From: a virus
Lineage: Duplodnaviria; Caudoviricetes
DNA: 64,000 nucleotides
IMG/VR virus record: IMGVR_UViG_3300005739_000025
Direction: 5' to 3' (one strand)
Position 1 is the first letter of the stretch, and the number at the start of each line of letters is the position of its first letter. Shown piece after piece: positions 1 through 64,000 of the stretch. Made by a program: the position numbers and the translations under genes. The notes beneath the pieces were generated by a model. The model made no database searches, had not been told where the DNA came from, and worked only from the letters and a program-made list of their open reading frames with translations.

Positions 1-2644
1 CACCCCTATTTGATATATCTACATCAACGTTAAACGCTCCTATATTTCTTGAATGTCTGTTATATCTAATAGGACCTATAGGGTTTAAGCCTGAACCATC
101 GCCACTTAATACTGCATTATATGCAGTTAAAGAATTAACTTCTATTCTATTTGCAGTAAAATTGTCTAGGTTGACATTTTCTAATGTAAAATTTTTTGTA
201 ACTAAATCAGTAGTAAATATTGATCTTGCGTAAATTGCGTTATTTGCGCTTAAACTATCAACCTCTAATGGTCCGAAGATTTTTCCAGATATAGGAGTAC
301 CCCATGAGCCTACCAAAAATTGATTACTAGCAGAAGCTGTTACGTTAATACCTAAACCTATTACATTGCTATATGTACTACTAGAACCCATTAAAGGTCC
401 ACCCGCGCTTGCACCTATATAGATATTTTGTAAACCTGTTGAATTACTTGAACCTGCAAAAGCTCCTAAAAATACGTTGTCACCACCGTTTGTAGTGTTA
501 AAGCCCGCTCTATCTCCTAATATTGTATTACTATTAGCGTTATTATTTGCAGCTGCACATGTACCTAATATAACGTTATTGTTACCAACATTATTAGAAA
601 ATCTTCCCGCTTGTAACCCTATTAAAACGTTATTGCAACCTGTTGTATTTCCACAACCTACTTCAGAGCCTATAAACACGTTATTGTTTGCTAATGTAGT
701 ATTGACACCAGCTCTTCTACCAAAAAATATGTTGCAAGTACCAACAGTTATATTAGCACCAGCCTCTCTTCCAATAAACAAGTTATCATTTCCAGCTAAA
801 GTTCTAGCATCAGAATTTGAATCTCTAAACCATGTATTAATGTTAAATAAATCTCTATTATATCTAAATGGTCCAATTGGGTTAATTTCCAAACCATCTC
901 CTGATAAGGTTCTTGCACTCAAGGTTCCTGTTACTAATCCCCCAGATAATGATAAGAAATCTGCTGAACTTAAGGCTGATAGTGTTGTAATTACCGTATC
1001 TAGATAAAACACTCTTACTACATGGGATAGAGATGTAAGAGATGTTGTATACATCTCGTATGAGTTTATTCTAGGTGCGAATAATTCTTCTGTAGCTGAA
1101 AATGTACCCCAGAATGTACCGTCATATCTTGATTGGGATCCAAAATCTGGGGCACCTACCACAAATCTATTATTTCTATCAGCAGCCGCGCTGCGTCCTA
1201 ACAATATACTGTTATTCCACCCTCTACTACTTGCGCTATACCCTATAACAATATTTGAAAAGCCTGGTTCTTTGTCCCATTGTTGGGAATGAGCGTATGG
1301 TCCTAATATAATATTATTATTACCACCACCTGATAGATATTCACCAGCTCCTGTACCAATAATTATATTATGATATGAACCTCTATCGCTTGGTCCAGAT
1401 GATCTAAAACCTGCATATGCTCCTATAATAATATTACCATAAGAGGTATTAAATTTGCCTGCTTGTGGTCCTATATGAATATTATTAGAGTTTTGAGTAA
1501 AACTTCCATACCCTATCGTATCTGTATTAATAATAGTATTATTAAAACCTGTTAAAGGGTATAAAGAATTTATTAAAACTTGGCCATCTCCATTTAGTAC
1601 TGTAATTTTTTCGCCAATTATTATATCATTACTACTAACAGCTGTTTTGTTAGTTCCAATTAATACAACATTTGTATTTCTACTAGAATTATTACCATAA
1701 CCTAAAATAACATTTTGAGAATTATTTACTAAGTGGTAACTACCTAATACAACGTTTCTTCTAACTGATGTGTTAATATTTCCAATATTCCAGCCAGATT
1801 CTCTACCAATATATATATTATCTGAACCAAGTTCATTAAATAAACCTGCGTTATAACCTATATAAACGTTATCGCTACTTAAGTTTCTAAATCCTGCGAA
1901 TTTACCAATGTTTATATTGTTGTTTCCTATTTCGTTAATAAAACCAGATTGATAACCTATACCTAAATTATCGTTGGCAGATATTGTAGCAAACGGTGAA
2001 GCGCAAACACCAAAATAAAAGTTATTACTACCACTTATAGGTAGATTAATGGTAAACATTCTAGCTGTACCAACTGGTCTGTTAAAGATAAGTTCCCCTA
2101 CAGGGTTTAAGTTTCTACCGTCACCGGAAAGAGTGTCAAAAGCAATAGTTTGTGATGATAAAGAATCAAATATTCCAAACTTAGCTTTAATGCCGCCTGC
2201 TCCACCACCTCCTAGGTCAAAGTTTAAAGCCGTTAAATTTCTAAAAAAGGCTTTATCAGCAGAGATAAAATTATCTACAAATAAATTTCCAGCTACTGTT
2301 AAGTTACCTGTAACTTCTTGATTTTCTGTTCTTCTGCTTACAAAACTTACACTAAGAGCTGAGAAGTAAGTAGCTATAATACTATAGGCGGAAATAGATT
2401 CAGCTGATAAAGTATTAACTACAAGGTTTTTTGTATCTATCTGTGAAAACTTTATCCACCCTCTTTCAGTACCCTGGTTATTAGACGAAAGAATATATGT
2501 ATCTGTTTGTTCTAAAGGTAAATTTAACGGCGCGCCTAAATTGGGTTCTACTAAATCTAAAGAAATCCATTTATACCTGCTTGCAATTGATTTTGCAGAT
2601 GCAGCTGGTATTAATAACGTTTTATTGGCTAAGGTGTTATTCAT
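1..2644 (-). CDS. Tail fibre/adhesin-like protein with G-x-x-(A/S)-G and N-x-x-I-G repeats (YadA-head-like); runs off the window edge
   Basis: ATG at 2644 overlaps the upstream stop (TAATG). The frame was translated at both ends and in part of the middle without meeting a stop (MNNTLANKTLLIP...; IGYNAGLFNELGSDNIYIGRESG). Absent from the ORF track, consistent with no stop inside the window. Confidence 0.75.
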   Translation of the reverse strand, partial: MNNTLANKTLLIPAASAKSIASRYKWISLDLVEPNLGAPLNLPLEQTDTYILSSNNQGTERGWIKFSQIDTKNLVVNTLSAESISAYSIIATYFSALSVSFVSRRTENQEVTGNLTVAGNLFVDNFISADKAFFRNLTALNFDLGGGGAGGIKAKFGIFDSLSSQTIAFDTLSGDGRNLNPVGELIFNRPVGTARMFTINLPISGSNNFYFGVCASPFATISANDNLGIGYQSGFINEIGNNNINIGKFAGFRNLSSDNVYIGYNAGLFNELGSDNIYIGRESGWNIGNINTSVRRNVVLGSYHLVNNSQNVILGYGNNSSRNTNVVLIGTNKTAVSSNDIIIGEKITVLNGDGQVLINSLYPLTGFNNTIINTDTIGYGSFTQNSNNIHIGPQAGKFNTSYGNIIIGAYAGFRSSGPSDRGSYHNIIIGTGAGEYLSGGGNNNIILGPYAHSQQWDKEPGFSNIVIGYSASSRGWNNSILLGRSAAADRNNRFVVGAPDFGSQSRYDGTFWGTFSATEELFAPRINSYEMYTTSLTSLSHVVRVFYLDTVITTLSALSSADFLSLSGGLVTGTLSARTLSGDGLEINPIGPFRYNRDLFNINTWFRDSNSDARTLAGNDNLFIGREAGANITVGTCNIFFGRRAGVNTTLANNNVFIGSEVGCGNTTGCNNVLIGLQAGRFSNNVGNNNVILGTCAAANNNANSNTILGDRAGFNTTNGGDNVFLGAFAGSSNSTGLQNIYIGASAGGPLMGSSSTYSNVIGLGINVTASASNQFLVGSWGTPISGKIFGPLEVDSLSANNAIYARSIFTTDLVTKNFTLENVNLDNFTANRIEVNSLTAYNAVLSGDGSGLNPIGPIRYNRHSRNIGAFNVDVDISNRG

Positions 2645-3030
2645 TAGTCAGTATTCTTTGTTTCGAGTAAGCCGAGTGATAAAACTAACCCATCGCTATC
2701 AGCTTTCACAACAAGAATATCTGGAGTTGTTATAGAGGCGCCATCAACACCTTGTAATACAACTCTACCTGTTACTAAAGATCTAGCATCTCTTGCAGGA
2801 ATTGGAAAACTACTAACAATAGGGAAAAAAGTATAACCACTTGAACCCGAATATATGTCTACAGCTGACACCATCATTGTAATACTAATATCATTATTTG
2901 TCGGATTAGCGGCATGCGCATTAATAAGAATAGCTGCTCTTTCCTGCGGAGCTGTATATACACCTGATAGACCTGTGGAAACGTTAATATGTCTATTTCT
3001 AAATTTATTTAAAGGTACTCTTGCGGCCAT
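2644..3030 (-). CDS. Hypothetical virion-associated protein
   Basis: 128-aa ORF tightly coupled between two structural-type genes. Confidence 0.6.
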   Translation of the reverse strand: MAARVPLNKFRNRHINVSTGLSGVYTAPQERAAILINAHAANPTNNDISITMMVSAVDIYSGSSGYTFFPIVSSFPIPARDARSLVTGRVVLQGVDGASITTPDILVVKADSDGLVLSLGLLETKNTD

Positions 3031-3051
3031 ATATTATTATTTATAATTTTG

Positions 3052-4911
3052 TTAAATATTACCCGCAATAGCTATACTAAAGGGTGTAATTGTTGTTAAA
3101 ATAGATCTCTGGAAAGTTTCACCTTCAATTGTACCTGTAGCTTGAACAATAGTTAAGCCTTGCCCAATTCTAAAGTCACCAAATTGGTTCGTTGAAGTGA
3201 AGAATACTCTCCCTTCATTATCGAATACAACTTCTTTTGTAACGTCTGTCTGGCCTCCGTTTTGGGGAACTGCTGATAACAATACTGTTCCCGTTCCTAT
3301 ATATTCAAGAGTATGTGCGGAGGCTGTAATTGTACTTCTTATATAAAACTTGACATTTGAATTTATATGATCTATTACAGTAATCCCTGATAAAGAACTA
3401 TCTAAAGTTGGAGCATAGTTAGCATCTAACACTATGCCGCATCTATATTTTGTACTGCCATCTATATCAGTATAAGGTGTAATAGGTGATGCGGATAATA
3501 TACTAAAATAATCATTGGAGTTGTAGGCTGTTAAAGTTTCAGAAACATTTAGAGGGTTTGTAAACTCTATAGCAAATATTTGACCAGGGTACGGTTGAAA
3601 ATCGTCTCTAAATTCTTGTTGCGCAGATTTTCCCGATAAATTTTCAATAAATATAGTATTAGTTAAACCACTAATTGAAGCTGCTAAATTTCCTAATAAG
3701 GTTGGTCTAGGTGATTTACCATATGATACAAGACCTAAATCACCGAACGAACAGTTAGACGTATTAATTGAGCACGTACCCCCAGATTCACAAATAACTC
3801 CTTCTGTACAGCATATGGTAAATGTAGAAACTAGCTGGGCGTAACCGTTTCTTACAATATGGATACCTTTGCCTCCTTCATTAAACTGAGTAAAAGAGTC
3901 CATAACCATAGAACGTAGAGGACCGTCCACCTTATATCCGTCGACTAATACACCTCCACCTGCATCGTTAGCGTTTGCAGAAGTTGCTTGTGTAATGCTA
4001 GAATTTCCTTGGGGGTACGGAGATGTTAAAGTATAAGCTTTATGTACGTTAGCTTCATAATACTCTGTCGTTAAGAGATCATCTGCATCAATATTTTCAA
4101 GCTCTGTAAAAAATGTTGAGTTTAACCCAGTAAAATATCTTCTTAAAAATGCAATTCTCGCTGGGTCTGTAATAATTTGACCAGGAAAATCTTTAGATAA
4201 ATCATCTGGATTGTTAAAACTATCGTATGTGGCTTTAAAATTATTTGGATTTCTTCTCCAATGCCCTTCAGCCCTAGCCGTAGCAGCAACTACTCTTGTG
4301 TCAGGATATTCTGGAACAGGTAAACCGTAATCTATCGATAGCTCTGGATAGGCAATTGCGTAAGATGGGTTTAAATGTCTTCTAAATGTTACACCCCAGA
4401 CATAACAACCATGGTTAACCCATATAATGTCATAAAATCTATTTTTAGGTATAATAGATACAGATCTTAAGTTATCTCCAATAATGGTGCATCGCGGTGG
4501 GAGATAAATTGGATTATCTTCTTCATAAGTACCGGTTCTAATAAAAATGTTTACTTGTCTAGAACCTATACCCCAAGCTGGTTTACCATAACCGTTTGCC
4601 TGACCTACTTGAGCTTCCAGAGCTGTATTCGCACCATCTCTAGAAATTTCTAAGGCCTTAGCACAAGCTCTTTTTAATGTTTTAAAAGCTCTATATTCAG
4701 ATCTACCAGAGTTTGTATCTTTACCGTTAGGGTTAACGTATAAAACTTCAGGGGCAGCTCTTAAATCTACACTTTTTAATAGTTCAATAGTAAGGTCAGA
4801 GATCTTAGTTCTGATCTCTTTATTAAAATCTCTATAACCTACTAAGTAGTCGTCCTGTAATAGATTTTGATTAGGTACATAATCAAAATCACTAAAATTC
4901 TTAAAAGGCAT
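3052..4911 (-). CDS. Virion structural protein with pectate-lyase-like beta-helix
   Basis: 619 aa. LYVNPNGKDTNSG...FKTLKRA, IRTGTYEEDNPI and SFTQFNEGGKG motifs typical of T4-like phage beta-helix proteins; CATAAATA late promoter upstream. Confidence 0.65.
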   Translation of the reverse strand: MPFKNFSDFDYVPNQNLLQDDYLVGYRDFNKEIRTKISDLTIELLKSVDLRAAPEVLYVNPNGKDTNSGRSEYRAFKTLKRACAKALEISRDGANTALEAQVGQANGYGKPAWGIGSRQVNIFIRTGTYEEDNPIYLPPRCTIIGDNLRSVSIIPKNRFYDIIWVNHGCYVWGVTFRRHLNPSYAIAYPELSIDYGLPVPEYPDTRVVAATARAEGHWRRNPNNFKATYDSFNNPDDLSKDFPGQIITDPARIAFLRRYFTGLNSTFFTELENIDADDLLTTEYYEANVHKAYTLTSPYPQGNSSITQATSANANDAGGGVLVDGYKVDGPLRSMVMDSFTQFNEGGKGIHIVRNGYAQLVSTFTICCTEGVICESGGTCSINTSNCSFGDLGLVSYGKSPRPTLLGNLAASISGLTNTIFIENLSGKSAQQEFRDDFQPYPGQIFAIEFTNPLNVSETLTAYNSNDYFSILSASPITPYTDIDGSTKYRCGIVLDANYAPTLDSSLSGITVIDHINSNVKFYIRSTITASAHTLEYIGTGTVLLSAVPQNGGQTDVTKEVVFDNEGRVFFTSTNQFGDFRIGQGLTIVQATGTIEGETFQRSILTTITPFSIAIAGNI

Positions 4912-4936
4912 ATAAACTATTTATGCCTTTTTTAAT

Positions 4937-5122
4937 TTAGCTTTGAGCTTCTTCAGTATTTTTAGCGGCAGGAGCTATATCGATTCTACTAATAGTTCTG
5001 TCGCCATGATGAATGACGATAGGAACCAAAATGATGTTATATTTTTGAAGAGTAGCTTCGATTTCTTGTTTTGCTGCAAGAAGTTGCTCATCTGTTAAAC
5101 CATTTTTGTTGTTTTCTTCCAT
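4937..5122 (-). CDS. Small hypothetical protein
   Basis: 61-aa ORF directly behind a TATAAATA motif. Confidence 0.55.
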   Translation of the reverse strand: MEENNKNGLTDEQLLAAKQEIEATLQKYNIILVPIVIHHGDRTISRIDIAPAAKNTEEAQS

Positions 5123-5163
5123 AGTAATCTTATTTATAAAGGAGTGTAACTTTTCAACTATTT

Positions 5164-5982
5164 TTAAAAGCCTGTTTCAGGAATTATAAAATCTGTAATT
5201 CTTGGAGAACCGGAAATAGAAATAGTGTTACTATATTCTATTAAATTTTCTTGTGTTACATTTAAACCTAAAGAAGACAAAGTAAAATAATTAGCGCTAC
5301 TCAATTCAATATTTGAGCGAACCGCATAAAAATCTATATCCACGTTATAAATGTTTTTTACTGGACCATCTACATATGGAAATAACCAACCTTTAATAGT
5401 AAATGAAGTATCAGCTATTATTTGTGCTTTCTGATTATTGTTTACTTCTACAGGGTAATTTAATGATACATTTCCATCCCATAAAACTTCTGTTCTTATT
5501 TCTTGGGTATAATTAGGTGTAAATTTATCTGGCACCTTCCACGAAATAACAATATATGGGTTATTATAGGGAATAAAATTCCCCAATATTTGATCCATAT
5601 CTAATTGATTTTTTGTCAATACAGACATGTTTACTTTTAAATTTACTGGTATTGGTGTTTTAAAATATGGTGTCTCTCTTAACACTCTCTCACGGGAAAG
5701 GGTTGATGGTGTTAAAAATCCTGAATTTTTACTAAAGACTCTACCTTCATCTCTTGTTACACTTCCTAGTGTTATTGCTATAACTGGCAAAACTAAATTC
5801 TGGCCAGGGTTAATTAAATCATAAAGCACTCTTTGTTTAGGTGCATATACGTACCTAACTTGTAACTTTTGACCCTTAACTCTATTCTTACCTTCATATC
5901 TATCAATTACTACGTTATTGAAGGCTGCTAAAAATTGAGTTATTAAATCTTGAATTTCAAAAGAAAAGCTCTGCTTTCTCAT
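5164..5982 (-). CDS. gp15: Tail sheath stabiliser/terminator (T4 gp15-like)
   Basis: FxxxFNNVVIDR, VRYVYAPKQR, LPVIAITL, QILGNFIPYNNP resemble the gp15 family. Confidence 0.75.
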   Translation of the reverse strand: MRKQSFSFEIQDLITQFLAAFNNVVIDRYEGKNRVKGQKLQVRYVYAPKQRVLYDLINPGQNLVLPVIAITLGSVTRDEGRVFSKNSGFLTPSTLSRERVLRETPYFKTPIPVNLKVNMSVLTKNQLDMDQILGNFIPYNNPYIVISWKVPDKFTPNYTQEIRTEVLWDGNVSLNYPVEVNNNQKAQIIADTSFTIKGWLFPYVDGPVKNIYNVDIDFYAVRSNIELSSANYFTLSSLGLNVTQENLIEYSNTISISGSPRITDFIIPETGF

Positions 5983-5994
5983 TTTAAGTATTTA

Positions 5995-7623
5995 TTAATT
6001 AATACGGTCAAAGAAATGCTCTGGCAACTTATACTTTACTCTTGGCAATACTTTAAATCCGTTACCGTCTAATATATAAGTGCTACTATAGTCTTGTTTA
6101 CTACGCGTGGCTCGACCACACATTTGCACCAATATATTAAGCATTTGATTTTCATACCAGTCCTTATCTATATCAAACAACTTTTTAATTCTCTTATTAC
6201 CAAGAGGTAAAAACGGTAACTTCACTATAATAGAAAATCTAGCTAAATCATCTCTTAAATCTACACCATGGGTCAATGAAGGACTTACTAGTACTGTAGG
6301 ATCCTTACTGTTATAGTGTTTATTGAGTATATCATCATTAACTGACATTTCATTACGAAATAAAAATCTTTTATCTTTTAAATGTTTTCTCAAAATATTT
6401 GTAATGTCCATGCTTTGTGTATGGATGATTCCTTTTTCGTTTTTGTATACATCACAAAGCTCAACTATTTGTTTTGCTATCTTTGGTAGGACTTTTTCTT
6501 TATTAGCATAGTTTATAGGGTTTGTGCTAGATATATAAATTGGACTTTGTTTAGGATCAAAATTACTTTTAGTTTCTATATACTCGTATTTGTTTATGCC
6601 GAGTGACTCAGCAAATTTCTTATGGTCTATGATTGTTGCTGACATTAGAACTATTTGATCCCCGTAATCAAATATATGTTTTGTGAGCGTGTTAACTTTT
6701 AATGGTGTAATACTAATTACACCCCTTTCTGGTTGATCAATAATCCATTCACAAGAGCTCCACTCATTGGTGCATGTGTTAATTTGAAGAAATAAAGTCT
6801 TCAACGTAGAGATTTTATTTTTTTCACCTAAAACTAAATTTGGATTTTTATTATAATCTTTAATGAGCTGTTCTATGTAATCGCTAATTGTCAGTGAGAG
6901 ATTTGTTAGCCAATCAAGCATATCTTTGTTTGTATATGATTTTGGGGATTTTACATCAATTCCAAGCTTATTGAGTTTTTTAAGATCTAGATATAAAGAA
7001 AACATTTTAACCATTTCATTCTCTAACTCTGAAGCTTCATCGCAAATTATATAATTTTTTCTCTTAACATGTCTCGGTAAATGTAAAAACATCTTATAGT
7101 TTAAGACTGTGTGTCTTGATATAAGAGCTACATTTCTACTATTATAGTAAGGACATCTGTTAGCTTTCCAGCAGTCCTCTTTTAGTCTGGGGGCCAGTAG
7201 ACAGGGTGCTGTATCAATAGTAGAGTTGTTATCGACTTCACATATATAATTTGTTTTACCTTTTAAAGTATTAATTTCATTAAATAATCCTTTATATTGA
7301 TCTTGTAAGCTTTTAGTTATTGTTAATGTAAAGCTACCAAAAGGTGGTTCATCTTCACATAATACTTGATTGGTATAATTACCTGAAAAGTCTTGTTTAA
7401 ACGCCTGATAGGATTCAATCAACTCTACAAATTTTTTAGTTGGATCGTTACTCGCATTAGCCAAAGTCATGGATAAAAAACTCTTACCGGTACCTGTTGG
7501 TGCTGATACTATTGCAAATTTGTTATTACTGGAAAAACATTCATCTACCCTTCTTATTATCTCTATTTGACTTGTGGAAGGCTCAAAGTCTTTAGGAAAA
7601 TAGTTAAGAAGCTTTTTTCGCAC
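5995..7623 (-). CDS. DinG/Rad3-family SF2 helicase
   Basis: Walker A APTGTGKS, DEAS motif II, MSAT motif III, GVDL, QMCGRATR motif VI. Confidence 0.85.
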   Translation of the reverse strand: MRKKLLNYFPKDFEPSTSQIEIIRRVDECFSSNNKFAIVSAPTGTGKSFLSMTLANASNDPTKKFVELIESYQAFKQDFSGNYTNQVLCEDEPPFGSFTLTITKSLQDQYKGLFNEINTLKGKTNYICEVDNNSTIDTAPCLLAPRLKEDCWKANRCPYYNSRNVALISRHTVLNYKMFLHLPRHVKRKNYIICDEASELENEMVKMFSLYLDLKKLNKLGIDVKSPKSYTNKDMLDWLTNLSLTISDYIEQLIKDYNKNPNLVLGEKNKISTLKTLFLQINTCTNEWSSCEWIIDQPERGVISITPLKVNTLTKHIFDYGDQIVLMSATIIDHKKFAESLGINKYEYIETKSNFDPKQSPIYISSTNPINYANKEKVLPKIAKQIVELCDVYKNEKGIIHTQSMDITNILRKHLKDKRFLFRNEMSVNDDILNKHYNSKDPTVLVSPSLTHGVDLRDDLARFSIIVKLPFLPLGNKRIKKLFDIDKDWYENQMLNILVQMCGRATRSKQDYSSTYILDGNGFKVLPRVKYKLPEHFFDRIN

Positions 7624-7643
7624 CTATATAGTATATACTAATA

Positions 7644-7982
7644 CTATTGAGTTTCAATAATTTTAACACAGCTATCAAAATACTTCATATGCTTTTCTTT
7701 ATTGTATATAACTTTAGCTCTTTCATGTATTTCTGATAGTCCCTTTGTAAAGGATTTTAGTTTATAATCTAATATTAAAATATTTTTATTCTTTTCATCT
7801 TTATAACAGTTAAATGGATAGGGGAGCTCAAAACTTTTAGTCATATCATTTGTAACAATGATAAAATGAATATAAAAATCTTTTACACTAAAGAGTAAAA
7901 GTTTTCCTTGTCTCAACAATTTATTTTCTAACATTATTGAGATATCTTTTTGAAAGAATGCTTGTAAATTTTTTTCTAACAT
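7644..7982 (-). CDS. Hypothetical protein
   Basis: 112-aa ORF in the minus-strand operon. Confidence 0.6.
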   Translation of the reverse strand: MLEKNLQAFFQKDISIMLENKLLRQGKLLLFSVKDFYIHFIIVTNDMTKSFELPYPFNCYKDEKNKNILILDYKLKSFTKGLSEIHERAKVIYNKEKHMKYFDSCVKIIETQ

Positions 7983-7983
7983 A

Positions 7984-8361
7984 TTAGCTATCCATGTACA
8001 TCATCTTCTGCGCTGGTGACATGGGTAAAAGCTCCTTTCTAAAGTAATCCCAGAACTCTTCATTTGCTGGAACTGTTTTGATCAAGTTACAGCTTTGACA
8101 ATTAATAGTTCTAAAATCTTGCATTAATACATCCCAGGCTACAATAACATTTTTTTGGGCAAAATTATATTTCGGTGGTCCTTTTGGGGGTGAGTAGTTA
8201 AGTGTTAATCTACCATCTACACCTAGAAGTAATGTATTTGAATTTGTTGCGACCATTCTTCTAAAAGGAGGACGACCGGGTTTAGGTCTTCTCCTTAAAA
8301 ATCTAATCTCACAAACATTATTTCTTAGTACTGCGTTTAGACTTGGTTGTGTTATTAACAT
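7984..8361 (-). CDS. Hypothetical protein, possibly WYL/SH3-like fold
   Basis: VCEIRF...RRMVAT...AWDVLMQDFRTI pattern. Confidence 0.45.
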   Translation of the reverse strand: MLITQPSLNAVLRNNVCEIRFLRRRPKPGRPPFRRMVATNSNTLLLGVDGRLTLNYSPPKGPPKYNFAQKNVIVAWDVLMQDFRTINCQSCNLIKTVPANEEFWDYFRKELLPMSPAQKMMYMDS

Positions 8362-8764
8362 CTTTTTTTCTTGGTTTTACTACTCCGAATATTCTATGTT
8401 CGTTTAAGAATTGACCGGACTCAATTGTTCCGTAATCTACTACATCTACTTTGGAAATGTTTATGCCCATATTATTGGGGAAACATATAAAGTCGCCTTT
8501 CTTTACAAGAGAACAGCCCTTACCACATAACACTACTCTACCAATTCTCCATGCATTGGACTGGGCATTGATAGGTACCACCAAACCATTGCGAATTATT
8601 TCATTACCGGTAGCTGTTACATCTACAAATTCAGCTAAAATAATATCGTCTAAAACATCGACTAGATCGTACCCTATTAATGAACTATCTAGTGAGTTTG
8701 AAGGGAAACCAGTAAGATCGATTAAGCTTCTGGTTGGTATTAATTTATCTACGTTTAAGGCCAT
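8318..8764 (-). CDS. GroES-like co-chaperonin (gp31-like)
   Basis: DDIILAE...GLVVP...GRVVLCGKG...VKKGDFICF matches the GroES pattern. Confidence 0.65.
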   Translation of the reverse strand: MALNVDKLIPTRSLIDLTGFPSNSLDSSLIGYDLVDVLDDIILAEFVDVTATGNEIIRNGLVVPINAQSNAWRIGRVVLCGKGCSLVKKGDFICFPNNMGINISKVDVVDYGTIESGQFLNEHRIFGVVKPRKKDVNNTTKSKRSTKK

Positions 8765-8789
8765 ATACTAACTTATGGCCATAGATTAC

Positions 8790-9065
8790 TTAATCAACAG
8801 TTTTACGCTTTATATAATTGATTCTTTGATACTTATAACGTGGTAGTACAGTTTTGAGGAATGTATATTGGTGTTGCTTGGAAGATAATAAATGTCCAAA
8901 TTTATTTGTAGTTTCGTTTATTATCTTAGCGCTATCTTTATCGACCATCGAACACCATCTATTTACCATGTAAATGTCAAAGGTTTTTTCTTCTTCTACT
9001 GTATTAGATGGTATTTGAGTCTTGGTAAATAGAATACCCTTAAGGTAGTCAAAAATGGTAGCCAT
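8790..9065 (-). CDS. Clamp-loader small subunit (gp62-like)
   Basis: IFDYLKGI...YMVNRWCS pattern of gp62-like proteins. Confidence 0.55.
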   Translation of the reverse strand: MATIFDYLKGILFTKTQIPSNTVEEEKTFDIYMVNRWCSMVDKDSAKIINETTNKFGHLLSSKQHQYTFLKTVLPRYKYQRINYIKRKTVD

Positions 9066-9670
9066 TAAGAAATAGTTTTAGAAGAAGCAATAAACATATC
9101 TTCTACAATCATATAAAACGCATTAATAACATCGTTCATAAATGCTGTAACTTGATCGTTTGCTAGTTCCGTACTATAGGCAAACACTGGAGCTGAATTA
9201 CCAGCCTTAACATTAATACCAGTATGACCTAATGTAACGCCGTTTTTTACATGAACTATACTAACACTGGCCTTACCATTAGGTTGTTCAATACCTCTTT
9301 GGGTAAATGATTTATGAACAATCATATCGTCACCTCTCATTTCAATAGGAGCATTGAGATATTTTTGACCTAATATATTAGCTATTTGACTATTGAATAA
9401 TCTTTGAAAAGCTACTGCACCAAAAGGATTATCTAAAATAGGAATCTCATACAAGAAATGCATCATATCGTCACTATAGATAAAATCTCCATTAATAACG
9501 TCCTCCATATCAATCATACCATGGGCCTCAACTTTAGCCGGAGCTCTAAAAGCAATGATATTACCTTGAGGTAAAGTTCTATTCTTAAAATACCTATAAG
9601 CAAACCGGTTGTGGAGTAAGGGGCCGTCGTAAACCCGACATTCAGGATTTTTATTAGGATCAATAATCAT
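9065..9670 (-). CDS. DUF366-family protein (biotin/lipoate ligase-like fold)
   Basis: YDGPLLHNRFAY, MIDMEDV...IYSDDMMHF, AVAFQRL, RGDD...KASVSI, HTGINV. Confidence 0.65.
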   Translation of the reverse strand: MIIDPNKNPECRVYDGPLLHNRFAYRYFKNRTLPQGNIIAFRAPAKVEAHGMIDMEDVINGDFIYSDDMMHFLYEIPILDNPFGAVAFQRLFNSQIANILGQKYLNAPIEMRGDDMIVHKSFTQRGIEQPNGKASVSIVHVKNGVTLGHTGINVKAGNSAPVFAYSTELANDQVTAFMNDVINAFYMIVEDMFIASSKTIS

Positions 9671-9824
9671 ACAAATATACTAACAACTATAAATACAAAA
9701 TCAACTACAAAATACTTTAAAGAGTAATAGTCTTTTCTATATCTAATTTATTTTAACAAAATATTGCAAAAAATCAACTATATTTTATAAAGTAGATAAA
9801 ACTAAATAAACCCTAAATATAAAC

Positions 9825-11624
9825 GTGGCAGAATACGGAAACGCAGCAACAGGTAGAGAATCTACATTTGGTAAATCGTTAATGAATTACATTAACTCTT
9901 ATTTACCATATGGTTCATACAATACTTTAGAAACAATTGATAAGTTAAATCCTAAATTTACTGAATTTCAAGACACAGGTTCTAGACGTACAGAAGCTCT
10001 CGCTAAACAATCAATTTCTTCTTCCACACAATTTAATAATGAATCTCCTGCTGCCTATTTTAATATAGATACCAATTTCTCACAATATATGTATGCCAAT
10101 ATTCAGGCAGACAAAATTGCTAGATTGAGAGATTATAGAGTGATGGGAGCTTTCTCAGAGGTTTCAAACGCGTTAGATGAAATATGTGATGAATGTGTTA
10201 ATAAAAATGATAACGGTCAAATTATAAAGGTAGCGTTTAGAGAAGATGATTTTTCATCAGAAATTAAAACAGCAGTAGAAGAAGAGTTTCAAAATTATAT
10301 TAGATATTTTGAATTAGAAGAAAAAGGCTGGGAGTATTTCCGTAGTGTGCTGACAGATGGTGAGGTTTATTTTGAACACATAATACATAAAGATTATACA
10401 AAAGAGGGTATTTTAGGTGTTGTTATCATACCTACTGAGCTTGTAGATCCCATTTACGGTAACGTACAAAATATGATTGTAAAGGGTTATCTTTTAAGAA
10501 AGCCTGTATTTGATCCTAAGAACCCACAAAAGATTTTAGATTATCAATTAATACCCTTAGATAAAAACCAAGTTACTTACATTAACTCTGGGGTTTGGAA
10601 TGAAAATAGAACAATGCGCATTCCATTTATCGAAAATTGTAGAAGAGCTTATAGACAATTAAGCTTAATTGAAGATTCTGTAGTTATCTATAGATTAGCT
10701 CGCGCCCCTGAAAGATTAGTATTCAACGTTGATGTAGGAACAATGTCCCCACCTAAGGCTGAAGCTTATTTAAAACGTTTAATGACCCAGTACTGGCAGA
10801 AACGTACTTTTGATTCTTCACAAGGTGGTCAAGTAACTAAATTCAACCCTCAAAGCTATCTTGACAATTATTGGTTTGCAAGAAGACAAGGGTCAGAAGG
10901 AACATCAGTAACAAATTTACCTGGCGCTCAAAACCTAGGTGAATTACAGGATTTAAAATATTTTCAAGAGAAGTTATATGAGGCACTTAAAGTGCCCAAG
11001 AATAGACTAAACAAAGAAAGTGCTTATAACGATTCTATTAATATGCTCAGAGAAGAGCTAATGTTTGCAAAGTTTATTGTTAGAGTTCAACAAAAATTTG
11101 CTGCCGGTCTTAAAAATGGCTTTATTACACACTTAAAATTAAAAGAAGTTTGGGAAAAGTATGATCTCAAAGAATCAGCATTTAATTTAGAGTTTACACC
11201 TCCTACCAATTTCTATGAATTAAGAGAGTTTCAAAAATTAGAGATTAAAGCAAACGCTTTTAACACAATGGTTCAAAATGAGTCTATTTCTAAAACATAT
11301 GCTCAAAGAAAATATTTAAAATGGTCAGATAAAGAAGTAGTTCTTAATAGGGAGTTTTTAAGAAAAGATAAAGAATTCGAATGGGAGCTAGCACAAATTA
11401 CGGCTGGTGGTCCCAACTGGAAGCTACAACAAGCACAAGGCGCTGCACCCGCAGAAGGTCAACCAATGGCCGCTGGCGCTCCAACAGGTATGCCCGGTGA
11501 AGGAGAAGTACCACCACCGACCGAGGGTGGGGAGGTTCCACCTGAGTTCGGACCTGCACCAGCTGCTCCTGCTCCAGAAGGAGGTGCAGAGCCTACTACT
11601 ACAGCTCCTACACCTACAACATAA
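9825..11624 (+). CDS. gp20: Portal vertex protein (T4 gp20-like), with a Pro/Gly/Ala-rich C-terminal tail
   Basis: YRLARAPERLVFNVDVGTMSPPKAEAYL, YWFARRQGSEGTSVTNLPG, LYEALKVP, REELMFAKFI; GTG start. Confidence 0.95.
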   Translation: MAEYGNAATGRESTFGKSLMNYINSYLPYGSYNTLETIDKLNPKFTEFQDTGSRRTEALAKQSISSSTQFNNESPAAYFNIDTNFSQYMYANIQADKIARLRDYRVMGAFSEVSNALDEICDECVNKNDNGQIIKVAFREDDFSSEIKTAVEEEFQNYIRYFELEEKGWEYFRSVLTDGEVYFEHIIHKDYTKEGILGVVIIPTELVDPIYGNVQNMIVKGYLLRKPVFDPKNPQKILDYQLIPLDKNQVTYINSGVWNENRTMRIPFIENCRRAYRQLSLIEDSVVIYRLARAPERLVFNVDVGTMSPPKAEAYLKRLMTQYWQKRTFDSSQGGQVTKFNPQSYLDNYWFARRQGSEGTSVTNLPGAQNLGELQDLKYFQEKLYEALKVPKNRLNKESAYNDSINMLREELMFAKFIVRVQQKFAAGLKNGFITHLKLKEVWEKYDLKESAFNLEFTPPTNFYELREFQKLEIKANAFNTMVQNESISKTYAQRKYLKWSDKEVVLNREFLRKDKEFEWELAQITAGGPNWKLQQAQGAAPAEGQPMAAGAPTGMPGEGEVPPPTEGGEVPPEFGPAPAAPAPEGGAEPTTTAPTPTT

Positions 11625-11663
11625 TTACTTGTAATTTAATAAATATATTTTACACTTGCTTTA

Positions 11664-11861
11664 ATGAATAAGTACGAAATAACCATTGAGGATATATACG
11701 ATTCCAAAAAGGCTAAAAAAATAGCTTTAGAAGGTATAAATGTATATATGGTACATAAACAAGGTCTTAAGCATACAAATGCTTTAAGAGAAGAAATTAG
11801 TAAAATTACACTAAATGGTAGAGTTGTTTATACGTTCAAAAGCGGATTTTCCGAAGAATGA
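11664..11861 (+). CDS. Hypothetical protein
   Basis: 65-aa ORF coupled to the next gene. Confidence 0.5.
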   Translation: MNKYEITIEDIYDSKKAKKIALEGINVYMVHKQGLKHTNALREEISKITLNGRVVYTFKSGFSEE

Positions 11862-12112
11862 CTAGCTTAGAAATAGAAGTTAAGGATAAGACTAAATCCG
11901 GAGCCGTGCACTTACAGGTTAAAAGCTCAGGAGATGATTTAGGTATATTATACCTTTCAGAAGATCAATATAACGAATTTGTAAAGATATTAAGAGCCGG
12001 ATGTTTTAATAAAGAAGTTGACTTATCAGTTGTTGATCCTTATAATATAGAGGAAGAATACGAGGACGAAGATGGAAAAGACAATCTTCATTCATTCTTC
12101 TCTATAGACTAA
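11858..12112 (+). CDS. Hypothetical protein
   Basis: 84-aa ORF with ATGA/TAATG overlaps. Confidence 0.55.
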   Translation: MTSLEIEVKDKTKSGAVHLQVKSSGDDLGILYLSEDQYNEFVKILRAGCFNKEVDLSVVDPYNIEEEYEDEDGKDNLHSFFSID

Positions 12113-12813
12113 TGGTAATTTTAGATCCAATAAATCATGTATATTTAGACGCTGATAACAATCAATACGAAAGCGTTACTAGATTTATTAATAAGTTTGT
12201 TCCTCAGTTTGACTTCGAGAATAAAAGTAAGAAGTACGCAGCAAAATATGGTCTAGATGTGGAGGAAGTACGAGAATCCTGGAAACAAAAGAATAAGCAA
12301 AGCACAGATTTTGGAACTCTTATACACGAACAAATAGAAAATAGACTTCTCAAGAAAGAATTCGATTATGAAAGAATTATTGAAGATGTAGCTTTTGAAA
12401 TAGAAGAAAGTTTTGACGGTGAATATCTATTAGAACATACTTTATGGGATACAAAAAATAAAATAGCAGGTACATCAGATTTAATAGTAGATAAAGAAAA
12501 TACATTTAGTATTGTAGATTTTAAAACTAACAAACAGATAAAGTACACAAATGATTTTGAAGATAAGTTTCTTCTTAAACCTGTAGATCATCTACCTAAT
12601 AGTGAGTACTTTAAATATGCCTTACAGCTATCTTTTTACGCTTATTTGTATAATCTTAAAACAAACAAACAATTAGATAGATTATGTTTTTACTGGCTTA
12701 AAAGAAAAAATAATAGTTACGAGAATATGGATAAAGCTAGTTGGATTAGACATAACGTACCATATCTTAAAGAAGAAGTGGGGAAGCTTCTAGAATATGG
12801 AAAAAAGAATTAG
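12112..12813 (+). CDS. PD-(D/E)XK exonuclease (Cas4/lambda-exo-like)
   Basis: SVT, GTLIHE, E..L, IAGTSDL, IVDFKT, QLSFY motifs. Confidence 0.85.
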   Translation: MVILDPINHVYLDADNNQYESVTRFINKFVPQFDFENKSKKYAAKYGLDVEEVRESWKQKNKQSTDFGTLIHEQIENRLLKKEFDYERIIEDVAFEIEESFDGEYLLEHTLWDTKNKIAGTSDLIVDKENTFSIVDFKTNKQIKYTNDFEDKFLLKPVDHLPNSEYFKYALQLSFYAYLYNLKTNKQLDRLCFYWLKRKNNSYENMDKASWIRHNVPYLKEEVGKLLEYGKKN

Positions 12814-13213
12814 TTGGGAAGAATACGCTTTAAGATTAGCTCAAACAGCAGCGCTTAGAAGCGAAGACCCTTATAAGAAAGTCGGGGCATGCGCTCTTTC
12901 TTATGATAACAGGGTTTTGGGTGTTTCGTATAATGGTTTAAAGTCAGGTAAAAAAGTCAAAAAAGACTTTTGGTATAATAGAGAAGAGAGAAGACATTAT
13001 ATGATTCACGCTGAGGCCAATCTTCTTTCACTTTTTAAAAGAAATGAATGTAAAATATTAGCGTGCAATTTATTGCCTTGTGAAAATTGCGCTAAACTTA
13101 TAGCCGCGTGGAATATACCTACTGTAGTTTACAATGAAGAATATAATTTAGCCCCAAAAACCAAAGATATACTTAAATTTTATAATATAAAGATAGTCAA
13201 ATTAACAGTTTAA
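12797..13213 (+). CDS. dCMP deaminase
   Basis: RSED..KVGAC, YNG, HAEAN, PCENC. Confidence 0.9.
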   Translation: MEKRISWEEYALRLAQTAALRSEDPYKKVGACALSYDNRVLGVSYNGLKSGKKVKKDFWYNREERRHYMIHAEANLLSLFKRNECKILACNLLPCENCAKLIAAWNIPTVVYNEEYNLAPKTKDILKFYNIKIVKLTV

Positions 13214-13242
13214 AAAGCCATTTTATAAATAACTAATAATAA

Positions 13243-14418
13243 ATGGCTGCAACAATTTCTATTAATTTTGCTAATGAGCAAGATGTATATGATGAAAGTC
13301 AAGAGACTTTAACGTTAAGAACAAAGAAGAGTGTTAGTGCTAAACTTCTTCAAGACGTTCTAGGTGGTGGTGTAGTTAGTGGTGGTTACGTTCAAAGAAC
13401 GGGTAGTTCGATGACAGGTTTTTTGACACTCACAAGTCTTCCTCCAACCGATCCTTATCACGCCGCTCCAAAAAGTTATGTTGATTCTAGGGCTTACGCG
13501 AGGAGATATTTTTATGAATGTAAAATTCCTGTAACAGGAAGCGGAATAGTTGCACCAAATTCAACAGTACTATCAGGAAGAGATATAAACGACAATCATT
13601 TATATTTCTTTGAAAAGGGTGATACAATGTCTCTTGCGAATATCTCTAGATATATGGATGTTTACAGGGACGGCATCTTACAATCATTTGGTTCTGACTA
13701 TTCTATTATTAACACTTTTGGTAATACTGTATTTTCTGGAATAACAGCAATTAGATTTAATGAACCGTTTGAAAACGGCACAACATTTCAAGTAACAATA
13801 GGAAATGTTGGCGCATTTCCTGCAACCTTTGGAGTACAAGGCTTAAGTGCTGGTAATGGTTTAAATGCTATACCCTACGGAGGCTATACCGCTACTGGCG
13901 CTGTATCAGGTAATGTTAATGTGTACATAGAACCTAGTGAAATTATAGCATCCTCAGAGACAGTAAGGCTGTCATCAGAAATAAATCAATTTTTAACACC
14001 CAGATATCTCTCTGCATATCCCTTAATTCCTAGAGCGTTTGGCCTATTTAGAAAATTAATGGACCCAGAGTGGAATGATATTGAAGGTGGCACAGAAAAA
14101 ACAGCCACTCAACCATATGGTAGTAGTGATGGGTTGTTCATACCAATTGATACAAAGAAAGTAGTTTCAATTCAGAGCGATCCTAATGGTGAATCTGCAC
14201 CTATTAGATTTAGAGTCGTATTAGAAAATGGAATGATGACAGATACAAACTACAACGCTGTAGTTAGTATAAACTCAAGAAATTTTAATACAGAAGAAGT
14301 TGTTTTTGCTACAGTCAATTCTAATACCAAAGAATTAACATCATTTGATTTTTTTGTATATGACGCACTAGGCTCAGCTCCTATTGACGTTTACGAAATA
14401 AGTACTATGGTATACTAA
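13243..14418 (+). CDS. Virion/tail-associated protein
   Basis: GSSMTGFLTL...HAAPKSYVD tail-fibre-type motif; TATAAATA upstream. Confidence 0.6.
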   Translation: MAATISINFANEQDVYDESQETLTLRTKKSVSAKLLQDVLGGGVVSGGYVQRTGSSMTGFLTLTSLPPTDPYHAAPKSYVDSRAYARRYFYECKIPVTGSGIVAPNSTVLSGRDINDNHLYFFEKGDTMSLANISRYMDVYRDGILQSFGSDYSIINTFGNTVFSGITAIRFNEPFENGTTFQVTIGNVGAFPATFGVQGLSAGNGLNAIPYGGYTATGAVSGNVNVYIEPSEIIASSETVRLSSEINQFLTPRYLSAYPLIPRAFGLFRKLMDPEWNDIEGGTEKTATQPYGSSDGLFIPIDTKKVVSIQSDPNGESAPIRFRVVLENGMMTDTNYNAVVSINSRNFNTEEVVFATVNSNTKELTSFDFFVYDALGSAPIDVYEISTMVY

Positions 14419-14419
14419 T

Positions 14420-14911
14420 ATGGGTAATAATATTGCATCAACATTTGTACAAAGATTAAGACGAAGCGGCCTAGGCACCACCCTAGTATCCCAGACATCA
14501 ACCACACCACCTTTATTTTTAGATCCCATTGATATTCCAGGTGTTGTAAGAGCTTATGTAGTTTTTGATGGATATACATTGCCTAATAGAATTTGTAATA
14601 TCATAAAAAAATCTACTAACGTTAATGGAGTAACAGCACAATCCTTAAGAGGGGATTATTTAATAGAATTTTTACCAGGTACATTTTCTGATAGAGATTA
14701 TTTTGTTTCAGGTAATGTATATGCAGATTCTACAGACCCAATAAGCGCTGCAAATACATTTTTTGTTAAAGGATCTGGCTATAGCATGTCAGGCTTTGTT
14801 ACAACAGGTCAACAACAAACAGAAACATTTTTACGTATTCAAACATTAAATCAAACAAACACAGCATTACCTGCTTATGCGAGAAGAGTATCTCTATTAT
14901 TTTATAAATAA
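14420..14911 (+). CDS. Tail-associated protein
   Basis: RAYVVFDG...GDYLIEF beta-sandwich pattern seen in fibre C-terminal domains. Confidence 0.5.
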   Translation: MGNNIASTFVQRLRRSGLGTTLVSQTSTTPPLFLDPIDIPGVVRAYVVFDGYTLPNRICNIIKKSTNVNGVTAQSLRGDYLIEFLPGTFSDRDYFVSGNVYADSTDPISAANTFFVKGSGYSMSGFVTTGQQQTETFLRIQTLNQTNTALPAYARRVSLLFYK

Positions 14912-14919
14912 ATAAATAT

Positions 14920-16224
14920 ATGCCTGTAGTAGCACAAATAAATGTAAATTTTGCATCGTTACCCCAAACGGTTGCCTCTCCAGCAGCTCTACCAACTAAT
15001 ATTAGAGCAGTAAGCCCCCTAACTTTATCTCAATATCTTTTATACAATAGAGATAAACAAGATAATGATGCCCATCTTAGAGATCCCGTGTATATAAATT
15101 ATCAAGGAGGATTTTTAACTGCAGGTGATAAAGTAAACGTAAAGCACGATGGAAACCTACAACTAAGACAAAATCTAGACGTAGAAAAAAGTTTATTTGT
15201 AGATTCTATTTTTAGTAGAAGAAAAGGCGCCACAAACACTACATATCAATCTGATAGATCCGGGGACAGATCTTTAACTTTAGCACCTAACACAGGCGAT
15301 GTTAGTATAACAAATCAATTAAATTTTATAAGATTAAACTCTACAGGAACCTCAAGAAGTATAACTCTTTCTATAAATTTTGGAGCCGCAGCAGATAAAG
15401 AGAATAGTATAACATTAAACAACGATAATAATACTACAAAAACAATGAACCTAAAAACAGGGTTCTTTGAATTAAGGGCAGATGATATTAAAAACTTTGG
15501 TCCTATTTACAATAGCTCAACAGTAGAAATAGAAGGGCAAACTACAATCACTGATAATATTAGAATTACAGGAAATTTATCTTTAGGAGCAGCTTATAGT
15601 AATTTTATAGTAAATGCAGCAACAGGTAATGTTACTCAAACAGGAAGTTTGACCATTAATGTTAATAAATTTACAGTTAATGCAGCAAACGGAAATACAG
15701 TCATTGATGGAACTTTATTAGTGAATGGCGCTACCGTAACAATAAAAGGCGCCACAACCGTAAGCAACTCTATTACATTTGATACCGGGGGGTCAACAGC
15801 TGATTCAAGAATGATTACCGGGTTAAGAAGAGTCGTAGACTTTTCAGATATTACAAGTGTAGGAAGAACCACAAACGCAATGACTATAGGCGATTTTGTA
15901 GATAGGTTTTACCATATACCTAAAAATGAAAATTCTTCTTATACAGTTACTAATTCAGATAGTCAAACTACAATATTATGTAATAATACTAGTAATATTA
16001 ATATATCTCTTCCCGCTGGTCTAAGAGTAGGAACCCAAGTTTCTTTTATTAGACAAAATACAGGTAAAGTGACTTTTGTAGGTGCGGGGACAACTATAAA
16101 ATCCGCTCCCACGGATAGTTTCAGTAGCCTGGCTTTTACAAGTTCTGTAGGAACTTGTTTTTTTGCAGGTATAGTTAACGGACAACCAACTTGGTATTTG
16201 TTTGGCGATTTACTACCACCTTAA
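14920..16224 (+). CDS. Tail fibre protein
   Basis: Thr/Asn/Gly-rich beta repeats; C-terminal SYTVTNSD...LPAGLRVGTQVSFIRQ domain. Confidence 0.6.
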   Translation: MPVVAQINVNFASLPQTVASPAALPTNIRAVSPLTLSQYLLYNRDKQDNDAHLRDPVYINYQGGFLTAGDKVNVKHDGNLQLRQNLDVEKSLFVDSIFSRRKGATNTTYQSDRSGDRSLTLAPNTGDVSITNQLNFIRLNSTGTSRSITLSINFGAAADKENSITLNNDNNTTKTMNLKTGFFELRADDIKNFGPIYNSSTVEIEGQTTITDNIRITGNLSLGAAYSNFIVNAATGNVTQTGSLTINVNKFTVNAANGNTVIDGTLLVNGATVTIKGATTVSNSITFDTGGSTADSRMITGLRRVVDFSDITSVGRTTNAMTIGDFVDRFYHIPKNENSSYTVTNSDSQTTILCNNTSNINISLPAGLRVGTQVSFIRQNTGKVTFVGAGTTIKSAPTDSFSSLAFTSSVGTCFFAGIVNGQPTWYLFGDLLPP

Positions 16225-16235
16225 TAATTATATAT

Positions 16236-17414
16236 ATGGCTACAGCAGTTAGACCCCCAGGTTATTATACATCCTGGTTACATGTTGTCACAGAGATAAA
16301 AGATACCAATTTAGACAAATACAAAAACGGTATCAATCTTTATAATTGGATAGGCGATTGGACACAAGCCAATTATGGCCATAGGTGGACTAACGCTAGT
16401 AAAAAGTTAAATGCAATTTTAACTATAAATTCTGGATCAATAGTTTACGCTCCCAGTTTTGATACACCAATTAGTTCAACATCTACAGGTTTCACAAATT
16501 CACCCACCCCGGCGTCCAGAATTCCAGCTATATTAATTCCTGATGACTTTAGGGATTTTGATAGAATTACTATTATTAATAATGGTATTATTATAGGACA
16601 ATACGGGGTTAGAAGTTATAGTGGTTCCGGTAGCTTTACACCCCCACAAATTAATTCAAGCAGCACTGTTATTGTTACAGATTTTATATCCCCCGCTACT
16701 CTTTCCGTAGCTGGCGGTGGTGGACGCGGTGGTGAAAACGCAGGTTCAGGCTCTGGAGGTGGAGGAGGTGGAGGAGGCGCCGGCGGACTAAGTACTAAAA
16801 CTGTTACAGTTGCCCCAGGGGTTCCTGTAGTAGCAAGTATAGGTGGGGAAGGGCAAGGATCATCATATTCTCAAAGTGGAAAAGTATTAGTTTCTGCTGG
16901 AGGGGGTGGTGCTGGTGGGAATGGCTTTGGAGGTAACAGAGGTAGATACTGTGGAGGTTTTAATATAGCAGGAATATGTTTTAATTGGTTTAATACTTGG
17001 GCTGACGGCGAAGGTGGCGAAGGCGGAAGAGGGGGTAGCCCTGGGGGACGAGACGGACAAAAAGGAGGGAGCGGGGGATATAGGTATGATAGATCGGGCA
17101 TGCAAAGAAATAGTGGGGGAGGATCCGGTGGCCAAGGAACGGGGGGTAATGGGGGTAAGGGAGCTGATGAACCTAAAGGAAATGCTGGGTCTGGATCCAG
17201 AGGTTGGGCCGACTGGTCGTACAATAGAAGAGAACTTTACGGACCAGCAATAGTTAATTTTCACGATAATGTAAGAATTATTAATAATTCTGTAATAGCA
17301 GGTGGATACGCACAGAGACCGGTATATGCTGTTTACGGAACAGGTCTAATGGAAGCGCCTCCTACTGGAATTATAATAGGAGGCTCATTCTCGGGACCCC
17401 CTCCTAATACTTGA
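16236..17414 (+). CDS. Glycine-rich tail/receptor-binding protein
   Basis: Start reassigned to ATG 16236; long GGGGGG/GGxGG tracts. Confidence 0.6.
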   Translation: MATAVRPPGYYTSWLHVVTEIKDTNLDKYKNGINLYNWIGDWTQANYGHRWTNASKKLNAILTINSGSIVYAPSFDTPISSTSTGFTNSPTPASRIPAILIPDDFRDFDRITIINNGIIIGQYGVRSYSGSGSFTPPQINSSSTVIVTDFISPATLSVAGGGGRGGENAGSGSGGGGGGGGAGGLSTKTVTVAPGVPVVASIGGEGQGSSYSQSGKVLVSAGGGGAGGNGFGGNRGRYCGGFNIAGICFNWFNTWADGEGGEGGRGGSPGGRDGQKGGSGGYRYDRSGMQRNSGGGSGGQGTGGNGGKGADEPKGNAGSGSRGWADWSYNRRELYGPAIVNFHDNVRIINNSVIAGGYAQRPVYAVYGTGLMEAPPTGIIIGGSFSGPPPNT

Positions 17415-17445
17415 TATTTTTAAATTTTATATCAAAATATATTAT

Positions 17446-18009
17446 ATGAATTTAAATGTAGAAATGCCTAAAACATTTCCAAACGTATTAACATCAGAGC
17501 TGTTTAAAAGAGTTAAGGATGATGTGGAATCTAATGGATGGATTTTTAAAAATAGATCTTACGATGGGGATACAATTTTAAGCTGGACACAAAAAAGAAA
17601 TGATAGATCTATTATTTTAGAGGCAGGAAATTACATAAAAGGTGTTATAGAGAAGTATCTAGATGATAAATTTACTCTAATGCGAATACATTTTAACGGT
17701 CAAACCTACGGTCAAAACGGTAAAAGTCATCAAGATTATTATATTCCAGGCATAGTTACCTTCATACTTTATGTAAACGAAGACTGGGAGTATGAATGGG
17801 GAGGTGAAACATATGTAATAGATGATAAAAACAAATTAACTATAAATCCAGTAATTCCCAATTCAGGCATTCTCATTCCCGCTTTTTGGTATCATTGGGG
17901 AAACGCCCCTACAGTTACAAATAAATTAAGAATAACAATAGCCTTTTCGTATTGTTTAGAGGAAATATTTGACACAGTTAAAGAAAATCTAGAAATATTA
18001 ATAGATTAA
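17446..18009 (+). CDS. 2OG-Fe(II) oxygenase (prolyl-hydroxylase-like)
   Basis: HQD, W.YEWGGET, HWG..P, RITIAF. Confidence 0.85.
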   Translation: MNLNVEMPKTFPNVLTSELFKRVKDDVESNGWIFKNRSYDGDTILSWTQKRNDRSIILEAGNYIKGVIEKYLDDKFTLMRIHFNGQTYGQNGKSHQDYYIPGIVTFILYVNEDWEYEWGGETYVIDDKNKLTINPVIPNSGILIPAFWYHWGNAPTVTNKLRITIAFSYCLEEIFDTVKENLEILID

Positions 18010-18056
18010 ACTTGCAATATTCTAACATTCCTTTATAAATATATGTACATTCAAAA

Positions 18057-18131
18057 ATGAAACTACATACATCAATTATGGATTCAGGTCGACCAAGTCT
18101 CTTTGGGAAATGGACAACCTGTATCTTTTAA
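18057..18131 (+). CDS. Leader peptide 1, MKLHTSIMDSGRPSLFGKWTTCIF
   Basis: 24 codons; its stop abuts the antiterminator 5' strand; codons match the array-1 anticodons. Confidence 0.7.
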   Translation: MKLHTSIMDSGRPSLFGKWTTCIF

Positions 18132-18159
18132 GCGGGTATATAGTAGAACTTTTTGTACC

Positions 18160-18191
18160 CGCTACCTAATTAAATAGGTAGCGTTTTTTTT
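18160..18191 (+). terminator. Intrinsic terminator
   Basis: CGCTACCTA-attaaa-TAGGTAGCG followed by T8. Confidence 0.85.
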
Positions 18192-18290
18192 AATCAATAA
18201 AGGCTTTATAGGAGGTGAGCCTGAATCACTGAAACAGCCACCGTGAAACCGTGGGTTCGATAAACGAAGAGGTGTATCGTTCTTTTTTTT

Positions 18291-18361
18291 GCGGGTATAT
18301 CATAGTGGTAATGAGTCTGCTTGCCAAGCAGATTAGAGGAGTTCGATTCTCCTTACCCGCT
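18291..18361 (+). tRNA. trnG: tRNA-Gly(GCC)
   Basis: GCGGGTA/TACCCGC acceptor, TCTGC-TTGCCAA-GCAGA, TTCGA T-loop. Confidence 0.93.
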
Positions 18362-18417
18362 TTTTTACAGTCCCGGGGTAATCCCTCTTAACAATGGATC
18401 CCGGGTAAGATTTCAAT

Positions 18418-18488
18418 GCCTGGTTAGTTTAATGGTAAAACGGTTGATTTGTAATCATCTGACGTCAGTTCGATTCTGTCACTGGGCT
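18418..18488 (+). tRNA. trnT: tRNA-Thr(TGT)
   Basis: Cloverleaf with anticodon loop TTTGTAA. Confidence 0.88.
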
Positions 18489-18501
18489 CATTTTTTTTTA
18501 T

Positions 18502-18577
18502 TGCGGAGTCGACAAGGGGTTAAGTCAGAAGTCTCATAAGCTTCTATGCGCTGGTTCGAATCCAGCCTCCGCAACCA
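18502..18577 (+). tRNA. trnM: tRNA-Met(CAT), initiator-like body lacking the three G-C anticodon pairs
   Basis: TGCGGAG/CTCCGCA-ACCA, A11-U24, loop CTCATAA. Confidence 0.85.
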
Positions 18578-18582
18578 TTTTT

Positions 18583-18666
18583 ATGTCCGCTCACAAGTGG
18601 GATTGTAGACGGTCTCCAAAACCGTTGTCGTTTGACTAAGGGGTTCGATTCCTCACGGACATGCCA
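18583..18666 (+). tRNA. trnW: tRNA-Trp(CCA) with extended variable arm
   Basis: ATGTCCG/CGGACAT-G-CCA, ACGGT-CTCCAAA-ACCGT, ~13-nt variable region. Confidence 0.75.
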
Positions 18667-18670
18667 TTTC

Positions 18671-18741
18671 GCGGTGGTAGTATAATAGTAGTACAGGAGT
18701 CTTCCAAACTTCGGGCCTCGGAGCGTAACCGTGTCACCGCA
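18671..18741 (+). tRNA. trnG: tRNA-Gly(TCC), non-canonical T-loop
   Basis: GCGGTGG/TCACCGC, loop CTTCCAA, T-loop AGCGTAA. Confidence 0.8.
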
Positions 18742-18775
18742 TTTGATTTTACGTTATAATATACTATAATAAATT

Positions 18776-19540
18776 ATGTTTTTTAAGAAAACCAAAACAC
18801 CCTATATAAAGTTTATTCCCATAGTCGAGGGTTTAAAAGAATTTATCCCCATAATACCAGCTAAAAGTTATTTACCTGATTGGTGGGAAAAAATAAACAT
18901 AAACGAAAATGTTAAATTTGCTAATAAACGTCCTGTTTCTACTGGTACAGTTAGAAAATGTCCAGGTATAATGGATTTTTTAAAAACAGGCTATATTATA
19001 CCCGCCTGGACTGATATATATATTACAGTTAAAGGTAGAGAAAGTATAGAATTTGAACTATCCGATAAAAGATTTAATGCTCGTATACACAGCAATGATC
19101 AATTTTTAAACTATATACCTGAACATTCAAAAACAGAGTATCTTTGGACTTTGAAGTTACAGAGTCCTTGGTTTATACAAACCCCACCAGGTTATAGTGT
19201 TATGTATATAAACCCGTATTATCACTTTAACAAATATTATGATATTGCCCCTGGTATACAAGATACAGATATATATCATGATTCCAACCAATTTTTGTTA
19301 ATTAAAAAAGAAGGAGAATTTTTAATAGAACGAGGTTCTCCACTTAGCATAGTTTTTCCTTTTAAACGAGAAGACTATGACTTTACGATGGAAGATTATG
19401 ATTTTTTTAAAACAGAGAAATATAAATCTAGAGAAGAATTTGTATCGTTTTCAAAATTTTCATCAATGCTTTCTTATAAAAAAGAACAACAAAAACAAAG
19501 AAAATGTCCTTTTTTATGGAATCATAGCTCAATCGGTTAG
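18776..19540 (+). CDS. Conserved phage protein (DUF6065-like), paralogue of 22109-22840; stop codon lies inside tRNA-Asp
   Basis: RKCPGIMDFLKTGYIIPAWTD, W.IQTPPGYS, PGIQDTD. Confidence 0.7.
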   Translation: MFFKKTKTPYIKFIPIVEGLKEFIPIIPAKSYLPDWWEKININENVKFANKRPVSTGTVRKCPGIMDFLKTGYIIPAWTDIYITVKGRESIEFELSDKRFNARIHSNDQFLNYIPEHSKTEYLWTLKLQSPWFIQTPPGYSVMYINPYYHFNKYYDIAPGIQDTDIYHDSNQFLLIKKEGEFLIERGSPLSIVFPFKREDYDFTMEDYDFFKTEKYKSREEFVSFSKFSSMLSYKKEQQKQRKCPFLWNHSSIG

Positions 19541-19591
19541 AGCACTGCCCTGTCACGGCAGGGGTTGCGAGTTCGAGTCTCGTTGATTCCG
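19518..19591 (+). tRNA. trnD: tRNA-Asp(GTC)
   Basis: GGAATCA/TGATTCC, loop CTGTCAC. Confidence 0.93.
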
Positions 19592-19596
19592 TGAAT

Positions 19597-19671
19597 GTCT
19601 GTGTAGTGTAATAGAGAGCACGAGAAGCTACGAACTTTTTAGTGTGGGTGCAAATCCTGCCATAGACACCA
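19597..19671 (+). tRNA. trnR: tRNA-Arg(ACG), non-canonical T-loop
   Basis: GTCTGTG/CATAGAC-ACCA, loop CTACGAA, T-loop TGCAAAT. Confidence 0.85.
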
Positions 19672-19678
19672 TTTTAAC

Positions 19679-19755
19679 GCTCTGGAAGCTAAAGTAGTCG
19701 AAGCGTTAGTCTGCAAAACTTTCATTAGTCGGTGCGAGTCCGACCCAGAGCTCCA
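19679..19755 (+). tRNA. trnC: tRNA-Cys(GCA), non-canonical T-loop
   Basis: GCTCTGG/CCAGAGC-TCCA, loop CTGCAAA (weak anticodon stem), T-loop TGCGAGT. Confidence 0.8.
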
Positions 19756-19762
19756 TTTTATA

Positions 19763-20023
19763 GATCTGGCCGTAGCAAATGATATCCAGATCAGGGTGTG
19801 TTCCCTTTGCCTGTTAGTGTGTTGGGGGTGCTCATCTGGGCTAGTCGAGCTAGGCTACATAAAGCTATGACGCTATGCATTAGTACAACACAGGCTATTG
19901 GACGGAAGTATCTGGCTCCAGGCCAGACTCCGTTAAGGAAGGGACAAAATCCGGAACAAAACCCTTCAGCACTAATAATTTAGTAGACCCGTTATGCCTC
20001 TTAGCAATGCACACTTAACGGGT
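19763..20023 (+). ncRNA. Unassigned ~260-nt structured RNA inside the tRNA array
   Basis: GC-rich, no credible ORF, at least six stems (GATCTGG/CCAGATC, GTGTTG/CAACAC, TCTGGC/GCCAGA, GAAGGG/CCCTTC, ACCCGTTA/TAACGGGT). Confidence 0.55.
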
Positions 20024-20028
20024 ATTTT

Positions 20029-20099
20029 CCCTCCTTAGTATAGTAGCATTACAATCGGTTGATAACCGATAGAACTAGGGGCAGTACCTAGAGGAGGGA
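20029..20099 (+). tRNA. trnI: tRNA-Ile(GAT), non-canonical T-loop
   Basis: CCCTCCT/AGGAGGG, ATCGG-TTGATAA-CCGAT, T-loop GGCAGTA. Confidence 0.85.
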
Positions 20100-20135
20100 C
20101 TATTGACTTTTCAAAAGGCGTGATATAATTACTTT

Positions 20136-20351
20136 ATGTACGAGACCGATCTCACATATAAGAGAAAAAAATATAAAATTAAAATAAAAACCATTTTCGA
20201 GGTAGGGGATGGTAAAGAACATTATGATTTAGAAGTCTCAACAAATAAAAGAATGTCTGGTAATGAATTTTTAGCGCTAAGAAAATATCTAGAAGATGAG
20301 GGTTATATAGAACAAGCAAGAATTTATAATGAGGAACTTTATGCCGATTAA
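20136..20351 (+). CDS. Hypothetical protein
   Basis: 71-aa ORF with a sigma70-like promoter upstream. Confidence 0.55.
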   Translation: MYETDLTYKRKKYKIKIKTIFEVGDGKEHYDLEVSTNKRMSGNEFLALRKYLEDEGYIEQARIYNEELYAD

Positions 20352-20497
20352 AGATTGGACAAAAATGACTAAAGATGAACTCTTATATACCTTTGAATGG
20401 GCACAAAAAATAGGTTTTCACTTTTTAGCTAAAGAAGTGTATAATCAATTAAAAGTTAAGGGTCTCATTAAAGAGGATAAGAGCGAAAAATAATTTA

Positions 20498-20569
20498 CGG
20501 GCACGAGGAAGATAGTAATCCGCCAGTTTTGGGAACTGGAAATACTCGGGGCGGAACCGAGGTGCCCGA
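20498..20569 (+). tRNA. trnP: tRNA-Pro(TGG), non-canonical T-loop
   Basis: CGGGCAC/GTGCCCG, CCAGT-TTTGGGA-ACTGG, T-loop GGCGGAA. Confidence 0.85.
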
Positions 20570-20572
20570 TTT

Positions 20573-20647
20573 CGCTGCTTAGCTGAGATAGATTAGCACG
20601 AGTCTGAAGAACTTGATAGGTTGGAGCGTTACCAACAGCAGCGGCCA
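20573..20647 (+). tRNA. trnF: tRNA-Phe(GAA), non-canonical T-loop
   Basis: CGCTGCT/AGCAGCG-G-CCA, loop CTGAAGA, T-loop AGCGTTA. Confidence 0.82.
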
Positions 20648-20650
20648 TTT

Positions 20651-20726
20651 TTGGAGCAACCACAAACCCACTGGTATTAGGCGTTGAGAGTAATTGGAAA
20701 GCGCTCTCGAGTAAGTCCTGCTCCAA
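20651..20726 (+). ncRNA. Unassigned tRNA-sized structured element A
   Basis: TTGGAGCA/TGCTCCAA closing stem, internal GAGAG/CTCTC, flanked by T-tracts; resembles 21552-21617. Confidence 0.45.
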
Positions 20727-20736
20727 TTTTTTAAAC

Positions 20737-20808
20737 GTGGCTCGTGGTGTAATAGAAGCATTAGAGATTGTGACTCTCTCGGTGAGGGGGCAGAACCCTT
20801 CGAGCCAA
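20737..20808 (+). tRNA. trnH: tRNA-His(GTG), non-canonical T-loop
   Basis: G-1, TGGCTCG/CGAGCCA, AGAGA-TTGTGAC-TCTCT, T-loop GGCAGAA. Confidence 0.85.
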
Positions 20809-20848
20809 TTTAGTAGAAAAAAACATTTTTTATTATATAATTCTTTTT

Positions 20849-21550
20849 ATGCGCATTTTATCTATTGATATGGATTTTATCACAACTAGATATGGGCAAT
20901 ATATTATAAACAATTATGATGAGGTTTATAATAAAAATGCCAATATGCATTGGGAAAATATTAGACTACAGTATGGTGACATACACGAGGATTTTAAACC
21001 TGATATTCAAAATTTAGTTTATATATTCGAAGTTTTTTCTAATGCGATTTTGAATAGTAAAAAAGTAGTTTTTAGCAATTATCATGACTGTATTCTAAAT
21101 GAATTAGATTTTAATAAAACTCATTCAATTATTAATATAGATCATCATCACGATTTGTTTTATTTTAACTCACAAAAAGAAAAAGTAGAAAGATATAGTG
21201 TCGTAAGTGATGCTGATTGGGTATGGTATCTATTAAAAAATAATTATTTGATGTCCTATACCTGGATTCACAACCCAACATCTTCTATGCCTAAAGATTC
21301 ATTTTATAGTGACGATAAAAGGATGATTTGTAAGTTTTTATTAAAAGGAGATTACACCTTTAAAAGCTATGATTTCGATTTAGTTTTTGTATGTTTAAGT
21401 CCTATTTATATAAGTCCTATACACTGGCATTATTTTGAACTGCTTAAAGTAATATATAAAAATACTCTAAAAAAAGATTTAATAATAAACAATAAAAGAT
21501 ACGAAATCGATTTTCAAATTGGTTTAAATAATTCTGGGTCATTCTTGTAA
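20849..21550 (+). CDS. UPF0489/arginase-like metalloprotein
   Basis: LSIDMDF, NIDHHHDL, DLVFVCLSP.Y motifs. Confidence 0.65.
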   Translation: MRILSIDMDFITTRYGQYIINNYDEVYNKNANMHWENIRLQYGDIHEDFKPDIQNLVYIFEVFSNAILNSKKVVFSNYHDCILNELDFNKTHSIINIDHHHDLFYFNSQKEKVERYSVVSDADWVWYLLKNNYLMSYTWIHNPTSSMPKDSFYSDDKRMICKFLLKGDYTFKSYDFDLVFVCLSPIYISPIHWHYFELLKVIYKNTLKKDLIINNKRYEIDFQIGLNNSGSFL

Positions 21551-21551
21551 A

Positions 21552-21617
21552 TGGAGCCGACATTCCAATGCTATTGGTTGAGATTAACCCTGGAGCGTCG
21601 CGGGTAAACTTGCTCCA
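21552..21617 (+). ncRNA. Unassigned structured element B (related to A)
   Basis: TGGAGC/GCTCCA closing stem; CGACATTCCA/TGGAGCGTCG; 3' CGRGTAAR segment shared with A. Confidence 0.45.
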
Positions 21618-21624
21618 CTTTTTT

Positions 21625-21708
21625 AGACACACTGACAGAAATGTCTTGGGCGCATGTGCCGCTACAGACTCGTAAGAGTTCATTGAAAGTTATAGCACAA
21701 GTGTGTCT
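21625..21708 (+). ncRNA. Unassigned multi-hairpin RNA
   Basis: 9-bp AGACACACT/AGTGTGTCT stem enclosing GACA-GAAA-TGTC and GACTC-GTAA-GAGTT GNRA hairpins. Confidence 0.55.
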
Positions 21709-21712
21709 TTTC

Positions 21713-21784
21713 GGGGAATTAGTTAAGTGGCTATAACTCCTGATTTGCATTCAGGTGTCACCGGTTCGACTCCGGTATTCTCCA
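21713..21784 (+). tRNA. trnA: tRNA-Ala(TGC)
   Basis: G3-U70 pair, CCTGA-TTTGCAT-TCAGG. Confidence 0.93.
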
Positions 21785-21791
21785 TACTTTA

Positions 21792-21873
21792 GCTCTAGTG
21801 GTGAAATTGGCAGACACGACAGACTTAGGATCTGTTGCTTTACGGCATGGGGGTTCGAGTCCCTCCTGGAGCA
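21792..21873 (+). tRNA. trnL: tRNA-Leu(TAG)
   Basis: Type II cloverleaf, loop CTTAGGA. Confidence 0.93.
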
Positions 21874-21879
21874 TATTTT

Positions 21880-21966
21880 GGAAGTGTGGCCGAGCGGTTT
21901 AAGGCAGAAGTTTACTAAACTTCCGAGGTATCCATTCCTCCGTGGGTTCGAATCCCACTGCTTCCA
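21880..21966 (+). tRNA. trnS: tRNA-Ser(ACT), unusual A34 anticodon
   Basis: Ser-type body with long variable arm; GAAGT-TTACTAA-ACTTC. Confidence 0.85.
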
Positions 21967-21982
21967 TATTAATAATTTTTAT

Positions 21983-22074
21983 GGGCAGATGGCTGAGTCC
22001 GGTCTAAGGCGTCCGACTTGAAATCGGAAGTGGGGGAAACCTCACCGTGGGTTCGAATCCTACTCTGCCCGCCA
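21983..22074 (+). tRNA. trnS: tRNA-Ser(TGA)
   Basis: Type II cloverleaf, loop CTTGAAA, G73-CCA. Confidence 0.95.
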
Positions 22075-22108
22075 TTGAATTTTAAAAATTATAAGTTAAA
22101 ATAATATA

Positions 22109-22840
22109 ATGTTTAATTTGTTTAAAAAGGAAATAGAATTTTTTCCAACAACTTTAGAAATAGATAAAGTAGCTCCTATTGTTCCAGCTAGCAAATTTCT
22201 CCCAAAATGGTGGACGGATATTGATCCAAATAAACATGTAAATTTAGTAAATAATGTACCTGTTATAAGAGGCAATATTAAAAAATGTCCAGGTGTATCA
22301 GATTTTTTAACTAAGGGTTTTATATTACCCGCCTGGACAGATTTTTATTTTTGCTATGAAAATGGTAAAATGAAAAAAATCTCATCGTTACAATCCCACG
22401 GAATAATACACCAACCAGACACATCATTTATTGATTTTTTACCAGATAATATAAAATTTAAAAAACCCATTTCATATAAATTATTAACCCCCTGGCTTAT
22501 CAAAACCCCTCCCGGCTATAGCAGTTTAATTTTAAACCCAACATTTCATTTTAACGATAATTTCGACACTATGCCCGGTATACTCGATACCGACATTTTT
22601 CATACCCTATCTATTGAAATTCTAGTTAAAGAATCAAAAACTTTTACTATACCTTTTAACACTCCATTATGTATAATAGTTCCTTTTAAAAGAAATAAAT
22701 TTAAATATAAAATTAATTTAAATAAAGCAGTAATGGAGAAATTGTCTTCTCTTTCAAATCTTATATCTTTTGCAAAATTTTCTTCTAGCGCTATGTATAA
22801 TTATGTAAGAAGATCAAAATGCCCTTTTAATAATAAATAA
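22109..22840 (+). CDS. Conserved phage protein (DUF6065-like), paralogue of 18776-19540
   Basis: KKCPGVSDFLTKGFILPAWTD, W.IKTPPGYS, PGILDTD, C-terminal KCPF. Confidence 0.7.
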   Translation: MFNLFKKEIEFFPTTLEIDKVAPIVPASKFLPKWWTDIDPNKHVNLVNNVPVIRGNIKKCPGVSDFLTKGFILPAWTDFYFCYENGKMKKISSLQSHGIIHQPDTSFIDFLPDNIKFKKPISYKLLTPWLIKTPPGYSSLILNPTFHFNDNFDTMPGILDTDIFHTLSIEILVKESKTFTIPFNTPLCIIVPFKRNKFKYKINLNKAVMEKLSSLSNLISFAKFSSSAMYNYVRRSKCPFNNK

Positions 22841-22844
22841 TTTT

Positions 22845-23102
22845 ATGAATTTTGAAATTTTAATAAATGACTTATTAAAAAAGAATTATAAAATTAATGA
22901 GCAGTTAGCTAAAGGTAAAACTTTAGAAGATATATCTAAAGAGACAGAAACATCAAAAGAAATATTAAATAAAGAACTTAAAAAAGGAATAGAAATAGAA
23001 AAAGAACATACACCATCAGAAAAAAAAGCTAAAACCATAGCTAAAGATCATCTTATTGAAAATCCTAAATATTATACTAAATTAAAGAAAGTAGGATTAT
23101 AG
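22845..23102 (+). CDS. DUF5661-like small protein
   Basis: ELKKGIEIEKEH...IAKDHL.E.PKYYTKL. Confidence 0.65.
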   Translation: MNFEILINDLLKKNYKINEQLAKGKTLEDISKETETSKEILNKELKKGIEIEKEHTPSEKKAKTIAKDHLIENPKYYTKLKKVGL

Positions 23103-23176
23103 ACCCTGTAGTGTAATGCAAAGCACGTTATGCATATAGCATAAAGATAGAGGTTAGAATCCTTTCAGGGTCGCCA
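23102..23176 (+). pseudogene. tRNA-like gene with collapsed anticodon loop (no reliable anticodon)
   Basis: GACCCTG/CAGGGTC-G-CCA; anticodon arm TTATGC-ATATA-GCATAA, A at position 33; T-loop TTAGAAT. Confidence 0.7.
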
Positions 23177-23902
23177 TTAATTGTTTTTAGTCGCAAAATT
23201 ATTCCACCTTTCTGTATTACTTAATTCCTGCTTGGAGTTTAACTCTACATGTCCATCAAAATAAGCCACTACGGCTTTATTATTATACCTATAATCTACC
23301 TCCCCGACAGCTCCTCTAGTTTCAGGACCCGCCACATCAAAACACCCCCTATGTTCTGCTCCTTCCATTTTACTAATCGCAAATACAACTAGTTTAGAAG
23401 GTTCATTAACCTGAGTGATATTAGTTACTACTGATTTATTGCCTCTATCTGGTGAAACAGGAGTACCGTACTTACCCCCAACATAAGTACCATTCATACC
23501 AAATGTTGTAAAAACTGTTACTAGATAAGAATACATACTATCATCTGGAGGAGCAGCTTTCTGATTGTTAACCATTAAGATGTTAATACTATAATCTATA
23601 TAAGGCGCAAGTCTCCATGGCCATCTTTTTGCAGCATGGGACATGACTGGCTTACCTTTATCGTCTAATACTTTACCTGGTTTAGGGTCCATAGCTTTAA
23701 TTAATCGCCCTCCATTATCAGCTGCGTAAGCATGAAACCCTGCCATTAATGCTCTACCTGCATGAACCTCTCTTCCCTTTTCAGCAGATTTTATATAACT
23801 AGAATAACCTGAAAAACCAATAGCAGCTAAAATGGTTATAACTGCTATAGATACTAATAGTTCAATTAACGTAAAAGCCCTTGCATATCTTAAAAAGTTC
23901 AT
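23177..23902 (-). CDS. Prepilin-type N-terminal cleavage/methylation protein with H-X9-DG-type C-terminus
   Basis: AFTLIELLVSIAVITILAAI; YRYNNKAVVAYFDGHVE. Confidence 0.9.
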   Translation of the reverse strand: MNFLRYARAFTLIELLVSIAVITILAAIGFSGYSSYIKSAEKGREVHAGRALMAGFHAYAADNGGRLIKAMDPKPGKVLDDKGKPVMSHAAKRWPWRLAPYIDYSINILMVNNQKAAPPDDSMYSYLVTVFTTFGMNGTYVGGKYGTPVSPDRGNKSVVTNITQVNEPSKLVVFAISKMEGAEHRGCFDVAGPETRGAVGEVDYRYNNKAVVAYFDGHVELNSKQELSNTERWNNFATKNN

Positions 23903-23918
23903 ATATTATATATATACT

Positions 23919-24680
23919 ATGAAAATATTATTTCTAGGAATTACATATTTTTTTACTTTAATTTCTATTCTACACTCTCAAATTATTACTGTAAATATGG
24001 GAGGAACTACTAGTTTTTCTTCTTGGTCTAATATAAATTCTTTTAACTATTCAGGCTACGGCTCATTTCCAGGAAACACTCCATGGCCTGCACCTATAAG
24101 AGCTACACAAGGTTCAACAAATTCAACTTTAAATAGAGTTACTGGTTCCCCAACAGGTGGAGGACCATTTCTAGCATCAGAATCAATATATTTTGGCAAT
24201 TTCAGTCAAATTCCAAATGCATTAGGAGGAACACTTAGACTGTCTAATTCTATTTCTTTAACAAATATTAAAACTCTTGTACTGCAAATACAAATAGGAG
24301 AAGCAACAGGGTATGATTTCTTTACACCTACTGGTTTTCCTAAACTCTCTTTAAACGGAATAACAAATTTTGCTGCTTACACCAATCTTGTTAATAGATA
24401 TCAAAATGGTACATTTCCTAGTCCTGAAACAGGGTTAGATGAACCCGTATATGTTAATACATGGGCGTACCAATGGAAAATTACAAATGCATCAGTAAAC
24501 AGCTATTTTGTAGATTTTAGCGCGGTAACACACGCCCAGGTCTACAACATCAGATGGGATAGCTCTTCCATGGCATATAACACGCCAGTTATTCCTGAAC
24601 CATCTACTATTGGTTTGCTGGCCTTTAGCGCTGCTGGGTTTGCCGTTTACATTTATAGAAAGAGAAAAAGAAGTAAATAG
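23919..24680 (+). CDS. PEP-CTERM sorting-domain surface protein
   Basis: Start reassigned to ATG 23919 (signal peptide MKILFLGITYFF); C-terminal VIPEPSTIGLLAFSAAGFAVYIYRKRKRSK. Confidence 0.9.
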   Translation: MKILFLGITYFFTLISILHSQIITVNMGGTTSFSSWSNINSFNYSGYGSFPGNTPWPAPIRATQGSTNSTLNRVTGSPTGGGPFLASESIYFGNFSQIPNALGGTLRLSNSISLTNIKTLVLQIQIGEATGYDFFTPTGFPKLSLNGITNFAAYTNLVNRYQNGTFPSPETGLDEPVYVNTWAYQWKITNASVNSYFVDFSAVTHAQVYNIRWDSSSMAYNTPVIPEPSTIGLLAFSAAGFAVYIYRKRKRSK

Positions 24681-24699
24681 CAGCATAATAAATAATTAA

Positions 24700-25113
24700 A
24701 TGAATTGGCTACCATTAGTAATTTTGGTAGCCTTTTTTGTTTTTATTATACCCAATTATAAAGAATTTGAAAAGCCGGAATTAAAAATTTTACCCGATGG
24801 ATGTGTAGTATATTCTATATATCATAAAATGGCTTTAGAGGCTAATGAAAAATTAGAACCTTATCTCTGGTCTAGAGTGCTCGCTATACACTTTTATAAC
24901 AAAGTAGGTCACGCTGTTAATGTATTTGTCTACAAGAATAATACCTTTGTTTATAACCCAGGACTTGGTACTTATCCTATATATGAGAGACCTATATATG
25001 ATCCATTACAATTAGCGGAAATAATTTTTCCAGATACACCTATTAGAAGAGCGTATTTTTTAGAACCCACATTGTTATTGCAATATCAAAAAGAATATCA
25101 TATTATAGAGTAA
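24700..25113 (+). CDS. Secreted papain/transglutaminase-like protein (Cys-His)
   Basis: Signal-like N-terminus; LPDGCVVY...GHAVNVF...YNP; similar to 51717-52094. Confidence 0.45.
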   Translation: MNWLPLVILVAFFVFIIPNYKEFEKPELKILPDGCVVYSIYHKMALEANEKLEPYLWSRVLAIHFYNKVGHAVNVFVYKNNTFVYNPGLGTYPIYERPIYDPLQLAEIIFPDTPIRRAYFLEPTLLLQYQKEYHIIE

Positions 25114-25409
25114 TGCAAGAAATTATTAAGGAAATAGCAGGAGCTATTATGACTATAAGTTTTATGTTTTGCTATGTACCGCAAATAATTAAAATTTTTA
25201 AAAATAAATCCTCTAGAGATGTTTCGTTGATGTTAATAATTATGTCTATGATAGGTTATATTTCAGGAATGGTTTATTTATTTTTAGGTACATTTGGTAT
25301 ATGGTGGTTTTTAAATTACTGCGTAGGGTTAATAATGTGCTCGATTTTAATATACTCTTGGTTTAAATATAGAAAGAACAGCGATACTGATAATTGCTGG
25401 AATAGTTAA
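25113..25409 (+). CDS. PQ-loop/SemiSWEET-family small membrane protein
   Basis: YVPQIIKIFKNKSSRDVS and three TM helices. Confidence 0.8.
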   Translation: MQEIIKEIAGAIMTISFMFCYVPQIIKIFKNKSSRDVSLMLIIMSMIGYISGMVYLFLGTFGIWWFLNYCVGLIMCSILIYSWFKYRKNSDTDNCWNS

Positions 25410-25434
25410 ATAGGTATTTTAAATATAATACACC

Positions 25435-25659
25435 ATGAAATTAAAAATACCTTTTATTAAAAATAATTACTATTTAACACTTAAATCTTACTATTGTGGG
25501 GCTGTAGTAGAGAGTAAAACATCGAGAGCAGGCGAAGATTGGCTAAGAGGTAATGATTTAATTGATGGAAAACTCTGGGCGTTACCTAAAACACTTTGGG
25601 ATATTATTTGCTATGAATTCTATCTTGGCAGATGGTCTAATAAATGTAAAAATAATTAA
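25435..25659 (+). CDS. Hypothetical protein
   Basis: 74-aa ORF. Confidence 0.45.
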   Translation: MKLKIPFIKNNYYLTLKSYYCGAVVESKTSRAGEDWLRGNDLIDGKLWALPKTLWDIICYEFYLGRWSNKCKNN

Positions 25660-26066
25660 TTTAGTTTTCTAAGACGGTACCTTTGATTGTACTGAGAGCG
25701 TTTAGAGTTCTTTTTATTTCTCCCACAAAAAGTTTCTGTTTGAGAATGACAATTTGGGCATAATAATCGAATATTACTAGGTATGTTGTTGTCTGAGTTA
25801 CCATCTATATGATCAAGATGTAACGATATCGGTTTATTGTTCCATTCAGCTATATTACAAGAAACACATTTATACCCTGCTGTTTTAGATAAAAAACTTT
25901 TTAATGTATTAGGTTCGCTGCATTTATTTTCTTTTATTTTTTTTACCGTTACATTTTCAAACCGATAATTTGCTTGACATTTATTATTACAAAATTTGCC
26001 TTTTGAACTAGATGTTTCATAAGTAAAAAAGACGTTGCAATATAAACAGCTTGACTCTTTTTTCAT
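25656..26066 (-). CDS. Free-standing HNH endonuclease
   Basis: CxxC...KFCNNKC; CVSCNIAEWNNKPISLHLDHIDGNSDNN...LCPNCH. Confidence 0.9.
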   Translation of the reverse strand: MKKESSCLYCNVFFTYETSSSKGKFCNNKCQANYRFENVTVKKIKENKCSEPNTLKSFLSKTAGYKCVSCNIAEWNNKPISLHLDHIDGNSDNNIPSNIRLLCPNCHSQTETFCGRNKKNSKRSQYNQRYRLRKLN

Positions 26067-26125
26067 AACATTTATATTTATACGAGCACTTCTAATAAAT
26101 GAACAGGTCTGAATTAATAATTTAC

Positions 26126-26199
26126 GGGGGGTTGTTGTAATGGTAGCGATTCGCGTTTACACCGCGACAGAAGAGGTTCGATCCCTCTACCCCCTACCA
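26126..26199 (+). tRNA. trnV: tRNA-Val(TAC)
   Basis: TCGCG-TTTACAC-CGCGA, ACCA end. Confidence 0.92.
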
Positions 26200-26216
26200 C
26201 CACTTTAAATAAAACA

Positions 26217-26615
26217 ATGAAAGTACTAACAGTAGATTTTGACGAATGTTTAGCTGAAAATAAAATAACAGCTTGGGGTGGTTCTTCTCTAGTTCCGGTA
26301 GAAAGAGTGATTAATTACGTTAAACAAAAGCATAAAGAAGGATATGAGCTTTATTGTGTTACCTTTAGGGGAACTCTAGCAGCTAAAAAAGAAGCCGAAA
26401 GCTTTATCAAAAAGCATTTAATTCCAATAAGATCTGTAATATGTACTGATGGGAAGAATAAAGTTCCTTTTATTCAAAAATTAAACAGTATTCTTCATAT
26501 AGACGATAGTGTTGAGGTTTGTACGCTTTGTGTAATGGCAGGAATCAATGTTCTCCTAGTTGATTGGGGACAAGATAAGAATAACACAACAGCTCAATTT
26601 TTACCTAAAATTTAA
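26217..26615 (+). CDS. HAD-superfamily protein
   Basis: VDFDECL motif I, HIDDS motif IV. Confidence 0.7.
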   Translation: MKVLTVDFDECLAENKITAWGGSSLVPVERVINYVKQKHKEGYELYCVTFRGTLAAKKEAESFIKKHLIPIRSVICTDGKNKVPFIQKLNSILHIDDSVEVCTLCVMAGINVLLVDWGQDKNNTTAQFLPKI

Positions 26616-26713
26616 GTTCCGATAAGTTCCTTATTTTTTTGTTGCAATTCCTTGTAGACACTCTACAATAAATTTGTTGACAATCAACAAAGAAAGGAAA
26701 TAATAACAAACAT

Positions 26714-27748
26714 ATGGCACATCAACTAGACTTCAGTAAAGGTACAGCGGCTATCGCCTACACGGGAGAAACACCCTGGCACCGTTACGGAAATCGATTC
26801 GAAAAAGCTTTTACTTCACAGGAAGCTTTGAAACACGCAGGACTCAATTATGAGGTCGAACTCCAAGAACTATCCACGGGTTCGCAAGTACTTGAGTCGC
26901 ATAAGGCAGTCGTCCGCACAGACACCGATACGGTTCTGGGCGTTGTCGGCAACGGATATGAACCCTTGCAGAACAGAGATGCTTTCCGCTTCTTTGATGC
27001 AGTGGTTGAAGGAAAAGAGGCTCGTTACGAGACAGCTGGCGCACTCAAGGGTGGTCGTCAGATCTGGTTGCTTGCTAAGATTAAAGGACAAATTCCCATT
27101 CTTAAAGACGATGTTATCGACAAGTATTTCTTGTTGACCAATCGTCATGACGGAATGGGTTCGGTTTCTGGACGCGTTACACCTATTAGAGTTGTTTGCG
27201 ATAACACGCTTACAGCTGCTATGAACCGTAACGTCAAGGAAGAGATTCGTATTGTCCATCGCGGTAATGTTGCAGATCGCTTGGAGTTCGCTGGAACTCT
27301 TCTCGCTCGTCTCGGTGCATTCTATGATGAACTCTCTGAGGTTTATCGAAAGTTTGCTAAGATCAACATTAAGGAGAAGCAGATGAAGGCTTATATCGCT
27401 GAAGCTCTTCGTCCTTACAGCGGTGTTCAAACCGAGCAACAGATGATTGAGATGAAAGAAGAAATTGAACCTTCTACTCGTCTTATTACGGAAGTTAACC
27501 GTGTTATGGAGCTCGTTGAGACTGGACGTGGAACAGACTTGAAAGGTGTTCGTGGTACTCTTTGGGGTACTTACAACGCTATTACAGAGTACGTTGATCA
27601 CGTTAAAGTACCTCGCGCTGGCGAAGAAGCCCGTATTCAGTATATGGGATTCGGAACCGGTAAGATGGTAAAAGACGCAGCTCTTAAGCTCGGCGTTCGT
27701 ATTGCTAAACACGGGTTCGTTGAAAAGAACCTAACGTTGCTGAACTAA
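26714..27748 (+). CDS. DUF932/phage-plasmid protein (TIGR03299-like)
   Basis: PWH..G, YEPLQNRDAF.FFD, ETAGALKGGRQIW, TPIRVVCDNTL, GTLWG.YNAITEYVDH; SD AAGGAAA. Confidence 0.9.
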   Translation: MAHQLDFSKGTAAIAYTGETPWHRYGNRFEKAFTSQEALKHAGLNYEVELQELSTGSQVLESHKAVVRTDTDTVLGVVGNGYEPLQNRDAFRFFDAVVEGKEARYETAGALKGGRQIWLLAKIKGQIPILKDDVIDKYFLLTNRHDGMGSVSGRVTPIRVVCDNTLTAAMNRNVKEEIRIVHRGNVADRLEFAGTLLARLGAFYDELSEVYRKFAKINIKEKQMKAYIAEALRPYSGVQTEQQMIEMKEEIEPSTRLITEVNRVMELVETGRGTDLKGVRGTLWGTYNAITEYVDHVKVPRAGEEARIQYMGFGTGKMVKDAALKLGVRIAKHGFVEKNLTLLN

Positions 27749-27775
27749 ATACTTAAGATAGATTTAGTTCTATCA

Positions 27776-27812
27776 CCCCTGGTGGCCCGGGCTGCCAGGG
27801 GTACGTATTTTT
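27776..27812 (+). terminator. Probable intrinsic terminator after the DUF932 gene
   Basis: ACCCCTGGTGGC/GCTGCCAGGGGT hairpin, with a T-tract a few nt later. Confidence 0.55.
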
Positions 27813-27847
27813 ATTGACCGTATTAAAGTTTCCTATAACATATATGT

Positions 27848-28114
27848 ATGCTTTGCTACAATTGCAGCGATGTTATAGAACAAGAAAGATTAGATATTCT
27901 TCCGGAAACTAAAGTATGCTCTCTTTGTGCAAAACAATACGTAAACGTTTCTAAACCTAAAGGAATTATGGTTTGGGGTCATAAAACAGCAGGCGAGATA
28001 CAAATAGTATCTCAAGAAAGTTTTAGAGATTATCGTCGCCATAATCCTTATGGCCGCTATACTGGTAGAGGTTCAGGAATTCATAGAGTTACTAAAGCTA
28101 CAGAATATATTTGA
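27848..28114 (+). CDS. DksA/TraR-type C4 zinc-finger protein
   Basis: CYNCSDVIEQERLDILPETKVCSLCA. Confidence 0.75.
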   Translation: MLCYNCSDVIEQERLDILPETKVCSLCAKQYVNVSKPKGIMVWGHKTAGEIQIVSQESFRDYRRHNPYGRYTGRGSGIHRVTKATEYI

Positions 28115-28512
28115 TGATTAATTACGTTTTTAACGACGCAGGCTCTCCAAGTTATGAGAGAAACGATTGTACAGTTAGAACATTAGCCATAACCACAAAG
28201 ACGCCTTATCTTAGAGCATTTGCTATTCTAAGTAACGCTGGTAGAAAACGGAATAGAGGTTTTCATATTCAAAAATTTTTAAAAACTAATAAAAGAGTTT
28301 GTAACCACTTTTTTAGAAAGCTATCTTTTCGTAATCCTATTACGGTAAATAAATTCGTTAAAAGATACCCCAAAGGTACATATTACGTTTTAATTAGAGG
28401 GCATGTATTTGCTATAATAGATGGTACAGTTTACGACGTGATTCAACCTAAACCAGGACAAAGGATTAAGGTGGCATGGCGCGTTGAGTCTATAGATAAC
28501 ATTTGCATATAG
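28111..28512 (+). CDS. Hypothetical phage protein
   Basis: RNDCTVR...GHVFAIIDG, possible Cys-His catalytic pair. Confidence 0.55.
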   Translation: MMINYVFNDAGSPSYERNDCTVRTLAITTKTPYLRAFAILSNAGRKRNRGFHIQKFLKTNKRVCNHFFRKLSFRNPITVNKFVKRYPKGTYYVLIRGHVFAIIDGTVYDVIQPKPGQRIKVAWRVESIDNICI

Positions 28513-28711
28513 AATAAATATATATGCAGTATGAGCTCCAAAAAAGAAGGGGTAATTCCTTTGTCTTCTGTAGAAGAAGATAAAAAAGAAAAACCATCCT
28601 TAGTAGAAAAAATTGTAGACTCTATTCATCAAGATATTATCGATGTTATAGAAACAATTAAAGAAACAGAAAAATCTTGACTGTCCTATAAAAGTAAATA
28701 CTATATACAAG

Positions 28712-29290
28712 ATGAGTTTTTTGTATAAAGATATAGTATTGGTTCTTAATAGAAACTGGCAGGCTATTGGTGTCAAGACACCAGCTGATACATTCGGGAT
28801 GCTTATGACCGATGCCGCAACAGCTTTGTTTATAGATGGTGAAGCTGCAATGCTTCCTATGAAATGGAAAGACTGGATCAAGCAACCTATAACAGAAGAT
28901 GATCTAACAGTTAATACCCCAAAAGGTAAAATTAAAATACCTAAGGTTATCGTACTATGTAAGTTTGATAGAGTGCCTAAAAAACGTCCAAGGTTTTCTT
29001 CTAAAAACGTTTGGATTAGAGAGCAAGGACGTTGTGCTTATACAGGCAAAAAGCTCAAACCAGATGAAGGTAATATAGATCATTTAGTACCGAAGAGTAG
29101 AGGAGGTAAAACAGATTGGCTTAATTGTGTTCTGGCATGTAAAGAGATTAATTCTAAAAAAGCTAACTTGACTCCTGAAGAGGCTGGATTAAAATTATTA
29201 ATAACACCTACAGTTCCAAAAGAAATGCCAACCTATTTCTATATTAGAAATAAACACAACATTAAGGAATGGAACTACTTTTTAAAATGA
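28712..29290 (+). CDS. HNH endonuclease (McrA-like)
   Basis: LVLNRNWQ, CAYTG...NIDHLVPKSRGG...NCVLAC..N..K. Confidence 0.9.
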   Translation: MSFLYKDIVLVLNRNWQAIGVKTPADTFGMLMTDAATALFIDGEAAMLPMKWKDWIKQPITEDDLTVNTPKGKIKIPKVIVLCKFDRVPKKRPRFSSKNVWIREQGRCAYTGKKLKPDEGNIDHLVPKSRGGKTDWLNCVLACKEINSKKANLTPEEAGLKLLITPTVPKEMPTYFYIRNKHNIKEWNYFLK

Positions 29291-29440
29291 AAGACTCAAC
29301 AAAATTAGTAGACAAGATAATGGAACTTGAAAAAGAAGTAGACTCCATGGTATCATTAAGTAGTAAAGATCTTTCTTACTTCTCTAAAAAATATCTAGAT
29401 CTGCTGGAATTAAAAGAATTAGAGTATAATCTTAGAGAAT

Positions 29441-30073
29441 ATGCCTCTCTCTGACGAAGATCTTTATAAAATAATGGGTCCTACTTCTATTGCTCCAGAT
29501 GAGAGAAGTTTCGTTAATGAAATAACAAATCAGGTAATTGTAAGAAAAGGCTCTTTTGACGCCGGTCATAGAGTAATGAATGAAAGACTTAAATGTTTTA
29601 ATATTCATGGTCATACCTATCTTTACGAGTTGGCGTTTAATTTTAGTAAATCAAAAGATATAGGATATAATATAGATTTTAAAGAAATTAAAAGAGTAGG
29701 CTGTCAATGGATAGACGATCATCTTGATCACGCTTTAATAGTAAACCCTAACGATCACTTTTTAATTCAAGCGGGTATAGGTTTAAAATCTAAAATGTGG
29801 TTTATGTCTCTAAATGGGGTTGGTAAATATTGTAACCCTACAGTAGAGAACATAGCCAAAGAAATATTTCTAGCTATTCAGTTTCTATTAAATGATAAAG
29901 ACTTACATTTACAACATATTAGACTCTATGAGACCCCTAACTGCTATACAGAATGTTATAGACATAGTATATCACCTAGTGAGAAAAATAATTTCTTAGA
30001 TAGATACAAAAAAGATTTAGAAAAATATAAGCAAGAGAAAGGAACAATTGAATATGACGATAGAAAGCTCTGA
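29441..30073 (+). CDS. queD: 6-carboxytetrahydropterin synthase (QueD/PTPS family)
   Basis: FDAGHR...C.NIHGHTY, DFKEIK...LDHA, NPTVENIA, LYETP. Confidence 0.85.
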   Translation: MPLSDEDLYKIMGPTSIAPDERSFVNEITNQVIVRKGSFDAGHRVMNERLKCFNIHGHTYLYELAFNFSKSKDIGYNIDFKEIKRVGCQWIDDHLDHALIVNPNDHFLIQAGIGLKSKMWFMSLNGVGKYCNPTVENIAKEIFLAIQFLLNDKDLHLQHIRLYETPNCYTECYRHSISPSEKNNFLDRYKKDLEKYKQEKGTIEYDDRKL

Positions 30074-30515
30074 TCCAACTAAACATTTTTTTTATTGGGA
30101 AGCTTATTATTCCCTTGTAAAAGGGCTAAAAAATAAAATAGAATCAAAGCCTGATATTATTGTTTCGATAGGTAAAGGAGGTTCTATTCCAGGCGTTATT
30201 TTAGCTGAACATTATAATATTAATAATTTAAATTTTGGTATTAAATCCTACGTTGGGTTTAATCAATCCAAGATACTAGAATATCAATCAATTCCCAGTT
30301 ATGAGAGCTTAAGAGGTATGAAAGTATTGTTGGTTGATGATTTAGCAGATTCAGGTGATACATTCATGTATGCATTAGATAAGTTTAAACAAAATTTTGT
30401 TGATAATGTTGAGACTGCCTCAGTGTTTAAAAAATCAAAGTCAAAATTTGTTCCTAATTATTATGCCCAAGAAATTGATAGTGAAATATGGATTGTTCAA
30501 CCTTGGGAAATTTAA
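30048..30515 (+). CDS. Purine phosphoribosyltransferase
   Basis: IGKGGSIPG, VLLVDDLADSGDT PRPP loop, W..QPWE. Confidence 0.85.
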   Translation: MNMTIESSDPTKHFFYWEAYYSLVKGLKNKIESKPDIIVSIGKGGSIPGVILAEHYNINNLNFGIKSYVGFNQSKILEYQSIPSYESLRGMKVLLVDDLADSGDTFMYALDKFKQNFVDNVETASVFKKSKSKFVPNYYAQEIDSEIWIVQPWEI

Positions 30516-30549
30516 TTGATTTTTTACTAAGTTCCTTCATAATATATTA

Positions 30550-31143
30550 GTGACTGAAGGTATAAAAAAATTAATTGCAGATATATCTCTTAACTGCATA
30601 AAAAATAACATATCCCTTAGGTTTGAGAACAAGCATTTGGTAGATATGGATAATCTTCCATGCAGCGGATATTTTGATGAATCTAGCCTTGTTGTGGCTA
30701 CTAAGAAGTCTAAAACATCAGAATGGGTCACAACTCTACTTCATGAGTCCTGTCACATGGATCAATATCTTGAAAAATCTAAAGTTTATATTTCTGATAA
30801 TGCCGGTCTTAATATTGTAGAAGATTGGATTAATAAGAAATCAATTAGCAAAAACAGACTTTTTAACGGGTTTAAGAATACAATACTATTGGAGCTTGAT
30901 TGTGAAAAAAGAACCGTAAAGAAAATTAAAAAATATAAACTTAATATTTCTATTCCCACATACATTCAAGAAGCTAACGCATATTTGTTTTCCTACATTT
31001 ATGCATTGGAAGAAAAAACTTGGTATGAAGCTCCGTATGAAAATTTGAAAATAGTTAAAGTTATGCCTAAGACATTTCTTACAATAGATGAATATTTTGA
31101 AAAGTTTAAAAATTATAAAAAATATTTTGTTAAAAAATCTTGA
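30550..31143 (+). CDS. Hypothetical protein with HExxH motif
   Basis: LLHESCHMDQ. Confidence 0.55.
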   Translation: MTEGIKKLIADISLNCIKNNISLRFENKHLVDMDNLPCSGYFDESSLVVATKKSKTSEWVTTLLHESCHMDQYLEKSKVYISDNAGLNIVEDWINKKSISKNRLFNGFKNTILLELDCEKRTVKKIKKYKLNISIPTYIQEANAYLFSYIYALEEKTWYEAPYENLKIVKVMPKTFLTIDEYFEKFKNYKKYFVKKS

Positions 31144-31171
31144 TATAATTTATACTAATATATAATAAAGT

Positions 31172-31495
31172 ATGGAAAAATTTAAAACAGTAAAAGAAAA
31201 ACGTGATTTATATATAGATTTTTCTGAAGAAGAAATTGCAGAATTAGGCTGGAAGGATAATCAAAGACTTTCTATTGATATTAAAGATGATGGTTGTATC
31301 GAAATAAAGCCATGGAAGACTATAGAGCTAGACACCACATCTTGGGATCCTAGCATTTTTAGAATGCTTGTTGATATATCCCTAGAACAAGATAAATCTG
31401 TTAATGATGTGATTGTTGATATTATCACCACATCAATAAATAGAGAGACAGCTACAACAAATACACAATTGCTTTGCGAAAATGGGACTGTTTGA
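31172..31495 (+). CDS. AbrB/MazE-like DNA-binding protein (tentative)
   Basis: LYIDFSEEEIAELGWKDNQRLSIDIKDDGCIEIKP. Confidence 0.45.
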   Translation: MEKFKTVKEKRDLYIDFSEEEIAELGWKDNQRLSIDIKDDGCIEIKPWKTIELDTTSWDPSIFRMLVDISLEQDKSVNDVIVDIITTSINRETATTNTQLLCENGTV

Positions 31496-32063
31496 TAGAG
31501 TTATAATAAATTATCCATTACCACTACCGTTAGAAGTGGTTGATTATATACCAGATATATACCAAAAAGAGTTTCAAACCAAAGATTTGTCTAACTTTTT
31601 AGAAGATTATATATTAGAAGAAGATGGGAGGTTGATAGAAGTATCCGTCAAAAGAGAGTGGGTTGACGATGATGACTCTTTTTTAAAGGGCTATTTTAAG
31701 GTAATAGATCAAAAGAATATACCCACAAATTATCACGGTGTTTTAGAATTTTATGCTTATGAAAGAATTCATACCGGAGATGGTAAAGGAACAGATATAA
31801 GTATTGACTATTTAGCCAAATTTAATGATGGAACCTTAACAGATATAGATCTCTTAGAATATGAAGTAAGAGATTCATCTGAAGATATTAAAAGAACTAA
31901 TGAATTTTTTAAACAATTAGAAAATAAAAGAAGTAAATGGTATAATAAGTATTTTTTTGGAACAAAACTAGTAGTTTTCTTTAGAAGAAAAATAGTAAGA
32001 ATATTTGGATCCTTACATAATTTTACAGGAAAGCTACATTCCTTTATTATTAGACATTTATAG
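31482..32063 (+). CDS. Hypothetical phage protein
   Basis: MGLFD...EFQTKDL family pattern. Confidence 0.55.
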   Translation: MGLFDRVIINYPLPLPLEVVDYIPDIYQKEFQTKDLSNFLEDYILEEDGRLIEVSVKREWVDDDDSFLKGYFKVIDQKNIPTNYHGVLEFYAYERIHTGDGKGTDISIDYLAKFNDGTLTDIDLLEYEVRDSSEDIKRTNEFFKQLENKRSKWYNKYFFGTKLVVFFRRKIVRIFGSLHNFTGKLHSFIIRHL

Positions 32064-32080
32064 AATAAATATTCTATAGT

Positions 32081-32740
32081 ATGCCGTTATCATTTGATCC
32101 TTATCACCTTACGTTAATTTTTGTTGCATTAATTACTGGTGTTATATCCCCAGTTGTTATACAGGTTACGAAATATTACCTTTCTCTATTAAGACACCCT
32201 AAAATTAATCAAAGATCTGAAATTGTAAATGTTCTAAAGTTAGAAGAAAAAATTACTTTAAAACTTGAGTCAATTTTAAATAGATATAAAGCTGATAGAG
32301 TATGGGTTGTAGAGTTTCACAATGGAGGACACACATATACAGGTAGAGGAATGCAAAAGTTTTCAGAGACTTACGAGGTATCTAATAAAGGTATATCTTT
32401 AGAAAGTAACAACACTCAAAATCTTCCTACATCATTGTTTAGTACTTCTCTAGTTGCAATTAGTAATAATTATTTGTATATTGAAAATGTAAATGATGAT
32501 GAAAAAAAAATTGTTACATCTACAGCATTTAAAGAATTTTTATTAAATAGAGGAGTTAAAAGTTTTATAGGTCTTCCAATCAAAAATATAGAAAATAACC
32601 TTGTTGGGATTCTTTGTTTAGATAATGTTTTAAACACTTTTCAGCTTAAAGATGCCGAAATTTATGAGCTTAAACAAGACGCCAGTATATTGGCCGGTTA
32701 TTTGGAATCTATTTTAAAATATGTACAAAATAAGGAATAA
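32081..32740 (+). CDS. Putative T4 gpT-like holin (one TM helix plus GAF-like domain)
   Basis: N-terminal TM helix, then ADRVWVVEFHNGG...KSFIGLPI...VGILCLD. Confidence 0.55.
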   Translation: MPLSFDPYHLTLIFVALITGVISPVVIQVTKYYLSLLRHPKINQRSEIVNVLKLEEKITLKLESILNRYKADRVWVVEFHNGGHTYTGRGMQKFSETYEVSNKGISLESNNTQNLPTSLFSTSLVAISNNYLYIENVNDDEKKIVTSTAFKEFLLNRGVKSFIGLPIKNIENNLVGILCLDNVLNTFQLKDAEIYELKQDASILAGYLESILKYVQNKE

Positions 32741-32972
32741 AATCTATTTACTTCTTACTCCAAAACAATCAGTGAAGACTCTCTCTGTACTTTTATTTTT
32801 TATTGGATTGACATGTATTCCTGCTTCTTTGTTTGTTGTGTTATCGTCAGGTTATAATTTAGACAATAAAATTATGGGACTATTTATAGGTCTTTGGGCT
32901 CCTACATTAATAAGTATAGCTAATTTTTTTAAAAATAATTGATTTATAAAAAATTATAATTAATATATAGGA

Positions 32973-34118
32973 ATGGAATATAAAATTTACCGTCTACCGG
33001 AATCCATAACAAAAAATATTAAAGATCTCTCTATAGCATATGGAAGCTCTAATAATATTATTCCAAAATTTTTAATTACCTATCTCACAGGTCTAGGCGT
33101 TCATACAAAAAATTATTCTGACTATTTTAAATCTGATAAGGTTTTAGAAAAACTATTTAAAGAAGGTGAAATTATAGAAATGAGTGAAACTAAAACTCTT
33201 AAAAATGAGTTAATTAGTAGGGATTTATACCCAGGCGATGAATTTATAGACTCAGATAAAAATTATATGTTCTTTTATAAGGATAATATTATTAGAGTAT
33301 GCATGAACGAAGAGGTGAGCTTTGCAACAAACAAAAAGGAAAACTGTAATATTATCTTTTACTACTCTTTAGATAAACAATGCGCTGATGTTGATTTCTT
33401 TGAATTTATTAACAAATCAAAAGAACCAAAAGTATTTTTACTTAATCAAGAATTTGGAGATTATGTATTTTCTAAATTTACTATTTCACTTCCTAAGACT
33501 TTTGATCTTAAATTAAACTATGGAGATGAATTTGAAAAAACTAGTAAAAAACTTATCGAGTCTATTAACTCTAATCATTCTGGTTTATACATGTTTCATG
33601 GACCTCCCGGTACAGGTAAATCTACATATATAAAATATCTGTCTTCAATTTTAAAAAAGGACGTAATATTTTTTCCAACTAGTTTAGTTGGTAATATTAC
33701 TAGCCCTGAAATTGTTAATTTACTAACAAGAAAACAAAATTGTGTTTTGGTTTTGGAAGACGCGGAAAAAGCTATTATTAAAAGAGACTCTAATAATGAC
33801 TCATCTTTAGTTTCAACCCTCTTAAATATGACAGACGGTATCTTAGGTGACGTACTTAAACTTAATGTTATAGTTACCTATAATTGTGATAGAACAGAAA
33901 TAGATGAAGCATTATTAAGAAAAGGTAGATTAAAAGCAGAACACTCATTTAAAGCATTGAGCAAAGAGAATGCTATTAGGTTAGCTAAAAAACTTAAACT
34001 TGACATAAATGTAGAAAGTGAGATGACACTTGCTGATATCTTTAACTACAAGAAAGATGAAGAACTAATAGGCAATAGAGAGACGTTAACTGAAAAGAAA
34101 AGAATAGGGTTTATTTAA
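32973..34118 (+). CDS. AAA+ ATPase
   Basis: HGPPGTGKS, LVLEDAE, LLNMTDGILG, IDEALLRKGRL. Confidence 0.9.
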   Translation: MEYKIYRLPESITKNIKDLSIAYGSSNNIIPKFLITYLTGLGVHTKNYSDYFKSDKVLEKLFKEGEIIEMSETKTLKNELISRDLYPGDEFIDSDKNYMFFYKDNIIRVCMNEEVSFATNKKENCNIIFYYSLDKQCADVDFFEFINKSKEPKVFLLNQEFGDYVFSKFTISLPKTFDLKLNYGDEFEKTSKKLIESINSNHSGLYMFHGPPGTGKSTYIKYLSSILKKDVIFFPTSLVGNITSPEIVNLLTRKQNCVLVLEDAEKAIIKRDSNNDSSLVSTLLNMTDGILGDVLKLNVIVTYNCDRTEIDEALLRKGRLKAEHSFKALSKENAIRLAKKLKLDINVESEMTLADIFNYKKDEELIGNRETLTEKKRIGFI

Positions 34119-34509
34119 TTCTTTTTCTTTTTACCTTCAATCTTTTATACGGTCCTATATCCACTTTAGTAAAGAATATTGATAGTAATTTCCATATATC
34201 ATATGGAGTAAGAATATTAACAATTTTCAATTCTATTCTAGCTACCCAGCCTTCCCAATTTTTAGGGTACAAGTCATGAAGAACTTCATGTATTATTGTT
34301 GGAATTAATTGCTTTCTATGATCTATTTTTATAGATTCATCCCAACAATATTCTCCACAGATTCCTCTCATTCTTTTAAAAACAAAGTAACCTCTAGGTT
34401 TTTCTGAAATTCTTTTAATAATTCTTCTAAAAATATATCTTAATTGAGATCTTGTATATTCTTTAGGGTCTCTATTATGCATGTTTTTATTATAACGTTT
34501 AGAACCCAT
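34111..34509 (-). CDS. Hypothetical protein with HExxH motif
   Basis: IIHEVLH. Confidence 0.5.
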   Translation of the reverse strand: MGSKRYNKNMHNRDPKEYTRSQLRYIFRRIIKRISEKPRGYFVFKRMRGICGEYCWDESIKIDHRKQLIPTIIHEVLHDLYPKNWEGWVARIELKIVNILTPYDIWKLLSIFFTKVDIGPYKRLKVKRKRIK

Positions 34510-34539
34510 ATATCAATATTTACAAAAAAAACTTGACTT

Positions 34540-35124
34540 TTGTTTTTGTTCCGTTATAATATGTTTATGAAAGCTAAAAAACTAATTGATAATTCTAAGA
34601 TTAGTCATTTGCTAGATGGAGTTAATACTAATAATAAACTCTCAGTTTGGTGGTATGATCTTAAGAAATCTATTAGATATATGATACCCTATCAAATAGT
34701 TGACTTTTATAATAAAAAAATTGAAACTATTTGGAAACCAAGACATTCCAGAATCAGAAAAGCTATTCCAAAATACTGGATGGATTTAGATTATGTAATT
34801 GTAGAAGTTAATTTTGAGATTATTAAATCATTTTACGAGGATGAATATAAAGAAGGTTTAGTTGATTGGACCGTAGATAAAAGTCACTCAGAATTTGCTA
34901 ACTGGCTTGAAAGTTCTTATCGCTATATTAAATACATAAAACCGGAATTAGAAAAAGAAAAGGAGGCAGCATATCCAAGCAATGATATCTCAATCAAACA
35001 AAGAGAGAAAATGTCCTATAACGAGCTTTATGGAGAGGTGGACAAAATTGAAAAACACATTCATAGGATGGATACTAAAATTCTAACCGATCTAATAAAG
35101 TATAGAGATTTTCTTTGGACATGA
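34540..35124 (+). CDS. Hypothetical protein (true start probably 34561 or 34567)
   Basis: ORF behind the early promoter at 34533-34560. Confidence 0.55.
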   Translation: MFLFRYNMFMKAKKLIDNSKISHLLDGVNTNNKLSVWWYDLKKSIRYMIPYQIVDFYNKKIETIWKPRHSRIRKAIPKYWMDLDYVIVEVNFEIIKSFYEDEYKEGLVDWTVDKSHSEFANWLESSYRYIKYIKPELEKEKEAAYPSNDISIKQREKMSYNELYGEVDKIEKHIHRMDTKILTDLIKYRDFLWT

Positions 35125-35441
35125 AAAGATTAGACGAAATAGTATTAATTATATTATTATTTGTAGGTTTTGCTGTTGTAGCTTGGTCTATTCCAATAAT
35201 ACTATATAATATAAAGTATATAGCCTATTAATGAATATTGGAAAAATTAATATATGGGTAGGGTGGGTGAGGTTTTTTAAAACCTATTGGGTTCCCAAAT
35301 TTTCTTTTTTTAATGGAGGTAAGTACTGGAAAATAGGATTTTATTGGTTAAAATATTTAATAGAATTATCGGGACCTAAAAAAGATAACACTATTTATAA
35401 AAGAGTTACTTCTGAAGAACTTGATAAAATTTTAAACGAAC

Positions 35442-35852
35442 TTGATGACTATGCAAACTAAAGATACAAATTTAATTAATAATAAAGCGTTAAGACAGAT
35501 TTGGTTTGTCTGTGGACTGATTTGCGTTGGATTGGGTATTATTGGATATATTTTACCGGTAATGCCTGGAACTACATTTATGATTATTGCTTTGTATTGC
35601 TTTGCAAAAAGCAATGAAAGATGGCACCGATGGATGTTAAACAATAAATATTTTGGACAAACATTGAGAGATTTTAAAGCAGGTAAAGGTATGTCACTAA
35701 CAGCTAAAATAACAGCCTACACATCTATTTTTGTTAGCATTGCTATAAGTATGTTTTTTGCTTCCAATTTTTATGTTCGTGTATTTCTTATATTTTGTTT
35801 TGTTTTCGCAACTACATGTGTAGTATTGCAAAAAACTAAAAAGACAAAATAA
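35442..35852 (+). CDS. DUF454/YbaN-family membrane protein
   Basis: LGIIGYILPVMPGTTFMIIALYCFAKS.ERWHRWMLNNKYFG. Confidence 0.85.
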   Translation: MMTMQTKDTNLINNKALRQIWFVCGLICVGLGIIGYILPVMPGTTFMIIALYCFAKSNERWHRWMLNNKYFGQTLRDFKAGKGMSLTAKITAYTSIFVSIAISMFFASNFYVRVFLIFCFVFATTCVVLQKTKKTK

Positions 35853-35882
35853 TTAATTATAAATCTTCTTGGTTATATAAAA

Positions 35883-36746
35883 ATGAGGTCTATAGTTATA
35901 GCTGATATTCATCAACGAATAGATTCGGTAAAGAGAATTTTAGAAACTGAAAAAAATTACGATGAAGTAGTCTTTCTTGGTGATTGGTTTGATTCTTTCT
36001 ACGAACCACCTAGAGTAGCAGGCATGGAAGAGACTGCTGAGTATCTTCGGTATCTTGTTATGGATCACCCAGACAAGTCAAAGTTTACTTTCTTAATTGG
36101 TAATCACGATCTTTCTTACATCTATAACAATAGAGCCTCTTCAACAGCTTCTATTCATAAGTCAATTAAATTTTATTGCTCTGGCTTTTCCACTTCAAAA
36201 GCTAAAAAGTTTCGTAAAGTTTTTTACGATGAAGGTTTAAAAGATGACTTCTTTTATAAAAACTTTAAAATTGCTCATCAGACTCAAGGGTGGACTTTAT
36301 CTCATGCTGGTCTTCATGAAGGGTACATCCCGGTAGGTAAAAATGCAGACATACTAGTTAATGAAATTATTCCTCATGTTTGGAAGAACTTTAGAGACTT
36401 TACTATCCCACATCATTGGCTTATTTCAGGTGCCGGGCATTATAGAGGAGGCGATTGCCCAATTGGAGGCGCTCTTTGGCTTGATTGGCGAGCTGAATTT
36501 GAAGCTTCTGAACATATTGGAAAACAAATTGTTGGACATACTACAATTAAAATGCCAGAAGTAATTCACATGAATACAAACAAAGAGTCATGGAATCTTG
36601 ATACAGAAAAAGATTATGGTGTTATTATTGGGGGAATGATGACAACTAAGCCTATTCCTATTCCAGAACAAAAAAACTATAAATTAAACAAAAATGTCTT
36701 GAGTGTTTCTCAAAATACTCTAAAATGGGATCATTATGACGGTTAG
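35883..36746 (+). CDS. Calcineurin-like metallophosphoesterase
   Basis: DIH, GDWFD, GNHD, SHAG, VGHT. Confidence 0.9.
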   Translation: MRSIVIADIHQRIDSVKRILETEKNYDEVVFLGDWFDSFYEPPRVAGMEETAEYLRYLVMDHPDKSKFTFLIGNHDLSYIYNNRASSTASIHKSIKFYCSGFSTSKAKKFRKVFYDEGLKDDFFYKNFKIAHQTQGWTLSHAGLHEGYIPVGKNADILVNEIIPHVWKNFRDFTIPHHWLISGAGHYRGGDCPIGGALWLDWRAEFEASEHIGKQIVGHTTIKMPEVIHMNTNKESWNLDTEKDYGVIIGGMMTTKPIPIPEQKNYKLNKNVLSVSQNTLKWDHYDG

Positions 36747-37173
36747 AGAATTGATAGAAGAGCTACAAAAACATTCTCCAGATAAGATGGTATTGGTTTC
36801 TGGTTATGAAGAAGGGTATGATGTTCTTAAAAACGTTTATGAGATTAAGGTAAAGCATGATCCTTCTGCAAAAGATAAACATTGGAAGGGTGAATATACC
36901 GATTACCCTCTTGACGAATGCTTAATAAACGCTATACTATTACCTAGATAATATGGCTGGTATATCAGAAAAAGAATATAACGAACAGGTTGACGAGTCA
37001 CTAGTTCTATTTGGTGGAGGCGCCCCGTGCGCTAATATTGATCCTAGAATGTGGGATGACTTTAAGCAACTATATAAACAATACAACGATTCTGTTCCCA
37101 GGGTAGTCGATTGGTCTTACGATCAAGTCTTTGAGTGGGTAGAAGCATATAACGAAAGTAATGAGGGAAATTA

Positions 37174-37725
37174 ATGAGCCCAGAATTAGAGAATAAACTT
37201 ATAGAAAAGTATCCAATACTTTTTAAAGGTGTCAACGAGCCTGTAACTAGATCATGCATGGCTTTTGGTTGTGAGTTTGATGATGGATGGTATAAGCTTT
37301 TAGATGAGCTTTGCGAATATCTTACTAAGCTCTCAAAAAGAGAAGACCTTCTCAAGCTTAATAAGAAATATCACACTGAAGAAAATCACGGTTTTATGTA
37401 TCTTAAGCGACCTACAATCACCTTCACACAAGTTAAAGAGAAGTTTGGGTTAATGAGAATTTACTGGACGGGTAATGGTGTTGAGAATTGGGAAGAGGTT
37501 TGTGCCAAAGTTCATCAAGATGATAGAGAGAAAGCGGTGAACAAATATTATGATGAGGTACAGAACGCTATTGACTATGTTGAGTTTCTTTCTTCTAAAG
37601 TCTGTGAGGTATGCGGTGAGCCTGGAAAGCTCTACACTAACGGTTGGTATATGACAAAATGTAAAAAGCATATTATCGAGCGTTATGGCTTTGATCCAGA
37701 TGAAGGCGAGCAAAAAGAGTTTTAA
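37174..37725 (+). CDS. Hypothetical phage protein
   Basis: GWY..L, QVKEKFGLMRIY, CEVCG.PG. Confidence 0.6.
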   Translation: MSPELENKLIEKYPILFKGVNEPVTRSCMAFGCEFDDGWYKLLDELCEYLTKLSKREDLLKLNKKYHTEENHGFMYLKRPTITFTQVKEKFGLMRIYWTGNGVENWEEVCAKVHQDDREKAVNKYYDEVQNAIDYVEFLSSKVCEVCGEPGKLYTNGWYMTKCKKHIIERYGFDPDEGEQKEF

Positions 37726-37726
37726 T

Positions 37727-38731
37727 ATGAAGAGATCTCTTAACTATAAAGATATACATTTAATTCCAAATTACTCGAGACTTAAATCAAGATCTCAAGC
37801 TGACACTTTTGTCGATTGGGGTAAGTTTACGTTTAAGCTTCCTATCGTCCCAGCCAACATGGCGTCTTGTATTAGCTATGAGAAAGCAACATGGCTAGCT
37901 CAAAACGGATACTTCTACATCATGCATAGGTTTTATGATTATGATGAGATTTTAAACTGGATGCGAAGGATGAATAAATGTAATGATCTTCTACCGTTTA
38001 TCTCAATTTCCGTTGGTATTAAAGAACGTGATGTTAAATTGTTAGAGACAATTGTAGATGAAAAATTACGTTTAGATTTTGTTACTGTAGACGTAGCTCA
38101 TGGAGACCATGAAGAGGTTATTGATATGCTCAAATATCTTAGAGAGCTTAAGAGATTACTTTATCCTGAACTTTTTATTATAGGTGGTAATATCGCTACC
38201 TCTGATGCTTATCTTAGGATGATACCTTATTGTGATGCAGTTAAAGTTGGTATTGCTTGTGGCGCTAGCTGTATAACTTATAATAAGACGGGCTTTTCTT
38301 CTCCTATGTTCTCAACCGTACAAGCAATCGCTAATGAAAGAAGAGAGCTTGGTATAAGTGATTATGATATTTTACCTAAACCTCTACCCTTTATCATAGC
38401 TGATGGGGGTATTAGCTGTAATGGTGATATAGCCAAAGCTCTTGTTGCGGGTGCTGATATGGTTATGGCAGGATCTATGTTCGCTAGATGTATTAATTCA
38501 CCTGCTATAGTTGATCCCACAGATCCAACTAAGAAGCTTTATTTTGGATCAGCATCATCAATGAATGGTAATAAAAAGAATATTGAAGGAAGAACTATAT
38601 CAATGCCTATGAATGGTATGACGTATGAGCAAAAGATGAATGAGATTAAACAAGATTTAACATCAGCTATATCTTATGCAGGTGGAAATGATCTTGACGC
38701 CTTTAAAGATGTGGAATTTAATTTAATTTAA
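37727..38731 (+). CDS. guaC: GMP reductase (IMPDH/GMPR family)
   Basis: Start reassigned to 37727; PIVPANM, VDVAHG, GGNIAT, KVGIACGASCIT, IADGGI, YFGSAS. Confidence 0.85.
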   Translation: MKRSLNYKDIHLIPNYSRLKSRSQADTFVDWGKFTFKLPIVPANMASCISYEKATWLAQNGYFYIMHRFYDYDEILNWMRRMNKCNDLLPFISISVGIKERDVKLLETIVDEKLRLDFVTVDVAHGDHEEVIDMLKYLRELKRLLYPELFIIGGNIATSDAYLRMIPYCDAVKVGIACGASCITYNKTGFSSPMFSTVQAIANERRELGISDYDILPKPLPFIIADGGISCNGDIAKALVAGADMVMAGSMFARCINSPAIVDPTDPTKKLYFGSASSMNGNKKNIEGRTISMPMNGMTYEQKMNEIKQDLTSAISYAGGNDLDAFKDVEFNLI

Positions 38732-39859
38732 TTTGCTTTCTAGATCTTTAATTTTTAAAGATAATTCTTTAATTGATTCTATTATTAAAGGTATAATTTT
38801 TTCATATCTTACCCCGTAGTATCCATTATCTTTTAGAGTCACTGCTTCAGGTAAAACTTCTAAAATTTCTTGAGCTAAAACACCTACATCTTTACTAGGT
38901 AAATCTTTTATATTTTCTATTTTTTTATAAGTTTCATTCCAATTAAAAGTTACTCCTGAAATTTTATCTACTTTTTCTAAAGGATCTGCTATTTTAACAA
39001 TATTATCTTTTAATCTTTTATCTGATGTATTAAAAGCGGTAATATCTCCAGTTGCAGTAATATTTCCCGTTACTGCTAAACCACCATTAGAAATTGTTAA
39101 ACCACCAGCTGTTACTGTTAAACCACCAGCTGTTACTGTTAAACCACCAGCTGTTACTGTTAAACCACCAGATCCTACTGTAATATTAGAAGATGTAGAG
39201 ATGGACCCGTTTATAGAAATACCTGTATTGCCTGTATTGTTTGAAATTCTATCTATTGATAAAGCAGTTCGAATACCGGCAATTGATGTTTGACCTGTCC
39301 CCCCTCTCCCAACTGGCAAGGTACCATCCGTTAATTTATCCGTGCTTAAATTAGCAATATAAGCAGCGGCTACAGCACCAGCTGTTATTTTTCCTCCATC
39401 TATTCCCGTTGCTAGTTTTGCATTTGTAACAGTACCATCTGTTAGTTTAGCTCCATCTATTCCCGTTGCTAGTTTTGCATTTGTAACAGTACCATCTGTT
39501 AGTTTAGCTCCATCTATTCCAGAAGCAATTTTTTCATTAGTAATATTGCCATTTGTTATATTTCTTGATACCACACCATTATTAGCTATGTCTTGTTCAG
39601 TAATTGAAAATCTAGCTATTTGTCCTCCCGCAAAATTAGATCCAGATAAAGTAGCAGTTTGAATTTTATTAGCCGGCAAGGGTCTGATGGCTGCTGCTGG
39701 AATAGAGCCTGTACCAGCTTGACTTAGTAACCCCCCAAAGTTAGGATCTCTAACAAAATCGTAAACTGTTTGAGCTAAAACAACAAAATTAGTAAGTCCT
39801 GTACCTGTAATTAAATTCTGAGGATTGTTTAATGCATTTATTGAAATTTGTGTAGCCAT
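38723..39859 (-). CDS. Tail fibre with C-terminal peptidase S74 intramolecular chaperone
   Basis: SDKRLKDNI...GVTFNW...GVLAQEI..V.PEAV...GVRYEKI. Confidence 0.9.
   Translation of the reverse strand: MATQISINALNNPQNLITGTGLTNFVVLAQTVYDFVRDPNFGGLLSQAGTGSIPAAAIRPLPANKIQTATLSGSNFAGGQIARFSITEQDIANNGVVSRNITNGNITNEKIASGIDGAKLTDGTVTNAKLATGIDGAKLTDGTVTNAKLATGIDGGKITAGAVAAAYIANLSTDKLTDGTLPVGRGGTGQTSIAGIRTALSIDRISNNTGNTGISINGSISTSSNITVGSGGLTVTAGGLTVTAGGLTVTAGGLTISNGGLAVTGNITATGDITAFNTSDKRLKDNIVKIADPLEKVDKISGVTFNWNETYKKIENIKDLPSKDVGVLAQEILEVLPEAVTLKDNGYYGVRYEKIIPLIIESIKELSLKIKDLESKLN
39096..39171. repeat. 21-bp tandem repeat x3.6 (GGLTVTA)
   Basis: GTTAAACCACCAGCTGTTACT exact copies. Confidence 0.9.
39394..39520. 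repeat. 57-bp tandem repeat x2.2 (19 aa, GIDGAKLTDGTVTNAKLAT)
   Basis: Exact copies at 39394-39450 and 39451-39507. Confidence 0.9.
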
Positions 39860-40226
39860 TTATAATATTTAGTAAAAGTTTATTTTTTGTGTAATTAACA
39901 TAATTATTTATATGGACAACGAAATATCCTTTATAAAGCTTATAAATGCATTAAGTAGATGCAAGGACACAGTTCAATTATATATTAAAAAATCTGAACA
40001 CTTAGGAAATATTAATGGAAGAGATTCTAATTATTTTTTATCTATTCAACAAAAATTAGATGATATTATAAAGGAGTTGAATGGGTAAAGGATCAAAGTG
40101 GAGAAAAACAGATTTTAAGAAGTTTTTTAGCAACTTCGATGGAATCAAACCTGCAAACAAAAAACTTCATAAAGAAGAGGTTAAGAAAGCTGGAAAGACA
40201 ATTTATAAGTATTAATAAATACTTTA

Positions 40227-40877
40227 ATGGTTTTTAACTATAAAAAGCTTTTTGAACAGCTATTAAAAGAAATTGATGTAAAAAATATAGGATTTTTTCC
40301 AGGCAAATTTAAACCACCCCATAAAGGTCATTTTAAAACAGCCTCTGTTGCAGCAAAACAAAACGATGTTGTTGTTGTTTTAATATCTGATAAAGAACAT
40401 GAAGGTTATACCGCGGAGAAATCTTTTAATATATGGTCAATATACAAAAAATATATACCAAACATTTTTCCCTATATAGTATCACCAACCCCCGTGCTAG
40501 CGTGTTATGATTTAGCCAATATCTTAAACAATGGAGAATATAAAGCTTCTCCTAAATCACCAACTATTAAATCAAACGCAAATGAAATAGTAGATAACGT
40601 TCAAGAGATTAAATCATACATTAATGTTGGAAATAATATAAATCTTAATCTTTATTCATCTCCAGAAGATCAAAGCAGATTTAAAAATATCTTAAAGGCT
40701 CCATATATGGGCAGAAGTATTATGAAAATAGAATTTAAACCTGTAGATAGACTAACAAGTGCTACCGCGTTCAGAACAGCGCTAAAAACTAAAAAAGGAA
40801 TTAATAATTTCCTTCCAAGTAACATATCTAACGACGATAAATTAAAAATTATAAATATATTAAATGATTCCGTTTAA
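40227..40877 (+). CDS. Cytidyltransferase-like (HIGH-motif) nucleotidyltransferase
   Basis: FPGKFKPPHKGH, TSATAFR. Confidence 0.75.
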   Translation: MVFNYKKLFEQLLKEIDVKNIGFFPGKFKPPHKGHFKTASVAAKQNDVVVVLISDKEHEGYTAEKSFNIWSIYKKYIPNIFPYIVSPTPVLACYDLANILNNGEYKASPKSPTIKSNANEIVDNVQEIKSYINVGNNINLNLYSSPEDQSRFKNILKAPYMGRSIMKIEFKPVDRLTSATAFRTALKTKKGINNFLPSNISNDDKLKIINILNDSV

Positions 40878-42198
40878 AAAATTTCTACATTTAGATAATT
40901 GTATTTTATTAGAATCAAATACAACTTCAAAGCAAATGGAAACTCATTTGACTCATTTAGAAGATTTAGCAATTGAAAGAGGCAAACAGGGGTTTAATGA
41001 TTTTGTTTCAACTGTATCTCAATTTATAAAAAAAATTGAAGGACAGGAGTCTGATATAGATATTAATGCAAAAATAGATGGTTCACCGGCTTTATTATTT
41101 GGAAGAGATCCTAGAAAAGAATTTGAAGGTCAATTCTTTATAGCGTTGAAGTATGCTGTGGACGCTACAAAAGGTATAATAAAAGAAGGAGCTAAGTTAT
41201 TACACTCAGATAGAGAGATTCAACAATTTTATGGGGATAGACCAGATTTTGCTAAGCGATTATCAAACTTACTAAGAGAGTTAAATAGAGCTTATGACAA
41301 CTCTGGACTAATCTATCAATGTGATGTATTGTATGCAGCTGCTACAGACAAACAAGTTCAGGAAATAGATGGTGAGGATTATATAATCTTTAAGCCTAAT
41401 GTAATCGTATATGCTATTCCAGTAGATGAGAAGAGCGAGTTGTTTAACCAAGTTAACAATAGTGAGATAGGGGTTGTGGTTCACGATTCCTTTGAAGGTA
41501 TTCCTAAAGACAGTTATATTAAATTAAAACAAAAGACTAGAAGAATTACCAAATTAGTAAATTTTGCAAAAAACGCTAACGTGTTTATTATGGGAGCTAA
41601 TTTTTCTCAAGTTGATGTAAATGTTAATAACAAATTTACATTTCAAATTAATAGTTTACTAGGAGAGTGTGCACAATTAGTAGCCCAAATACCAGACGAA
41701 TTTAACAATACATATGTTAATAGTCAGATAATGGAATATCTAAAAATCTACATTAACAAACAAGTTGATATGCCAACAGGAGGTATTTTTGGTAAAGACT
41801 TTAAAGATAAAGACGTAAACAGATTTATAAAAGGTTTTATAGTATTTTTAGAAAATAGATTTAAAGTTATAATTGGAAAAAAGAAAACAGAAAGAGGTAG
41901 AATGGGTCAAACAGAAAAATTAAATTCGTTGATCGATTATATCAATAGCAATATTGAAAGTATGTTTTATCTATTAAAGTTGTTTTCCTTAATGATTAAG
42001 ATTAAAAAGCTCATTATGTCTCTAATAGAGCAATTAACTTATGCTCTTAAAAGATCATTCTTTCAAGCTCCAGATGGAACTTTTGTAGCAACTAAAGGCG
42101 AAGGTCACGTTCTCTTTAACGGTGATACCCATGTTAAGATAGTTGACAGATTAGAATTTACAAAAGTAAATAGAGCTGCCGGTGGAAAAAGAGGTTGA
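40864..42198 (+). CDS. DUF6267-like protein with ligase-type KxDG motif
   Basis: THLTHLED, KIDGSPALLFG, FKPNVIVY, EGHV, KIVDRLEF. Confidence 0.7.
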   Translation: MIPFKKFLHLDNCILLESNTTSKQMETHLTHLEDLAIERGKQGFNDFVSTVSQFIKKIEGQESDIDINAKIDGSPALLFGRDPRKEFEGQFFIALKYAVDATKGIIKEGAKLLHSDREIQQFYGDRPDFAKRLSNLLRELNRAYDNSGLIYQCDVLYAAATDKQVQEIDGEDYIIFKPNVIVYAIPVDEKSELFNQVNNSEIGVVVHDSFEGIPKDSYIKLKQKTRRITKLVNFAKNANVFIMGANFSQVDVNVNNKFTFQINSLLGECAQLVAQIPDEFNNTYVNSQIMEYLKIYINKQVDMPTGGIFGKDFKDKDVNRFIKGFIVFLENRFKVIIGKKKTERGRMGQTEKLNSLIDYINSNIESMFYLLKLFSLMIKIKKLIMSLIEQLTYALKRSFFQAPDGTFVATKGEGHVLFNGDTHVKIVDRLEFTKVNRAAGGKRG

Positions 42199-42414
42199 TT
42201 TACACAAATATTCCTATATTATTTTAACAATGGGACACGGAATATTTCCAAATTACGGAAAGCAATGGATTAAGTCTGGAGAATTTAATAGACTTTCTCA
42301 TGCTGAAAAAAGCGCAGTATTTTTTCCTAGACATAAAAAGAAAGTAACCAGAAACATTAAATCGGAAGAAGAAGATGATTCATTTGCTAAGCGTAATAAT
42401 AAGAAAAAATAATT

Positions 42415-42603
42415 ATGTATATTGTTAAAGTAGGAAAAGAAGAAGGGGCTCTTGAAAAAGCTCTTAAAAGGTTGAAATCTAAGATAATAGAAGATGGTCT
42501 TATGGAAGAATTATATAGACTTAGAGCTTTTGAGACCCCCAAGGAAAAGAAAAAGCGAAAACTTAGAATTAGATCTAAAGTATTTACTCGAAATAAATCT
42601 TGA
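42415..42603 (+). CDS. rpsU: Ribosomal protein bS21
   Basis: LEKALKRLKSK...GLMEEL...AFETPKEKKKRK. Confidence 0.85.
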   Translation: MYIVKVGKEEGALEKALKRLKSKIIEDGLMEELYRLRAFETPKEKKKRKLRIRSKVFTRNKS

Positions 42604-42634
42604 CTAAATTTGTAATTCCTCGATAATAGGTACA

Positions 42635-43471
42635 ATGAAAATTGACCTAGAAAAAACAAGCTTCATTAATGTAGAGGAAGTTGAAATTCCTTCCTCTTTT
42701 TACAATCGATTTAAGACTGAAAACAATCTTATCGATACTTTGTTCGGAGGCGGTGGCTTCCTCCCCGGTACTTCTTTCGCTCTAGCCGGGGGCCCCGGTT
42801 CTGGTAAATCTACTTTTCTTCTCCAGATTGGTGGTATTCTAGCTTCTCAAGGCAAGAACGTAGCTTATATTTCTGGCGAAGAGAGTGTTGTTCAAATCTC
42901 GTTTAACTGTAAGCGAATGAACATTAAGGGGGTCAAGGTGTCTAATATGACAGATGTTGACGAAATTTGTCAACAACTTGAAAAGAATAAATTTGACTTT
43001 GTTGTTATTGACTCTTTCCCGACTATCACTGCTAAGAGGGCTAAGTCGTTCAAGAAGCGCGAAGAGTATGTTATTAGTCGCTTGTGCAGTACTGCTAAGA
43101 AGACAGATACAGTCATTGGTTTTATTCAGCACGTTACTAAACAAGGCAATTATAAAGGGTCAACTCTTCTTCCTCACTCTGTTGATATGACCATTAAACT
43201 TACAAAGAACGAGGACGATCCTCAGAATCTTAACCTTCGTGACTTTATGGTCACTAAGAATCGTTTTGGGTCTAATGCGTTTATATCGCTCAATCTCACT
43301 CAACATGGATTTGATCTTGACAAAGACGTTAAAGCTAATGACCCTCTTGAAGGTGTGAGAGCTATTACTATGCAGCAAGCGGTTAGTATGTTCGGAACAT
43401 ACTACAAAGCCCATAAGATTCTTCAGCAGAAGGGTTTTGTTAAGAAGAGTAAGAAGTTTGTTAGAAACTAA
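42635..43471 (+). CDS. RadA/Sms-like RecA-family ATPase (no Zn finger or Lon-like domain)
   Basis: GGPGSGKST, YISGEES, VVIDS, HVTKQG.YKGST.LPHSVD, KNRFG. Confidence 0.8.
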   Translation: MKIDLEKTSFINVEEVEIPSSFYNRFKTENNLIDTLFGGGGFLPGTSFALAGGPGSGKSTFLLQIGGILASQGKNVAYISGEESVVQISFNCKRMNIKGVKVSNMTDVDEICQQLEKNKFDFVVIDSFPTITAKRAKSFKKREEYVISRLCSTAKKTDTVIGFIQHVTKQGNYKGSTLLPHSVDMTIKLTKNEDDPQNLNLRDFMVTKNRFGSNAFISLNLTQHGFDLDKDVKANDPLEGVRAITMQQAVSMFGTYYKAHKILQQKGFVKKSKKFVRN

Positions 43472-43883
43472 ATCTTAATGGCTTTTTACCAGCAGTAGGA
43501 GCTACAGGTTTTGAAGTAGGAGCAGGAGTAGATGTCGGTTGATTATAACCTGTTGCTGAAGGCGAACCAGGCTCACTTACTGATCCAGCTTGAAGGTTTA
43601 CTAAGTCAGGATTACTTTGAGCAGCTGCTGGAATACCCTTAATTTGTTTATAGATAGATAAAACATTACCATTTTGAAGTAATTGTTGCATAGCTTTTTT
43701 AACATCAGCACTTAAATTTGAACCTTGTACTAATGCTAATACTTGAGCAATATCTTTTCCTTCAACTTCTTGTTTAATTTGTCCTACAATATTTTGAACA
43801 TCGTCTTGTTGAACATTCTGCAAATTACTTTGCTCCTTAAGTGCTTTGTAGCTTTCAAAAATAAATTTACTGTCTCTATGCAT
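43461..43883 (-). CDS. Hypothetical late protein
   Basis: TATAAATA upstream; N-terminus MHRDSKFIFESYKALKE resembles a cleavable propeptide. Confidence 0.6.
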   Translation of the reverse strand: MHRDSKFIFESYKALKEQSNLQNVQQDDVQNIVGQIKQEVEGKDIAQVLALVQGSNLSADVKKAMQQLLQNGNVLSIYKQIKGIPAAAQSNPDLVNLQAGSVSEPGSPSATGYNQPTSTPAPTSKPVAPTAGKKPLRFSF

Positions 43884-43941
43884 AATTATATTTATAAAAA
43901 AAGCTTTATCTTTTACAGGGTTCTAGTATAATATATCGTAT

Positions 43942-44027
43942 GCCCGAGTGGTGGAATGGCAGACACAACGGACTTAAAATCCGTTGGCTTCACGGCCGTG
44001 TGGGTTCGAGTCCCACCTCGGGTACCA
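43942..44027 (+). tRNA. trnL: tRNA-Leu(TAA)
   Basis: Type II cloverleaf, loop CTTAAAA, ACCA end; own GTTCT-N2-TATAAT promoter. Confidence 0.95.
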
Positions 44028-44048
44028 TTTTAGACTAAATAAAATAGT

Positions 44049-44102
44049 ATGACACTTTACATACAAAATAAACAATATAGAATAGAACAGCTCCTGGGCT
44101 GA
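44049..44102 (+). CDS. Leader peptide 2, MTLYIQNKQYRIEQLLG
   Basis: 17 codons; an 11-codon run matches the array-2 anticodons. Confidence 0.7.
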   Translation: MTLYIQNKQYRIEQLLG

Positions 44103-44123
44103 GTTCTAACGTTGTTTACTTGG

Positions 44124-44156
44124 AACCCCGGCCTGTATAACAAGCCGGGGTTTTTT
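44124..44156 (+). terminator. Intrinsic terminator
   Basis: AACCCCGGC...GCCGGGGTT followed by a T-tract. Confidence 0.9.
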
Positions 44157-44172
44157 ATTGATCTTTGACAAT

Positions 44173-44340
44173 TTATAATATGAAAGAGAGGAGGTATTTA
44201 ATAGCCCAAGAAAACTTTCTTTTACTAAATCTCTTTTTACGAGGTTTACTTAAAGACTGTTCTCTGCTATTAATATAGCCAATCCCCCCATACATGCTAT
44301 AAACCAGACCAAGACCATTTGTGTAGTGGTGTGTGTTCAT
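44173..44340 (-). CDS. 55-aa basic protein, antisense to the array-2 leader region
   Basis: MNTHHYTNGLG...PRKKRFSKRKF; AATAAATA upstream on the minus strand. Confidence 0.45.
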   Translation of the reverse strand: MNTHHYTNGLGLVYSMYGGIGYINSREQSLSKPRKKRFSKRKFSWAIKYLLSFIL

Positions 44341-44428
44341 AACATGTATATTTATTGAAAAGATAAAGTAAATAAAGTTGAAACAAGTTTAAGATTTCTT
44401 AATACTTGTAGACATCAGTATTAAATTA

Positions 44429-44512
44429 GGGAGTCCGGTAAAGTTGGAGAGTTACTGTGGACTGTAAATCCACCGCCACTTGGCTAAATAGGTTCGAATC
44501 CTTTGGCTCCCA
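44429..44512 (+). tRNA. trnY: tRNA-Tyr(GTA)
   Basis: GTGGA-CTGTAAA-TCCAC with long variable arm. Confidence 0.9.
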
Positions 44513-44517
44513 TTTAT

Positions 44518-45519
44518 ATGAAAACTGCTAAAATTATAGGTTGTGGGTTATCTGGCATTACTTCAGCCGTTCTCTTAAAGGAGAAAGATTATAAGGTAAC
44601 TATATTTGAACAGAGAAACCATATTGGAGGCAATTGCTTTGATCAAGAAATAAACGGAGTTAACGTACACAAATACGGGCCTCATATCTTTCATACTAAT
44701 GATGAAGAAGTATTTGCTTTTCTTAGCAGGTTTACAGGTTGGTTTCCATTTAAGAACCAGCCATTAGGTATAACTGATATAGGTCCTATTCCCTTACCAT
44801 ATAGTCGTAAGACAGTTAAAGTTATAGGTAGAGAGTTATCTCAAGAAGAAATTGTAGATTTGATCTTTAAAGGGTATTCAGAAAAACAATGGGGTGTTCC
44901 ATTTGATCAGATACCAAAGTCTATTACAAATAGAATACCTAAAACAAAAGATTGTGACGATCCTACATGGTATGAAGGAGAGAAGTATCAGTGTCTTCCT
45001 TATCCAAGCTATACAAAGATGATGGAAAATATGTTAGAGGGAATAGAGGTTAGACTTGGTTGTTCTGAAAACGATTGGAAAGAATATAATGCTGATCTAA
45101 CAGTCTATACAGGAAAAATAGATCAATACTTTAACTTCTGTTTTGGTAAACTTCCATATAGATCATTGGATTTTGATTTTAAAATCAATTCTAATAGATT
45201 AGATAACTCTATTTTAAATTACAATCAAAAAGAAAAACCTTATACCAGGGTAGTAGATTATGGTTATTTTACATACAATTACGATAAACCTGAAACAGTA
45301 GTTGTTGCAGAATACCCAAAAGAATGCGGTGATAGTAATATTCCTTACTATCCAATCCCTTTTGGTAATGGAATAGAAATATATAACAAATACAAAGAGC
45401 TTGCAGATAAAGAAGAAAATACTATATTTGTAGGAAGATTAGCTACCTATACATATCTGGATATGTGGATGGCAGTTAGGCAAGCAATGTTGAAAATTAA
45501 AAATTACCTCGTGGTGTAA
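44518..45519 (+). CDS. glf: UDP-galactopyranose mutase; stop codon inside tRNA-Gln
   Basis: Start reassigned to 44518; GCGLSG, E.RNHIGGN, HKYGPHIFHT, PYYP, FVGRLATY.Y.DM. Confidence 0.92.
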   Translation: MKTAKIIGCGLSGITSAVLLKEKDYKVTIFEQRNHIGGNCFDQEINGVNVHKYGPHIFHTNDEEVFAFLSRFTGWFPFKNQPLGITDIGPIPLPYSRKTVKVIGRELSQEEIVDLIFKGYSEKQWGVPFDQIPKSITNRIPKTKDCDDPTWYEGEKYQCLPYPSYTKMMENMLEGIEVRLGCSENDWKEYNADLTVYTGKIDQYFNFCFGKLPYRSLDFDFKINSNRLDNSILNYNQKEKPYTRVVDYGYFTYNYDKPETVVVAEYPKECGDSNIPYYPIPFGNGIEIYNKYKELADKEENTIFVGRLATYTYLDMWMAVRQAMLKIKNYLVV

Positions 45520-45578
45520 TGGTAACACAGAAGCCTTTGGAGCTTTTATTCATAGTTCGAGTCTATGCGAGGTAGCCA
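45505..45578 (+). tRNA. trnQ: tRNA-Gln(TTG)
   Basis: TACCTCG/CGAGGTA-G-CCA, loop CTTTGGA. Confidence 0.92.
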
Positions 45579-45882
45579 TAAATAATTTTTGTGGAATATT
45601 TTAAAACTATCTTTAAACTAATAGGCGAAATGTTTGAAGAGCTGTTTGGAAAATGAATAAACAATCATTAATTATGGAGCTTGCTAAGCTTCAATTAGAA
45701 TACCAACAAGCTGTCAACTCTTTTAGTAACAAAGGGGTTTTTATAGACTTAGAGTCCCGCACACAAAAGGCTTATGGTTCGCTGATGAAGCTTGGAATGA
45801 ACCCTAAAGATATTAAAGAAGAAGTAGAAGAAATGATAAGAAATAGCTGGTAAGTTTTAAAGGTTCCTATATACTATAGATA

Positions 45883-46068
45883 ATGAAATTCGAAAACGCA
45901 TTGCTTATTTTTATAGCCATTTATATTATTATAGATTCTATTCTTTCAGTACTAGATTCTAATAAGATTAATAATCTTCAAACACAAATCGATGAGCTTA
46001 AAATTATTGTTGATCAGAAGTTTTTATCTTCGATGGTTTTAGACACATACAATTTAATGCCCCGATAG
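45883..46068 (+). CDS. Small membrane-anchored protein; stop codon inside tRNA-Ile(TAT)
   Basis: N-terminal TM helix; GTTCC-N2-TATACT promoter upstream. Confidence 0.55.
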   Translation: MKFENALLIFIAIYIIIDSILSVLDSNKINNLQTQIDELKIIVDQKFLSSMVLDTYNLMPR

Positions 46069-46151
46069 TTTAATGGCAGAACACAGGTCTTATACACCTG
46101 AAGCTGGGAGACGCTGGCGTAGTGAAGGTTCGAGTCCTTCTCGGGGTACCA
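46059..46151 (+). tRNA. trnI: tRNA-Ile(TAT) with long variable arm
   Basis: GCCCCGA/TCGGGGT-ACCA, CAGGT-CTTATAC-ACCTG, 23-nt extra arm. Confidence 0.82.
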
Positions 46152-46157
46152 AAAATT

Positions 46158-46298
46158 ATGGCACAGAAAACTAAAAATAACATTATAGGAAAAAGTTCTT
46201 TGGGAACTCATTACACTCAAGCAAAGAACGTTCGTCAGTTCTATAATAAGAATACTAGAGCTCAACGTTCTGATGCTGGTAAACGTAGGAAACCTTAA
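46158..46298 (+). CDS. 46-aa basic RSDAG-motif peptide 1
   Basis: MAQKTK...RAQRSDAGKRRKP. Confidence 0.7.
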   Translation: MAQKTKNNIIGKSSLGTHYTQAKNVRQFYNKNTRAQRSDAGKRRKP

Positions 46299-46299
46299 T

Positions 46300-46434
46300 A
46301 TGGCTAAAAATAAAATTGTAGGCGATTGGGGTGCATGGAGTGCTGGTAATAAGCAGACAGCGGCTAGCCTTAGAAAAGTTGGTATTAAAGCTCGTGCGCG
46401 AAGGTCTGACGCTGGTAAAAAGAGAAAGCCTTAA
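46300..46434 (+). CDS. 44-aa basic RSDAG-motif peptide 2
   Basis: MAKNK...RARRSDAGKKRKP. Confidence 0.7.
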   Translation: MAKNKIVGDWGAWSAGNKQTAASLRKVGIKARARRSDAGKKRKP

Positions 46435-46435
46435 T

Positions 46436-46573
46436 ATGATTATTCAAGCCTGGGGACATAAAAACGCATCTAAAAATGCCGCAAAACAAGCTAGAGCATT
46501 TGGTTATAAGGCGCGTGCAAAAAGATCTGATGCAGGTTACAAGCGCATGCGCAAGCCTAGACCGCCAAAATAA
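46436..46573 (+). CDS. 45-aa basic RSDAG-motif peptide 3
   Basis: MIIQAWG...RAKRSDAGYKRMRKP. Confidence 0.7.
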   Translation: MIIQAWGHKNASKNAAKQARAFGYKARAKRSDAGYKRMRKPRPPK

Positions 46574-46579
46574 AATTAC

Positions 46580-46652
46580 GGCCTTGTAGCTCAATGGTTA
46601 GAGCAGTCGGCTCATAATCGATTGGTTGTAGGTTCGAATCCTACCGGGGCCA
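46580..46652 (+). tRNA. trnI: tRNA-Ile2(CAT) (lysidine type; Met not excluded)
   Basis: GGCCTTG/CGGGGCC-A body resembling ileX, loop CTCATAA. Confidence 0.85.
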
Positions 46653-46656
46653 CAAT

Positions 46657-46777
46657 TTGGCTAGGCGCATGCTCCAAAGGATCCAAATGCTACGGAGACT
46701 CCCGCGCTAGAGACGATGCAATGTTTGCGCAAACAACATCTAATTCTAGAGGAAGGAACTTAAGACCTTCTAGCCAA
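46657..46777 (+). ncRNA. Unassigned structured RNA
   Basis: TTGGCTAG/CTAGCCAA enclosing GCAT/ATGC, TGTTTG/CAAACA and GAAGG/CCTTC stems. Confidence 0.5.
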
Positions 46778-46783
46778 TATTTT

Positions 46784-46857
46784 TTCTTACTTGCATACTC
46801 GGGGTCTTCCATGTAATATTGGAGCTAGTCTAACCCATAAGGTGTTGCAAGTAAGAA
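46784..46857 (+). ncRNA. Unassigned structured RNA
   Basis: Perfect 12-bp TTCTTACTTGCA/TGCAAGTAAGAA closing stem. Confidence 0.45.
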
Positions 46858-46868
46858 CTTTTTTCGTA

Positions 46869-46940
46869 GGGTCGGTAGCTTAATGGTAAAGCAGCTGGCT
46901 TTTAACCAGTTGAGTGCGAGTTCGACTCTCGCCCGACCCA
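46869..46940 (+). tRNA. trnK: tRNA-Lys(TTT)
   Basis: GGGTCGG/CCGACCC, loop CTTTTAA. Confidence 0.93.
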
Positions 46941-46983
46941 TACCAATATCCATATAAGGCACTACTTAAGAATAAATAATAGT

Positions 46984-47400
46984 ATGAAACTTCATAATAA
47001 ACAAAAAGGTAATATAGGAGAAGCTGCTACTGCTCTTTTTTTGCTCAAAAAAGGCTACCCAGTGTTTAAAGAGCTAGGAGATTTATCTAAAGTAGATTTG
47101 TTGACAATTATTAATAACAGATGTTATAAAATACAAGTTAAAAATGCATCACGCGAAACTAACAAAGGTTCATTTACTTTTAATACTATTAAATATGGAC
47201 CAAATTATTCTTACAAATATAAAAAAGAAGATGTAGATATTTTTGCAGTCTATATTTCAACCATAGATGAATTAGTATTTTTGGGTTGGGGTGATTTAAA
47301 AAATGATACCCTTAATATTAGATATAAAAAAAGCTTGAACAACCAAAGTAAAAATATAAACTGGTATGAAGATTTTAAAAATTTTGATAGATTAATTTAA
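46984..47400 (+). CDS. PD-(D/E)XK homing-type endonuclease (PDDEXK_5-like)
   Basis: KGNIGE...VDL...YKIQVK...YKKEDVDIFAVY. Confidence 0.8.
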   Translation: MKLHNKQKGNIGEAATALFLLKKGYPVFKELGDLSKVDLLTIINNRCYKIQVKNASRETNKGSFTFNTIKYGPNYSYKYKKEDVDIFAVYISTIDELVFLGWGDLKNDTLNIRYKKSLNNQSKNINWYEDFKNFDRLI

Positions 47401-47435
47401 GGTATTGGTTCTGGGTTCGAGTCCCACCCGTTCCA
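47396..47435 (+). pseudogene. Orphan 3' half of a tRNA (anticodon to acceptor)
   Basis: TTTAA-GGTAT-TGGTT-CTGGG-TTCGAGT-CCCAC-CCGTTCC-A. Confidence 0.7.
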
Positions 47436-47446
47436 TAAATATTCAT

Positions 47447-47839
47447 ATGCCAGTTTGTACATCTTTTGATTTTATATCAGTAAAAAGCGCAGGACAAGGA
47501 TTGTTTAATGGATACTATGTTCCTATTTCCGGATTTAAAACTACAGAAGATGGGCTAGAGAGATATAGTCATTATGTTTTAAATTTCTTTCAAAATGAAG
47601 GATATCCTAGATTAGAAGTAACAAATTTATCAGGTACACACTATGTGTGGGCTTTAAAATCTGACCCATCTACAATAGTTTATAGAACAAATGCAGTTAC
47701 AACTTCTACAACTATTTCCCAATGTCCTAATGGTCTAACCTGGATGTGGGGCCCCAATACTTCTTCAGGTTCGATACCTTCCTCTTCAGGTAAAACAAAT
47801 AAAAGTATTGCAGCAGAAATGGCAGCTCTCATTTCTTAG
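47447..47839 (+). CDS. Hypothetical late protein
   Basis: Start reassigned to ATG 47447 behind CATAAATA. Confidence 0.55.
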   Translation: MPVCTSFDFISVKSAGQGLFNGYYVPISGFKTTEDGLERYSHYVLNFFQNEGYPRLEVTNLSGTHYVWALKSDPSTIVYRTNAVTTSTTISQCPNGLTWMWGPNTSSGSIPSSSGKTNKSIAAEMAALIS

Positions 47840-47873
47840 TTGATAAAATACCAATTTCTTTTAAACTAATTTT

Positions 47874-48158
47874 ATGATTTATGAAAATTATGGCATTGTT
47901 AGAACTGATGCCCCAGATCAACAGCTTATCAATTTAATTGAGTCCATGAGCAAATGTGTTAGAGAGACCGAAGGACACTTTTCTTACAGCAGATGGAATA
48001 GACTCGTGGAGATTTATTATTATCTTAGATATGGTCTTTATGGAGATGCATGGATTAAGATTAATGATTTAAGAGATGACTTAAGATGGAGAATTCCCGA
48101 GGACGTCTATCACACATTAAAAGACATTTGCAAGGGAATGAATGTTCGAATAGCATAA
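47874..48158 (+). CDS. Hypothetical protein
   Basis: 94-aa ORF. Confidence 0.55.
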   Translation: MIYENYGIVRTDAPDQQLINLIESMSKCVRETEGHFSYSRWNRLVEIYYYLRYGLYGDAWIKINDLRDDLRWRIPEDVYHTLKDICKGMNVRIA

Positions 48159-48164
48159 TTTAAA

Positions 48165-48239
48165 ACCTAGGTAGCTCAATGGTAGAGCTAGCGGCTGTTA
48201 ACCGCTCGGTTGTAGGTTCGAATCCTACCCTAGGTGCCA
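48165..48239 (+). tRNA. trnN: tRNA-Asn(GTT)
   Basis: AGCGG-CTGTTAA-CCGCT, G-CCA end. Confidence 0.93.
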
Positions 48240-48243
48240 TTAC

Positions 48244-48319
48244 GCGTTGGTAGCTCAGTGGATAGAGCAGTAGCCTTCTAAGCTATTGGTCGCAGGTTCG
48301 ATCCCTGCCCGACGCGCCA
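48244..48319 (+). tRNA. trnR: tRNA-Arg(TCT)
   Basis: GTAGC-CTTCTAA-GCTAT, G-CCA end. Confidence 0.95.
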
Positions 48320-48723
48320 TTTTTACTTGCTCTTTAATGAAGAGCTTATAAACTAAAATATATGAATAAATTAATTACCTTTCCAGATGAAAGCAAGTTT
48401 GAACTTATTTTTTGCGTGGAACATCCCAATCAATCGTTTCATGTTAAATATAAAGATAACAATATAGTTCAAGAGCTATTTGTTCCAAAAGATTTTATTT
48501 CTAATGAAAAGTAATTGGAAGGATATTAATATAGGAGACTTTTTTATTCCTGATTTAGTCTTAAACGGAGATACATTTTTGTATCAAAAGATTGACGAAC
48601 AAAAGCATAATGGCTATAATTGTATTTTGTTAAATACCGGGGAGCTTTGCAATATTTTTATTAATCCAACCTTACAAGAGCATTTTGTTAAAGTCGAAGT
48701 AACATTTAATTTAAGGGAGTTTA

Positions 48724-48870
48724 ATGGCTAGTAGAATAATTAAAGGATCAAATCATAGATACGAGACTGCTTCGTGGCTTAGAAAGCAAATCAATGCTGG
48801 TGTACCTAAGGGTTGTAAGATAAAGTTTAGAGCACAACGCAAAGACGCAGGTACCAAGCGAAGTAAATAA
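48724..48870 (+). CDS. 48-aa basic RKDAG-motif peptide 4
   Basis: MASRIIKG...RAQRKDAGTKRSK. Confidence 0.65.
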   Translation: MASRIIKGSNHRYETASWLRKQINAGVPKGCKIKFRAQRKDAGTKRSK

Positions 48871-48876
48871 TATTAC

Positions 48877-48948
48877 GTCGCCATCGTCTAACGGTTAGGA
48901 CACATGGTTTTCATCCATGCAATCGGAGTTCGATTCTCCGTGGCGATG
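48877..48948 (+). tRNA. trnE: tRNA-Glu(TTC)
   Basis: CATGG-TTTTCAT-CCATG. Confidence 0.93.
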
Positions 48949-48992
48949 CTTATAGCTTGCACTATTCTTATCATATATTAAAATACTGGTCT

Positions 48993-49532
48993 ATGATTAA
49001 GAACATTATATATAGTGTTTTGGCAGCTGTAGCTATGGTTACCGTAGCTGTTGCCGGAACTGATTACAAAAAGAATGTTATTGAGGAAGACTGTAACTTT
49101 CGCAATAACGAGTGGCAAATTGATGCATATGGTGCTGGTGCCTTCTATAAGAACGGCCGTCCCGGTTGGGGTGGAGGAATCGGTGTTAACTATATCTTTG
49201 CCCGGTACTTTGGTATCGGAGTCGAGCAAGATTTAGTTGGACGTAATAGTACTGGTTCTAGTGCTTATGCTGAATGGGCTACCCTTGGTAACCTATTCCT
49301 CCGTTATCCAATCTGTTCTTTCAATCTCGCCCCCTACGCGATGGTAGGTGGGGGCGCGATTTACGGAACAAACAAAGGTATCGGCGTTGGGACAGTCGGT
49401 GGAGGCCTTGAGTGGCGCTTTGATGAAAACATTAGTGTTTTCTCAGACGCTCGTTGGCTTTATACCGGCAATGGAAACAACGACCACAGCGGTGCTATTC
49501 TTGGTCGCGCTGGTGTTCGCGTTGCATTCTAA
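48993..49532 (+). CDS. Outer-membrane beta-barrel protein (Verrucomicrobia-style)
   Basis: Signal peptide, AGTDYKK, alternating beta strands, C-terminal GVRVAF. Confidence 0.8.
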   Translation: MIKNIIYSVLAAVAMVTVAVAGTDYKKNVIEEDCNFRNNEWQIDAYGAGAFYKNGRPGWGGGIGVNYIFARYFGIGVEQDLVGRNSTGSSAYAEWATLGNLFLRYPICSFNLAPYAMVGGGAIYGTNKGIGVGTVGGGLEWRFDENISVFSDARWLYTGNGNNDHSGAILGRAGVRVAF

Positions 49533-49549
49533 TTAAATAGAAAAACAAG

Positions 49550-49581
49550 TTAAGAGCCAGTCGAAAGACTGGCTCTTTTTT
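49550..49581. terminator. Bidirectional intrinsic terminator
   Basis: AAGAGCCAGTC-GAAA-GACTGGCTCTT followed by a T-tract, between convergent genes. Confidence 0.9.
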
Positions 49582-49820
49582 TACCAAAAATATATTTCGT
49601 AAGAAGATTCGTAATAAGATGGTTTATCTGGAACTAATTTATCAAAGTTAACTTTATTTCTTATTTTATAATCGTAGTCATTTATTTTTCCTTTATAAGT
49701 TAAGACTAATTCATTCTTATGACTCTCTCTATCTCCTTGCTTTTCATAAGCATAATTACCTGACACGGTACACCCAGTTAAAAATACAACTAAAACTATT
49801 TGCATTAACTTTAAATGCAT
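49581..49820 (-). CDS. Small lipoprotein
   Basis: Lipobox FLTGC. Confidence 0.55.
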   Translation of the reverse strand: MHLKLMQIVLVVFLTGCTVSGNYAYEKQGDRESHKNELVLTYKGKINDYDYKIRNKVNFDKLVPDKPSYYESSYEIYFW

Positions 49821-49833
49821 CTATAATGTATTT

Positions 49834-50226
49834 ATGAACGCTAAACACCAATTCAAATACACTTTTTCAGAATCTAATATGGAAGAATTCTCTCCTGTTG
49901 AGATTACATTTGAAGTTCCAGGAGATATTACAATTCCGCAGATGTTATATAACTTCGAATCATATCTTAAAGCCTGCGGTTTTTATTTTGATGGTCATTT
50001 AGAAATTGTTGATGAGACTTTAAATAATATCGATATAGCCGATGAAGTGTATGGCTATGTGGCTGACTTTGACAAAGAGTGTGGTTGTAAGACTACTTCT
50101 AGTCCTTTAGAGAAGTTTAACGAGGATCTATCTAAGCTTGAAAAAGAAGTAAAGAAAAATAAATGGGTACACGGTATTTGTAACCCTCCTTCATCTGATT
50201 GGAAAGTAACAAATAATGGAATATAG
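49834..50226 (+). CDS. Hypothetical phage protein
   Basis: FESYLKACGFYFDG motif. Confidence 0.55.
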   Translation: MNAKHQFKYTFSESNMEEFSPVEITFEVPGDITIPQMLYNFESYLKACGFYFDGHLEIVDETLNNIDIADEVYGYVADFDKECGCKTTSSPLEKFNEDLSKLEKEVKKNKWVHGICNPPSSDWKVTNNGI

Positions 50227-50709
50227 AATTAAAGAAGAAAAAGTTAACGGACAATTATACTTCTATCCTCAATGGAAGAAAAGATGGTTTTGGCGTAGAT
50301 TTGTATGGTGGGGAGGGGAAGATGGAACTACTCCCCATACAGCCTTTTATAGAGATATGGCTGGTGCTTTGAGAGAGATAGCTGAAGATAAAGAAAATAG
50401 AAAGAAAAAAGCTATGGAAACGCCAAATAAACCGATTTATCATTATATACAATAATAAACCATGATTACAAATAAACATTTTACAAAATTTAAAGAACAC
50501 CCAGAGGATAGAATTTATAGAGATAGAGAATTTATTAAAAGGTTAAATAATTATATTCATTCTGTATTTGATTTACTGGCATATGATTTAAGACTAAACG
50601 AAGAAGGTAAAGACTTCTTGTTTGATTATGTCTTTAATGAAGAAGCAGATATTGATTTTAGTGATTTTTTAAGAAAGTATAAAAGAAAGTATAGCGACTT
50701 TTATAAAAA

Positions 50710-51708
50710 TTAATCGTATCTAAATCTTATAGCTGCAATACCGTTTTGCCCATTATGAGGGCCATTATTTAAACCACTTCTCCAACCATTACCCCCACTT
50801 CCAGGAGCTGACGAACCCCCAGTTACATCACTTCCATAACCTCCTTGACAGATATAGCCTATTAAGCTACTATTTATTCCCGATCTAGGATTATAAGGAG
50901 CTCCCTCAAAGCCTCCAGGACCCCCTCCCCCTCCAGCCCATTGAGCTGAAGGGCTTGAAGTCGCTCCCCCACCTCTTCCTTCCCTTCCAGGAGAATTTCC
51001 CTCAGCTCCCCCTCCTCCATAATTACCTGAGGATCTACCCCCTCCTCCCCCGGACCCACCCCCTGTTCCTGAATTTCCGTTTTGCCCAGGTCTAACTGCA
51101 TTATCAGAAGATCCTCCTCCCCCACCTCCCCCTGCTGTTATTGAACCTCTAGAAGGGTTAGAAGTTATAAGAAAGGTTGTTTCACCCATAGACCCCCTAA
51201 CACTTTGACTTGTAGCTCTAGCCCCCCCTCTTCCGACATCAAATCTCCAAGTTTCTCCTGTAAAAGTTCGCCCTATATTACTTTCTACATACCCCCCGGC
51301 ACCCCCTCCACCACCATCCGTAGAAATTGTATTTCCTCTTCCTCCGCCCCCGCCTCCTGCGACTATTAAATAATCTATTTGTGTAAAACCTGTAATACCT
51401 GGATCTACAATTAATACATTACCTGAGCCAAATCCTGTATTACCAAATCTTACTGTTCTTCTTCCTGTGTTGCCAGCATTAGGATCCAAACCAGAGTCAG
51501 ATTCACTTGTTGATCCGGAATAGGATATTGTAGGGCATTTTGATTTACCAGCTAAATCACTTATTTTTATTGTTGTATCTGCTGTTGTTTTTCTTCCCAA
51601 TTCTCTAAATAAAGACTCATTAAAGTTCGCTTGAGCGTTTGATGTTCTGCCCAGATACGAATTAATCATAGACATTGATATAGGAACATTTGTATTAGGT
51701 AATGGCAT
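50710..51708 (-). CDS. Glycine-rich tail/receptor-binding-like protein
   Basis: Start reassigned to 51708 (MPLP...ISMS); YLIVAGGGGGG...GGGGAGG; GIAAIRF end. Confidence 0.7.
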   Translation of the reverse strand: MPLPNTNVPISMSMINSYLGRTSNAQANFNESLFRELGRKTTADTTIKISDLAGKSKCPTISYSGSTSESDSGLDPNAGNTGRRTVRFGNTGFGSGNVLIVDPGITGFTQIDYLIVAGGGGGGRGNTISTDGGGGGAGGYVESNIGRTFTGETWRFDVGRGGARATSQSVRGSMGETTFLITSNPSRGSITAGGGGGGGSSDNAVRPGQNGNSGTGGGSGGGGGRSSGNYGGGGAEGNSPGREGRGGGATSSPSAQWAGGGGGPGGFEGAPYNPRSGINSSLIGYICQGGYGSDVTGGSSAPGSGGNGWRSGLNNGPHNGQNGIAAIRFRYD

Positions 51709-51716
51709 AAAAGTAT

Positions 51717-52094
51717 TTATTTGATCCAACTAGCATCAAACACTTTCTCTCTCCCCTCTCGAATTGAATGAGAGAGTTGAGCTATTGAAGTAACATTATT
51801 TGTATATGCTCTTATTCTCCAAGATCCCATATTATCATAGGTAAAGAGCTGATTTTTTCCTGGAGGGTATAGATAGGCCACCATGGCATGTCCTCTTAAT
51901 TTACCTGTATCATTATCTTTCCAGGAATATCTAAATACTTCAGACCAAACACCATATTTGTTTAATGATTGTTTAAAAATAATGGCTGTAGGCAAGCAGG
52001 CATTTACTTCTCTCTCCATCCAATATTCGGGATTTTGGGGTGTAGTTTCGCATCCCGTTAACGCTAGAAGAATAAAAACCACCAAAATTTTCAT
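51717..52094 (-). CDS. Lipoprotein with Cys-His motif, similar to 24700-25113
   Basis: LTGC lipobox; NACLP...GHAMV...TYD. Confidence 0.55.
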   Translation of the reverse strand: MKILVVFILLALTGCETTPQNPEYWMEREVNACLPTAIIFKQSLNKYGVWSEVFRYSWKDNDTGKLRGHAMVAYLYPPGKNQLFTYDNMGSWRIRAYTNNVTSIAQLSHSIREGREKVFDASWIK

Positions 52095-52587
52095 AAAAAG
52101 TATTTATCGGAGTATAAATAAAAAAACATGATACTTGTAATATCTTGTTTAATTAGTTTTAGTATTGGCTTTTGTATAGGAAGAAAAAGCTTAAAGCTTA
52201 TTTTCTAGTTGCTTTATATGAAAAGATTTCTATACTTAAAGTATGGATATATCTTTCATGGTTTTAATTTTTACATCGCTCGTAGTTGTAGCAACATGTT
52301 CTTATTGGTGGGGTCACTTTTCAGCAGCAAAATGCAAAAAAAAGAAAAAATCAAAAAAGAAGAAAAAGTAGAAAATTTTTCTGTTAAAACTTTAATTCTT
52401 TTATCTACTCGTCTAGATGAGATAGTAGGTAAGTCTGAACTTATTAATGAGTTACTAGAAGAAGAAGATGACCCTAGACTAATAAAGCTTTTAGATAAAA
52501 AACTTACAAAGTTAGAAAACGAATTAGAATATATAGGAAACAAGATTAGAATAGAGCAAGAGATCATTAAAAACTCTAAATAATCTG

Positions 52588-53169
52588 ATGGAACAAGATC
52601 CTATAACAGGGTTAAAATATAAATTTGTAAAACCTAGCGAGTTCAATTACGCTTATCATGTAGCTGGATCTTTATTTTATAAGATATCAAAAGCGCCAGG
52701 CAATAACACATTTGTTTCTTTTAATGAAGTGCACCCCTCTAGAGATAAAGAATTGCAAGATATATTAAGAAAAGATTTAGGTTACGGTATTCATACAAAA
52801 GGGTTTAATACAACTAATCTTGGAGCTCAAGAGATTAAATCATTGGAAAATTCTAAAGACTGGAACAACTATTATGTAAAGAGTACTCAAGATCTAATAG
52901 ATAAAGGTTTTTTATCTAAAACAAATTATAAAAACCATGGGTGGTCTATTGTGTATCCAGATACCATTCAGACTATTGCACCTTCTGCTCCACCTTGGGT
53001 TAAGGATAAATTAAACATTCTAAAACAAGCTAGTAAAACAAAAATTAATAGAAATATTCTTTCAATGTTTTTAGAGCGTTTATGCGAATTTATGATGCTT
53101 CATGAAGCATGGACTAATTTAAGACCTAAAACGAAAGAAGTGTTTAAAGACATTTTATCTGAGCTATGA
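52588..53169 (+). CDS. Hypothetical protein with shared C-terminal tag
   Basis: ends LRPKTKEVFKDILSEL. Confidence 0.7.
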   Translation: MEQDPITGLKYKFVKPSEFNYAYHVAGSLFYKISKAPGNNTFVSFNEVHPSRDKELQDILRKDLGYGIHTKGFNTTNLGAQEIKSLENSKDWNNYYVKSTQDLIDKGFLSKTNYKNHGWSIVYPDTIQTIAPSAPPWVKDKLNILKQASKTKINRNILSMFLERLCEFMMLHEAWTNLRPKTKEVFKDILSEL

Positions 53170-53579
53170 AACAGAAAGCGCCAAAGATGGAACTTATTCC
53201 AATTACGTCTGAGAACTACGAAAGAGTTTCTTGGCCAGCGCCTCATGGTACATCTTTTAAATTAACAAAAGATAAAAAATATGGAGTTACAAAGTTTACA
53301 GAGATGGGTCCTCTCGGTAAAGATTATATGCTAAAAAACGGGTACAGAAGAATATATTACTTTGATGGAGATGATGTATTAAAGTACTATGTCTATAATT
53401 CTATTCCCCTACCCCACCCCATTGATGCTAAAACAATGTATGAAATTGTTGATAAAAATACCGTTCCTAAAGCTTTAAGAAACGAAATTATGATTGCGTA
53501 TGTTATAGATAACTTAGGAAGACTTCTAAAGCCTAAAACTAGAGAGCATTTTGGGGATATTTTTAGCGAATTATCTTGA
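53166..53579 (+). CDS. Hypothetical protein with shared C-terminal tag
   Basis: ends LKPKTREHFGDIFSELS. Confidence 0.7.
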   Translation: MKQKAPKMELIPITSENYERVSWPAPHGTSFKLTKDKKYGVTKFTEMGPLGKDYMLKNGYRRIYYFDGDDVLKYYVYNSIPLPHPIDAKTMYEIVDKNTVPKALRNEIMIAYVIDNLGRLLKPKTREHFGDIFSELS

Positions 53580-54554
53580 CTAAATTCTGGGTTCCTTCAT
53601 AATAGGCACAATGAAAGATTACCTTTTATTGTTTATTGAATGTGTCTACCATCTTTTTAATGATAATAGACCCTTTAAAAAGAAAATTGAGCCATCATTA
53701 TTGGCAGAAAATATCTCATGGTTTAATAATTGTTCTTGGATCGAACAATTGATTGCATTTAAACAAATTTCCCGTTATTATACTTTTAAATGACATACGA
53801 AGAACAAATAGAACAGGTGCAAAGCGCTCTCAATTATCTCATTGCAGAGGGTATTGCTGTAGAAGATGGAAAAGGTCTCTATAGGCTTAAAACTGATAAA
53901 GAACTTAAACTAGAAATAGAGAGTCTTATTAATGAGTAATAAAGAAAAGATTATTAGAATTGGTACCTGGTTAACTATTTTTACTTTTTCTGTTGCCTTT
54001 TGGGTAGTTATAACTTATTATTCTTATCACTTTGTAAGAAATCTTATAATGTCTAACTAATATGAATAAAGAAACAATCGATTTGTTCAAACAATACGTG
54101 GTAGCAACATTAGATGAGCCTAACGGTATTTCTAAAGAAGCATATTCTTCGCTAATTAACCTTATGCAAGTTAATAGAGATTTTGCTCAAGAAATGCATG
54201 ATGTTGTAGATAAAATTGACTCACATGATAATAGATACTTCCTATTGGAAGATAACGAAGAGGAGTTTTCTTACGAGGAATGATCAAGCTTTCAAATATT
54301 AATGAGGTAGCAGATAAGCTAAAAGAACTTAAAGAGGCTGTTGCTGTTTGCCAGAAAATAGAAGATCAAGTTTCGTGGGCTTGTGACTTTACAACTTATA
54401 GAACTATATCTGATGCCTTAGAGCCTATTTATGAGGCTGTAGATAGTGCAAAAGATTCAATTAATCAAGAAATAAATTATATTGAAGATCGTTTAGAAGA
54501 TTACAAGTGCAAACTTGATATTTTTGAACACGAAAATAAGATAGAAGTAAACGA

Positions 54555-55634
54555 TTGAGTATATGTCTTAACATGATTGTTAAGGATGAATCTAAAAACA
54601 TCCTTAGATGTTTAGATTCAGTCTCACCCTATATAAACTATTGGGTAATTTGCGATACAGGTTCAAGCGATAATACAGTTGAAACTATTAAGAACTACTT
54701 TAACCAGAAAAATATTCCAGGAGAGATTCATGGTCATGGTTGGGTAAATTTTGGAGTTAATAGAAATTTAGCTTTAGAGTTAGCAAAAGATAAAGCGGAT
54801 TATATATTGCTTTGTGATGCTGATATGGAAATGGTAGTTAATCAACCAGATTTCTTTTCTAATATTAATAGCTATGGTTTTGATGAAGCTACTATTATTC
54901 AGGAATCTGATCATTTATCATATCACAACATAAGAATTGTAAGCGGTAAGAAAGATTTCAATTATGTTGGTCCTACTCATGAGTATATAACCGCTAAATT
55001 CAAAGATGTAAACAGATTAGATATAGATAAATCTGTACTATATTTCAAGGATCATGCTTCAGGATTTAATAGAACAAACAAATTTCAAAGAGACATAGAG
55101 TTGTTGGAAAACGAGCTGCTAAAGTTTCCATCCAATCAAAGATATAGATTTTACCTGGCCCAAAGCTACAGAGATAACAACGATAAAGATAACGCCATTG
55201 CCAATTACAAAAAGGTTCTTTATTGTAATGGCTATGTTCAAGAGAAGTACATATCTTGTTTAAATTTAGGTAGATTATATAAAGATAAAGGAGAAAAAGA
55301 ATTAGCAGTCTTTTACTACTTAAAATCTATAGAGTTTGATAGTTCTAGAATAGAGTGTATGGTAGAGGCTACAACTATTCTTAGAGAATTAAATCAACAT
55401 AATTTGGTTTGTTTGCTCTATGATAGATATAAAAATTACTCTAAAAATATACAGCACGCATTATTTCTAGAGCCAAAACTATATAATAACGAGCTTGAAT
55501 TTAATTTTTCAATTTCAGCCTTTTATGTTAATAGAAAGGAAGAAGGTTTACAAGCTATTAAAAAAATACTTGAATCTCCAGATAGTTCAGATCATATTAG
55601 ATTTTTAAGTGAAAAAAACTTGAAATTTTTTTAA
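54555..55634 (+). CDS. Family-2 glycosyltransferase with TPR repeats
   Basis: ICLNMIVKDE, ICDTGSSD, W.NFG.NRN, DAD, HEY, FYLAQSY. Confidence 0.9.
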   Translation: MSICLNMIVKDESKNILRCLDSVSPYINYWVICDTGSSDNTVETIKNYFNQKNIPGEIHGHGWVNFGVNRNLALELAKDKADYILLCDADMEMVVNQPDFFSNINSYGFDEATIIQESDHLSYHNIRIVSGKKDFNYVGPTHEYITAKFKDVNRLDIDKSVLYFKDHASGFNRTNKFQRDIELLENELLKFPSNQRYRFYLAQSYRDNNDKDNAIANYKKVLYCNGYVQEKYISCLNLGRLYKDKGEKELAVFYYLKSIEFDSSRIECMVEATTILRELNQHNLVCLLYDRYKNYSKNIQHALFLEPKLYNNELEFNFSISAFYVNRKEEGLQAIKKILESPDSSDHIRFLSEKNLKFF

Positions 55635-55677
55635 AATTTTAGTTGAGGTTCCTTAGAAAGACTATATATTAATAGAA

Positions 55678-56063
55678 GTTCTTTGACATTTAAGGGGGTA
55701 GCAGATAGCCGGTTGAGTCGTGCACTGCTTTAAACTGATCTTGACTCGATCAAGCCTTCTTAACAACGGTAAGGTATGGTGTTTAACGTCCCTAACAAAA
55801 TGTATCACCTTATAAATGGTATGCGAACTCTACCACTCTTAAGATCTAAAGAGTCTTCACAGTAAGATAAGCCGCAACAGGCTAAAAAATAGAGCGTGTC
55901 GGTTCTAGGTAAGTACCAAGCCGAAGACTATAGATGGTCAAAAACCTATGTAAAATACGGTTAGGTGTTCTTCGAGTGAGTGTATAAAAATATGCTAGGC
56001 ATTACTCACTCGATACCAGATAAGGCGCAACTTAATCTGGTCCGAAGTGCGATAAAAACACCC
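55678..56063 (+). ncRNA. Large (~370-nt) unassigned structured ncRNA with its own promoter and boxA-like leader
   Basis: No ORF; many stems, e.g. TCGAGTGAGT/ACTCACTCGA, ACCAGAT/ATCTGGT, GGTGTT/AACACC, AGCC/GGCT. Confidence 0.65.
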
Positions 56064-57213
56064 AATTTTCCATGCATAGATTAGCTTATTCAATTCTAGC
56101 GTTTTTATTTGGATTCTGGTTATGTGAATTCATAATTAGTTTATTCTTGAAGAAAGATAAAATTCCTTTAGAATAAGAATATGAAAGTAAAACCAGCTTA
56201 CATGTCATTAATGATTTCCTTTGCACTATTTGCTATTTTAGTCTATCTTGTTAGTAGACTTTAATATGACTCAGGAAGAAAAAATATATCAACTTCGCGC
56301 TCTTCTCTCTTACATTAATATGAGAGTAGGGGAGTTTTATAGTATGGGACTCTACAATAACAACCCGACTAGAAAAGAACTATTCTTTATTCTTAAAGAT
56401 ATAAAAAAAACATTAGAACAGACAAGTAATTAATTGCATTTTTATTAAAGTTCCTACATACTTTTAACAATGAAAGAGCTAAACAAATTAAGGGAAGAAG
56501 TAGCTGATCAAGAATTACATAAATATGATTTTTATGGGTACGTAGAGGATTCCAGTAATTGGGTAAAAGATGGAGATGTGTGGTCCTGTAAGGTCTATCT
56601 TGAAAATGAAGATGAGTATGAAGAAGAGGGAACTACTATTCCTTATTCCTTTACAGTATTTTTCGAAGAAGGTACCACCGAGGTTGAGTCTGTAGAATCA
56701 GAGTGTTTAGCTTAATGGCAAAATATAAAAAAGATTTTCAAACTATAATCTACAAAGGTTATAAAATAGAACAAGTTATTAATCACAATCCTTATCTTTT
56801 CTATGGAGGATATGGTTATCCTGAGAATCACCCTAAGCGTAGATATATGAAACCTATATACGCTGTTCAATGGGCTGATAAGAAGGAAGGTTATTGTTAC
56901 GAAACATACTACTATACTTCTTTAGTTGCCGCAAAGAGAATGATAAATTTTACTGTTAATCGCAATAAGGTCCCTGCATAATATTAACAATGACGAAATA
57001 CGATATTAATTCCCAAGTGGAAGAGTACTTTGGTACATTTGCTGCTGAACCTGCTAATGAAGACATGGTCAGTCTTAGCAGCTATTCTATTGAAGAATAC
57101 GAAGAGTATATTTCAAAAGAATCCCAAGAAAATAGTGAAATTTAATTTAGTTGCTGTTCCTATAAGGTTCCTGTACAATATTTACATAATCAAGAAAGGA
57201 GGTGAAACAAATA

Positions 57214-57546
57214 ATGGAAAACGTTATCAAAGTCGAGCGTAAGAACGGTAAGATCGTTCGTCAGACCGAAGGTAAACGCCGTGGACGCCCTAGTGGTTCT
57301 GGCAACCCTTCGCTTAAGTTGACCTGCTTGGTCACGGGTAAGTCCCGTGCTACCAATCAGAAGTATCTCCAGGCTAAGGCTGATCGTTTGGGCGTTACTG
57401 TTGACGAAATCGTTAACAACTATGTCTCTAAGGACGGTCTCAAGCAGATGGATACTTTCAATCACGCTAACAAAGAGTTGCTACGTCGTATCAATGGTGG
57501 AACTCGCATTAGCTCTGAGAAGGTCGCTGTTGCTAAAGCTGCTTAA
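57214..57546 (+). CDS. AT-hook DNA-binding early protein
   Basis: SD AAGGAGGTGA; KRRGRPS; host-like codon usage. Confidence 0.65.
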   Translation: MENVIKVERKNGKIVRQTEGKRRGRPSGSGNPSLKLTCLVTGKSRATNQKYLQAKADRLGVTVDEIVNNYVSKDGLKQMDTFNHANKELLRRINGGTRISSEKVAVAKAA

Positions 57547-58045
57547 TCAATAGAGCGTCTCCAGTTCAATCCTGCAGACGCTTCTATCTTATGAAAAAAC
57601 AAATTCAAAAACAATTAAAGTTTGCTTCTAAACTCTTACAAGAAATTTCCCGGGAACATAAAAAGGGAAACTACTATAGGTTTGGTTATTTGGCATATGA
57701 TGTTCAATTAAAAGAGTACGAAAGACTTAAAGCATTATATGAAAAGCATCGCTAGTATTCTTTGTTTACTGATTACTGGTTGTGCTACCAATCCAGTAGG
57801 AGCGGGATTTCAAAAAGAGTTTCCTTATAAATTTAGACCATATCCTGAATCTCCAGACATTTATAATTTCTCTCTTAATAATATTATCGATTTAACTCCA
57901 TACATATGGTTCCCACAAAAAGATACGCCTATATTTTCACCATTTTAATATTAGTGGTTCTAGTATCGTGTTGCTCAATAAATAATTCAAATAACAACAT
58001 GGACAAAGAGGTCCGTAAGATGTTTGAATTTATTGAACGACCACT

Positions 58046-58402
58046 ATGCGAAAAGAAGCCTTCGTTAAAAGATTAGAAAGCGGAAGACTAGTTTTTAGTT
58101 TTTACCCTCCTTTAAAAGACCTAGGAGGTAATCATTATTTTGATAAGCTTATCGTTGATTTAAACGATAAAAAGGTATATAAAGAGCTAGGAAAAACCAA
58201 AGTAGGTTATTTTTCTGAAGCTAGAGTTATAGAAGACGATGGAAGCGTGGGTAGATCTCTACTTCAAATAACTCATAGTACCCCATTTTCCTTTCAAGAG
58301 TTTGTAGATTTTCTACCTAAAGTTAAAGGTGAATATAAAGTTGTAGAGCTTAAACCTAAGACCGAAGAACACTTCGGAGATATATTGAGAGGACTATCGT
58401 AA
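58046..58402 (+). CDS. Hypothetical protein with shared C-terminal tag
   Basis: ends LKPKTEEHFGDILRGLS. Confidence 0.7.
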   Translation: MRKEAFVKRLESGRLVFSFYPPLKDLGGNHYFDKLIVDLNDKKVYKELGKTKVGYFSEARVIEDDGSVGRSLLQITHSTPFSFQEFVDFLPKVKGEYKVVELKPKTEEHFGDILRGLS

Positions 58403-58803
58403 TGAAACTTAAAGGAAAAGCATATTTTGTAAAAAAATTCTCAAATAATATATTTGGAAGCGATGAAGCTGATAGAATTATAAAATCTTCCAAAAATGTT
58501 AAAGGTAAAAGAAATATAGCACTCTATAAAGTATCTCCCCCCATTAAAGGACATCAATATGTTGTAGTTAGTAGTGTTAAAATAGAGATACCTATGAACA
58601 AAAAAGAAAGTCATATTATTCAAGAGACAATGGTATTTTTTTCTAATCATAAAGGGGATGTGGAATTTGGTCAAGAGTTTAAAACCTTTTACGGCTTCTT
58701 ACCCCATGATAAAGTGTTAATGGATATCGGCTATGAGCTTGTAGAGTTTAAGCTTAAACCAGAAACAGAAAAATATTTTGGAGACATTTTAAGAGAACTA
58801 TGA
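58402..58803 (+). CDS. Hypothetical protein with shared C-terminal tag
   Basis: ends LKPETEKYFGDILREL. Confidence 0.7.
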   Translation: MKLKGKAYFVKKFSNNIFGSDEADRIIKSSKNVKGKRNIALYKVSPPIKGHQYVVVSSVKIEIPMNKKESHIIQETMVFFSNHKGDVEFGQEFKTFYGFLPHDKVLMDIGYELVEFKLKPETEKYFGDILREL

Positions 58804-59222
58804 GTAAAAAATTAGAAGATGGTTATTTTTTAGACGATGGAAGAACGGGTATTGTTTATAAACCTATAAAATTAGGAGATTATGATGTATTTTTTAGTAA
58901 CGGTCTATTTTTTACTTTAGTAAAAGATGAAATAGTTACAGGTTACAAGTTTTACTCGTTAATGCACATAACCGCAAAAAAACATGGATTAAGTATAAAG
59001 TCTGTTCCAAAATGGCCCAAAGAAACGTTAATGTGGGGTCATGACTTTTTAAATAAGTTTGATCAAAATTTACCATATTTGTGTATAGTTAAACCTTGGA
59101 CGGTTCCGAGAAAATATTTTGATACAGGAGCTGCTCAATACTATAGTTTATACAAAAAGCCTTCTAAATTAATGAAACCTAAAACAAGAAAACATTTCGG
59201 AGACATAATAGATAATTTATGA
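58800..59222 (+). CDS. Hypothetical protein with shared C-terminal tag
   Basis: ends MKPKTRKHFGDIIDNL. Confidence 0.7.
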   Translation: MSKKLEDGYFLDDGRTGIVYKPIKLGDYDVFFSNGLFFTLVKDEIVTGYKFYSLMHITAKKHGLSIKSVPKWPKETLMWGHDFLNKFDQNLPYLCIVKPWTVPRKYFDTGAAQYYSLYKKPSKLMKPKTRKHFGDIIDNL

Positions 59223-59332
59223 GTGATAAAGTAGAAGAGATTAAAGAAGCTATTTCTAAACTAACTATTGAAGAGGTAAATGAATTAGCCGAAAAGCTAA
59301 AAGATATACTTAAACTAGATGAAGACATTTAA
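59219..59332 (+). CDS. 37-aa peptide resembling the N-terminal dimerisation domain of ribosomal protein bL12
   Basis: MSDKVEEIKEAISKLTIEEVNELAEKLKDILKLDEDI; ATGA overlaps on both sides. Confidence 0.6.
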   Translation: MSDKVEEIKEAISKLTIEEVNELAEKLKDILKLDEDI

Positions 59333-59780
59333 GACATTTATAACCGAGAATGTGATACAAATGAGTGCTACTAGAGCTACTAAAGAGTATCCTTTTGTTT
59401 CTGAGCTAGACGATCAAAGTATAAAAGAGCTTTTATTAATTAGAAAGCCTGAAGACATTAAATCGGTATCTCTTGAAGCTATGTGGATGGATGATAGTGT
59501 AGAGTGTTACGGTATTATATTAAATGGAGTAGTTATGGGATTGTGGTGGTACGGACCTCATATTAAGGGATATCTACAAAAATTTAACGATAAACTAGAC
59601 GCTAAGAACAGAGCATTTCTACAAAAAGAAGTATTTGAAATTTTAGAAAATGAAAAACAGAGAATATACGATGAAGCAGGAGATGAAAGATTAGATAGAA
59701 TAGAAAAAGAAATAGAAATGCTTGATAAAATGAAACCTAAAACAAAAGAGTATTTCTATGACATAATGAAAGAACTATGA
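59319..59780 (+). CDS. Hypothetical protein with N-terminal MKTFKTFITE propeptide and shared C-terminal tag
   Basis: ends MKPKTKEYFYDIMKEL. Confidence 0.7.
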   Translation: MKTFKTFITENVIQMSATRATKEYPFVSELDDQSIKELLLIRKPEDIKSVSLEAMWMDDSVECYGIILNGVVMGLWWYGPHIKGYLQKFNDKLDAKNRAFLQKEVFEILENEKQRIYDEAGDERLDRIEKEIEMLDKMKPKTKEYFYDIMKEL

Positions 59781-60223
59781 CAAGAGGTAAAGCTATTTTA
59801 ATTAAAGATCTTACCCCTAGAAGTAAGGAAGATTTTCAAAGAGTGGTAAAAAGTGTTCCTAGATTTGATTATCTTTTTAGTAAGTTTGAGGGTCTTAATA
59901 TAGATCATATGGAGCTTAAAGTGTATAAGCTTAACCCAAAGCTATTTGTTGATAATGTTATTAAAGATTGTGAATATGTATTAATAGCTACAATATTCAT
60001 ATCAAAACATAATGAAAACAGATACAAGTATGAGTATAAAGAATCATCTGTTTATAAGAGTAATAAAAATGGAAAGATTTTAAACACCGATGAAATTTAT
60101 ATGACCCATAGAAACACTGATCATGAAGATGTGTTAAATGATATGGGAAGAGAGTGGTATGATCTAATAAAGCTTAAGCCTAAAACATCAGAACACTTTG
60201 GAGATATATTAATGAATATATGA
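59777..60223 (+). CDS. Hypothetical protein with shared C-terminal tag
   Basis: ends LKPKTSEHFGDILMNI. Confidence 0.7.
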   Translation: MTRGKAILIKDLTPRSKEDFQRVVKSVPRFDYLFSKFEGLNIDHMELKVYKLNPKLFVDNVIKDCEYVLIATIFISKHNENRYKYEYKESSVYKSNKNGKILNTDEIYMTHRNTDHEDVLNDMGREWYDLIKLKPKTSEHFGDILMNI

Positions 60224-60651
60224 ACAAATACTTTCAAGCTTTAAATAGGGGTTGGGACGTAGATGAAGATTCAGGGTTTAAATTTAAACATATAAATCCT
60301 TATGAATATGACATGATATATTTTCCATATATTCAAGGTTTTTATAAAATTATAAAGAATAAAAAATTTAAAATGTCTTTCGAGCCTCCTTGGTTTATAG
60401 CGCCTGTTAAGCTTTCTGAATCTTTATTAAATGATGCTAAAAAATGGGAAAAAGCTCATTTAATTCTTCTTAGAGAAATTAACCCAGATACGTTATGGGA
60501 GGATCTTTATATGATAGCTGATAAGTCAAGCACCCCCAACCATTTAAAATCTCAAATACTATCTGCTTCTTTACGTCCTAACTTTATAAAAAGAATGAAG
60601 CCAGAGACTCAAAAACATTTTAAAGATATTTTTATAGGATTAGAAGATTAG
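60220..60651 (+). CDS. Hypothetical protein with shared C-terminal tag
   Basis: ends MKPETQKHFKDIFIGLED. Confidence 0.7.
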   Translation: MNKYFQALNRGWDVDEDSGFKFKHINPYEYDMIYFPYIQGFYKIIKNKKFKMSFEPPWFIAPVKLSESLLNDAKKWEKAHLILLREINPDTLWEDLYMIADKSSTPNHLKSQILSASLRPNFIKRMKPETQKHFKDIFIGLED

Positions 60652-62041
60652 ATCAAGTATTCTATAAAGTCTAGGAACATCAAGCTTAAAATGATAGTTG
60701 ATAAAATTTAGAGTTCCTTTATACTTCTATTAAATCTACAGATCTAATAGCGGGGTTGCTCTATTAGCTCCCCCGCACGCTAATAGATACACATACACAT
60801 ATACGATATAACATTATGCACGTTAACGGATACATGCCTTACGTTGGAATAACGGCCAGTGATATGATTAAAAAACTGGATATACATTTTGTCTCTACAA
60901 AGGATGGATTAATGAAGGTAGATGAGTCTACCAAAGAGTTCAATCCAGTAAATAATTATGAACGGAAACTGTACTATCAGTCCGAGTGGGAAAAGAACGG
61001 ATACAGAGTATATTGATACTCTCTATTGCGATTGTAAGATAGAAGATATTAATAGAGCTTTAGATGAGCTTGATAACTATCTTGGCATCAATCCATTTGC
61101 TACTATAAGTAAAATAAATAGAGACAAGCTTAATAATGTTCTAGATAAAATGTATGAAACCCACGGACGACTCAAACAAAGATTATACAGTTGATTGGTT
61201 AAAATCTAAAGAAGATTTTCCAAAATGGCTTTCTAAGATTTTCTGCTCTAAAGAGTATGAGCTCCGTATGCAGGCCCTCAAAAGAATTAATTCTGAGAGT
61301 ATGAACGTGGATGTAGAGAAGAATTAAGTCTGAACAAACCCTATACCTTACTCTTAATTGATTGTAAATTTTTAATCTAGGAACCTCAACACCATAAATA
61401 ATATGGTGATCAAGATGTATGAGGTTACCGTTAAAGGTAGTTGGGGCTCAAGGAGTTACACAGTAGGTAAAATAGAGAAGGATTTGTTAGTACGTGTATT
61501 TAAAGGTGTTACAAAAGTGAAAGAAATAGAGTTGCCGGATCAGGAAAAAGCCTCCATAATTCCTGGTGATGAATAAGAGAAACACATTCGAAGAAGCCAT
61601 GACAGCTTATAGGCTTCGTTCAGATCAAATGCGCGGTATTCTCCGTAGAATTGCTTCTGCAAGATTAGTTAATGGGGGAGCTGAGGAGGTTGGATCCTCA
61701 GACATCAACCATGAACTCCATGCTATGTATAATGAGTATGGAGGAGATTTCGACGCCATTCTACTTGATTCTCTCTCTGAGTATGCAGCCTGAAACAGCT
61801 ATTGAAAACTTAGGAACGATCTTTGCTTATGACGCCGATGGGTATGAAATCTGCGTTGGAGATTATGTATCCCATAATAGGAAGCTCTATAGAGTGCAAA
61901 AGCTTAAGTGGGATGTTTCCGGTGATGGACTTTATCGTGAGACTGTTTACCTAGAGCTCATACACGTCAAATCAACAAGGATTAAAATTGTTGAGGACAA
62001 AGATGTTGAGCTCCTCAACTAGTTCCGGCATAATAAGGACA

Positions 62042-62332
62042 ATGAAGATCAAAAACGTCAAAAAGTATACGATTAGTGAACCGAAGCGCACTACAAGTCA
62101 TGCGTATTTCTTTCATGATAAAGAGTCTATAGCAGATAACTTTGTCAATAGACGTCAACGTCCCTATGAGGTGTATAAGTATTTGCTTCTTGAACTACTT
62201 CATAAGGAAGGCATTACAGGTGTCAAACCACAATGGAGACAGCGCTGTGGATGTTCCTGTGGCTGTTCGCCTGGGTTTGTTCTCCAGGGCCTGAACAACT
62301 TCCATAAGGACTTCTTTATTGACGTCGAATAA
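62042..62332 (+). CDS. Small early protein with CGCSCGCSPG motif
   Basis: Behind the early promoter at 62006-62034, AGGA SD. Confidence 0.55.
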   Translation: MKIKNVKKYTISEPKRTTSHAYFFHDKESIADNFVNRRQRPYEVYKYLLLELLHKEGITGVKPQWRQRCGCSCGCSPGFVLQGLNNFHKDFFIDVE

Positions 62333-62596
62333 AGGTTCCGATATACTGTTAGGTGATGAATAAGAAACGCGACTACAGGGTCGTTTATTATGACTGGAAG
62401 GAAGATGCACCTGTGGGGGATATTATCCGTTACGGAAGGAAATACAAGAACTTCTTCCAGCTCCCCTATGATGATGGGAACTATATCGTGTTTTCCAACT
62501 TTAAAATCAAGTCCGGAGAGGACTGTGAAAAGCTAATCTTTCTGGACGTCTCAGAATTTTGTTGATCTAATAAAAGGTTCCGGTATAATAAATTGT

Positions 62597-63088
62597 ATGA
62601 ACATCAAAGAAGAATTGAAATTGTTGAAGGCTACTGGACGGCTCTCTACCCACCCGCACATTCATTGTTGTAAGTGTAATGGGAAGACCACGGCTTTTGG
62701 CACTAATCTGCAGGGCAAGATTCAGAAAGCCGGTGGATTAGAAGAACTTCTATCAACTTTTGAGTGTAGAAGTTGTAGAAACGCTGGAAAACCAGTCATC
62801 GTAAAAGTAAATACTGGGATGAAGAAAAAGCGTAAACCCAAGGAGCTCAGGACTTCTGAGCTTTTGAAGAATCCACCAAAGATGAACTTTTCCCCGCGGG
62901 CCCGCTTGAGTCTCTTAGAGCATCCAGAGATTACAGCTGAGTTGACGTCTGTGGCTTGTGTTCGTCCTGATATTTATCTAGATTCTGAACGCACATGTGA
63001 TTACTGCAACCTTTATCAATTGTGCAAAGCACCTTGCCGGAAGCTCTCCAAACATGGATGGCAGGTTAAGGAGCTAATAAATGCATAG
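62597..63088 (+). CDS. Cys-rich zinc-finger early protein
   Basis: CCKC, CRSC, CxxxxxxxxxxxxCDYC..YQLC. Confidence 0.6.
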   Translation: MNIKEELKLLKATGRLSTHPHIHCCKCNGKTTAFGTNLQGKIQKAGGLEELLSTFECRSCRNAGKPVIVKVNTGMKKKRKPKELRTSELLKNPPKMNFSPRARLSLLEHPEITAELTSVACVRPDIYLDSERTCDYCNLYQLCKAPCRKLSKHGWQVKELINA

Positions 63089-63656
63089 AACTATTATTCT
63101 TATTGGACCAGAGGGGGTAGGGAAGTCCTCGGTAAGTGATATATTATCCAAAAGACTTAATTTACCTATGGCCTTCTCTGACTATTTTGTCAGGACAAGG
63201 ATCAACGAATCAAAGAAATTCTCTACCTTAAAAGCCCTATATTATCGTCTAGTCAAAGGCTTCTGGACTTTTTACAAATACATAAAGCCTTTTGAGGCTG
63301 ATGTTGTTGTAGAGGTATTGAATAAGACAAAGAATGGGATTATTGATTTTGGTGCCGGGCATTCTGTTTTTGACGACGAAAAGCTGTTTGATAGGGTAAA
63401 AAAAGCCTTTGAGCCCCATAGATTTGTTTTTTTACTACTACCATCCCCGGACTTAGACAAATCAATTAAAATACTAAATGATGCCAATCCTCACCTCTTA
63501 AAAATCAAACCAAACATAACCGAACACTTTATTAAGAGCAAGTGTAATTACGAATTGGCCAAATATGTTATATACACCAAAGACAAGCTTTTTGATAAAG
63601 TAGCCCAAGAGATCATAGACATCATTCTTAAAGAGGAACGCAAAAAAGAGGAATAG
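63081..63656 (+). CDS. Shikimate-kinase-like P-loop kinase
   Basis: LIGPEGVGKSSV...LS.RL...SD, IIDFGAGH. Confidence 0.75.
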   Translation: MHRTIILIGPEGVGKSSVSDILSKRLNLPMAFSDYFVRTRINESKKFSTLKALYYRLVKGFWTFYKYIKPFEADVVVEVLNKTKNGIIDFGAGHSVFDDEKLFDRVKKAFEPHRFVFLLLPSPDLDKSIKILNDANPHLLKIKPNITEHFIKSKCNYELAKYVIYTKDKLFDKVAQEIIDIILKEERKKEE

Positions 63657-64000
63657 TTCAAAGGACCCTTGAACTTCTCACGAAAAACTACTTTCTGGTT
63701 GACTTTCTTTTCGGTTCCGCAATAATATTAACAATGAACAGATACGAAAAGTATGAATGGTTGGAGCAAACGTGCTCGGAGAAGTTTATGAAAGAAGAGT
63801 TCGTTCTTGAGCTTCTTCATTATATGGGCGAGGATGACTTTGAAGATTTCTACGACAGATTGTGCAGGCTTTGGGATATTGCCAAGAGCCCGGAAGAGCT
63901 GGAGAAACAATTTGCCTAAGATTAAAGGTTCCGGTAATATATTAGGTATGATAATGACACCGAAAGCAAAGCAATACGGACGTAAGCTCCAGGAGATCTC

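Follow-up and report, generated by a model that had tools for sequence, protein, structure and literature searches.

A predicted ribosome-mediated attenuator with a tRNA-matched leader upstream of a tRNA array in a distant T4-like phage

Results

The phage and its first tRNA array

We examined a 64-kb stretch of viral DNA (hereafter the window) with a G+C content of 33.6%, whose portal protein was approximately 32% identical to gp20 of T4-like cyanophages and which also encodes tail fibres and a helicase. A gene next to the locus studied here lies on a 244-kb contig, and the source is a T4-like phage, large and distantly related, of freshwater metagenomic origin. No near relative was found in the phage GenBank set, and sequence L001 was identical to the window and added no information. 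It was noted that, of 45 genes examined in this phage, only 7 have a Shine-Dalgarno-like site and that (T)ATAAATA lies 3-15 nt 5' of many (late) gene starts, together implying that late mRNAs are nearly leaderless and that the host relies little on Shine-Dalgarno sites.

tRNA array 1 (18291-22074, plus strand) comprises 16 tRNAs with interspersed ORFs and was delineated with ARAGORN, Rfam, relaxed ARAGORN and cloverleaf folding: Gly-GCC, Thr-TGT, Met-CAT, Trp-CCA, Gly-TCC, Asp-GTC, Arg-ACG, Cys-GCA, Ile-GAT, Pro-TGG, Phe-GAA, His-GTG, Ala-TGC, Leu-TAG, Ser-ACT and Ser-TGA. Default ARAGORN called ten of these, Rfam added Gly-TCC, Cys-GCA and Ile-GAT (42-45 bits), relaxed ARAGORN added Pro-TGG and Phe-GAA, and His-GTG (20737-20811) was supported solely by a clean cloverleaf fold with G-1. 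All 16 tRNAs that a first-pass annotation had placed here were present, though six are non-canonical. These six (Gly-TCC, Cys, Ile-GAT, Pro, Phe and His, within 18671-18741, 19679-19752, 20029-20099, 20498-20647 and 20737-20811) carry T-loops such as GGCAGTA or AGCGTAA instead of TTCGAAT and D-loops without GG, with the cloverleaf fold kept. The same class was also encountered in relatives, and most of its members are missed by standard finders.

Several further features of the array were recorded. The anticodon arm of tRNA-Ser-ACT (A34; 21879-21967) was found in 75 IMG/VR stretches (L050-L124), approximately 60 of which match over the full length of the tRNA with about 75-95% identity, so that this tRNA is not a one-off. 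At one homologous tRNA position (window 18502-18577, L144 3647-3722, L148 2442-2516) the anticodon is mostly CAT and is CAC (Val) in L148 and L100, which looks like an anticodon switch inside one tRNA lineage. A conserved non-coding stretch of approximately 270 nt separates tRNA-Cys from tRNA-Ile (window 19753-20028, L095 5360-5830, L144 1616-1959); its terminal hairpin fell just below the threshold of the Rfam abiF RNA motif (35.1 versus 37 bits), with the same near-match in L144 and L147. Two paralogous ORFs lie at 18776-19540 and 22109-22840 (phrog_7084, function unknown), with distant relatives in cyanophages and haloarchaeal viruses.

A leader ORF and two overlapping hairpins precede array 1

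Upstream of the array, a T4-type late-promoter-like motif (TATAAATA; 18034-18041, plus strand) was observed 15 nt 5' of the ATG of a short ORF, leader 1 (18057-18131, plus strand), which has 24 sense codons and a TAA stop. The motif is common before the genes of this phage, and homologues of the leader carry (T/C)ATAAATA or CATAATTA at the equivalent position. The stop codon runs directly into hairpin H1 (18131-18163, plus strand), the predicted antiterminator, in which region 2 pairs with region 3 (18131-18138 with 18156-18163, extendable to 10 bp). The 5' arm of H1 begins at the final base of the stop codon; its GCGGG/CCCGC core is conserved, and its inner helix varies in sequence among clades with the pairing always kept.

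Hairpin H2 pairs regions 3 and 4 over 9 bp (18160-18168 with 18175-18183) and is followed by a T8 tract (18184-18191), the whole (18160-18191, plus strand) being a predicted intrinsic terminator whose full 9-bp stem was returned on masking the first 14 nt 3' of the stop. The strand common to H1 and H2 measures 4 nt in the window (18160-18163). In a terminator scan of 17900-23300, H2 with its T8 was the sole strong intrinsic-terminator-like site, and the tract ends 100 nt 5' of the first tRNA (start 18291). A late promoter, a 24-codon ORF and an 8-bp antiterminator directly at its stop, overlapping a 9-bp terminator with T8, had been proposed in the first-pass annotation, and each of these elements was present. 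The anatomy is a matter of observation; termination at H2 is inferred.

One alternative is that the ORF is not translated, the region being the structured 5' leader of a tRNA precursor with a constitutive terminator or processing hairpin, and that any codon match is chance or a by-product of base composition. The lack of a Shine-Dalgarno site at leader 1 speaks for this, as does the identity, in the window, of the H1 arms with the acceptor stem of the adjacent tRNA-Gly. We rejected the argument from the missing site because the genes of this phage mostly lack one anyway (7/45) and the same ATAAATA motif precedes its late gene starts by 3-15 nt; the start context of leader 1 is that of the phage late genes. 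An origin of H1 as a decayed tRNA-Gly copy was likewise rejected because the tRNA-Gly of relatives starts GCGGATG and H1 stays GCGGGTA. Translation of the leader nevertheless remains inferred, with indirect support only, from conservation of frame, start and stop.

The codons of leader 1 sample the array

Under standard wobble, 19 of 22 leader-1 codons are read by array-1 tRNAs, and 15 of the 16 tRNAs are sampled, tRNA-Ala being the one never sampled by leader 1 of the window. These counts reproduce those of the first-pass annotation, which had called for a match probability from the codon frequencies of the phage; this has now been computed. Array-1 tRNAs read 39% of the phage codons under standard wobble, and 22 random codons would on average have 8.9 covered and sample 6.4 tRNAs. 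Against the codon usage of the window, the probability of at least 19 covered codons was 1.3e-5 and that of at least 15 distinct tRNAs was 5e-7. Even when 19 codons were drawn solely from those of array 1 (set 1), at least 15 distinct tRNAs were reached with P = 3.7e-4, which indicates that leader 1 is an even sample of the array and not merely biased in composition. Among 38,132 stop-free 22-codon windows (six frames, 64 kb), the leader-1 locus ranked first on both measures, the runner-up independent locus sampling 13 distinct tRNAs. This low probability and the position of the locus as the global maximum of the window count against an untranslated ORF with an accidental codon match.

A second leader precedes a second array

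A sister element, comprising leader 2, an antiterminator and a terminator (44049-44158, plus strand), was found 5' of a second array. Leader 2 (44049-44102) has 17 codons and a TGA stop (44100-44102), and contains a run of 11 codons read by Tyr, Ile-TAT, Gln, Asn, Lys, Arg-TCT and Glu tRNAs. This run covers all seven downstream tRNA species and was the best of 63,150 windows; its chance was approximately 9e-6, with a further factor of 0.1 for covering all seven tRNAs. Within the window, leader 1 has 20 set-1 codons and 1 set-2 codon, compared to 4 and 11 in leader 2 (Fisher exact test; p = 2.3e-5). That a second leader matches the other array is a further point against the untranslated reading.

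Array 2 itself was noted to hold Tyr, Gln, Ile-TAT, Met, Lys, Asn, Arg-TCT and Glu tRNAs. ATA and AGA codons are kept in all copies of leader 2 (the window and four relatives; L144:17529-17582, L146:411-461, L147:9047-9094 and L148:13355-13408). A mini-ORF lies directly 3' of terminator 2 (44180-44278), and its first codons sample array-2 tRNAs plus Leu-TAA; position 44177 was the only 11-codon window matching 8 distinct tRNAs.

Leader codons follow array content in relatives

Searches with neighbouring proteins yielded no relatives of the locus, and relatives found through the portal protein had no array at this position, which places the array in a variable region. Relatives were obtained by searching IMG/VR with the tRNA-Ser(ACT) anticodon arm and then with the conserved stretch between the terminator and the first tRNA (element X, described below). 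Eight homologues of leader 1 were recovered (L095:4876-4950, L100:775-849, L125:1143-1214, L131:2980-3051, L132:640-714 and L158:161-235, and on the minus strand L127:346-420 and L170:1079-1150), with 49-78% nucleotide identity to other clades; in the comparison between clades alone, the values were 49-64%. All eight keep the ATG, an A-rich second codon, the frame and a length of 23-24 codons, and their stop is fused to the GCGG(G/T)TA hairpin, L158 having TAG instead of TAA. The only clear-cut gap is one of 3 nt in three sequences (the L125 group); MAFFT placed compensating 1-nt gaps between the window leader and the others, and any claim of indels in threes beyond the L125-group gap rests on manual alignment. 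It was also noted that the +2 frame is likewise stop-free in all nine leader-1 homologues, an observation that favours the untranslated reading. As an observation apart from the leaders, L095 encodes a tmRNA (676-1137; Rfam, 136.7 bits) approximately 4 kb upstream of its leader 1.

The relatives with leader 1 have an array nearly the same as array 1 and a separate array 2 in each phage. Two other phages have a single 36-codon leader (L126:241-351, minus strand, and L141:13045-13155) 5' of one array of approximately 27 tRNAs that holds both sets. With the start codon and the second codon omitted, the nine leader-1 sequences of two-array phages have 183 set-1 and 5 set-2 codons out of 195, the five leader-2 sequences have 20 and 51 out of 72, and the two single-array leaders have 40 and 20 out of 68; in the genes of the phage, set-2 codons make up 35%. 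The homologues are related, so pooled codon counts overstate independence. The two single-array leaders sample 21 anticodons each within 35 codons (null mean 14.9; P = 5e-4). Absence of leader/array co-variation in relatives had been named beforehand as a result that would refute the attenuator reading, and the set-2 fractions (5/195, 51/72 and 20/68) favour it instead; that the codon class follows the layout of the arrays also argues against the untranslated ORF.

Finer features of the codon choice were then considered. In the four-fold boxes of leader 1, NNA makes up 59% compared to 37% expected, and NNT approximately 9% compared to approximately 43%; NNA is cognate to the U34 tRNAs of the phage. 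Strict codon matches drop from 81% upstream to 62% over the final five codons, and this lower value fits the attenuator model since a ribosome stalled there still covers region 2. Some details do not follow the arrays: leaders of the L126 type leave Ala and Asp unsampled though both tRNAs are present, and L100 retains a Met codon though its array-1 tRNA became Val-CAC. An apparent co-variation for Asp, based on single-array phages that at first seemed to lack tRNA-Asp as their leaders lack Asp codons, was dropped because a non-canonical tRNA-Asp-GTC was detected at approximately L150:2300-2371 (reverse strand). The co-variation for Phe was inconsistent, L095 and L125 having Phe codons and no detected Phe tRNA, which may be non-canonical and missed.

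Element X and a GC-rich family of longer leaders

Between the attenuator and the first tRNA lies element X (18201-18274, plus strand), a conserved four-helix, cloverleaf-like RNA of approximately 75 nt and unknown function, whose helices P1 and P3 covary and whose junctions are invariant (CCACCGTGAANCCGTGGGT ... AGAGGTG). It always occupies this position, in AT-rich and GC-rich contigs alike, and was also identified in L095, L100, L125, L126, L141, L214 and L152-L271. A metagenome scan found it in at least 120 contigs, and among the element X matches listed most were GC-rich (0.5-0.63) soil and peat contigs. No matching family was found for it in Rfam. Element X could serve in processive antitermination or as a signal for processing.

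In the GC-rich family, a leader of 55-58 codons is open in 78 of 82 loci and encodes 74 different peptides (examples are L157:2260-2430 and, on the minus strand, L201:8126-8293). These leaders end directly after the region-2 core, with 53 TAA, 20 TGA and 4 TAG stops at an almost fixed position, and are followed by a canonical terminator, a spacer, element X, a boxA-like sequence and the tRNA array. The arrays have at least 27 tRNA calls, some by relaxed ARAGORN, and the boxA-like sequence was recorded as TGTTCTTTGTTGA. A stop codon that switches type at a fixed position across the 78 loci is hard to reconcile with an ORF that is not translated, and with the codon statistics, the second leader and the co-variation given above we consider that explanation highly unlikely.

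A different possibility is that the ORF makes a small functional peptide, that the terminator merely ends its transcript and that the resemblance to the tRNA repertoire is incidental. The leader-1 peptide does have some conserved positions (M-K/N-H-T near the start and W-T-T/P near the end), which this would explain. Against it, peptide identity between clades is low and the codon class is kept, the same logic recurs in the unrelated leader 2 and in the 36- and 55-58-codon leaders, and the stop codon is always fused to region 2. Of the explanations weighed here we find this one the least credible.

RNA folding and the predicted switch

We assessed whether the hairpins could act as alternatives. 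When H1 forms in full in the window, H2 is reduced to 5 bp lying 4 nt from the U tract (-19.7 kcal/mol), and the thermodynamic optimum is a trimmed H1 beside an 8-bp H2 (-20.8 kcal/mol). The optimum lets the two hairpins coexist, so that a switch in the window would have to be kinetic. The stronger conclusion, that coexistence means no switch, was not retained except as a caveat, as it holds only for the optimum of the window, by 1.1 kcal/mol, and the relatives share 5-7 nt. In these relatives CCCGC or more is common to H1 and H2, with 1.6-6.3 kcal/mol between the two states.

The layout of stop codon, antiterminator and terminator was encountered with unrelated helix sequences in the eight leader-1 homologues, the four leader-2 homologues, L126, L141, the GC-rich L178 and L162. 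In those lineages, the RNA present before region 4 emerges was predicted to fold as 2:3, and masking to +14 gave 3:4 followed by a U run. In each lineage folded, region 2 either begins at the stop codon or lies across it; in leader 2, the L126/L141 type, L214 and the GC-rich family it falls in the last codons or directly 3' of the stop. For L214 and L235 the masked fold was the terminator, but the 2:3 pairing was not returned by the prefix fold, being read from the sequence in L214 and being the free-RNA optimum in L235. The free RNA was strongly antiterminated in the L126 type, L178 and L235 (e.g., -27.6 versus -14.2). Comparison of L126 with L141 showed one G-U pair of helix 2:3 replaced by U-A, with both strands changed.

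No region-1 protector helix (1:2) was seen in the folds, which suggests that untranslated RNA would read through. On this folding model, the device would be ON by default and turned OFF by smooth translation.

These folds also bear on the nature of the output. A translation-coupled switch might act on something other than intrinsic termination: the position of the ribosome could govern processing of the precursor (with RNase P or RNase E entering at element X or at the first tRNA), accessibility to Rho, or how element X folds. It was noted that AT-rich relatives have only a short U tract after H2 (UUU or UUUU, then A), that the structured element X always follows the switch, and that GC-rich members have the boxA-like sequence after it, all of which would suit such an output. 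The canonical GC-rich stems followed by 5-8 U in the window, leader 2, the L126 type, L214 and the GC-rich family point to termination, and we regard a non-termination output as unlikely.

Discussion

The attenuator reading and its mechanism

From the arrangement, codon statistics, conservation and co-variation observed here, and in the absence of expression data, the locus having been found in no RNA-seq run, we consider it likely that a ribosome-mediated (leader-peptide) transcription attenuator gates late transcription into array 1. The phage would then probably transcribe the array-1 tRNAs only if ribosomes slow on their codons, which expression data have yet to address.

In the mechanism that we propose, transcripts would begin a few bases 3' of TATAAATA, and the 24-codon leader would be translated while RNA polymerase advances. 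If all codons were decoded fast, the ribosome at the TAA would cover the 5' arm of H1, H2 would form, and the T8 tract would end transcription 100 nt before the first tRNA. If any one of the approximately 15 sampled aminoacyl-tRNAs were scarce, the ribosome would stall earlier and H1 would form first, taking the base of H2, so that the polymerase would continue across element X and enter the array. The leader would in effect be a one-codon-per-tRNA test track of decoding capacity whose output is more of those very tRNAs. The coupling of leader translation to termination is inferred, as is the physiological trigger, which may be tRNA depletion, defence nucleases (there are no data for the anticodon nucleases named in the first-pass annotation) or plain feedback. 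The weak sensitivity expected from one codon per tRNA, compared with runs of his or phe codons, counts against the model.

It was also noted that sigma-70-like promoters are present within array 1, so that the attenuator may govern late expression only; much of the array may also be expressed independently from these internal promoters.

A broader proposal, which we offer tentatively and do not favour on present evidence, is that the attenuator forms the opening stage of an ancient and widespread phage tRNA-array module. In such a module, a pan-codon leader would measure decoding capacity and element X, accompanied by boxA in GC-rich members, would make the polymerase resist pseudo-terminators formed by tRNAs plus U runs, or would direct processing, the whole being an inducible counter to tRNA-depleting host defences.

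The purpose and regulation of phage tRNAs are debated; among the proposals are that they match codon usage, make up for host shut-off or allow anticodon nucleases to be evaded. If the attenuator reading is true, phages measure decoding capacity in real time, attenuation is extended from one or a few amino acids to approximately 15-20 tRNAs sensed at once, and the question of what phage tRNAs are for becomes directly testable, as both the exchange of leader codons and the depletion of individual tRNAs are feasible. The module spans AT-rich freshwater phages to GC-rich soil contigs and so appears to be common, and it may offer synthetic biology a compact natural sensor of tRNA supply.

Comparison with known systems

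Other systems share parts of this logic. T-box riboswitches likewise occupy the 5' leaders of translation-related genes and respond to tRNA status through a terminator/antiterminator switch; a T-box itself recognizes a single uncharged tRNA by direct binding, without a ribosome. No match to the T-box family (RF00230) was found in 17900-23300, whether the cut-off was the gathering score or an E value of up to 10, and no specifier architecture was seen. The tRNA cluster of phage T4 resembles array 1 in its T4-like genome and in having tRNAs interspersed with small ORFs and stable RNAs. Early and middle promoters drive that cluster, and we know of no leader-peptide control described for it. In the full-text literature, we did not find leader-peptide control of tRNA genes described.

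The closest parallels are the trpL, hisL, leuL, pheL, thrL, ilvL and pheST attenuators, which likewise have a short leader with regulatory codons (translated in those cases), antiterminator and terminator hairpins that exclude each other, and a U tract. In amino-acid operons the position of the ribosome decides the fold; the thr and ilv attenuators sense more than one amino acid, and pheST is an example of attenuation at a gene of the translation machinery. Compared with these attenuators, the phage element would regulate tRNAs and not enzymes, and its leader samples approximately 15 different tRNAs once each, where those leaders repeat one or a few codons. It is also phage-encoded, stands behind a late-promoter-like motif, and has a nearly leaderless start without a Shine-Dalgarno site. 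Unlike trp, it has no region-1 helix and its predicted default is read-through, although such a helix is not required in all attenuators. The mechanism of attenuation is a known one, and what is new is tRNA genes as its target, reached through a leader that inventories many codons.

Follow-up and report, generated by a model that had tools for sequence, protein, structure and literature searches.

Each of two tRNA gene clusters in a 64,000-nt stretch of phage DNA (the window) is preceded by a conserved short open reading frame (ORF) and an intrinsic terminator, and the codons of each ORF match the tRNAs of its own cluster, as the preliminary description had proposed. Both ORFs likely encode the leader peptides of transcription attenuators of the ribosome-mediated, trp type, which would allow on-demand expression of each tRNA set. 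The phage, an uncultured T4-like phage from freshwater, would then probably make each set only when the corresponding codons are read slowly. What is shown here, by computation, is the two ORFs with their terminators, the alternative pairings, the match of codons, and the conservation of these elements; coordinates are collected in Table 1.

Table 1. Positions of leader, switch, and tRNA features in the window
Feature	Coordinates	Strand	Basis or remark
TATAAATA, T4-late-promoter-like motif	18034..18041	+	15 nt 5' of leader-1 ATG
Leader 1 ORF, MKLHTSIMDSGRPSLFGKWTTCIF plus stop, 24 sense codons	18057..18131	+	Codon match and homologous ORFs
Antiterminator hairpin A (GCGGGTA...TACCCGC)	18132..18162	+	Directly follows the leader-1 stop codon
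Leader-1 intrinsic terminator, 9-bp stem and T8	18160..18191	+	5' arm overlaps 3' arm of hairpin A
Conserved structured RNA with AGGAGGTGA(G/A)CCTGAATCAC	18198..18290	+	Between leader-1 terminator and tRNA-Gly
tRNA cluster 1, 18 genes, ORFs interspersed	18291..26199	+	ARAGORN, Rfam, sequence reading
Cluster 1, first part			Gly(GCC) 18291, Thr(TGT) 18418, Met 18502, Trp(CCA, 84 nt) 18583, Gly(TCC) 18671
Cluster 1, second part			Asp 19517, Arg(ACG) 19597, Cys 19679, Ile(GAT) 20029, Pro(TGG) 20498
Cluster 1, third part			Phe(GAA) 20573, His(GTG) 20738, Ala 21713, Leu(TAG) 21792
Cluster 1, last part			Ser(ACT) 21879, Ser(TGA) 21983, Ile(TAT)-like 23102, Val(TAC) 26126
tRNA-Leu(TAA)	43942..44027	+	ARAGORN; 5' of leader 2, outside its gate
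Leader 2 ORF, MTLYIQNKQYRIEQLLG plus stop	44049..44102	+	Codons 4-14 all read by cluster 2, all 7 classes
Hairpin 1 (segments 1:2)	44069..44118	+	5' arm in leader-2 ORF; 3' arm with stop codon in invariant GGGCTGAGTTCT
Predicted antiterminator (segments 2:3)	44096..44134	+	GGGCUG / GUUCUAA pair with UUGGAAC / CGGCCU of terminator 5' arm
Leader-2 intrinsic terminator, GC-rich stem and T6	44122..44160	+	Compensatory changes, e.g., CCCCGGCC versus CCCTGGCTC
Conserved box GATCTTTGA(C/T)A	44160..44170	+	Near-invariant; directly 3' of leader-2 terminator
Small ORF, 55 aa	44173..44340	-	Between leader-2 terminator and tRNA-Tyr
tRNA cluster 2, 8 genes, ORFs interspersed	44429..48949	+	ARAGORN
Cluster 2 members			Tyr 44429, Gln 45505, Ile(TAT) 46059, Met/Ile2(CAT) 46580, Lys 46869, Asn 48165, Arg(TCT) 48244, Glu 48877
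Strong terminator-like hairpin, 11 bp and T run	49552..49577	+	3' of last cluster-2 gene; possible end of cluster-2 unit

Gene content and division of the tRNA clusters

The census gave 27 tRNA genes rather than the 26 counted before: 18 in cluster 1, 8 in cluster 2, and tRNA-Leu(TAA). ARAGORN with standard settings called 21 of them, Rfam added Gly(TCC), Cys, and Ile(GAT), and relaxed ARAGORN settings added Pro and Phe. The His(GTG) gene (20738 to 20808) was read from the sequence and is 100% identical to a copy in the related contig L063 that Rfam identifies as a tRNA (41.2 bits). Several of the phage tRNAs have unusual loops. What had been called arrays are loose clusters interrupted by protein genes (HNH-like, pilin-like, and UDP-galactopyranose mutase-like).

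The nonrandom two-way partition of tRNA identities put forward earlier is kept in diverged relatives. Both clusters occur in L063 and L064, the cluster-1 set is the same in L063, L064, L069, and L070, and the set and order of cluster 2 are the same in L052, L053, and L063. The partition is nevertheless broken in the window by an Ile(TAT)-like, AUA-reading tRNA with A33 (23102 to 23176), which sits within cluster 1 and is missing from the relatives. Because it is located upstream of leader 2, tRNA-Leu(TAA) lies outside the gate, as had been suggested, and L057 has this gene in the same place; the early promoter assigned to it matches the consensus at just 9 of 12 positions. Its codon TTA is indeed found in neither leader.

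Leaders and their alternative RNA folds

The TATAAATA-type motif upstream of leader 1 is present in 14 copies in the window and is not enriched overall, but most copies lie 5 to 45 nt upstream of start codons in the correct orientation, and the copy at leader 1 is conserved or near-conserved in relatives. Shine-Dalgarno sequences are missing from the genes of this phage, whose starts often follow TATAAATA by a few nucleotides; the leader starts therefore look normal for this phage. Homologues of leader 1 with 22 to 24 sense codons (ATG included) were found in L063, L064, and L067 to L071. They differ in length by whole codons and in codon order while retaining the codon set (TGG-CCA-CGA versus CGA-CCA-TGG, with CGA-CCA relocated). 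The peptides of six relatives are fairly alike (MNHTxTSSDAGCS...), with the similarity in the N-terminal half, so part of the leader-1 codon inventory is inherited rather than re-selected.

The leader-1 stop codon lies directly against the 5' arm of the antiterminator, and the 3' arm of that antiterminator doubles as the 5' arm of the terminator. The three-part motif GCGGG / CCCGC / GCGGG is invariant in 7 to 8 of 8 homologues, and the distal stem of the terminator covaries among relatives. Constrained folding with a ribosome placed at the stop codon yielded the terminator in all eight homologues. With the ribosome stalled on the matched codons, the antiterminator becomes free to fold, but in L067 and L068 equilibrium folds retain the terminator despite a stalled ribosome. 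Eight phage contigs carry leader 1 together with hairpin A, the terminator, and cluster 1. The structured RNA downstream of the terminator has no match in Rfam, and its hairpins covary (CCAC/GTGG versus CCGC/GCGG, plus a GNRA-capped stem).

Homologues of leader 2 are ORFs of 16 to 17 codons in L050, L052 to L058, L060, L063, and L064, and in 10 distinct sequences leader 2 recurs along with hairpin 1, its terminator, and cluster 2. The core of the ORF is restricted to set-2 codons, and its order differs while the codon set is retained (YIQNKQYRIEQ versus YKQNIQIREN versus YYIQNEYNRK). All seven classes are represented in 7 of the 10 sequences; a Lys codon is missing in L052 and a Tyr codon in L050 and L058, although the corresponding tRNAs are there or would be expected. 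Segment 2 (the invariant GGGCTGAGTTCT) has two alternative partners, segment 1 in the ORF and the 5' arm of the terminator. With a ribosome stalled at codons 5 to 12 and so covering segment 1, antiterminator 2:3 folds in 10/10 homologues (-10 to -22 kcal/mol); with the ribosome at the stop codon, it is absent from the constrained folds. All three expected states were obtained in each of the 10 homologues, and the consensus structure (hairpin 1 plus terminator) has compensatory changes at 7 pairs, 5 of them in the outer stem of hairpin 1. The alternative-hairpin geometry of a ribosome-mediated attenuator is thus present in both leaders.

Downstream of leader 2, tRNA-Tyr starts about 15 to 30 nt past the GATCTTTGA(C/T)A box in eight relatives (L050, L054 to L056, L058, L060, L063, and L064), which would leave little room for a separate sigma-70-type promoter between the two. 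The window instead has a 270-nt insert with a minus-strand ORF that splits the terminator from tRNA-Tyr; L052, L053, and L057 have homologues of 54 to 58 aa at the corresponding position, and the ORF is absent in those eight relatives. Promoter-like hexamers overlap leader 2. Within the clusters, sigma-70-like sites are as frequent as in shuffled sequences or just moderately more so, and because such sites are present there, ungated expression of distal tRNAs from them may occur.

Codon match against chance and in relatives

With strict wobble, 19 of the 23 post-ATG codons of leader 1 are decoded by cluster-1 tRNAs, covering 15 of 17 classes (Ala and Val have no codon), and two are AAA. Leader 2 has 11 consecutive own codons out of 16. 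The statement that each leader contains essentially only its own codons therefore does not hold for leader 2, in which five codons are foreign. As background we used 1.52 Mb of related phage DNA on both strands. Runs of at least 10 set-2 codons with all seven classes occur seven times, six of them in leader-2 homologues. At least 15 cluster-1 classes with at most two set-2 codons were found in 24 of 535,163 stop-free 22-codon windows, 17 on six leader-1 ORFs and 7 at three unrelated places. Dinucleotide shuffles of the A-rich core alone gave P values of 0.0003 to 0.0016, and no codon match was seen in the other two frames of either leader, so that the signal is frame specific. The matches thus persist once AT/GC composition is modeled. 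A blind scan of the available tRNA clusters for codon-matched short ORFs, suggested earlier as a check, ranked leaders 1 and 2 at the top.

Phage contigs from other metagenomes also carry both short ORFs, their terminators, and the division of the tRNAs, at 62 to 92% protein identity (leader 1, 8 contigs; leader 2, 10 distinct sequences). The ATG, stop codon, and open frame are kept in all 18 leader sequences, with length variation by whole codons and no in-frame stops despite the A/T-rich sequence. No leader was found at the tRNA clusters of L059, L065, and L049, and L059 and L065 retain the tRNA split. In the more distant phage L032, a single mixed array of 18 tRNAs is accompanied by a leader of 19 codons, likewise mixed, which has an antiterminator and a terminator of its own.

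Alternative readings, known attenuators, and proposed operation

If the attenuators are real, their selected function could be counter-defense, as the preliminary description proposed, with the leaders detecting host tRNA cleavage by anticodon nucleases and inducing replacements, mainly through cluster 2; we regard this as unlikely. Cluster 2 carries Lys, Glu, Gln, Tyr, Asn, and Arg(TCT), which are frequent targets of PrrC, RloC, PARIS, colicin E5/D-type, and retron-associated nucleases. One codon for each tRNA would fit an all-or-none loss better than a graded shortage, and the unusual tRNA loops are compatible with this reading. However, no sequence feature links the system to a nuclease, His and Asp, whose tRNAs are among the targets of colicin E5, are located in cluster 1, and cluster 1 is similarly gated though known nuclease targets are a minority among its tRNAs. 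The codons of cluster 2 are A rich and make up 35% of phage codon usage, and supply and demand would explain the split equally well.

Somewhat more doubtful is that the attenuators sense general translation capacity or transcription-translation coupling, the codon match being a by-product of leader composition. A ribosome delay of any kind would trigger a switch of this geometry, specificity is weak when each tRNA has one codon, and the leader-1 peptide is partly conserved; against this, two complementary leaders are each matched to their own cluster and the codon sets survive rearrangements. Leader 1 and its homologues avoid set-2 codons (1 to 3 of 21 to 23, versus 35% in phage genes), and the leader-2 core consists solely of them, with seven classes in most sequences.

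It is less probable again that these regions act as structured RNAs without being translated (as small RNAs, as the 3' ends of units lying upstream, or as signals for processing, with terminators of the ordinary kind) and that the ORFs and codon matches arose by chance in A-rich or structured sequence. Strong structure with covariation, which accounts for several of the leader-2 codon changes, would fit such RNAs, as would the missing Shine-Dalgarno sequences and the hexamers over leader 2, but not the ORF, ATG, and stop retained in 18/18 sequences with whole-codon length differences, the frame-specific signal (P of about 1e-3 with the A-rich core alone shuffled), or a stop codon that in both leaders abuts or sits within a switch segment. 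That the ORFs encode small peptides with a function of their own, unconnected to regulation of the tRNAs, and that the terminators behind them are ordinary ones, is very improbable: the N-terminal half of leader 1 is alike in six relatives, but residue order is not conserved across the clade, placement immediately 5' of tRNA clusters is, and the antiterminator/terminator overlap would be left unexplained.

The attenuator reading invites comparison with trpL, hisL, pheL, and leuL of enterobacterial amino acid operons, in which a short ORF is likewise combined with an intrinsic terminator and an antiterminator that exclude each other, the fold being chosen by whether the ribosome is stalled in the leader or at its stop codon. 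The full 1:2 / 2:3 / 3:4 layout is found in leader 2, and an equivalent layout in leader 1. In contrast to those systems, which regulate biosynthetic enzymes in response to amino acid supply, the genes controlled here would be phage tRNA genes and the signal tRNA abundance or integrity; Shine-Dalgarno sequences are lacking, and the start of leader 1 is near-leaderless and follows a late-type promoter. Classical attenuator leaders contain runs of one regulatory codon, whereas here each of 7 to 15 tRNA species has one or two codons, which counts against an attenuator. So do the classes missing from leader 1 and from some leader-2 homologues, the relatives whose tRNA clusters have no leader, the likeness of leader-1 peptides in six relatives, the promoter-like sites within the clusters, the insert before tRNA-Tyr in the window, and the equilibrium folds of L067 and L068. 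The multivalent ilvGMEDA (Ile/Leu/Val) and thr (Thr/Ile) leaders also sense several aminoacyl-tRNAs, but they have several codons for each of two or three amino acids, rather than sampling 7 (leader 2) or 12 to 15 (leader 1) tRNA classes, each sampled class being matched to a downstream gene. Feedback of tRNA charging onto genes of the decoding apparatus would be shared with pheST and its pheM leader, with other translation-apparatus attenuators, and with T-box riboswitches, but pheM controls a synthetase rather than tRNA genes, and T-boxes work without an ORF, through direct binding of uncharged tRNA; neither leader matches a T-box or any other Rfam family. The clusters themselves resemble those of phages T4 and T5, in which small ORFs, homing endonucleases, and stable small RNAs lie among the tRNA genes; those tRNA genes have been proposed to compensate for codon usage and to help escape tRNA-targeting defenses. 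We know of no upstream leader-peptide attenuator described for the T4 and T5 clusters, and literature searches, including full text, returned no description of one upstream of phage tRNA genes.

For the trp-type attenuators favored here, we infer that the leaders are translated, that their translation is coupled to transcription, and that a regulatory response follows. Each leader being composed of codons decoded by the downstream tRNAs, fast decoding would bring the ribosome to the stop codon, mask the antiterminator segment, and let the terminator form. When the matching tRNA pool is short, slow decoding of any matched codon would stall the ribosome within the leader, the antiterminator would form, and RNA polymerase would transcribe into the tRNA cluster. 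The outcome would be a self-limiting, on-demand supply of two complementary tRNA sets.

tRNA genes and their clusters in the phage and its relatives

The two tRNA gene sets of this phage are probably controlled by ribosome-mediated leader-peptide attenuators, a reading well supported in silico by sequence comparison and modelled folds. The observation of two leader-gated tRNA operons in the preliminary description is confirmed, with corrections to its tRNA count, its partition of the tRNAs, and the continuity of its arrays. ARAGORN called 21 tRNAs in the window, Rfam added Gly(TCC) at 18671, Cys at 19679, and Ile(GAT) at 20029, and a relaxed ARAGORN run added Pro(TGG) at 20498 and Phe(GAA) at 20573. 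A His(GTG) tRNA (20738-20808) was read directly from the sequence and is identical to a copy in the related contig L063 that Rfam scores as a tRNA. The total is 27 (18 in cluster 1, 8 in cluster 2, and tRNA-Leu(TAA)) rather than the 26 initially counted, and protein genes interrupt both clusters, which are therefore not tight arrays. The proposed partition of tRNA identities is conserved in relatives but is broken in the window by an Ile(TAT)-like tRNA at 23102, inside cluster 1.

Features of the leader-tRNA regions (window coordinates unless a contig is named)
Feature	Position	Description
Leader 1 ORF	18057-18131	Peptide MKLHTSIMDSGRPSLFGKWTTCIF, then stop; start 15 nt after the T4-late-promoter-like motif TATAAATA
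Leader-1 terminator	18160-18191	Intrinsic; between leader ORF and tRNAs
tRNA cluster 1	18291-26199	18 tRNAs
tRNAs with odd T-loops	18671-18741, 20029-20099, 20498-20647, 20738-20808	Missed by default ARAGORN
tRNA-Leu(TAA)	43942	Just upstream of cluster 2
Leader 2 ORF	44049-44102	Peptide MTLYIQNKQYRIEQLLG, then stop; large hairpin and GC-rich terminator 3'
Leader-2 terminator	44122-44160	Intrinsic, GC-rich; stem covaries in relatives
tRNA cluster 2	44429-48949	8 tRNAs
ORF, putative antiterminator, and terminator in distant phage L032	7031-7157	ORF of 19 codons, peptide MGKYSSNSFRQANPFIWLVC, then stop; the unit lies 5' of the one mixed 18-tRNA array

The window is AT-rich (G+C, ~33%) and encodes, among others, a portal protein, a tail fibre protein, and a helicase. 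The phage is uncultured and distantly T4-like: its portal is only ~32% identical to cyanomyovirus g20, and the nearest cultured relatives share ~31 to 33% protein identity. A DNA-level search of a phage genome collection returned no near-identical or near relative of the window, the matches being tRNA fragments only; its proteins are also encoded on a 244-kb contig. Relatives from freshwater and other aquatic metagenomes were found via two conserved neighbour proteins and a conserved DNA motif. Among sequencing runs, the region turned up as small shares of DNA runs and in no RNA run. The RadA-like ATPase (42635-43471) as query gave L050, L052-L058, and L060 (69 to 92% protein identity to the window), the DUF932 protein (26714-27748) gave L062-L066, and the motif 3' of leader 1, searched against viral contigs, gave L067-L071. 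No relatives were found of a 187-aa gene upstream of leader 1 or, among viral contigs, of the 407-aa gene preceding it, and a leader-2 DNA pattern matched no viral contig. A phage-encoded ribosomal protein bS21 (42415-42603; Pfam E = 1.7e-09) adjoins the ATPase in most relatives examined, and a related viral contig, L042, carries a tmRNA gene called by ARAGORN (4143-4543) with a 31-residue tag peptide ending in RRLALAA.

Both clusters occur, only ~5 kb apart and with the same membership as in the window, in L063 and L064. Cluster 1 is present in L069 and L070 and in part in L067, L068, and L071; cluster 2 is complete in L052 and L053 and partial in L058, L059, L060, and L065. Mixed tRNA arrays are found in the more distant phages L006, L032, and L049. 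The clusters of L059, L065, and L049 lack leaders, and a search upstream of the tRNA groups of L006, L018, and L049 found no leader-like ORF.

Several tRNAs and neighbouring elements are unusual in themselves. The Ile(TAT)-like tRNA (23102-23176) carries A33 and occurs in this phage only, being absent from relatives. A tRNA-Ser (21879-21967) has the anticodon ACT, with A34; its homologue has ACT in L064, L069, and L070 and GCT in L062, L063, and L071. Five tRNAs (Gly-TCC, Ile-GAT, Pro, Phe, and His) have non-canonical T-loops (GGCAGUA, AGCGUAA, GGCGGAA, and similar) in place of TTCGAAT, and these are kept in L063 and L064. The 84-nt tRNA at 18583-18666 has the anticodon CCA and a long variable arm; its best Rfam score is tRNA-Sec-like but, at 37.6 bits, falls short of the threshold. 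The Trp tRNA measures 75 nt in L063 and 84 nt in L070. Between tRNA-Phe and tRNA-His lies a 76-nt element (20652-20727) with an 8-bp acceptor-like terminal stem, in which neither ARAGORN nor Rfam recognised a tRNA. A G+C-richer, highly conserved noncoding stretch between tRNA-Cys and tRNA-Ile(GAT) (19753-20023; L063, 4600-4860) may be an unrecognised structured RNA; the hairpin that ends it scores 35.1 bits as abiF RNA, just under the Rfam threshold of 37 bits. A UDP-galactopyranose mutase-like gene (44503-45519; Pfam GLF, E = 5e-54) sits between tRNA-Tyr and tRNA-Gln, and its homologues (L001-L048) are widespread in related phages, mostly without tRNAs nearby. In L050 (4613-4855), the anticodon loop of tRNA-Leu(TAA) appears by eye to be split by an insert of ~190 nt, possibly a group I intron, with an HNH endonuclease ORF after it.

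Codon content and conservation of the leader ORFs

Each cluster is preceded by a short ORF, leader 1 or leader 2. Under strict wobble, cluster-1 tRNAs can decode 19 of the 23 post-ATG codons of leader 1, and these represent 15 of 17 classes; the remaining codons are AAA, present twice, and CTC and ACC, which need relaxed wobble. In leader 2, every one of codons 4 to 14 is read by a cluster-2 tRNA (a set-2 codon), and all seven classes (Tyr, Ile-AUA, Gln, Asn, Lys, Arg-AGR, and Glu) are represented, the other five sense codons being foreign to cluster 2. Leader 1 keeps a single set-2 codon across relatives, AAA or AAT at codon 2; A-rich second codons favour translation initiation.

Both leaders are conserved as ORFs: eight contigs carry leader 1, and 10 different leader-2 sequences were found. 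Related leader 1 ORFs have 22 to 24 sense codons, ATG included (L063, L064, and L067-L071), and leader 2 ORFs have 16 or 17 codons (L050, L052-L058, L060, L063, and L064). All copies keep the ATG, frame, and stop, with zero in-frame stops despite the A/T-rich sequence, and their lengths differ by whole codons only. In both leaders, codon order varies between relatives while the codon set is kept. The leader-2 core reads YIQNKQYRIEQ in the window and L057, YKQNIQIREN in L053, YIQNKQIREN in L060, YYIQNEYNRK in L063 and L064, and NYIQREQRIN, without a Lys codon, in L052. In leader 1, TGG-CCA-CGA of L064 corresponds to CGA-CCA-TGG of L070, and CGA-CCA lies 5' of CTC-TTT in the window and 3' of it in L063. 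Stem covariation explains part of the codon change in leader 2, so constraints on codons and on the RNA stem both act.

The preliminary description had allowed that the codon matches might vanish once composition was modelled; they survived both shuffles and run counts. Related phage DNA totalling 1.52 Mb, read on both strands in all frames, contains 55 stretches of 10 or more set-2 codons, of which 7 include all seven classes, and leader-2 homologues account for 6 of those 7. Dinucleotide-preserving shuffles of the A-rich core alone gave P = 0.0003 to 0.0016 for all codons being set-2 with all seven classes present, and ten set-2 codons drawn by phage codon usage include all seven classes in only 6% of draws. 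For leader 1, 24 of 535,163 stop-free 22-codon windows hold at least 15 cluster-1 classes with at most two set-2 codons; 17 of these lie on six leader-1 ORFs and 7 at three unrelated places. Set-2 codons make up 35% of phage coding codons, and the binomial probability of at most two among 23 is 0.004. The other two frames of leader 1 contain 7 to 9 set-2 codons, and those of leader 2 only 3 to 6 classes, together with stops. Base composition as the cause of the match was rejected on this frame comparison, the 1.52-Mb run count, and the core shuffles.

The match is imperfect in some homologues. Cluster content is nearly constant within the clade, and the leaders do not track its small differences; L063, for example, has a Thr(GGT) tRNA and a leader without ACC or ACT. 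The enrichment lies in breadth, with one or two codons per tRNA and no single-codon runs, and a leader of this kind would sense tRNA depletion poorly except where it is severe.

The L032 ORF mixes set-1 and set-2 codons, has 15 different residues among 19 (P = 0.018 against the proteins of these phages), and precedes UUGGGUU, a sequence able to pair with AACCCAG, the 5' arm of a T8 terminator. It is suggestive, although not decisive, as an independent case of the same design.

Predicted switch geometry and leader expression

In the proposed attenuator, a ribosome reaching the leader stop would allow the terminator to form, and a ribosome stalled on the matched codons would favour the antiterminator and readthrough into the tRNAs. 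Directly 3' of the leader-1 stop codon is a hairpin, followed by a terminator with T8. GCGGG(T/A) abuts the stop and pairs with CCCGC ~20 nt downstream to form the predicted antiterminator, hairpin A. That CCCGC also serves as the terminator 5' arm, for which a second GCGGG, ahead of a T run, supplies the 3' arm. The resulting GCGGG/CCCGC/GCGGG motif is invariant in seven to eight of the eight sequences, and the distal terminator stem covaries in relatives. Constrained folding with the ribosome at the stop or last codon predicted the terminator in 8/8 sequences. With the ribosome stalled near codon 19, hairpin A replaced the full terminator in L063, L064, L069, L070, and L071, and was present with a shortened terminator stem in the window; L067 and L068 retained the terminator at equilibrium. 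Without a ribosome, the predicted partner of the 5' part of the ORF is the 5' arm of hairpin A together with its loop region, which leaves the terminator free, and one compensatory change (ACA/UGU in L064, ACG/CGU in L070) backs this pairing.

The consensus fold of leader 2 consists of a hairpin between segments 1 and 2 (hairpin 1) with the terminator directly 3', and compensatory changes occur at seven pairs. Codons 6 to 13 form the 5' arm of hairpin 1, and its 3' arm holds the stop codon inside the invariant GGGCTGAGTTCT. Folding was performed on the nascent RNA, before the terminator 3' arm is made. In the ribosome-free state, hairpin 1 is predicted with most of the terminator arm left unpaired in 7/10 homologues. 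With the A site stalled at codons 5 to 12, an antiterminating 2:3 helix of -10 to -22 kcal/mol is predicted in 10/10 homologues, engaging 5 to 7 nt of the terminator 5' arm; with the ribosome at the stop, there is no such helix (0 to -3.5 kcal/mol). A weak 7-bp antiterminator seen on hand inspection was dropped, constrained folding giving the longer 2:3 helix. The stop lies inside segment 2 and matched codons 4 to 14 lie on segment 1; the modelled logic of leader 2 is that of trp, with the matched codons where stalling would free segment 2.

Of 64 gene starts in the window, only 9 have a Shine-Dalgarno-like motif by a loose test, and many genes start ~5 to 20 nt from a TATAAATA-like motif, a pattern that points to near-leaderless late mRNAs; the leader starts therefore resemble those of ordinary genes in this phage. 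Leader 2 begins, in most relatives, ~8 to 10 nt past the stop of a small lipoprotein-like ORF, a spacing that would allow translational coupling. The preliminary description had noted possible promoters inside the arrays. Sigma-70 promoter scans (58 found versus 37 expected; 21 versus 23) were uninformative in this AT-rich DNA, and because promoter-like sites do lie within the clusters, the leader gates may control proximal tRNAs only.

Downstream of the leader-1 terminator, a conserved structured RNA of ~90 nt (18198-18290) precedes tRNA-Gly and is also found in L063, L064, and L067-L071. It has covarying hairpins, one of them GNRA capped, and contains AGGAGGTGA, a strong anti-Shine-Dalgarno complement, although the phage genes lack Shine-Dalgarno motifs; Rfam gave no match. 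Beyond the leader-2 terminator, tRNA-Tyr starts ~15 to 30 nt past a conserved box in L050, L054-L056, L058, L060, L063, and L064, and a small minus-strand ORF is inserted between the two in the window, L052, L053, and L057. TTGACA within the box was rejected as a -35 element, being too near tRNA-Tyr in relatives.

Comparison with known attenuators and implications for phage tRNAs

At the sequence level, both leaders show all the defining features of the classical trp, his, and ilv attenuators. These are a conserved short upstream ORF with an intrinsic terminator before the regulated genes, a predicted antiterminator that overlaps the terminator 5' arm in mutually exclusive folds, a stop codon and regulatory codons at sites that would let the position of the ribosome decide the fold, and enrichment of the leader in codons reporting on the product of the regulated genes. 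In contrast to the classical systems, the target is phage tRNA genes, and one leader samples 7 to 15 downstream-encoded tRNA species. Full-text literature searches found no description of phage tRNA genes as an attenuator target or of a multi-tRNA sensor leader. A T-box riboswitch search with Rfam (E up to 1) gave no match across either leader region, and no Rfam family matches either leader.

Proposed reasons for phage tRNAs include codon compensation, replacement of a decaying host pool, and escape from tRNA-cleaving defences. That the leaders serve counter-defence against anticodon nucleases, as the preliminary description proposed, is conjecture; the split separates A-rich codons from the rest, and codon demand accounts for it equally well. 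On the side of the tRNAs themselves, the peculiarities noted with a view to nuclease evasion are only the odd T-loops and the A33 tRNA. A broader reading of the attenuators, speculative and rather unlikely as it stands, is that codon-matched leaders make up an undescribed class of regulators widespread among phages. Such leaders would sense which of the cell's tRNAs are running short, be it from a poor host match, from decay following host shut-off, or from anticodon-nuclease cleavage, and induce only the matching set, and the two-cluster split would arise from the need of each sensor for its own codon channel.

To our knowledge, the regulation of phages' own tRNA genes is largely undescribed, and the debate on why phages carry tRNAs lacks a regulatory handle. 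A leader with codons that mirror the tRNA genes behind it would sense decoding capacity directly and would extend classical attenuation from amino acid supply to tRNA supply. The leader design would also be a compact natural part for codon-specific biosensors. A short ORF with a terminator switch and codons matching the downstream anticodons is a sequence rule by which such sensors could be found, and the same rule would predict which tRNAs a phage treats as limiting.

Follow-up and report, generated by a model that had tools for sequence, protein, structure and literature searches.

The contact between G18 of the D-loop and Psi55 of the T-loop is taught as a near-universal tertiary interaction of tRNA. 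In the canonical elbow, it is accompanied by T54-A58 and by the G19-C56 pair, which provides a flat face on which elbow readers such as the ribosome and RNase P stack. The tRNAs of phage T5 evade anticodon nucleases via changes in the anticodon loop. In most T-loops, a 'G-clamp' accompanies the UNR or GNR turn; tRNA represents the 'U-clamp' case (PMC2615604). The T-loops of FMN and cobalamin riboswitches follow the pattern YGNRA, with the FMN intercalator being an adenosine in 99.96% (bioRxiv 10.1101/2022.12.26.521914), and a variant of a cobalamin riboswitch whose T-loop is AGCAU remains nearly as active as the wild type (PMC6158498). The S. aureus NP1-3 tRNA-Gly species, which are devoid of G18-G19 and of U55, are hypomodified and kept out of translation (PMC13443448). 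CbCash, a Schlafen-type nuclease (type III CRISPR), cleaves the UUC T-loop on the 5' side of U55 (PMC13462974). In the literature outside subscription journals, we found no description of A18/G55 in tRNA or of phage T-loop variants, and none of an A18/G55 elbow in the L-array paper.

Seven tRNA genes with A18 and G55 in one phage

We analyzed a 64-kb stretch of DNA (hereafter, the window) from a large uncultured T4-like phage. The window contains 27 tRNA genes, seven of which carry A18 together with G55 (Table 1). An earlier note on this DNA had listed the T-loops of these seven tRNAs, the AG at D-loop positions 18-19, and G55, and independent scans confirmed every detail. Our own cloverleaf scanner, which takes no account of loop sequence, found six of the seven, and tRNA-Cys was obtained via Rfam (42 bits). 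A relaxed scan of both strands of the 64 kb, in which.GCR... was the sole demand on the T-loop, returned exactly these seven genes. Standard programs were far less successful. At default settings, ARAGORN called only tRNA-Arg(ACG), and relaxed settings also gave tRNA-Pro and tRNA-Phe; cmscan against Rfam RF00005 (gathering threshold 29 bits) reported four of the seven, with Pro, Phe, and His absent from the output. ARAGORN misses six of the seven genes at default because the G18-Psi55 contact is built into tRNA finders. For the same reason, many genomes of cultured phages have homologous tRNA-Phe genes that were left out of the annotation.

Table 1. The seven variant-elbow tRNA genes of the window: location, loops, further features, and means of detection
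Gene	Position	Strand	D-loop	T-loop	54-58	Further features	Detected by
tRNA-Gly(UCC), variant elbow	18671..18741	+	AATAGTA	AGCGTAA	A-U	discriminator A; T-stem mismatch U50-U64	Rfam 44.2 bits, ARAGORN relaxed, loop-blind cloverleaf scan, relaxed.GCR... T-loop scan
tRNA-Arg(ACG), variant elbow	19597..19671	+	AATAGAGA	TGCAAAT	U-A	CCA encoded	ARAGORN default, Rfam 50.6 bits, both own scans
tRNA-Cys(GCA), variant elbow	19679..19755	+	AAGTAGTCG	TGCGAGT	U-A	U73; CCA encoded; two U-U mismatches at top of anticodon stem	Rfam 42.2 bits, relaxed.GCR... T-loop scan
tRNA-Ile(GAU), variant elbow	20029..20099	+	AGTAGCA	GGCAGTA	G-G		Rfam 45.5 bits, both own scans
tRNA-Pro(UGG), variant elbow	20498..20569	+	GATAGTA	GGCGGAA	G-G	C1-G72; A73	ARAGORN -ps90, both own scans
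tRNA-Phe(GAA), variant elbow	20573..20647	+	AGATAGAT	AGCGTTA	A-U	G73; G37; CCA encoded	ARAGORN relaxed, both own scans
tRNA-His(GUG), variant elbow	20737..20808	+	AATAGAA	GGCAGAA	G-G	G-1 encoded; A73	both own scans

The variant genes have the elongator type I layout of RF00005, that is, 7/4/5/5-bp stems, a 7-nt anticodon loop, and a 7-nt T-loop, with 0-1 stem mismatches in six of the tRNAs and three in tRNA-Cys. U33 and R37 are present in all seven. Concerning the conserved tertiary pairs of the family, G19-C56 is kept in 7/7 and G18-U55 is absent from 7/7. Identity elements were found for Cys (U73), Pro (C1-G72 and A73, the pair and the discriminator that specify tRNA-Pro in bacteria), and His (G-1). 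The G73/G37 of tRNA-Phe and the A73 of tRNA-Gly are atypical by E. coli identity rules.

All seven D-loops contain TAG (A18 G19) and none contains GG, and these seven are the only cloverleafs with G55 in the window. The remaining 20 tRNA-like genes all have U55, and 19 of them combine GG with TTCG or TTCGA, which bears out the claim that the other intact tRNAs keep the usual loops. The exception is an aberrant tRNA-like gene at 23102-23172 with GC in the D-loop, the T-loop TTAGAAT, and A33. The resulting 2 × 2 table for A18 versus G55 is 7/0/0/20 (27 tRNA genes; Fisher p = 1.1e-6). Descent of the seven from one duplicated odd tRNA was rejected because the stem identity among them (0.43) is about the same as that to the canonical tRNAs (0.40), in support of the view that A18-G55 was substituted in unrelated isotypes. 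Within the arrays, a few bases separate the variant genes from canonical ones. For Cys, Pro, Phe, and His, the variant form is the sole copy in the tRNA set of the window, and therefore the 20 amino acids are covered only when the variant tRNAs are counted. The gene count of this phage thus changes, because full coverage needs the seven. Upstream of the genes, a 24-codon leader ORF (18057-18131) contains codons for all seven variant isotypes.

Searches of IMG/VR for relatives with the proteins of ORF 18776-19540 and ORF 16191-17414 yielded no match, and the four related phage contigs that were compared (G001, L153, L155, and L157) were reached via tRNA sequence patterns. The variant orthologues in these contigs revealed purifying selection on the cloverleaf: 23 of the stem changes are double, compensatory changes, seven are single, and one is broken. 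The tRNA-Ile accounts for 13 double compensatory changes relative to its orthologues in L153 and L157, and the U50-U64 mismatch of tRNA-Gly, which has orthologues in L155 and L153, is kept in relatives. For a given isotype, the elbow type toggles between canonical and variant from relative to relative. For instance, tRNA-Arg has a variant orthologue in L157 and a canonical replacement in G001 and L155; tRNA-Cys is canonical in G001, and its L157 copy is A18/G55 with U19/A56, a compensated change; tRNA-His has canonical counterparts in G001 and L157 with similar acceptor and D-stems. G001 carries an identical tRNA-Phe gene (with flanking sequence counted, the match is 97.6% over 83 nt), while nearby proteins are only 40-65% identical. 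Among cultured phages, the D- and T-arms of a T5-like tRNA-Phe (EscoHU1, L008 8995-9069) equal those of the window tRNA-Phe except at positions 18 and 55. Streptomyces phage Muntaha has a tRNA-Pro with the loops GACGGTA/TTCGACT that is about 80% identical to its window counterpart. No A18/G55 example was found in cultured phages: the homologues compared, from T5-like, Proteus, Ralstonia, and Streptomyces phages, are all G18/U55, and some of these have A54-U58.

A18 and G55 in other viruses and in cellular genomes

A18/G55 co-occurrence was surveyed in four wider samples, which were picked without regard to position 55, and the covariation recurred in viral contigs and in the sample of bacterial and archaeal genomes. 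In all four, G18/U55 and A18/G55 predominate, and mixed states are rare to absent. For viral tRNAs chosen by the D-arm GCTGAGATNGATTAGC alone, the combinations at positions 18/55 were G/U in 89 cases, A/G in 17, and U/U in one, with neither G/G nor A/U observed. The second viral sample consisted of 752 other unique cloverleafs from contigs reached by the same D-arm. G55 was present in 79 of these, with AG only in 69, an ambiguous AGG in 8, and neither GG nor AG in 2; by comparison, AG only was seen in 3 of the 673 tRNAs without G55 (Fisher 1e-82). The G55 tRNAs of this sample represent 35 anticodons and come from 26 of the 101 contigs. The covariation of positions 54/58 that had been noticed in the window extends to these unrelated viral contigs, in which the three classes A-U, U-A, and G-G account for 73/79 G55 tRNAs. 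The third sample, viral contigs with a common D-arm with R18, comprised 116 G/U and four A/G tRNAs, with no mixed states.

In bacterial and archaeal genomes, G55 was found in 78 of 87 A18-anchored cloverleafs. The other nine are single-state A18/U55 tRNAs, and owing to this low-frequency class, the pairing of A18 with G55 is not absolute. Among 139 tRNAs neighbouring the A18-anchored ones, nine have G55 (eight with AG only and one with GG), and AG only does not occur in any of the 130 others. The carriers among cellular genomes belong to Patescibacteria, Elusimicrobia, Planctomycetes, and Omnitrophota, and include a Pelagibacteraceae MAG. In this MAG, the variant is tRNA-Thr(GGU), and both tRNA-His and tRNA-Phe have the canonical elbow. 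A Saccharibacteria genome (G003) encodes 46 tRNAs, and its sole tRNA-Phe is A18/G55. In Patescibacteria, the single phylum that was sampled, A18/G55 is not the standard state: one specific variant A18 D-arm was present in 3 of 201 genomes, including the genome on which the sample was centred.

A proposed second elbow and the alternatives

Taken together, these results indicate that the seven genes probably encode functional elongator tRNAs with a corner of a second design. In this design, A18 would replace G18 as the base slotted between T-loop positions 57 and 58 and would contact G55 in place of U/Psi55, with the outer G19-C56 pair retained and the 54-58 closing pair free to be U-A, A-U, or G-G. 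Such a geometry would amount to a generic T-loop rule, G at position 2 plus an intercalating adenine, transplanted into tRNA. Aminoacylation and decoding by these tRNAs in the phage are likewise expected. With no U55, all seven should be independent of TruB, and with no G18, of TrmH. The suggested independence from TrmA applies to the five tRNAs that have no U54. Most likely, then, this is a functional alternative elbow in which neither Psi55 nor Gm18 can be formed; for five of the seven tRNAs, the same holds for m5U54.

As to its origin, we consider a nearly neutral, compensated two-site switch most likely, one that would be tolerated, and arise repeatedly, wherever tRNAs depend less on modification of the T-loop, as may be the case for phage tRNA sets and small genomes. 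Dedicated counter-defence, as raised in the earlier note, appears less likely. In that case, the elbow would have been rebuilt so that host nucleases, or other factors reading U54-U55-C56, no longer recognize it; host tRNAs would be destroyed and the rebuilt ones would survive. Single mutations of U54 or U55 do abolish cleavage by CbCash, and whether this nuclease hits phage tRNAs was left open by the authors (PMC13462974). The abundance of G55 in tRNA-rich viral contigs (about 10% of the cloverleafs), set against one A18 D-arm in 3/201 Patescibacteria genomes, points in the same direction, although the two measures are not directly comparable. However, only 7 of the 27 tRNAs are converted, which would leave most of the set open to destruction by a general T-loop nuclease, and no defence or anti-defence gene was found linked to the tRNA array. 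The idea is further weakened by the mosaic isotype pattern, with different isotypes converted in relatives and reversions as well, and by the occurrence of the elbow in ordinary bacterial chromosomal tRNAs, including a sole tRNA-Phe. Altogether, we regard counter-defence as unlikely. A broader version appears similarly doubtful, namely, that A18/G55 represents a second elbow architecture of general occurrence, which needs none of Psi55, m5U54, and Gm18 to fold and is favoured in phages and reduced genomes for its independence from and invisibility to T-Psi-C readers (TruB, TrmA, and Cash-type Schlafen nucleases), the mosaic of converted isotypes reflecting an ongoing arms race.

The occurrence of A18/G55 tRNAs in several cellular lineages could also mean that this is the normal host state for these isotypes, with nothing specific to the phage. 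We find this quite improbable, given that the variant isotypes differ between related phages, that the variant D-arm is sporadic in the phylum sampled, and that tRNA-Phe and tRNA-Pro are most closely related to T5-like and Streptomyces phage tRNAs, both G18/U55. Still less plausible is a role outside translation, be it as decoys, as processing signals, or as donors of amino acids in the manner of the non-proteogenic tRNA-Gly of staphylococci. Most of the seven are missed by standard tRNA finders, and the NP1-3 tRNA-Gly of S. aureus are the only published bacterial tRNAs we found without G18-G19 and U55 (PMC13443448). Nevertheless, the phage tRNAs have retained both G19-C56 and an anticodon loop of 7 nt that contains U33, comprise seven isotypes with matching identity elements, four of them without a canonical copy in the phage, and adjoin canonical tRNAs in shared arrays; moreover, the same elbow is present in the only tRNA-Phe of a bacterium (G003). 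Finally, decay into pseudogenes that share loop mutations by chance, for which one might cite the low tRNA-finder scores, the mismatches in tRNA-Cys and tRNA-Gly, and the truly aberrant gene nearby, is hardly credible in view of the perfect two-site covariation in the window and its strictness in the four wider samples, the predominance of compensatory stem changes, the four variant-only isotypes, and the unchanged tRNA-Phe gene in G001, so that the earlier verdict of selection rather than decay stands.

The proposed second elbow would have several implications. A strictly co-varying alternative would provide a natural two-site "mutant cycle" for the elbow, and A18/G55 would define tRNAs that are unable to serve as substrates of TruB, TrmH or, often, TrmA. 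The same tRNAs would be ready-made substrates for testing T-loop-reading nucleases. In addition, the tRNA complements of phages and candidate phyla would be under-counted.

Comparison with known elbows and T-loops

Compared with a canonical bacterial or phage elongator tRNA, the seven phage tRNAs share the cloverleaf, stem lengths, loop sizes, U33/R37, G19-C56, and identity elements. They differ from the canonical elbow in A18 and G55 and, in five of the seven, in having A-U or G-G at positions 54/58. The canonical sequences closest to them come from T5-like phages (Epseptimavirus EscoHU1) in the case of tRNA-Phe and from Streptomyces phage Muntaha in the case of tRNA-Pro. Like T5, this phage encodes a tRNA set that departs from the host sequence norm; the changes in the T5 tRNAs are in the anticodon loop and were shown to block specific nucleases, whereas those described here are in the elbow.

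The S. aureus NP tRNA-Gly are also natural bacterial tRNAs without G18 and U55. However, G19 is also missing from them, their anticodon loop is shortened, their EF-Tu determinants are weak, and they are confined to Gly, whereas the phage tRNAs keep G19 and 7-nt anticodon loops and span seven isotypes.

The closest likeness of the motif itself, judged from sequence alone, is to the G-clamp T-loops of riboswitches and rRNA. In agreement with the generic G-clamp rule, all seven tRNAs combine an NGCRN T-loop with A18 G19. They share with these T-loops the G at loop position 2, the purine at position 4, the adenine as the putative intercalator, the Watson-Crick pairing of position 3 to the partner loop, and a variable 1-5 pair that can be A-U or G-G. 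Unlike in riboswitches and rRNA, the phage motif resides in the T-arm of a tRNA, and its receptor is the D-loop.

The variant tRNAs and other elements of the window

The AT-rich window (33.6% GC) comes from a large uncultured T4-like myovirus, with a portal protein about 32% identical to cyanophage g20. Several arrays on the + strand hold all 27 tRNA-like genes of the window. Our own cloverleaf scanner, blind to D- and T-loop sequence, judges candidates by U33 and the pairing in the stems alone; it detected 25 of these, among which six had non-canonical T-loops, all within 18671-20808. A tRNA-Cys, which was below the scanner threshold because of two U-U mismatches in the anticodon stem, was added by Rfam. 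When both strands of the window were rescanned with the T-loop.GCR... as the sole loop requirement, exactly seven genes were recovered: Gly(UCC), Arg(ACG), Cys, Ile(GAU), Pro, Phe and His. Their T-loops matched exactly the seven sequences listed in the earlier note, and all seven D-loops contained TAG and lacked GG, in line with its observation of AG for GG at positions 18-19. Of the 20 other genes, 19 keep GG and TTCG, as it stated for the other intact tRNAs; the exception, the aberrant gene at 23102, retains U55 but has A56, carries GC in place of the D-loop GG, and is a separate, probably defective case outside the A18/G55 class. The association of A18 with G55 in the window (7/0/0/20) is significant at p = 1.1e-6. 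Among the seven, ARAGORN found only Arg(ACG) by default, Gly and Phe at -ps, and Pro at -ps90, and cmscan reported four. The possibility that the seven are copies of one another was rejected, stem identity being 0.43 among them vs 0.40 to the canonical tRNAs.

Features of the window and of three other phage loci
Feature	Coordinates	Description
24-codon ORF (MKLHTSIMDSGRPSLFGKWTTCIF)	window 18057-18131	upstream of first tRNA array
Terminator-like hairpin	window 18160-18183	3' of 24-codon ORF
tRNA-Trp(CCA)	window 18583-18666	13-nt variable arm, class II-like shape; 37.6 bits to tRNA-Sec
tRNA-Cys	window 19679-19752	Rfam, 42.2 bits
GC-rich element, ~250 nt	window 19757-20001	between tRNA-Cys and tRNA-Ile; 3' end, hairpin and T-run
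76-nt insert	window 20651-20726	between tRNA-Phe and tRNA-His; 8-bp acceptor-like closing stem (TTGGAGCA...TGCTCCAA)
tRNA-Ser, anticodon ACT (A34)	window 21880-21966	kept in L155 and L157; GCT in G001
Aberrant tRNA-like gene	window 23102-23172	ARAGORN: Ile-TAT; A33 not U33; D-loop AATGCAAA; T-loop TTAGAAT
QueD-like ORF	window 29441-30073	6-pyruvoyl-tetrahydropterin synthase domain
tRNA, anticodon TAT	window 46059-46151	23-nt variable arm; also one in G001
tRNA, A54-U58 with G18/U55	L008 (EscoHU1 locus) 8995-9069
tRNA, A54-U58 with G18/U55	locus L337, near 6001-6075
tRNA, A54-U58 with G18/U55	locus L336, 6004-6074

Several other elements accompany the tRNAs. The GC-rich element occupies the same position in the related contigs G001 (81% conserved) and L157 (75%) and forms several stems with 11 compensated pairs (RNAalifold); it matched no Rfam family, with a sub-threshold match to the abiF motif at 19988-20023 (35.1 bits; threshold 37), and probably represents a structured RNA, so far undescribed, that is transcribed along with the tRNAs. 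The 76-nt insert has neither a GG/AG D-loop nor a T-loop and is unmatched in the relatives, whose tRNA-Phe and tRNA-His, in that order, are separated by about 14 nt; the insert may represent the remains of a tRNA or a small RNA of unknown type. The 5' part of tRNA-Trp(CCA) is identical in four related contigs, and the usual tRNA-Ser anticodon at the place of ACT is GCT. The QueD-like family acts in 7-deazaguanine synthesis, and the ORF would suggest this pathway in the phage.

Covariation of positions 18 and 55 in viral and cellular tRNAs

The samples for assessing generality were chosen without any use of position 55. Viral tRNAs with the tRNA-Phe-type D-arm GCTGAGATNGATTAGC had G/U (89), A/G (17) or U/U (1) at positions 18/55, and none had G/G or A/U; the A/G state occurred on A-U, C-A and U-A backgrounds at 54/58. 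The second sample comprised all other cloverleafs in the same loci (752 unique). G55 was present in 79 of them, spanning 35 anticodons and 26 of 101 contigs, with D-loops containing AG only (69), AGG, which is readable as A18 G19 G20 (8), or neither GG nor AG (2), and AG only was found in 3 of the 673 tRNAs without G55 (Fisher 1e-82). Among the 79, the 54/58 pair was U-A in 31, G-G in 21 and A-U in 21, and position 60 tracked this class (U, A and A, respectively). A third viral sample, defined by the very common D-arm TAGCTCAGNTRGNAGAGC, consisted of 116 G/U and four A/G tRNAs, with no mixed states.

For cellular genomes, bacterial and archaeal sequences with D-arm TAGCTCAGNTRGNAGAGC fixed to A18 yielded 87 good cloverleafs, 78 with G55 and nine with U55. 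These were mostly Phe and Thr tRNAs from Saccharibacteria, Parcubacteria, Elusimicrobia, Planctomycetes and Omnitrophota, and included one Pelagibacteraceae MAG, in which Thr(GGU) is the variant and His and Phe are canonical. Nine of the 139 neighbour tRNAs in the bacterial loci had G55 (eight with AG only, one with GG), and AG only was found in none of the 130 others. Surveyed across phage and bacterial tRNAs, as the earlier note had proposed, A18 goes predominantly with G55 in the viral and the cellular samples.

Two natural pairs place both elbows on the same background. The tRNA-Phe of the T5-like phage EscoHU1 has the D-arm GCTG-AGATGGAT-TAGC and the T-arm GTTGG-ATCGTTA-CCAAC, whereas that of the window has AGATAGAT in the D-arm and AGCGTTA in the T-loop, so that positions 18 and 55 are the only differences in these arms. 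For tRNA-Pro, the counterpart in Streptomyces phage Muntaha shares about 80% identity with the window gene, but has GACGGTA/TTCGACT vs GATAGTA/GGCGGAA in the window. The swapped closing pair A54-U58 (ATCGTTA) also occurs together with G18/U55, in tRNA-Phe of T5-like and Proteus phages and in a Ralstonia jumbo-phage tRNA-Ile(GAT); unannotated copies include those of Proteus phage Stubb and Ralstonia RsoM2USA and homologous tRNA-Phe in many cultured phage records.

Selection, probable decoding and possible origin of the variant elbow

Sequence patterns from the tRNA-Phe D-arm and the long-arm tRNA-Trp retrieved four related contigs, G001 (IMGVR_UViG_3300034101_005931), L155, L157 and L158, which have the array order in common with the window and encode proteins 40-65% identical. 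Among orthologues of the variants (Ile, Gly, Arg, Phe), 23 stem changes are double and compensatory, seven are single and keep the pairing, and one is disruptive, a pattern of sequence change that shows purifying selection. Canonical tRNAs of the window serve 16 amino acids; Cys, Pro, Phe and His are served by variants only, and variant Gly(UCC), Arg(ACG) and Ile(GAU) supply anticodons otherwise missing. Both the 23 compensatory vs one disruptive changes and the four variant-only isotypes bear out the earlier proposal of selection rather than decay. The variants lie 4-13 nt from canonical tRNAs in shared head-to-tail arrays, and carry U73 (Cys), C1-G72 and A73 (Pro), an encoded G-1 (His) and, in all seven, U33 and R37, which we take to be bacterial identity elements. 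The 24-codon ORF includes CAT, ATT/ATC, CGA, CCA, TTT, TGT and GGG, that is, at least one codon for each variant isotype, and the 16 downstream tRNAs account for the amino acids at 22 of its 24 codons; if the ORF is a leader attenuator, this content fits variants counted as decoders. In the Saccharibacteria genome G003, with 46 tRNAs, the sole tRNA-Phe is A18/G55, and therefore the elbow must support translation there.

The elbow toggles among relatives. Cys, His and Arg(ACG) are variant in the window and canonical in G001, in which tRNA-Asp, canonical in the window, is variant, as is Thr(GGU). Gly(UCC) takes three forms: A-U type in the window and L155, G-G type in G001, canonical in L157. 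In L157, tRNA-Cys has A18/G55 and, at the adjacent pair, the compensated change U19/A56, and Thr(GGU) has A18/A55. For His and Cys, acceptor and D-stems that are similar or the same make the switches look in situ; Arg and Ile in L155, with different acceptor stems, are gene replacements.

We favor a compensated two-site switch that would be near neutral wherever tRNAs depend less on T-loop modification; the rarity of single-mutant intermediates in every sample indicates selection against them. For a dedicated escape from a defence that reads the T-loop, the one concrete anchor is the Schlafen-type effector CbCash of type III CRISPR systems, which cuts 5' of U55 and is inactive on U54 or U55 mutants (PMC13462974). 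Three observations count against such an escape: conversion is a mosaic (7 of 27 tRNAs), close relatives convert in both directions, and ordinary bacterial chromosomal tRNAs carry the same elbow. Of the cloverleafs in tRNA-rich viral contigs, about 10% have G55; within the D-arm TAGCTCAGNTRGNAGAGC family in viral contigs the share is 3%, and this D-arm with A18 occurs in only 3 of 201 Patescibacteria genomes, one of them G003, on which the sample was centred. The three figures measure different things and are not directly comparable.

Proposed elbow structure and known counterparts

In canonical tRNA, the U-turn is made by Psi55, to which G18, inserted between 57 and 58, is bonded; T54-A58 closes the loop, and the outer face is G19-C56, a platform used by the ribosome, RNase P, the CCA-adding enzyme and T-boxes. 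Most other T-loops combine a U-A handle with a UNR or GNR turn and a "G-clamp", tRNA being the "U-clamp" case, and closing pairs other than U-A, including G-G, are known (PMC2615604). FMN and cobalamin riboswitches have YGNRA T-loops; in 99.96% of FMN riboswitch sequences, adenosine is the base that intercalates (bioRxiv 10.1101/2022.12.26.521914). A cobalamin riboswitch variant with the T-loop AGCAU, in which C3 pairs with a receptor G, has near wild-type activity (PMC6158498). The variant tRNAs fit the generic G-clamp rule exactly (N-G-C-R-N with A18 G19), and from this fit we infer that the molecules would keep a normal L-shape, with A18 in contact with G55 and the G19-C56 platform unchanged.

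Given A18 and G55, the variants have neither Psi55 (TruB) nor Gm18 (TrmH), and the five lacking U54 have no m5U54 (TrmA). The suggested independence from TruB and TrmA modification thus stands for TruB in all seven and for TrmA in five.

We found no description of an A18/G55 class in the openly searchable literature. Its members are tRNAs in which one tertiary pair takes an alternative form, and this phage lineage illustrates the class unusually clearly; the nearest published case, the staphylococcal non-proteogenic tRNA-Gly, differs from the phage variants in key respects.

Follow-up and report, generated by a model that had tools for sequence, protein, structure and literature searches.

What occupies the 261-nt stretch between two tRNA genes (positions 19763–20023) in a 64,000-nt piece of phage DNA, analysed as a whole and hereafter called the window? 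A preliminary description had read it as one unassigned, multi-domain RNA of about 260 nt with GC-rich stems, no credible open reading frame and a switch-like alternative pairing. The GC content of the stretch is 48% against 34% for the window, so the stems are GC-rich in relative terms only. Rfam models supported both flanking genes as real tRNAs (Table 1), as had been proposed, and ARAGORN called neither of them. The D and T loops of both tRNAs are non-canonical, and the anticodon stem of tRNA-Cys carries two U-U mismatches. The window is part of a large T4-like phage from fresh water, with a T4-type portal and many tRNA genes, and the RNA lies among the phage's own tRNA genes; the closest cultured matches to the portal are only about 32% identical. 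Only two envelope genes, a prepilin-type gene and a PEP-CTERM-like gene with nearest clusters mostly in Verrucomicrobiota, bear on the host, and they suggest that it belongs to this phylum.

Table 1. Features of the interval between and including tRNA-Cys and tRNA-Ile, in window coordinates
Feature	Pairing segments or detail	Position	Strand	Evidence
tRNA-Cys(GCA)	encoded CCA to 19755	19679–19752	+	Rfam scan, 42 bits
Core structured ncRNA	about 212 nt	19763–19974	+	13 distinct homologues; no Rfam match
P1 hairpin	19763–69 with 19786–92	19763–19792	+	forms in 14/14
Kissing helix	19772–76 (P1 loop) with 19854–58 (P3 loop), 5 bp	19772–19858	+	compensatory changes
P2 stem	19794–805 with 19826–37	19794–19837	+	duplex in 14/14
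Pseudoknot PK1	19809–14 and 19821–24 with 19886–95, 6-nt bulge	19809–19895	+	
Candidate pseudoknot PK2	bulged 19815–18 with last four bases, 19971–74	19815–19974	+	
P3 stem	19840–51 with 19863–78	19840–19878	+	two-sided changes
P4 hairpin		19901–19934	+	pair probabilities, covariation
P5 hairpin	19938–43 with 19962–67	19938–19967	+	two-sided changes
Self-complementary hexamer	predicted symmetric intermolecular kissing site	19950–19955	+	five variants
Weak linker hairpin	19971–75 with 19980–84	19971–19984	+	predicted
Optional abiF-like (AbiFr-type) hairpin	toxin gene absent	19987–20023	+	RF03085, 35.1 bits
tRNA-Ile(GAT)	non-canonical elbow	20029–20099	+	Rfam scan, 45.5 bits

Family, boundaries and neighbours of the core RNA

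The first homologue of the whole stretch (L004) came from a pattern scan for the loop of the abiF-like hairpin, and patterns drawn from four parts of the RNA converged on the same 13 IMG/VR loci, with none added. In pattern scans of metagenomes and genomes the matches listed were mostly chance, at least two of them (L219 and L225, both from metagenomes) being true homologues, and these scans give no basis for calling the core absent from cells. After removal of two duplicates the family comprised 14 distinct sequences including the window, with pairwise identities of 60–98% (mean 74%); the homologues are 64–87% identical to the window sequence, and 79 columns, unpaired ones included, are invariant. 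The carriers are T4-like phages of about 200 kb, in which the RNA lies within or beside tRNA arrays. It is found once in each of five whole records; two of these are near-complete (195 and 211 kb) and have portals about 50% identical to that of the window.

Conservation stops sharply at 19974, and the sequence that follows is the abiF hairpin in seven members and a tRNA or spacer in the other seven. On the 5' side, a tRNA CCA stands 7–10 nt upstream of the core in 7 of the 14 members (in the window, tRNA-Cys ends 7 nt before the core), and elsewhere a sigma-70-like promoter lies 5–10 nt upstream (five clear and two weak cases). No protein gene is a fixed neighbour among the 14 loci. The sharp ends, the variable 3' neighbours and the missing fixed protein gene together indicate a stand-alone gene of about 212 nt followed by an optional cassette. 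A multi-domain structured noncoding RNA, as first described, was thus borne out, but it consists of two elements, the core and a 37-nt 3' cassette; the idea of a single 260-nt unit was not upheld, since the last 37 nt are separable, match the Rfam abiF model and are missing from 7 of the 13 homologues. The stretch was rightly judged to be without a credible reading frame: a single 61-aa frame (19798–19983) has stops in 12 of the 13 homologues, and the thirteenth lacks a start codon. At the level of sequence comparison, the 14 members establish conservation, secondary structure, boundaries, independence of the cassette and conserved self-complementarity.

Several other elements were noticed around the RNA. 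Two small ORFs (20136–20351 and 22845–23102) each occur near it in 5 of 14 loci, at variable positions, and a 71-aa ORF near the RNA returned no loci when used as a scan query. Within the tRNA array, two ORFs of about 250 aa, 18776–19540 (no match in a Pfam scan) and 22109–22840, look like paralogues by eye, and a closed hairpin element of tRNA size between tRNA-Phe and tRNA-His (20651–20726) gave no Rfam match at the gathering level.

An Rfam scan had been suggested for the stretch. At relaxed thresholds its sole non-tRNA match was abiF, at 19988–20023. No family matched the core of the window or of ten homologues, and the models for tmRNA, RNase P, SRP, riboswitches and ribozymes matched neither the stretch nor the homologues scanned, in line with the earlier remark that hallmarks of the first three are absent. 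The same scan found a genuine tmRNA elsewhere in L150, so it works on these phages; in this near-complete 211-kb record the tmRNA gene (3176–3634, minus strand) precedes the core RNA by about 0.9 kb. The label "unassigned" accordingly holds for the 212 nt of the core, but not for the last 37 nt, which resemble a known motif at a score below its cut-off.

Other searches gave a similar picture. With three family members as queries, blastn against 50,697 cultured phage records gave nothing or chance matches of at most 40 nt, and the core model, run without a positive control on 150 genomes from the likely host phylum, found no match. No published description of the core was found in the literature, candidate-RNA catalogues outside Rfam lying beyond the scope of the search. 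Among candidates that were set aside, the weak model matches L264, presumably a DNA-polymerase-like coding sequence, and L311 have neither the fold nor the tRNAs, L451–L454 are chance matches, and RNase P-like and HDV/theta-like readings of the RNA were dropped on the Rfam results and loop lengths. The core represents a structured phage RNA family that is apparently undescribed, and we take it, with high confidence, to be a real, stable RNA.

Expression had also been named as something to check. Contigs from four freshwater metatranscriptome studies represent relatives about 95% alike and span 19791/97 to 19945–68, and in two RNA-library contigs the core is joined straight to tRNA-Ile, the abiF cassette being skipped. 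As these contigs were selected for containing core words, may include DNA and are unreadable as to ends, strand and level, they offer only a hint that relatives of the core are transcribed. The flanking ORFs and the abiF hairpin are without RNA-library cover, which was given no weight.

Covarying fold and palindromic loop of the core

The folding energy of 19763–20023 alone is not significant (z about −1.6), so the structural claim rests on covariation, and the search for homologues and covariation, likewise suggested at the outset, yielded both. Five stems, P1 to P5, fold in every one of the 14 members. In the unedited MAFFT alignment, 98.4% of the 616 cells of 44 named pairs are paired, and 17 of the 44 pairs show two-sided change, versus 2–5 (or 0) with the partners slid. 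P1 has two-sided changes at four of seven pairs in the hand-adjusted alignment, and its loop provides the 5' strand of the kiss with the P3 loop. In this kiss, pair 19773/19857 is U-A in five sequences and C-G in nine, and pair 19776/19854 is flipped to G-C in L155; cis and trans forms of the kiss are indistinguishable by covariation. The P2 duplex has energies of −8.7 to −16.3 kcal/mol across the 14 members, with G-C or A-U at 19798/19833, and encloses an invariant 17-nt loop segment. P3 has 5 of 11 pairs changed on both sides and 98.7% of its cells paired. The first five pairs of P4 have probabilities of 0.87–0.99, and three of its five upper pairs covary. In P5, three of six pairs show two-sided changes, and the loop is 18 nt long in all members. 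Eight of the ten PK1 pairs are invariant, and 19824/19886 covaries (G-C in seven, A-U in five); the two strands of PK2 are complementary and invariant in 14/14, hence without covariation. Invariance makes PK2 and most of PK1 uninformative, and we only infer that PK2 pairs in the core.

A tree-aware G-test of our own was applied to the hand-adjusted alignment, in which the palindrome columns had been left untouched. When only the 70 proposed pairs were counted, eight canonical ones reached E<0.05; over all 21,945 pairs, 19952/19953 alone beat the null. With 14 sequences the test has little power, and shared tree splits let many non-structural pairs score as high as helix pairs. The unfiltered all-pairs list was too noisy and was discarded.

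The pair 19952/19953, which ranked first of the 21,945 (E=0.03), is formed by the adjacent central bases of a self-complementary hexamer placed exactly in the middle of the P5 loop. This covarying palindrome is the most informative feature of the locus and had gone unmentioned in the preliminary description. It occurs as CCUAGG in five members, UCCGGA in four, UCUAGA in three, and CUCGAG and UCUAGG (with wobble pairs) in one each, which amounts to five changes on the tree with 42 of 42 cells paired and all three of its pairs changed on both sides. Because adjacent bases are unable to pair within a single strand, the partner is expected to be a second molecule. A DNA-level protein site was considered and rejected, since the hexamer takes five sequences with nothing but self-complementarity in common, which is not expected of a protein target. 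The P5 palindrome likely points to RNA–RNA homodimerisation as in OLE and GOLLD, for which covariation of adjacent loop bases agreed with cryo-EM bridges (PMC12286853), and a physical dimer of the core RNA is very probable on this comparative evidence. Several of the hexamer variants would cross-pair poorly, and the five natural variants would therefore constitute a built-in test of self-assembly.

The abiF-like cassette and the alternative pairing

The hairpin at 19987–20023 scored 35.1 bits (E=1e-4) against the model of the abiF motif (RF03085, also AbiFr or RCd22), below the gathering score of 37. It aligns over all 37 model positions with no broken pair and has the outer stem, the inner 3-bp stem, the conserved loop and the 3' bulge of the motif; in relatives the stem varies with pairing retained. 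The cassette occurs in 7 of the 14 core family members, the window included. The abiF RNA motif restrains AbiF/Abi_2 (PF07751), a HEPN RNase for which it is the antitoxin, in cis and trans (10.1101/2025.04.15.648962; PMC13064643). Among 201 genomes of the likely host phylum, 18 carry Abi_2 genes; of 12 such loci, 6 are preceded by a hairpin scoring 30–43 bits. Since these toxin-linked host copies bracket the score of the phage hairpin, the missed cut-off is weak counter-evidence. The phage hairpin also shares the 5' flank type and the 3' U run of the host copies. One genome of this phylum (G203) has nine Abi_2 matches.

The likeness to AbiF type III systems is limited to this hairpin, which differs from them in being single-copy and in lacking the toxin gene. 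No Abi_2 HEPN toxin gene lies directly downstream, where tRNA-Ile is found instead; AbiF has no credible match in the window (the strongest, 20% identical, has E=0.008) and none in five related phage records, two of them near-complete. More widely, none of 50 hairpin-bearing viral records encodes Abi_2, the 17 that are at least 90% complete included, and a HEPN-motif ORF stood directly behind 0 of 111 distinct viral hairpins, 34 of which lie within 400 nt of a tRNA. Viral abiF-like hairpins (L001–L119, IMG/VR) are almost always orphan in appearance, and in 20 of the 111 a tRNA starts shortly downstream, most often tRNA-Arg. Orphan phage abiF as such is not new, as a copy among tRNAs has already been annotated in cyanophage S-CREM1 (PMC9964418); we found no tests of orphan phage copies as decoys in the literature.

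A decoy role would be the simplest reading of a toxin-less abiF hairpin. Phage antitoxin mimics of ToxIN provide a precedent for a phage RNA imitating a type III antitoxin (Blower et al. 2012, as cited in PMC13064643), although they differ in toxin family and RNA fold. We consider it probable that the hairpin would serve as an antitoxin decoy against the host AbiF/Abi_2 RNase. That it is merely a terminator or a processing mark seems unlikely. The short U run behind it, the U tracts behind host copies and the score under the gathering cut-off fit such a reading, but the U run is only four bases long and, with a tRNA starting 5 nt downstream, read-through would be required. Across the 111 viral copies, moreover, the loop is conserved and the stem variable, although part of this conservation is expected, as the copies had been retrieved by their loop. 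The hairpin had at first looked like domain V of a group II intron, a reading abandoned after the abiF match. The toxin-less hairpin would also allow a direct test of RNA-based counter-defence against the ancestor of Cas13 in a poorly studied host phylum.

Some variation of the cassette was also observed. In L148 and L150 the abiF loop has a 6-nt duplication-like insertion and scores fall to 14–20 bits; one host copy (L459) has a longer loop too. A third cassette of about 62 nt, with nested stems and A-rich internal loops similar to the flanks of the P5 loop, lies between the abiF hairpin and tRNA-Ile in L004 (about 1890–1953, plus strand), L148, L149, L150, L219 and L225; it is not in the window and has no Rfam match.

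The preliminary description had further proposed that the whole 260 nt act as one conformational switch, in which the 3' hairpin (19987–94/20016–23) competes with a pairing of 19930–37 with 20014–21. Both 8-bp pairings are present in the window's phage where described, and the 5' half of the alternative one is the 3' strand of P4. All eight of its pairs form only in the window, however, with 4–6 of 8 in all 13 homologues; even L219, which has an identical 5' octamer and the abiF hairpin, leaves it incomplete, and the 3' partner is missing in seven homologues and two RNA-library relatives. Forcing the pairing costs 7.9 kcal/mol, its ensemble probability is about 0, and 33% of dinucleotide shuffles hold a perfect 8-bp stem. 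The switch, ruled out by non-conservation, energy cost and shuffle frequency, has virtually no chance of being real, and the alternative pairing is present but coincidental. A better candidate for alternative pairing is the linker hairpin 19971–84, predicted in six of the seven abiF-bearing members at −0.6 to −2.3 kcal/mol, which in the precursor would form at the expense of PK2, whose 3' strand it would hide.

Possible roles of the core and likeness to known RNAs

The explanation that we favour overall, with reasonable confidence, is a stand-alone phage noncoding RNA forming a palindrome-mediated dimer, accompanied by an independent abiF-like decoy cassette. In this proposal the core would be released from the tRNA-operon transcript after 3' processing of tRNA-Cys, or, in other members, transcribed from a promoter of its own. 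It would fold into a compact, knotted structure comprising P1–P5, the loop–loop kiss, PK1 and probably PK2, with P5 exposed and its palindromic loop pairing with its counterpart on another molecule. The resulting two-fold symmetric, RNA-only dimer would behave as do manA, ROOL and GOLLD, the RNAs in phage tRNA arrays that assemble with themselves. Its likeliest task in infection would be that of a two-handed, stable scaffold or decoy for a protein of the host or the phage, such as a defence RNase that is itself dimeric. The hairpin downstream, as a separate cassette, would mimic the antitoxin and silence the host AbiF/Abi_2 RNase. The scaffold or decoy role of the core itself is a tentative suggestion.

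The core might instead build a higher-order cage or ring, comparable to manA decamers and 60-mers or ROOL/GOLLD half-shells, if the P1/P3 kiss (perhaps also PK1 or PK2) were intermolecular and formed a daisy chain while the palindrome joined two rings. The core does have both a heterologous and a symmetric kissing pair, manA RNAs of less than 200 nt build pentamers via heterologous kisses (10.64898/2026.07.01.735769), a ROOL kiss first taken as tertiary turned out to be intermolecular (PMC12286853), and manA too lies between tRNAs in S-CREM1. Covariation is blind to cis versus trans, however, and the core has no sequence or model similarity to manA, so that we regard this arrangement as rather unlikely. 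Still more speculative, and doubtful at present, is a short phage RNA of new fold that assembles a closed protein-free oligomer, with rings formed via the P1/P3 loop kiss and joined through the palindrome, and so displays several anti-defence decoys at once; if this were true, a dimer with the abiF hairpin attached would offer two copies to the homodimeric AbiF RNase.

Catalysis or operon control would make dimerisation secondary or superfluous. The knotted compact core with its 79 invariant columns and its position next to a tRNA 3' end in half of the members would suit a ribozyme or processing RNA of a new kind that cleaves itself or helps the tRNA operon to mature, and HYER1 and HYER5 also dimerise via palindromic pairing (PMC12990946). 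We think such a function improbable, as no Rfam ribozyme or intron model matched in 11 members, half of the members start at a promoter with no upstream tRNA, and the P1 loop, read by eye, is too short for an HDV/theta fold. A cis-acting element of the tRNA operon that works on the nascent RNA as an antiterminator or transcript stabiliser is also improbable: in up to 7 of 14 members the core is transcribed first, with more tRNA genes or other small genes behind it, but it lies mid-operon in the other seven, the genes downstream vary freely and a cis element requires no self-complementary loop.

Among known RNAs, the core resembles manA, ROOL and GOLLD in setting and kissing loops and belongs to none of them. 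Like the core, manA (RF01745) is a multi-hairpin RNA of about 200 nt between tRNA genes of T4-like aquatic phages, and it self-assembles by loop–loop kisses into pentamer-based cages of up to a 60-mer (10.64898/2026.07.01.735769); in S-CREM1 an abiF hairpin is also near manA. The core differs in helix order, in its symmetric palindromic loop and in the likely host phylum. Neither the window nor ten homologues matched the manA Rfam model at E≤10, HMM comparison showed no similarity, and the core covariance model did not match S-CREM1 manA. ROOL (RF03087) and GOLLD (RF02032) are likewise phage or prophage RNAs near tRNA islands, pseudoknotted, with symmetric kissing loops (PMC12286853) and no known protein partner, but they are two and a half to four times longer (550–800+ versus 212 nt), their models do not match the core, and for the core a cage is hypothetical. 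OLE and ARRPOF are RNA-only homodimers held through kissing loops, the latter, with several pseudoknots, being 255 nt long and so close to the core in size (PMC12990946). The dimer of the core is predicted, the core matches neither model, and those RNAs are chromosomal or plasmid-borne, outside phage tRNA arrays.

Closer to the genomic setting, T4 rnaC and rnaD are stable RNAs other than tRNAs, transcribed together with the tRNAs of a T4-like cluster; to our knowledge they have no known function. They are shorter (139 and 119 nt), and the core model did not match them. With the ornate self-assembling RNAs as a class (OLE, ROOL, GOLLD, ARRPOF and manA) the core shares extensive covarying structure with pseudoknots or kissing loops and a symmetric loop with adjacent palindromic covariation. 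Natural RNA-only oligomers are few, and the members of this family are small enough to be transcribed whole, which makes them a ready cryo-EM target.
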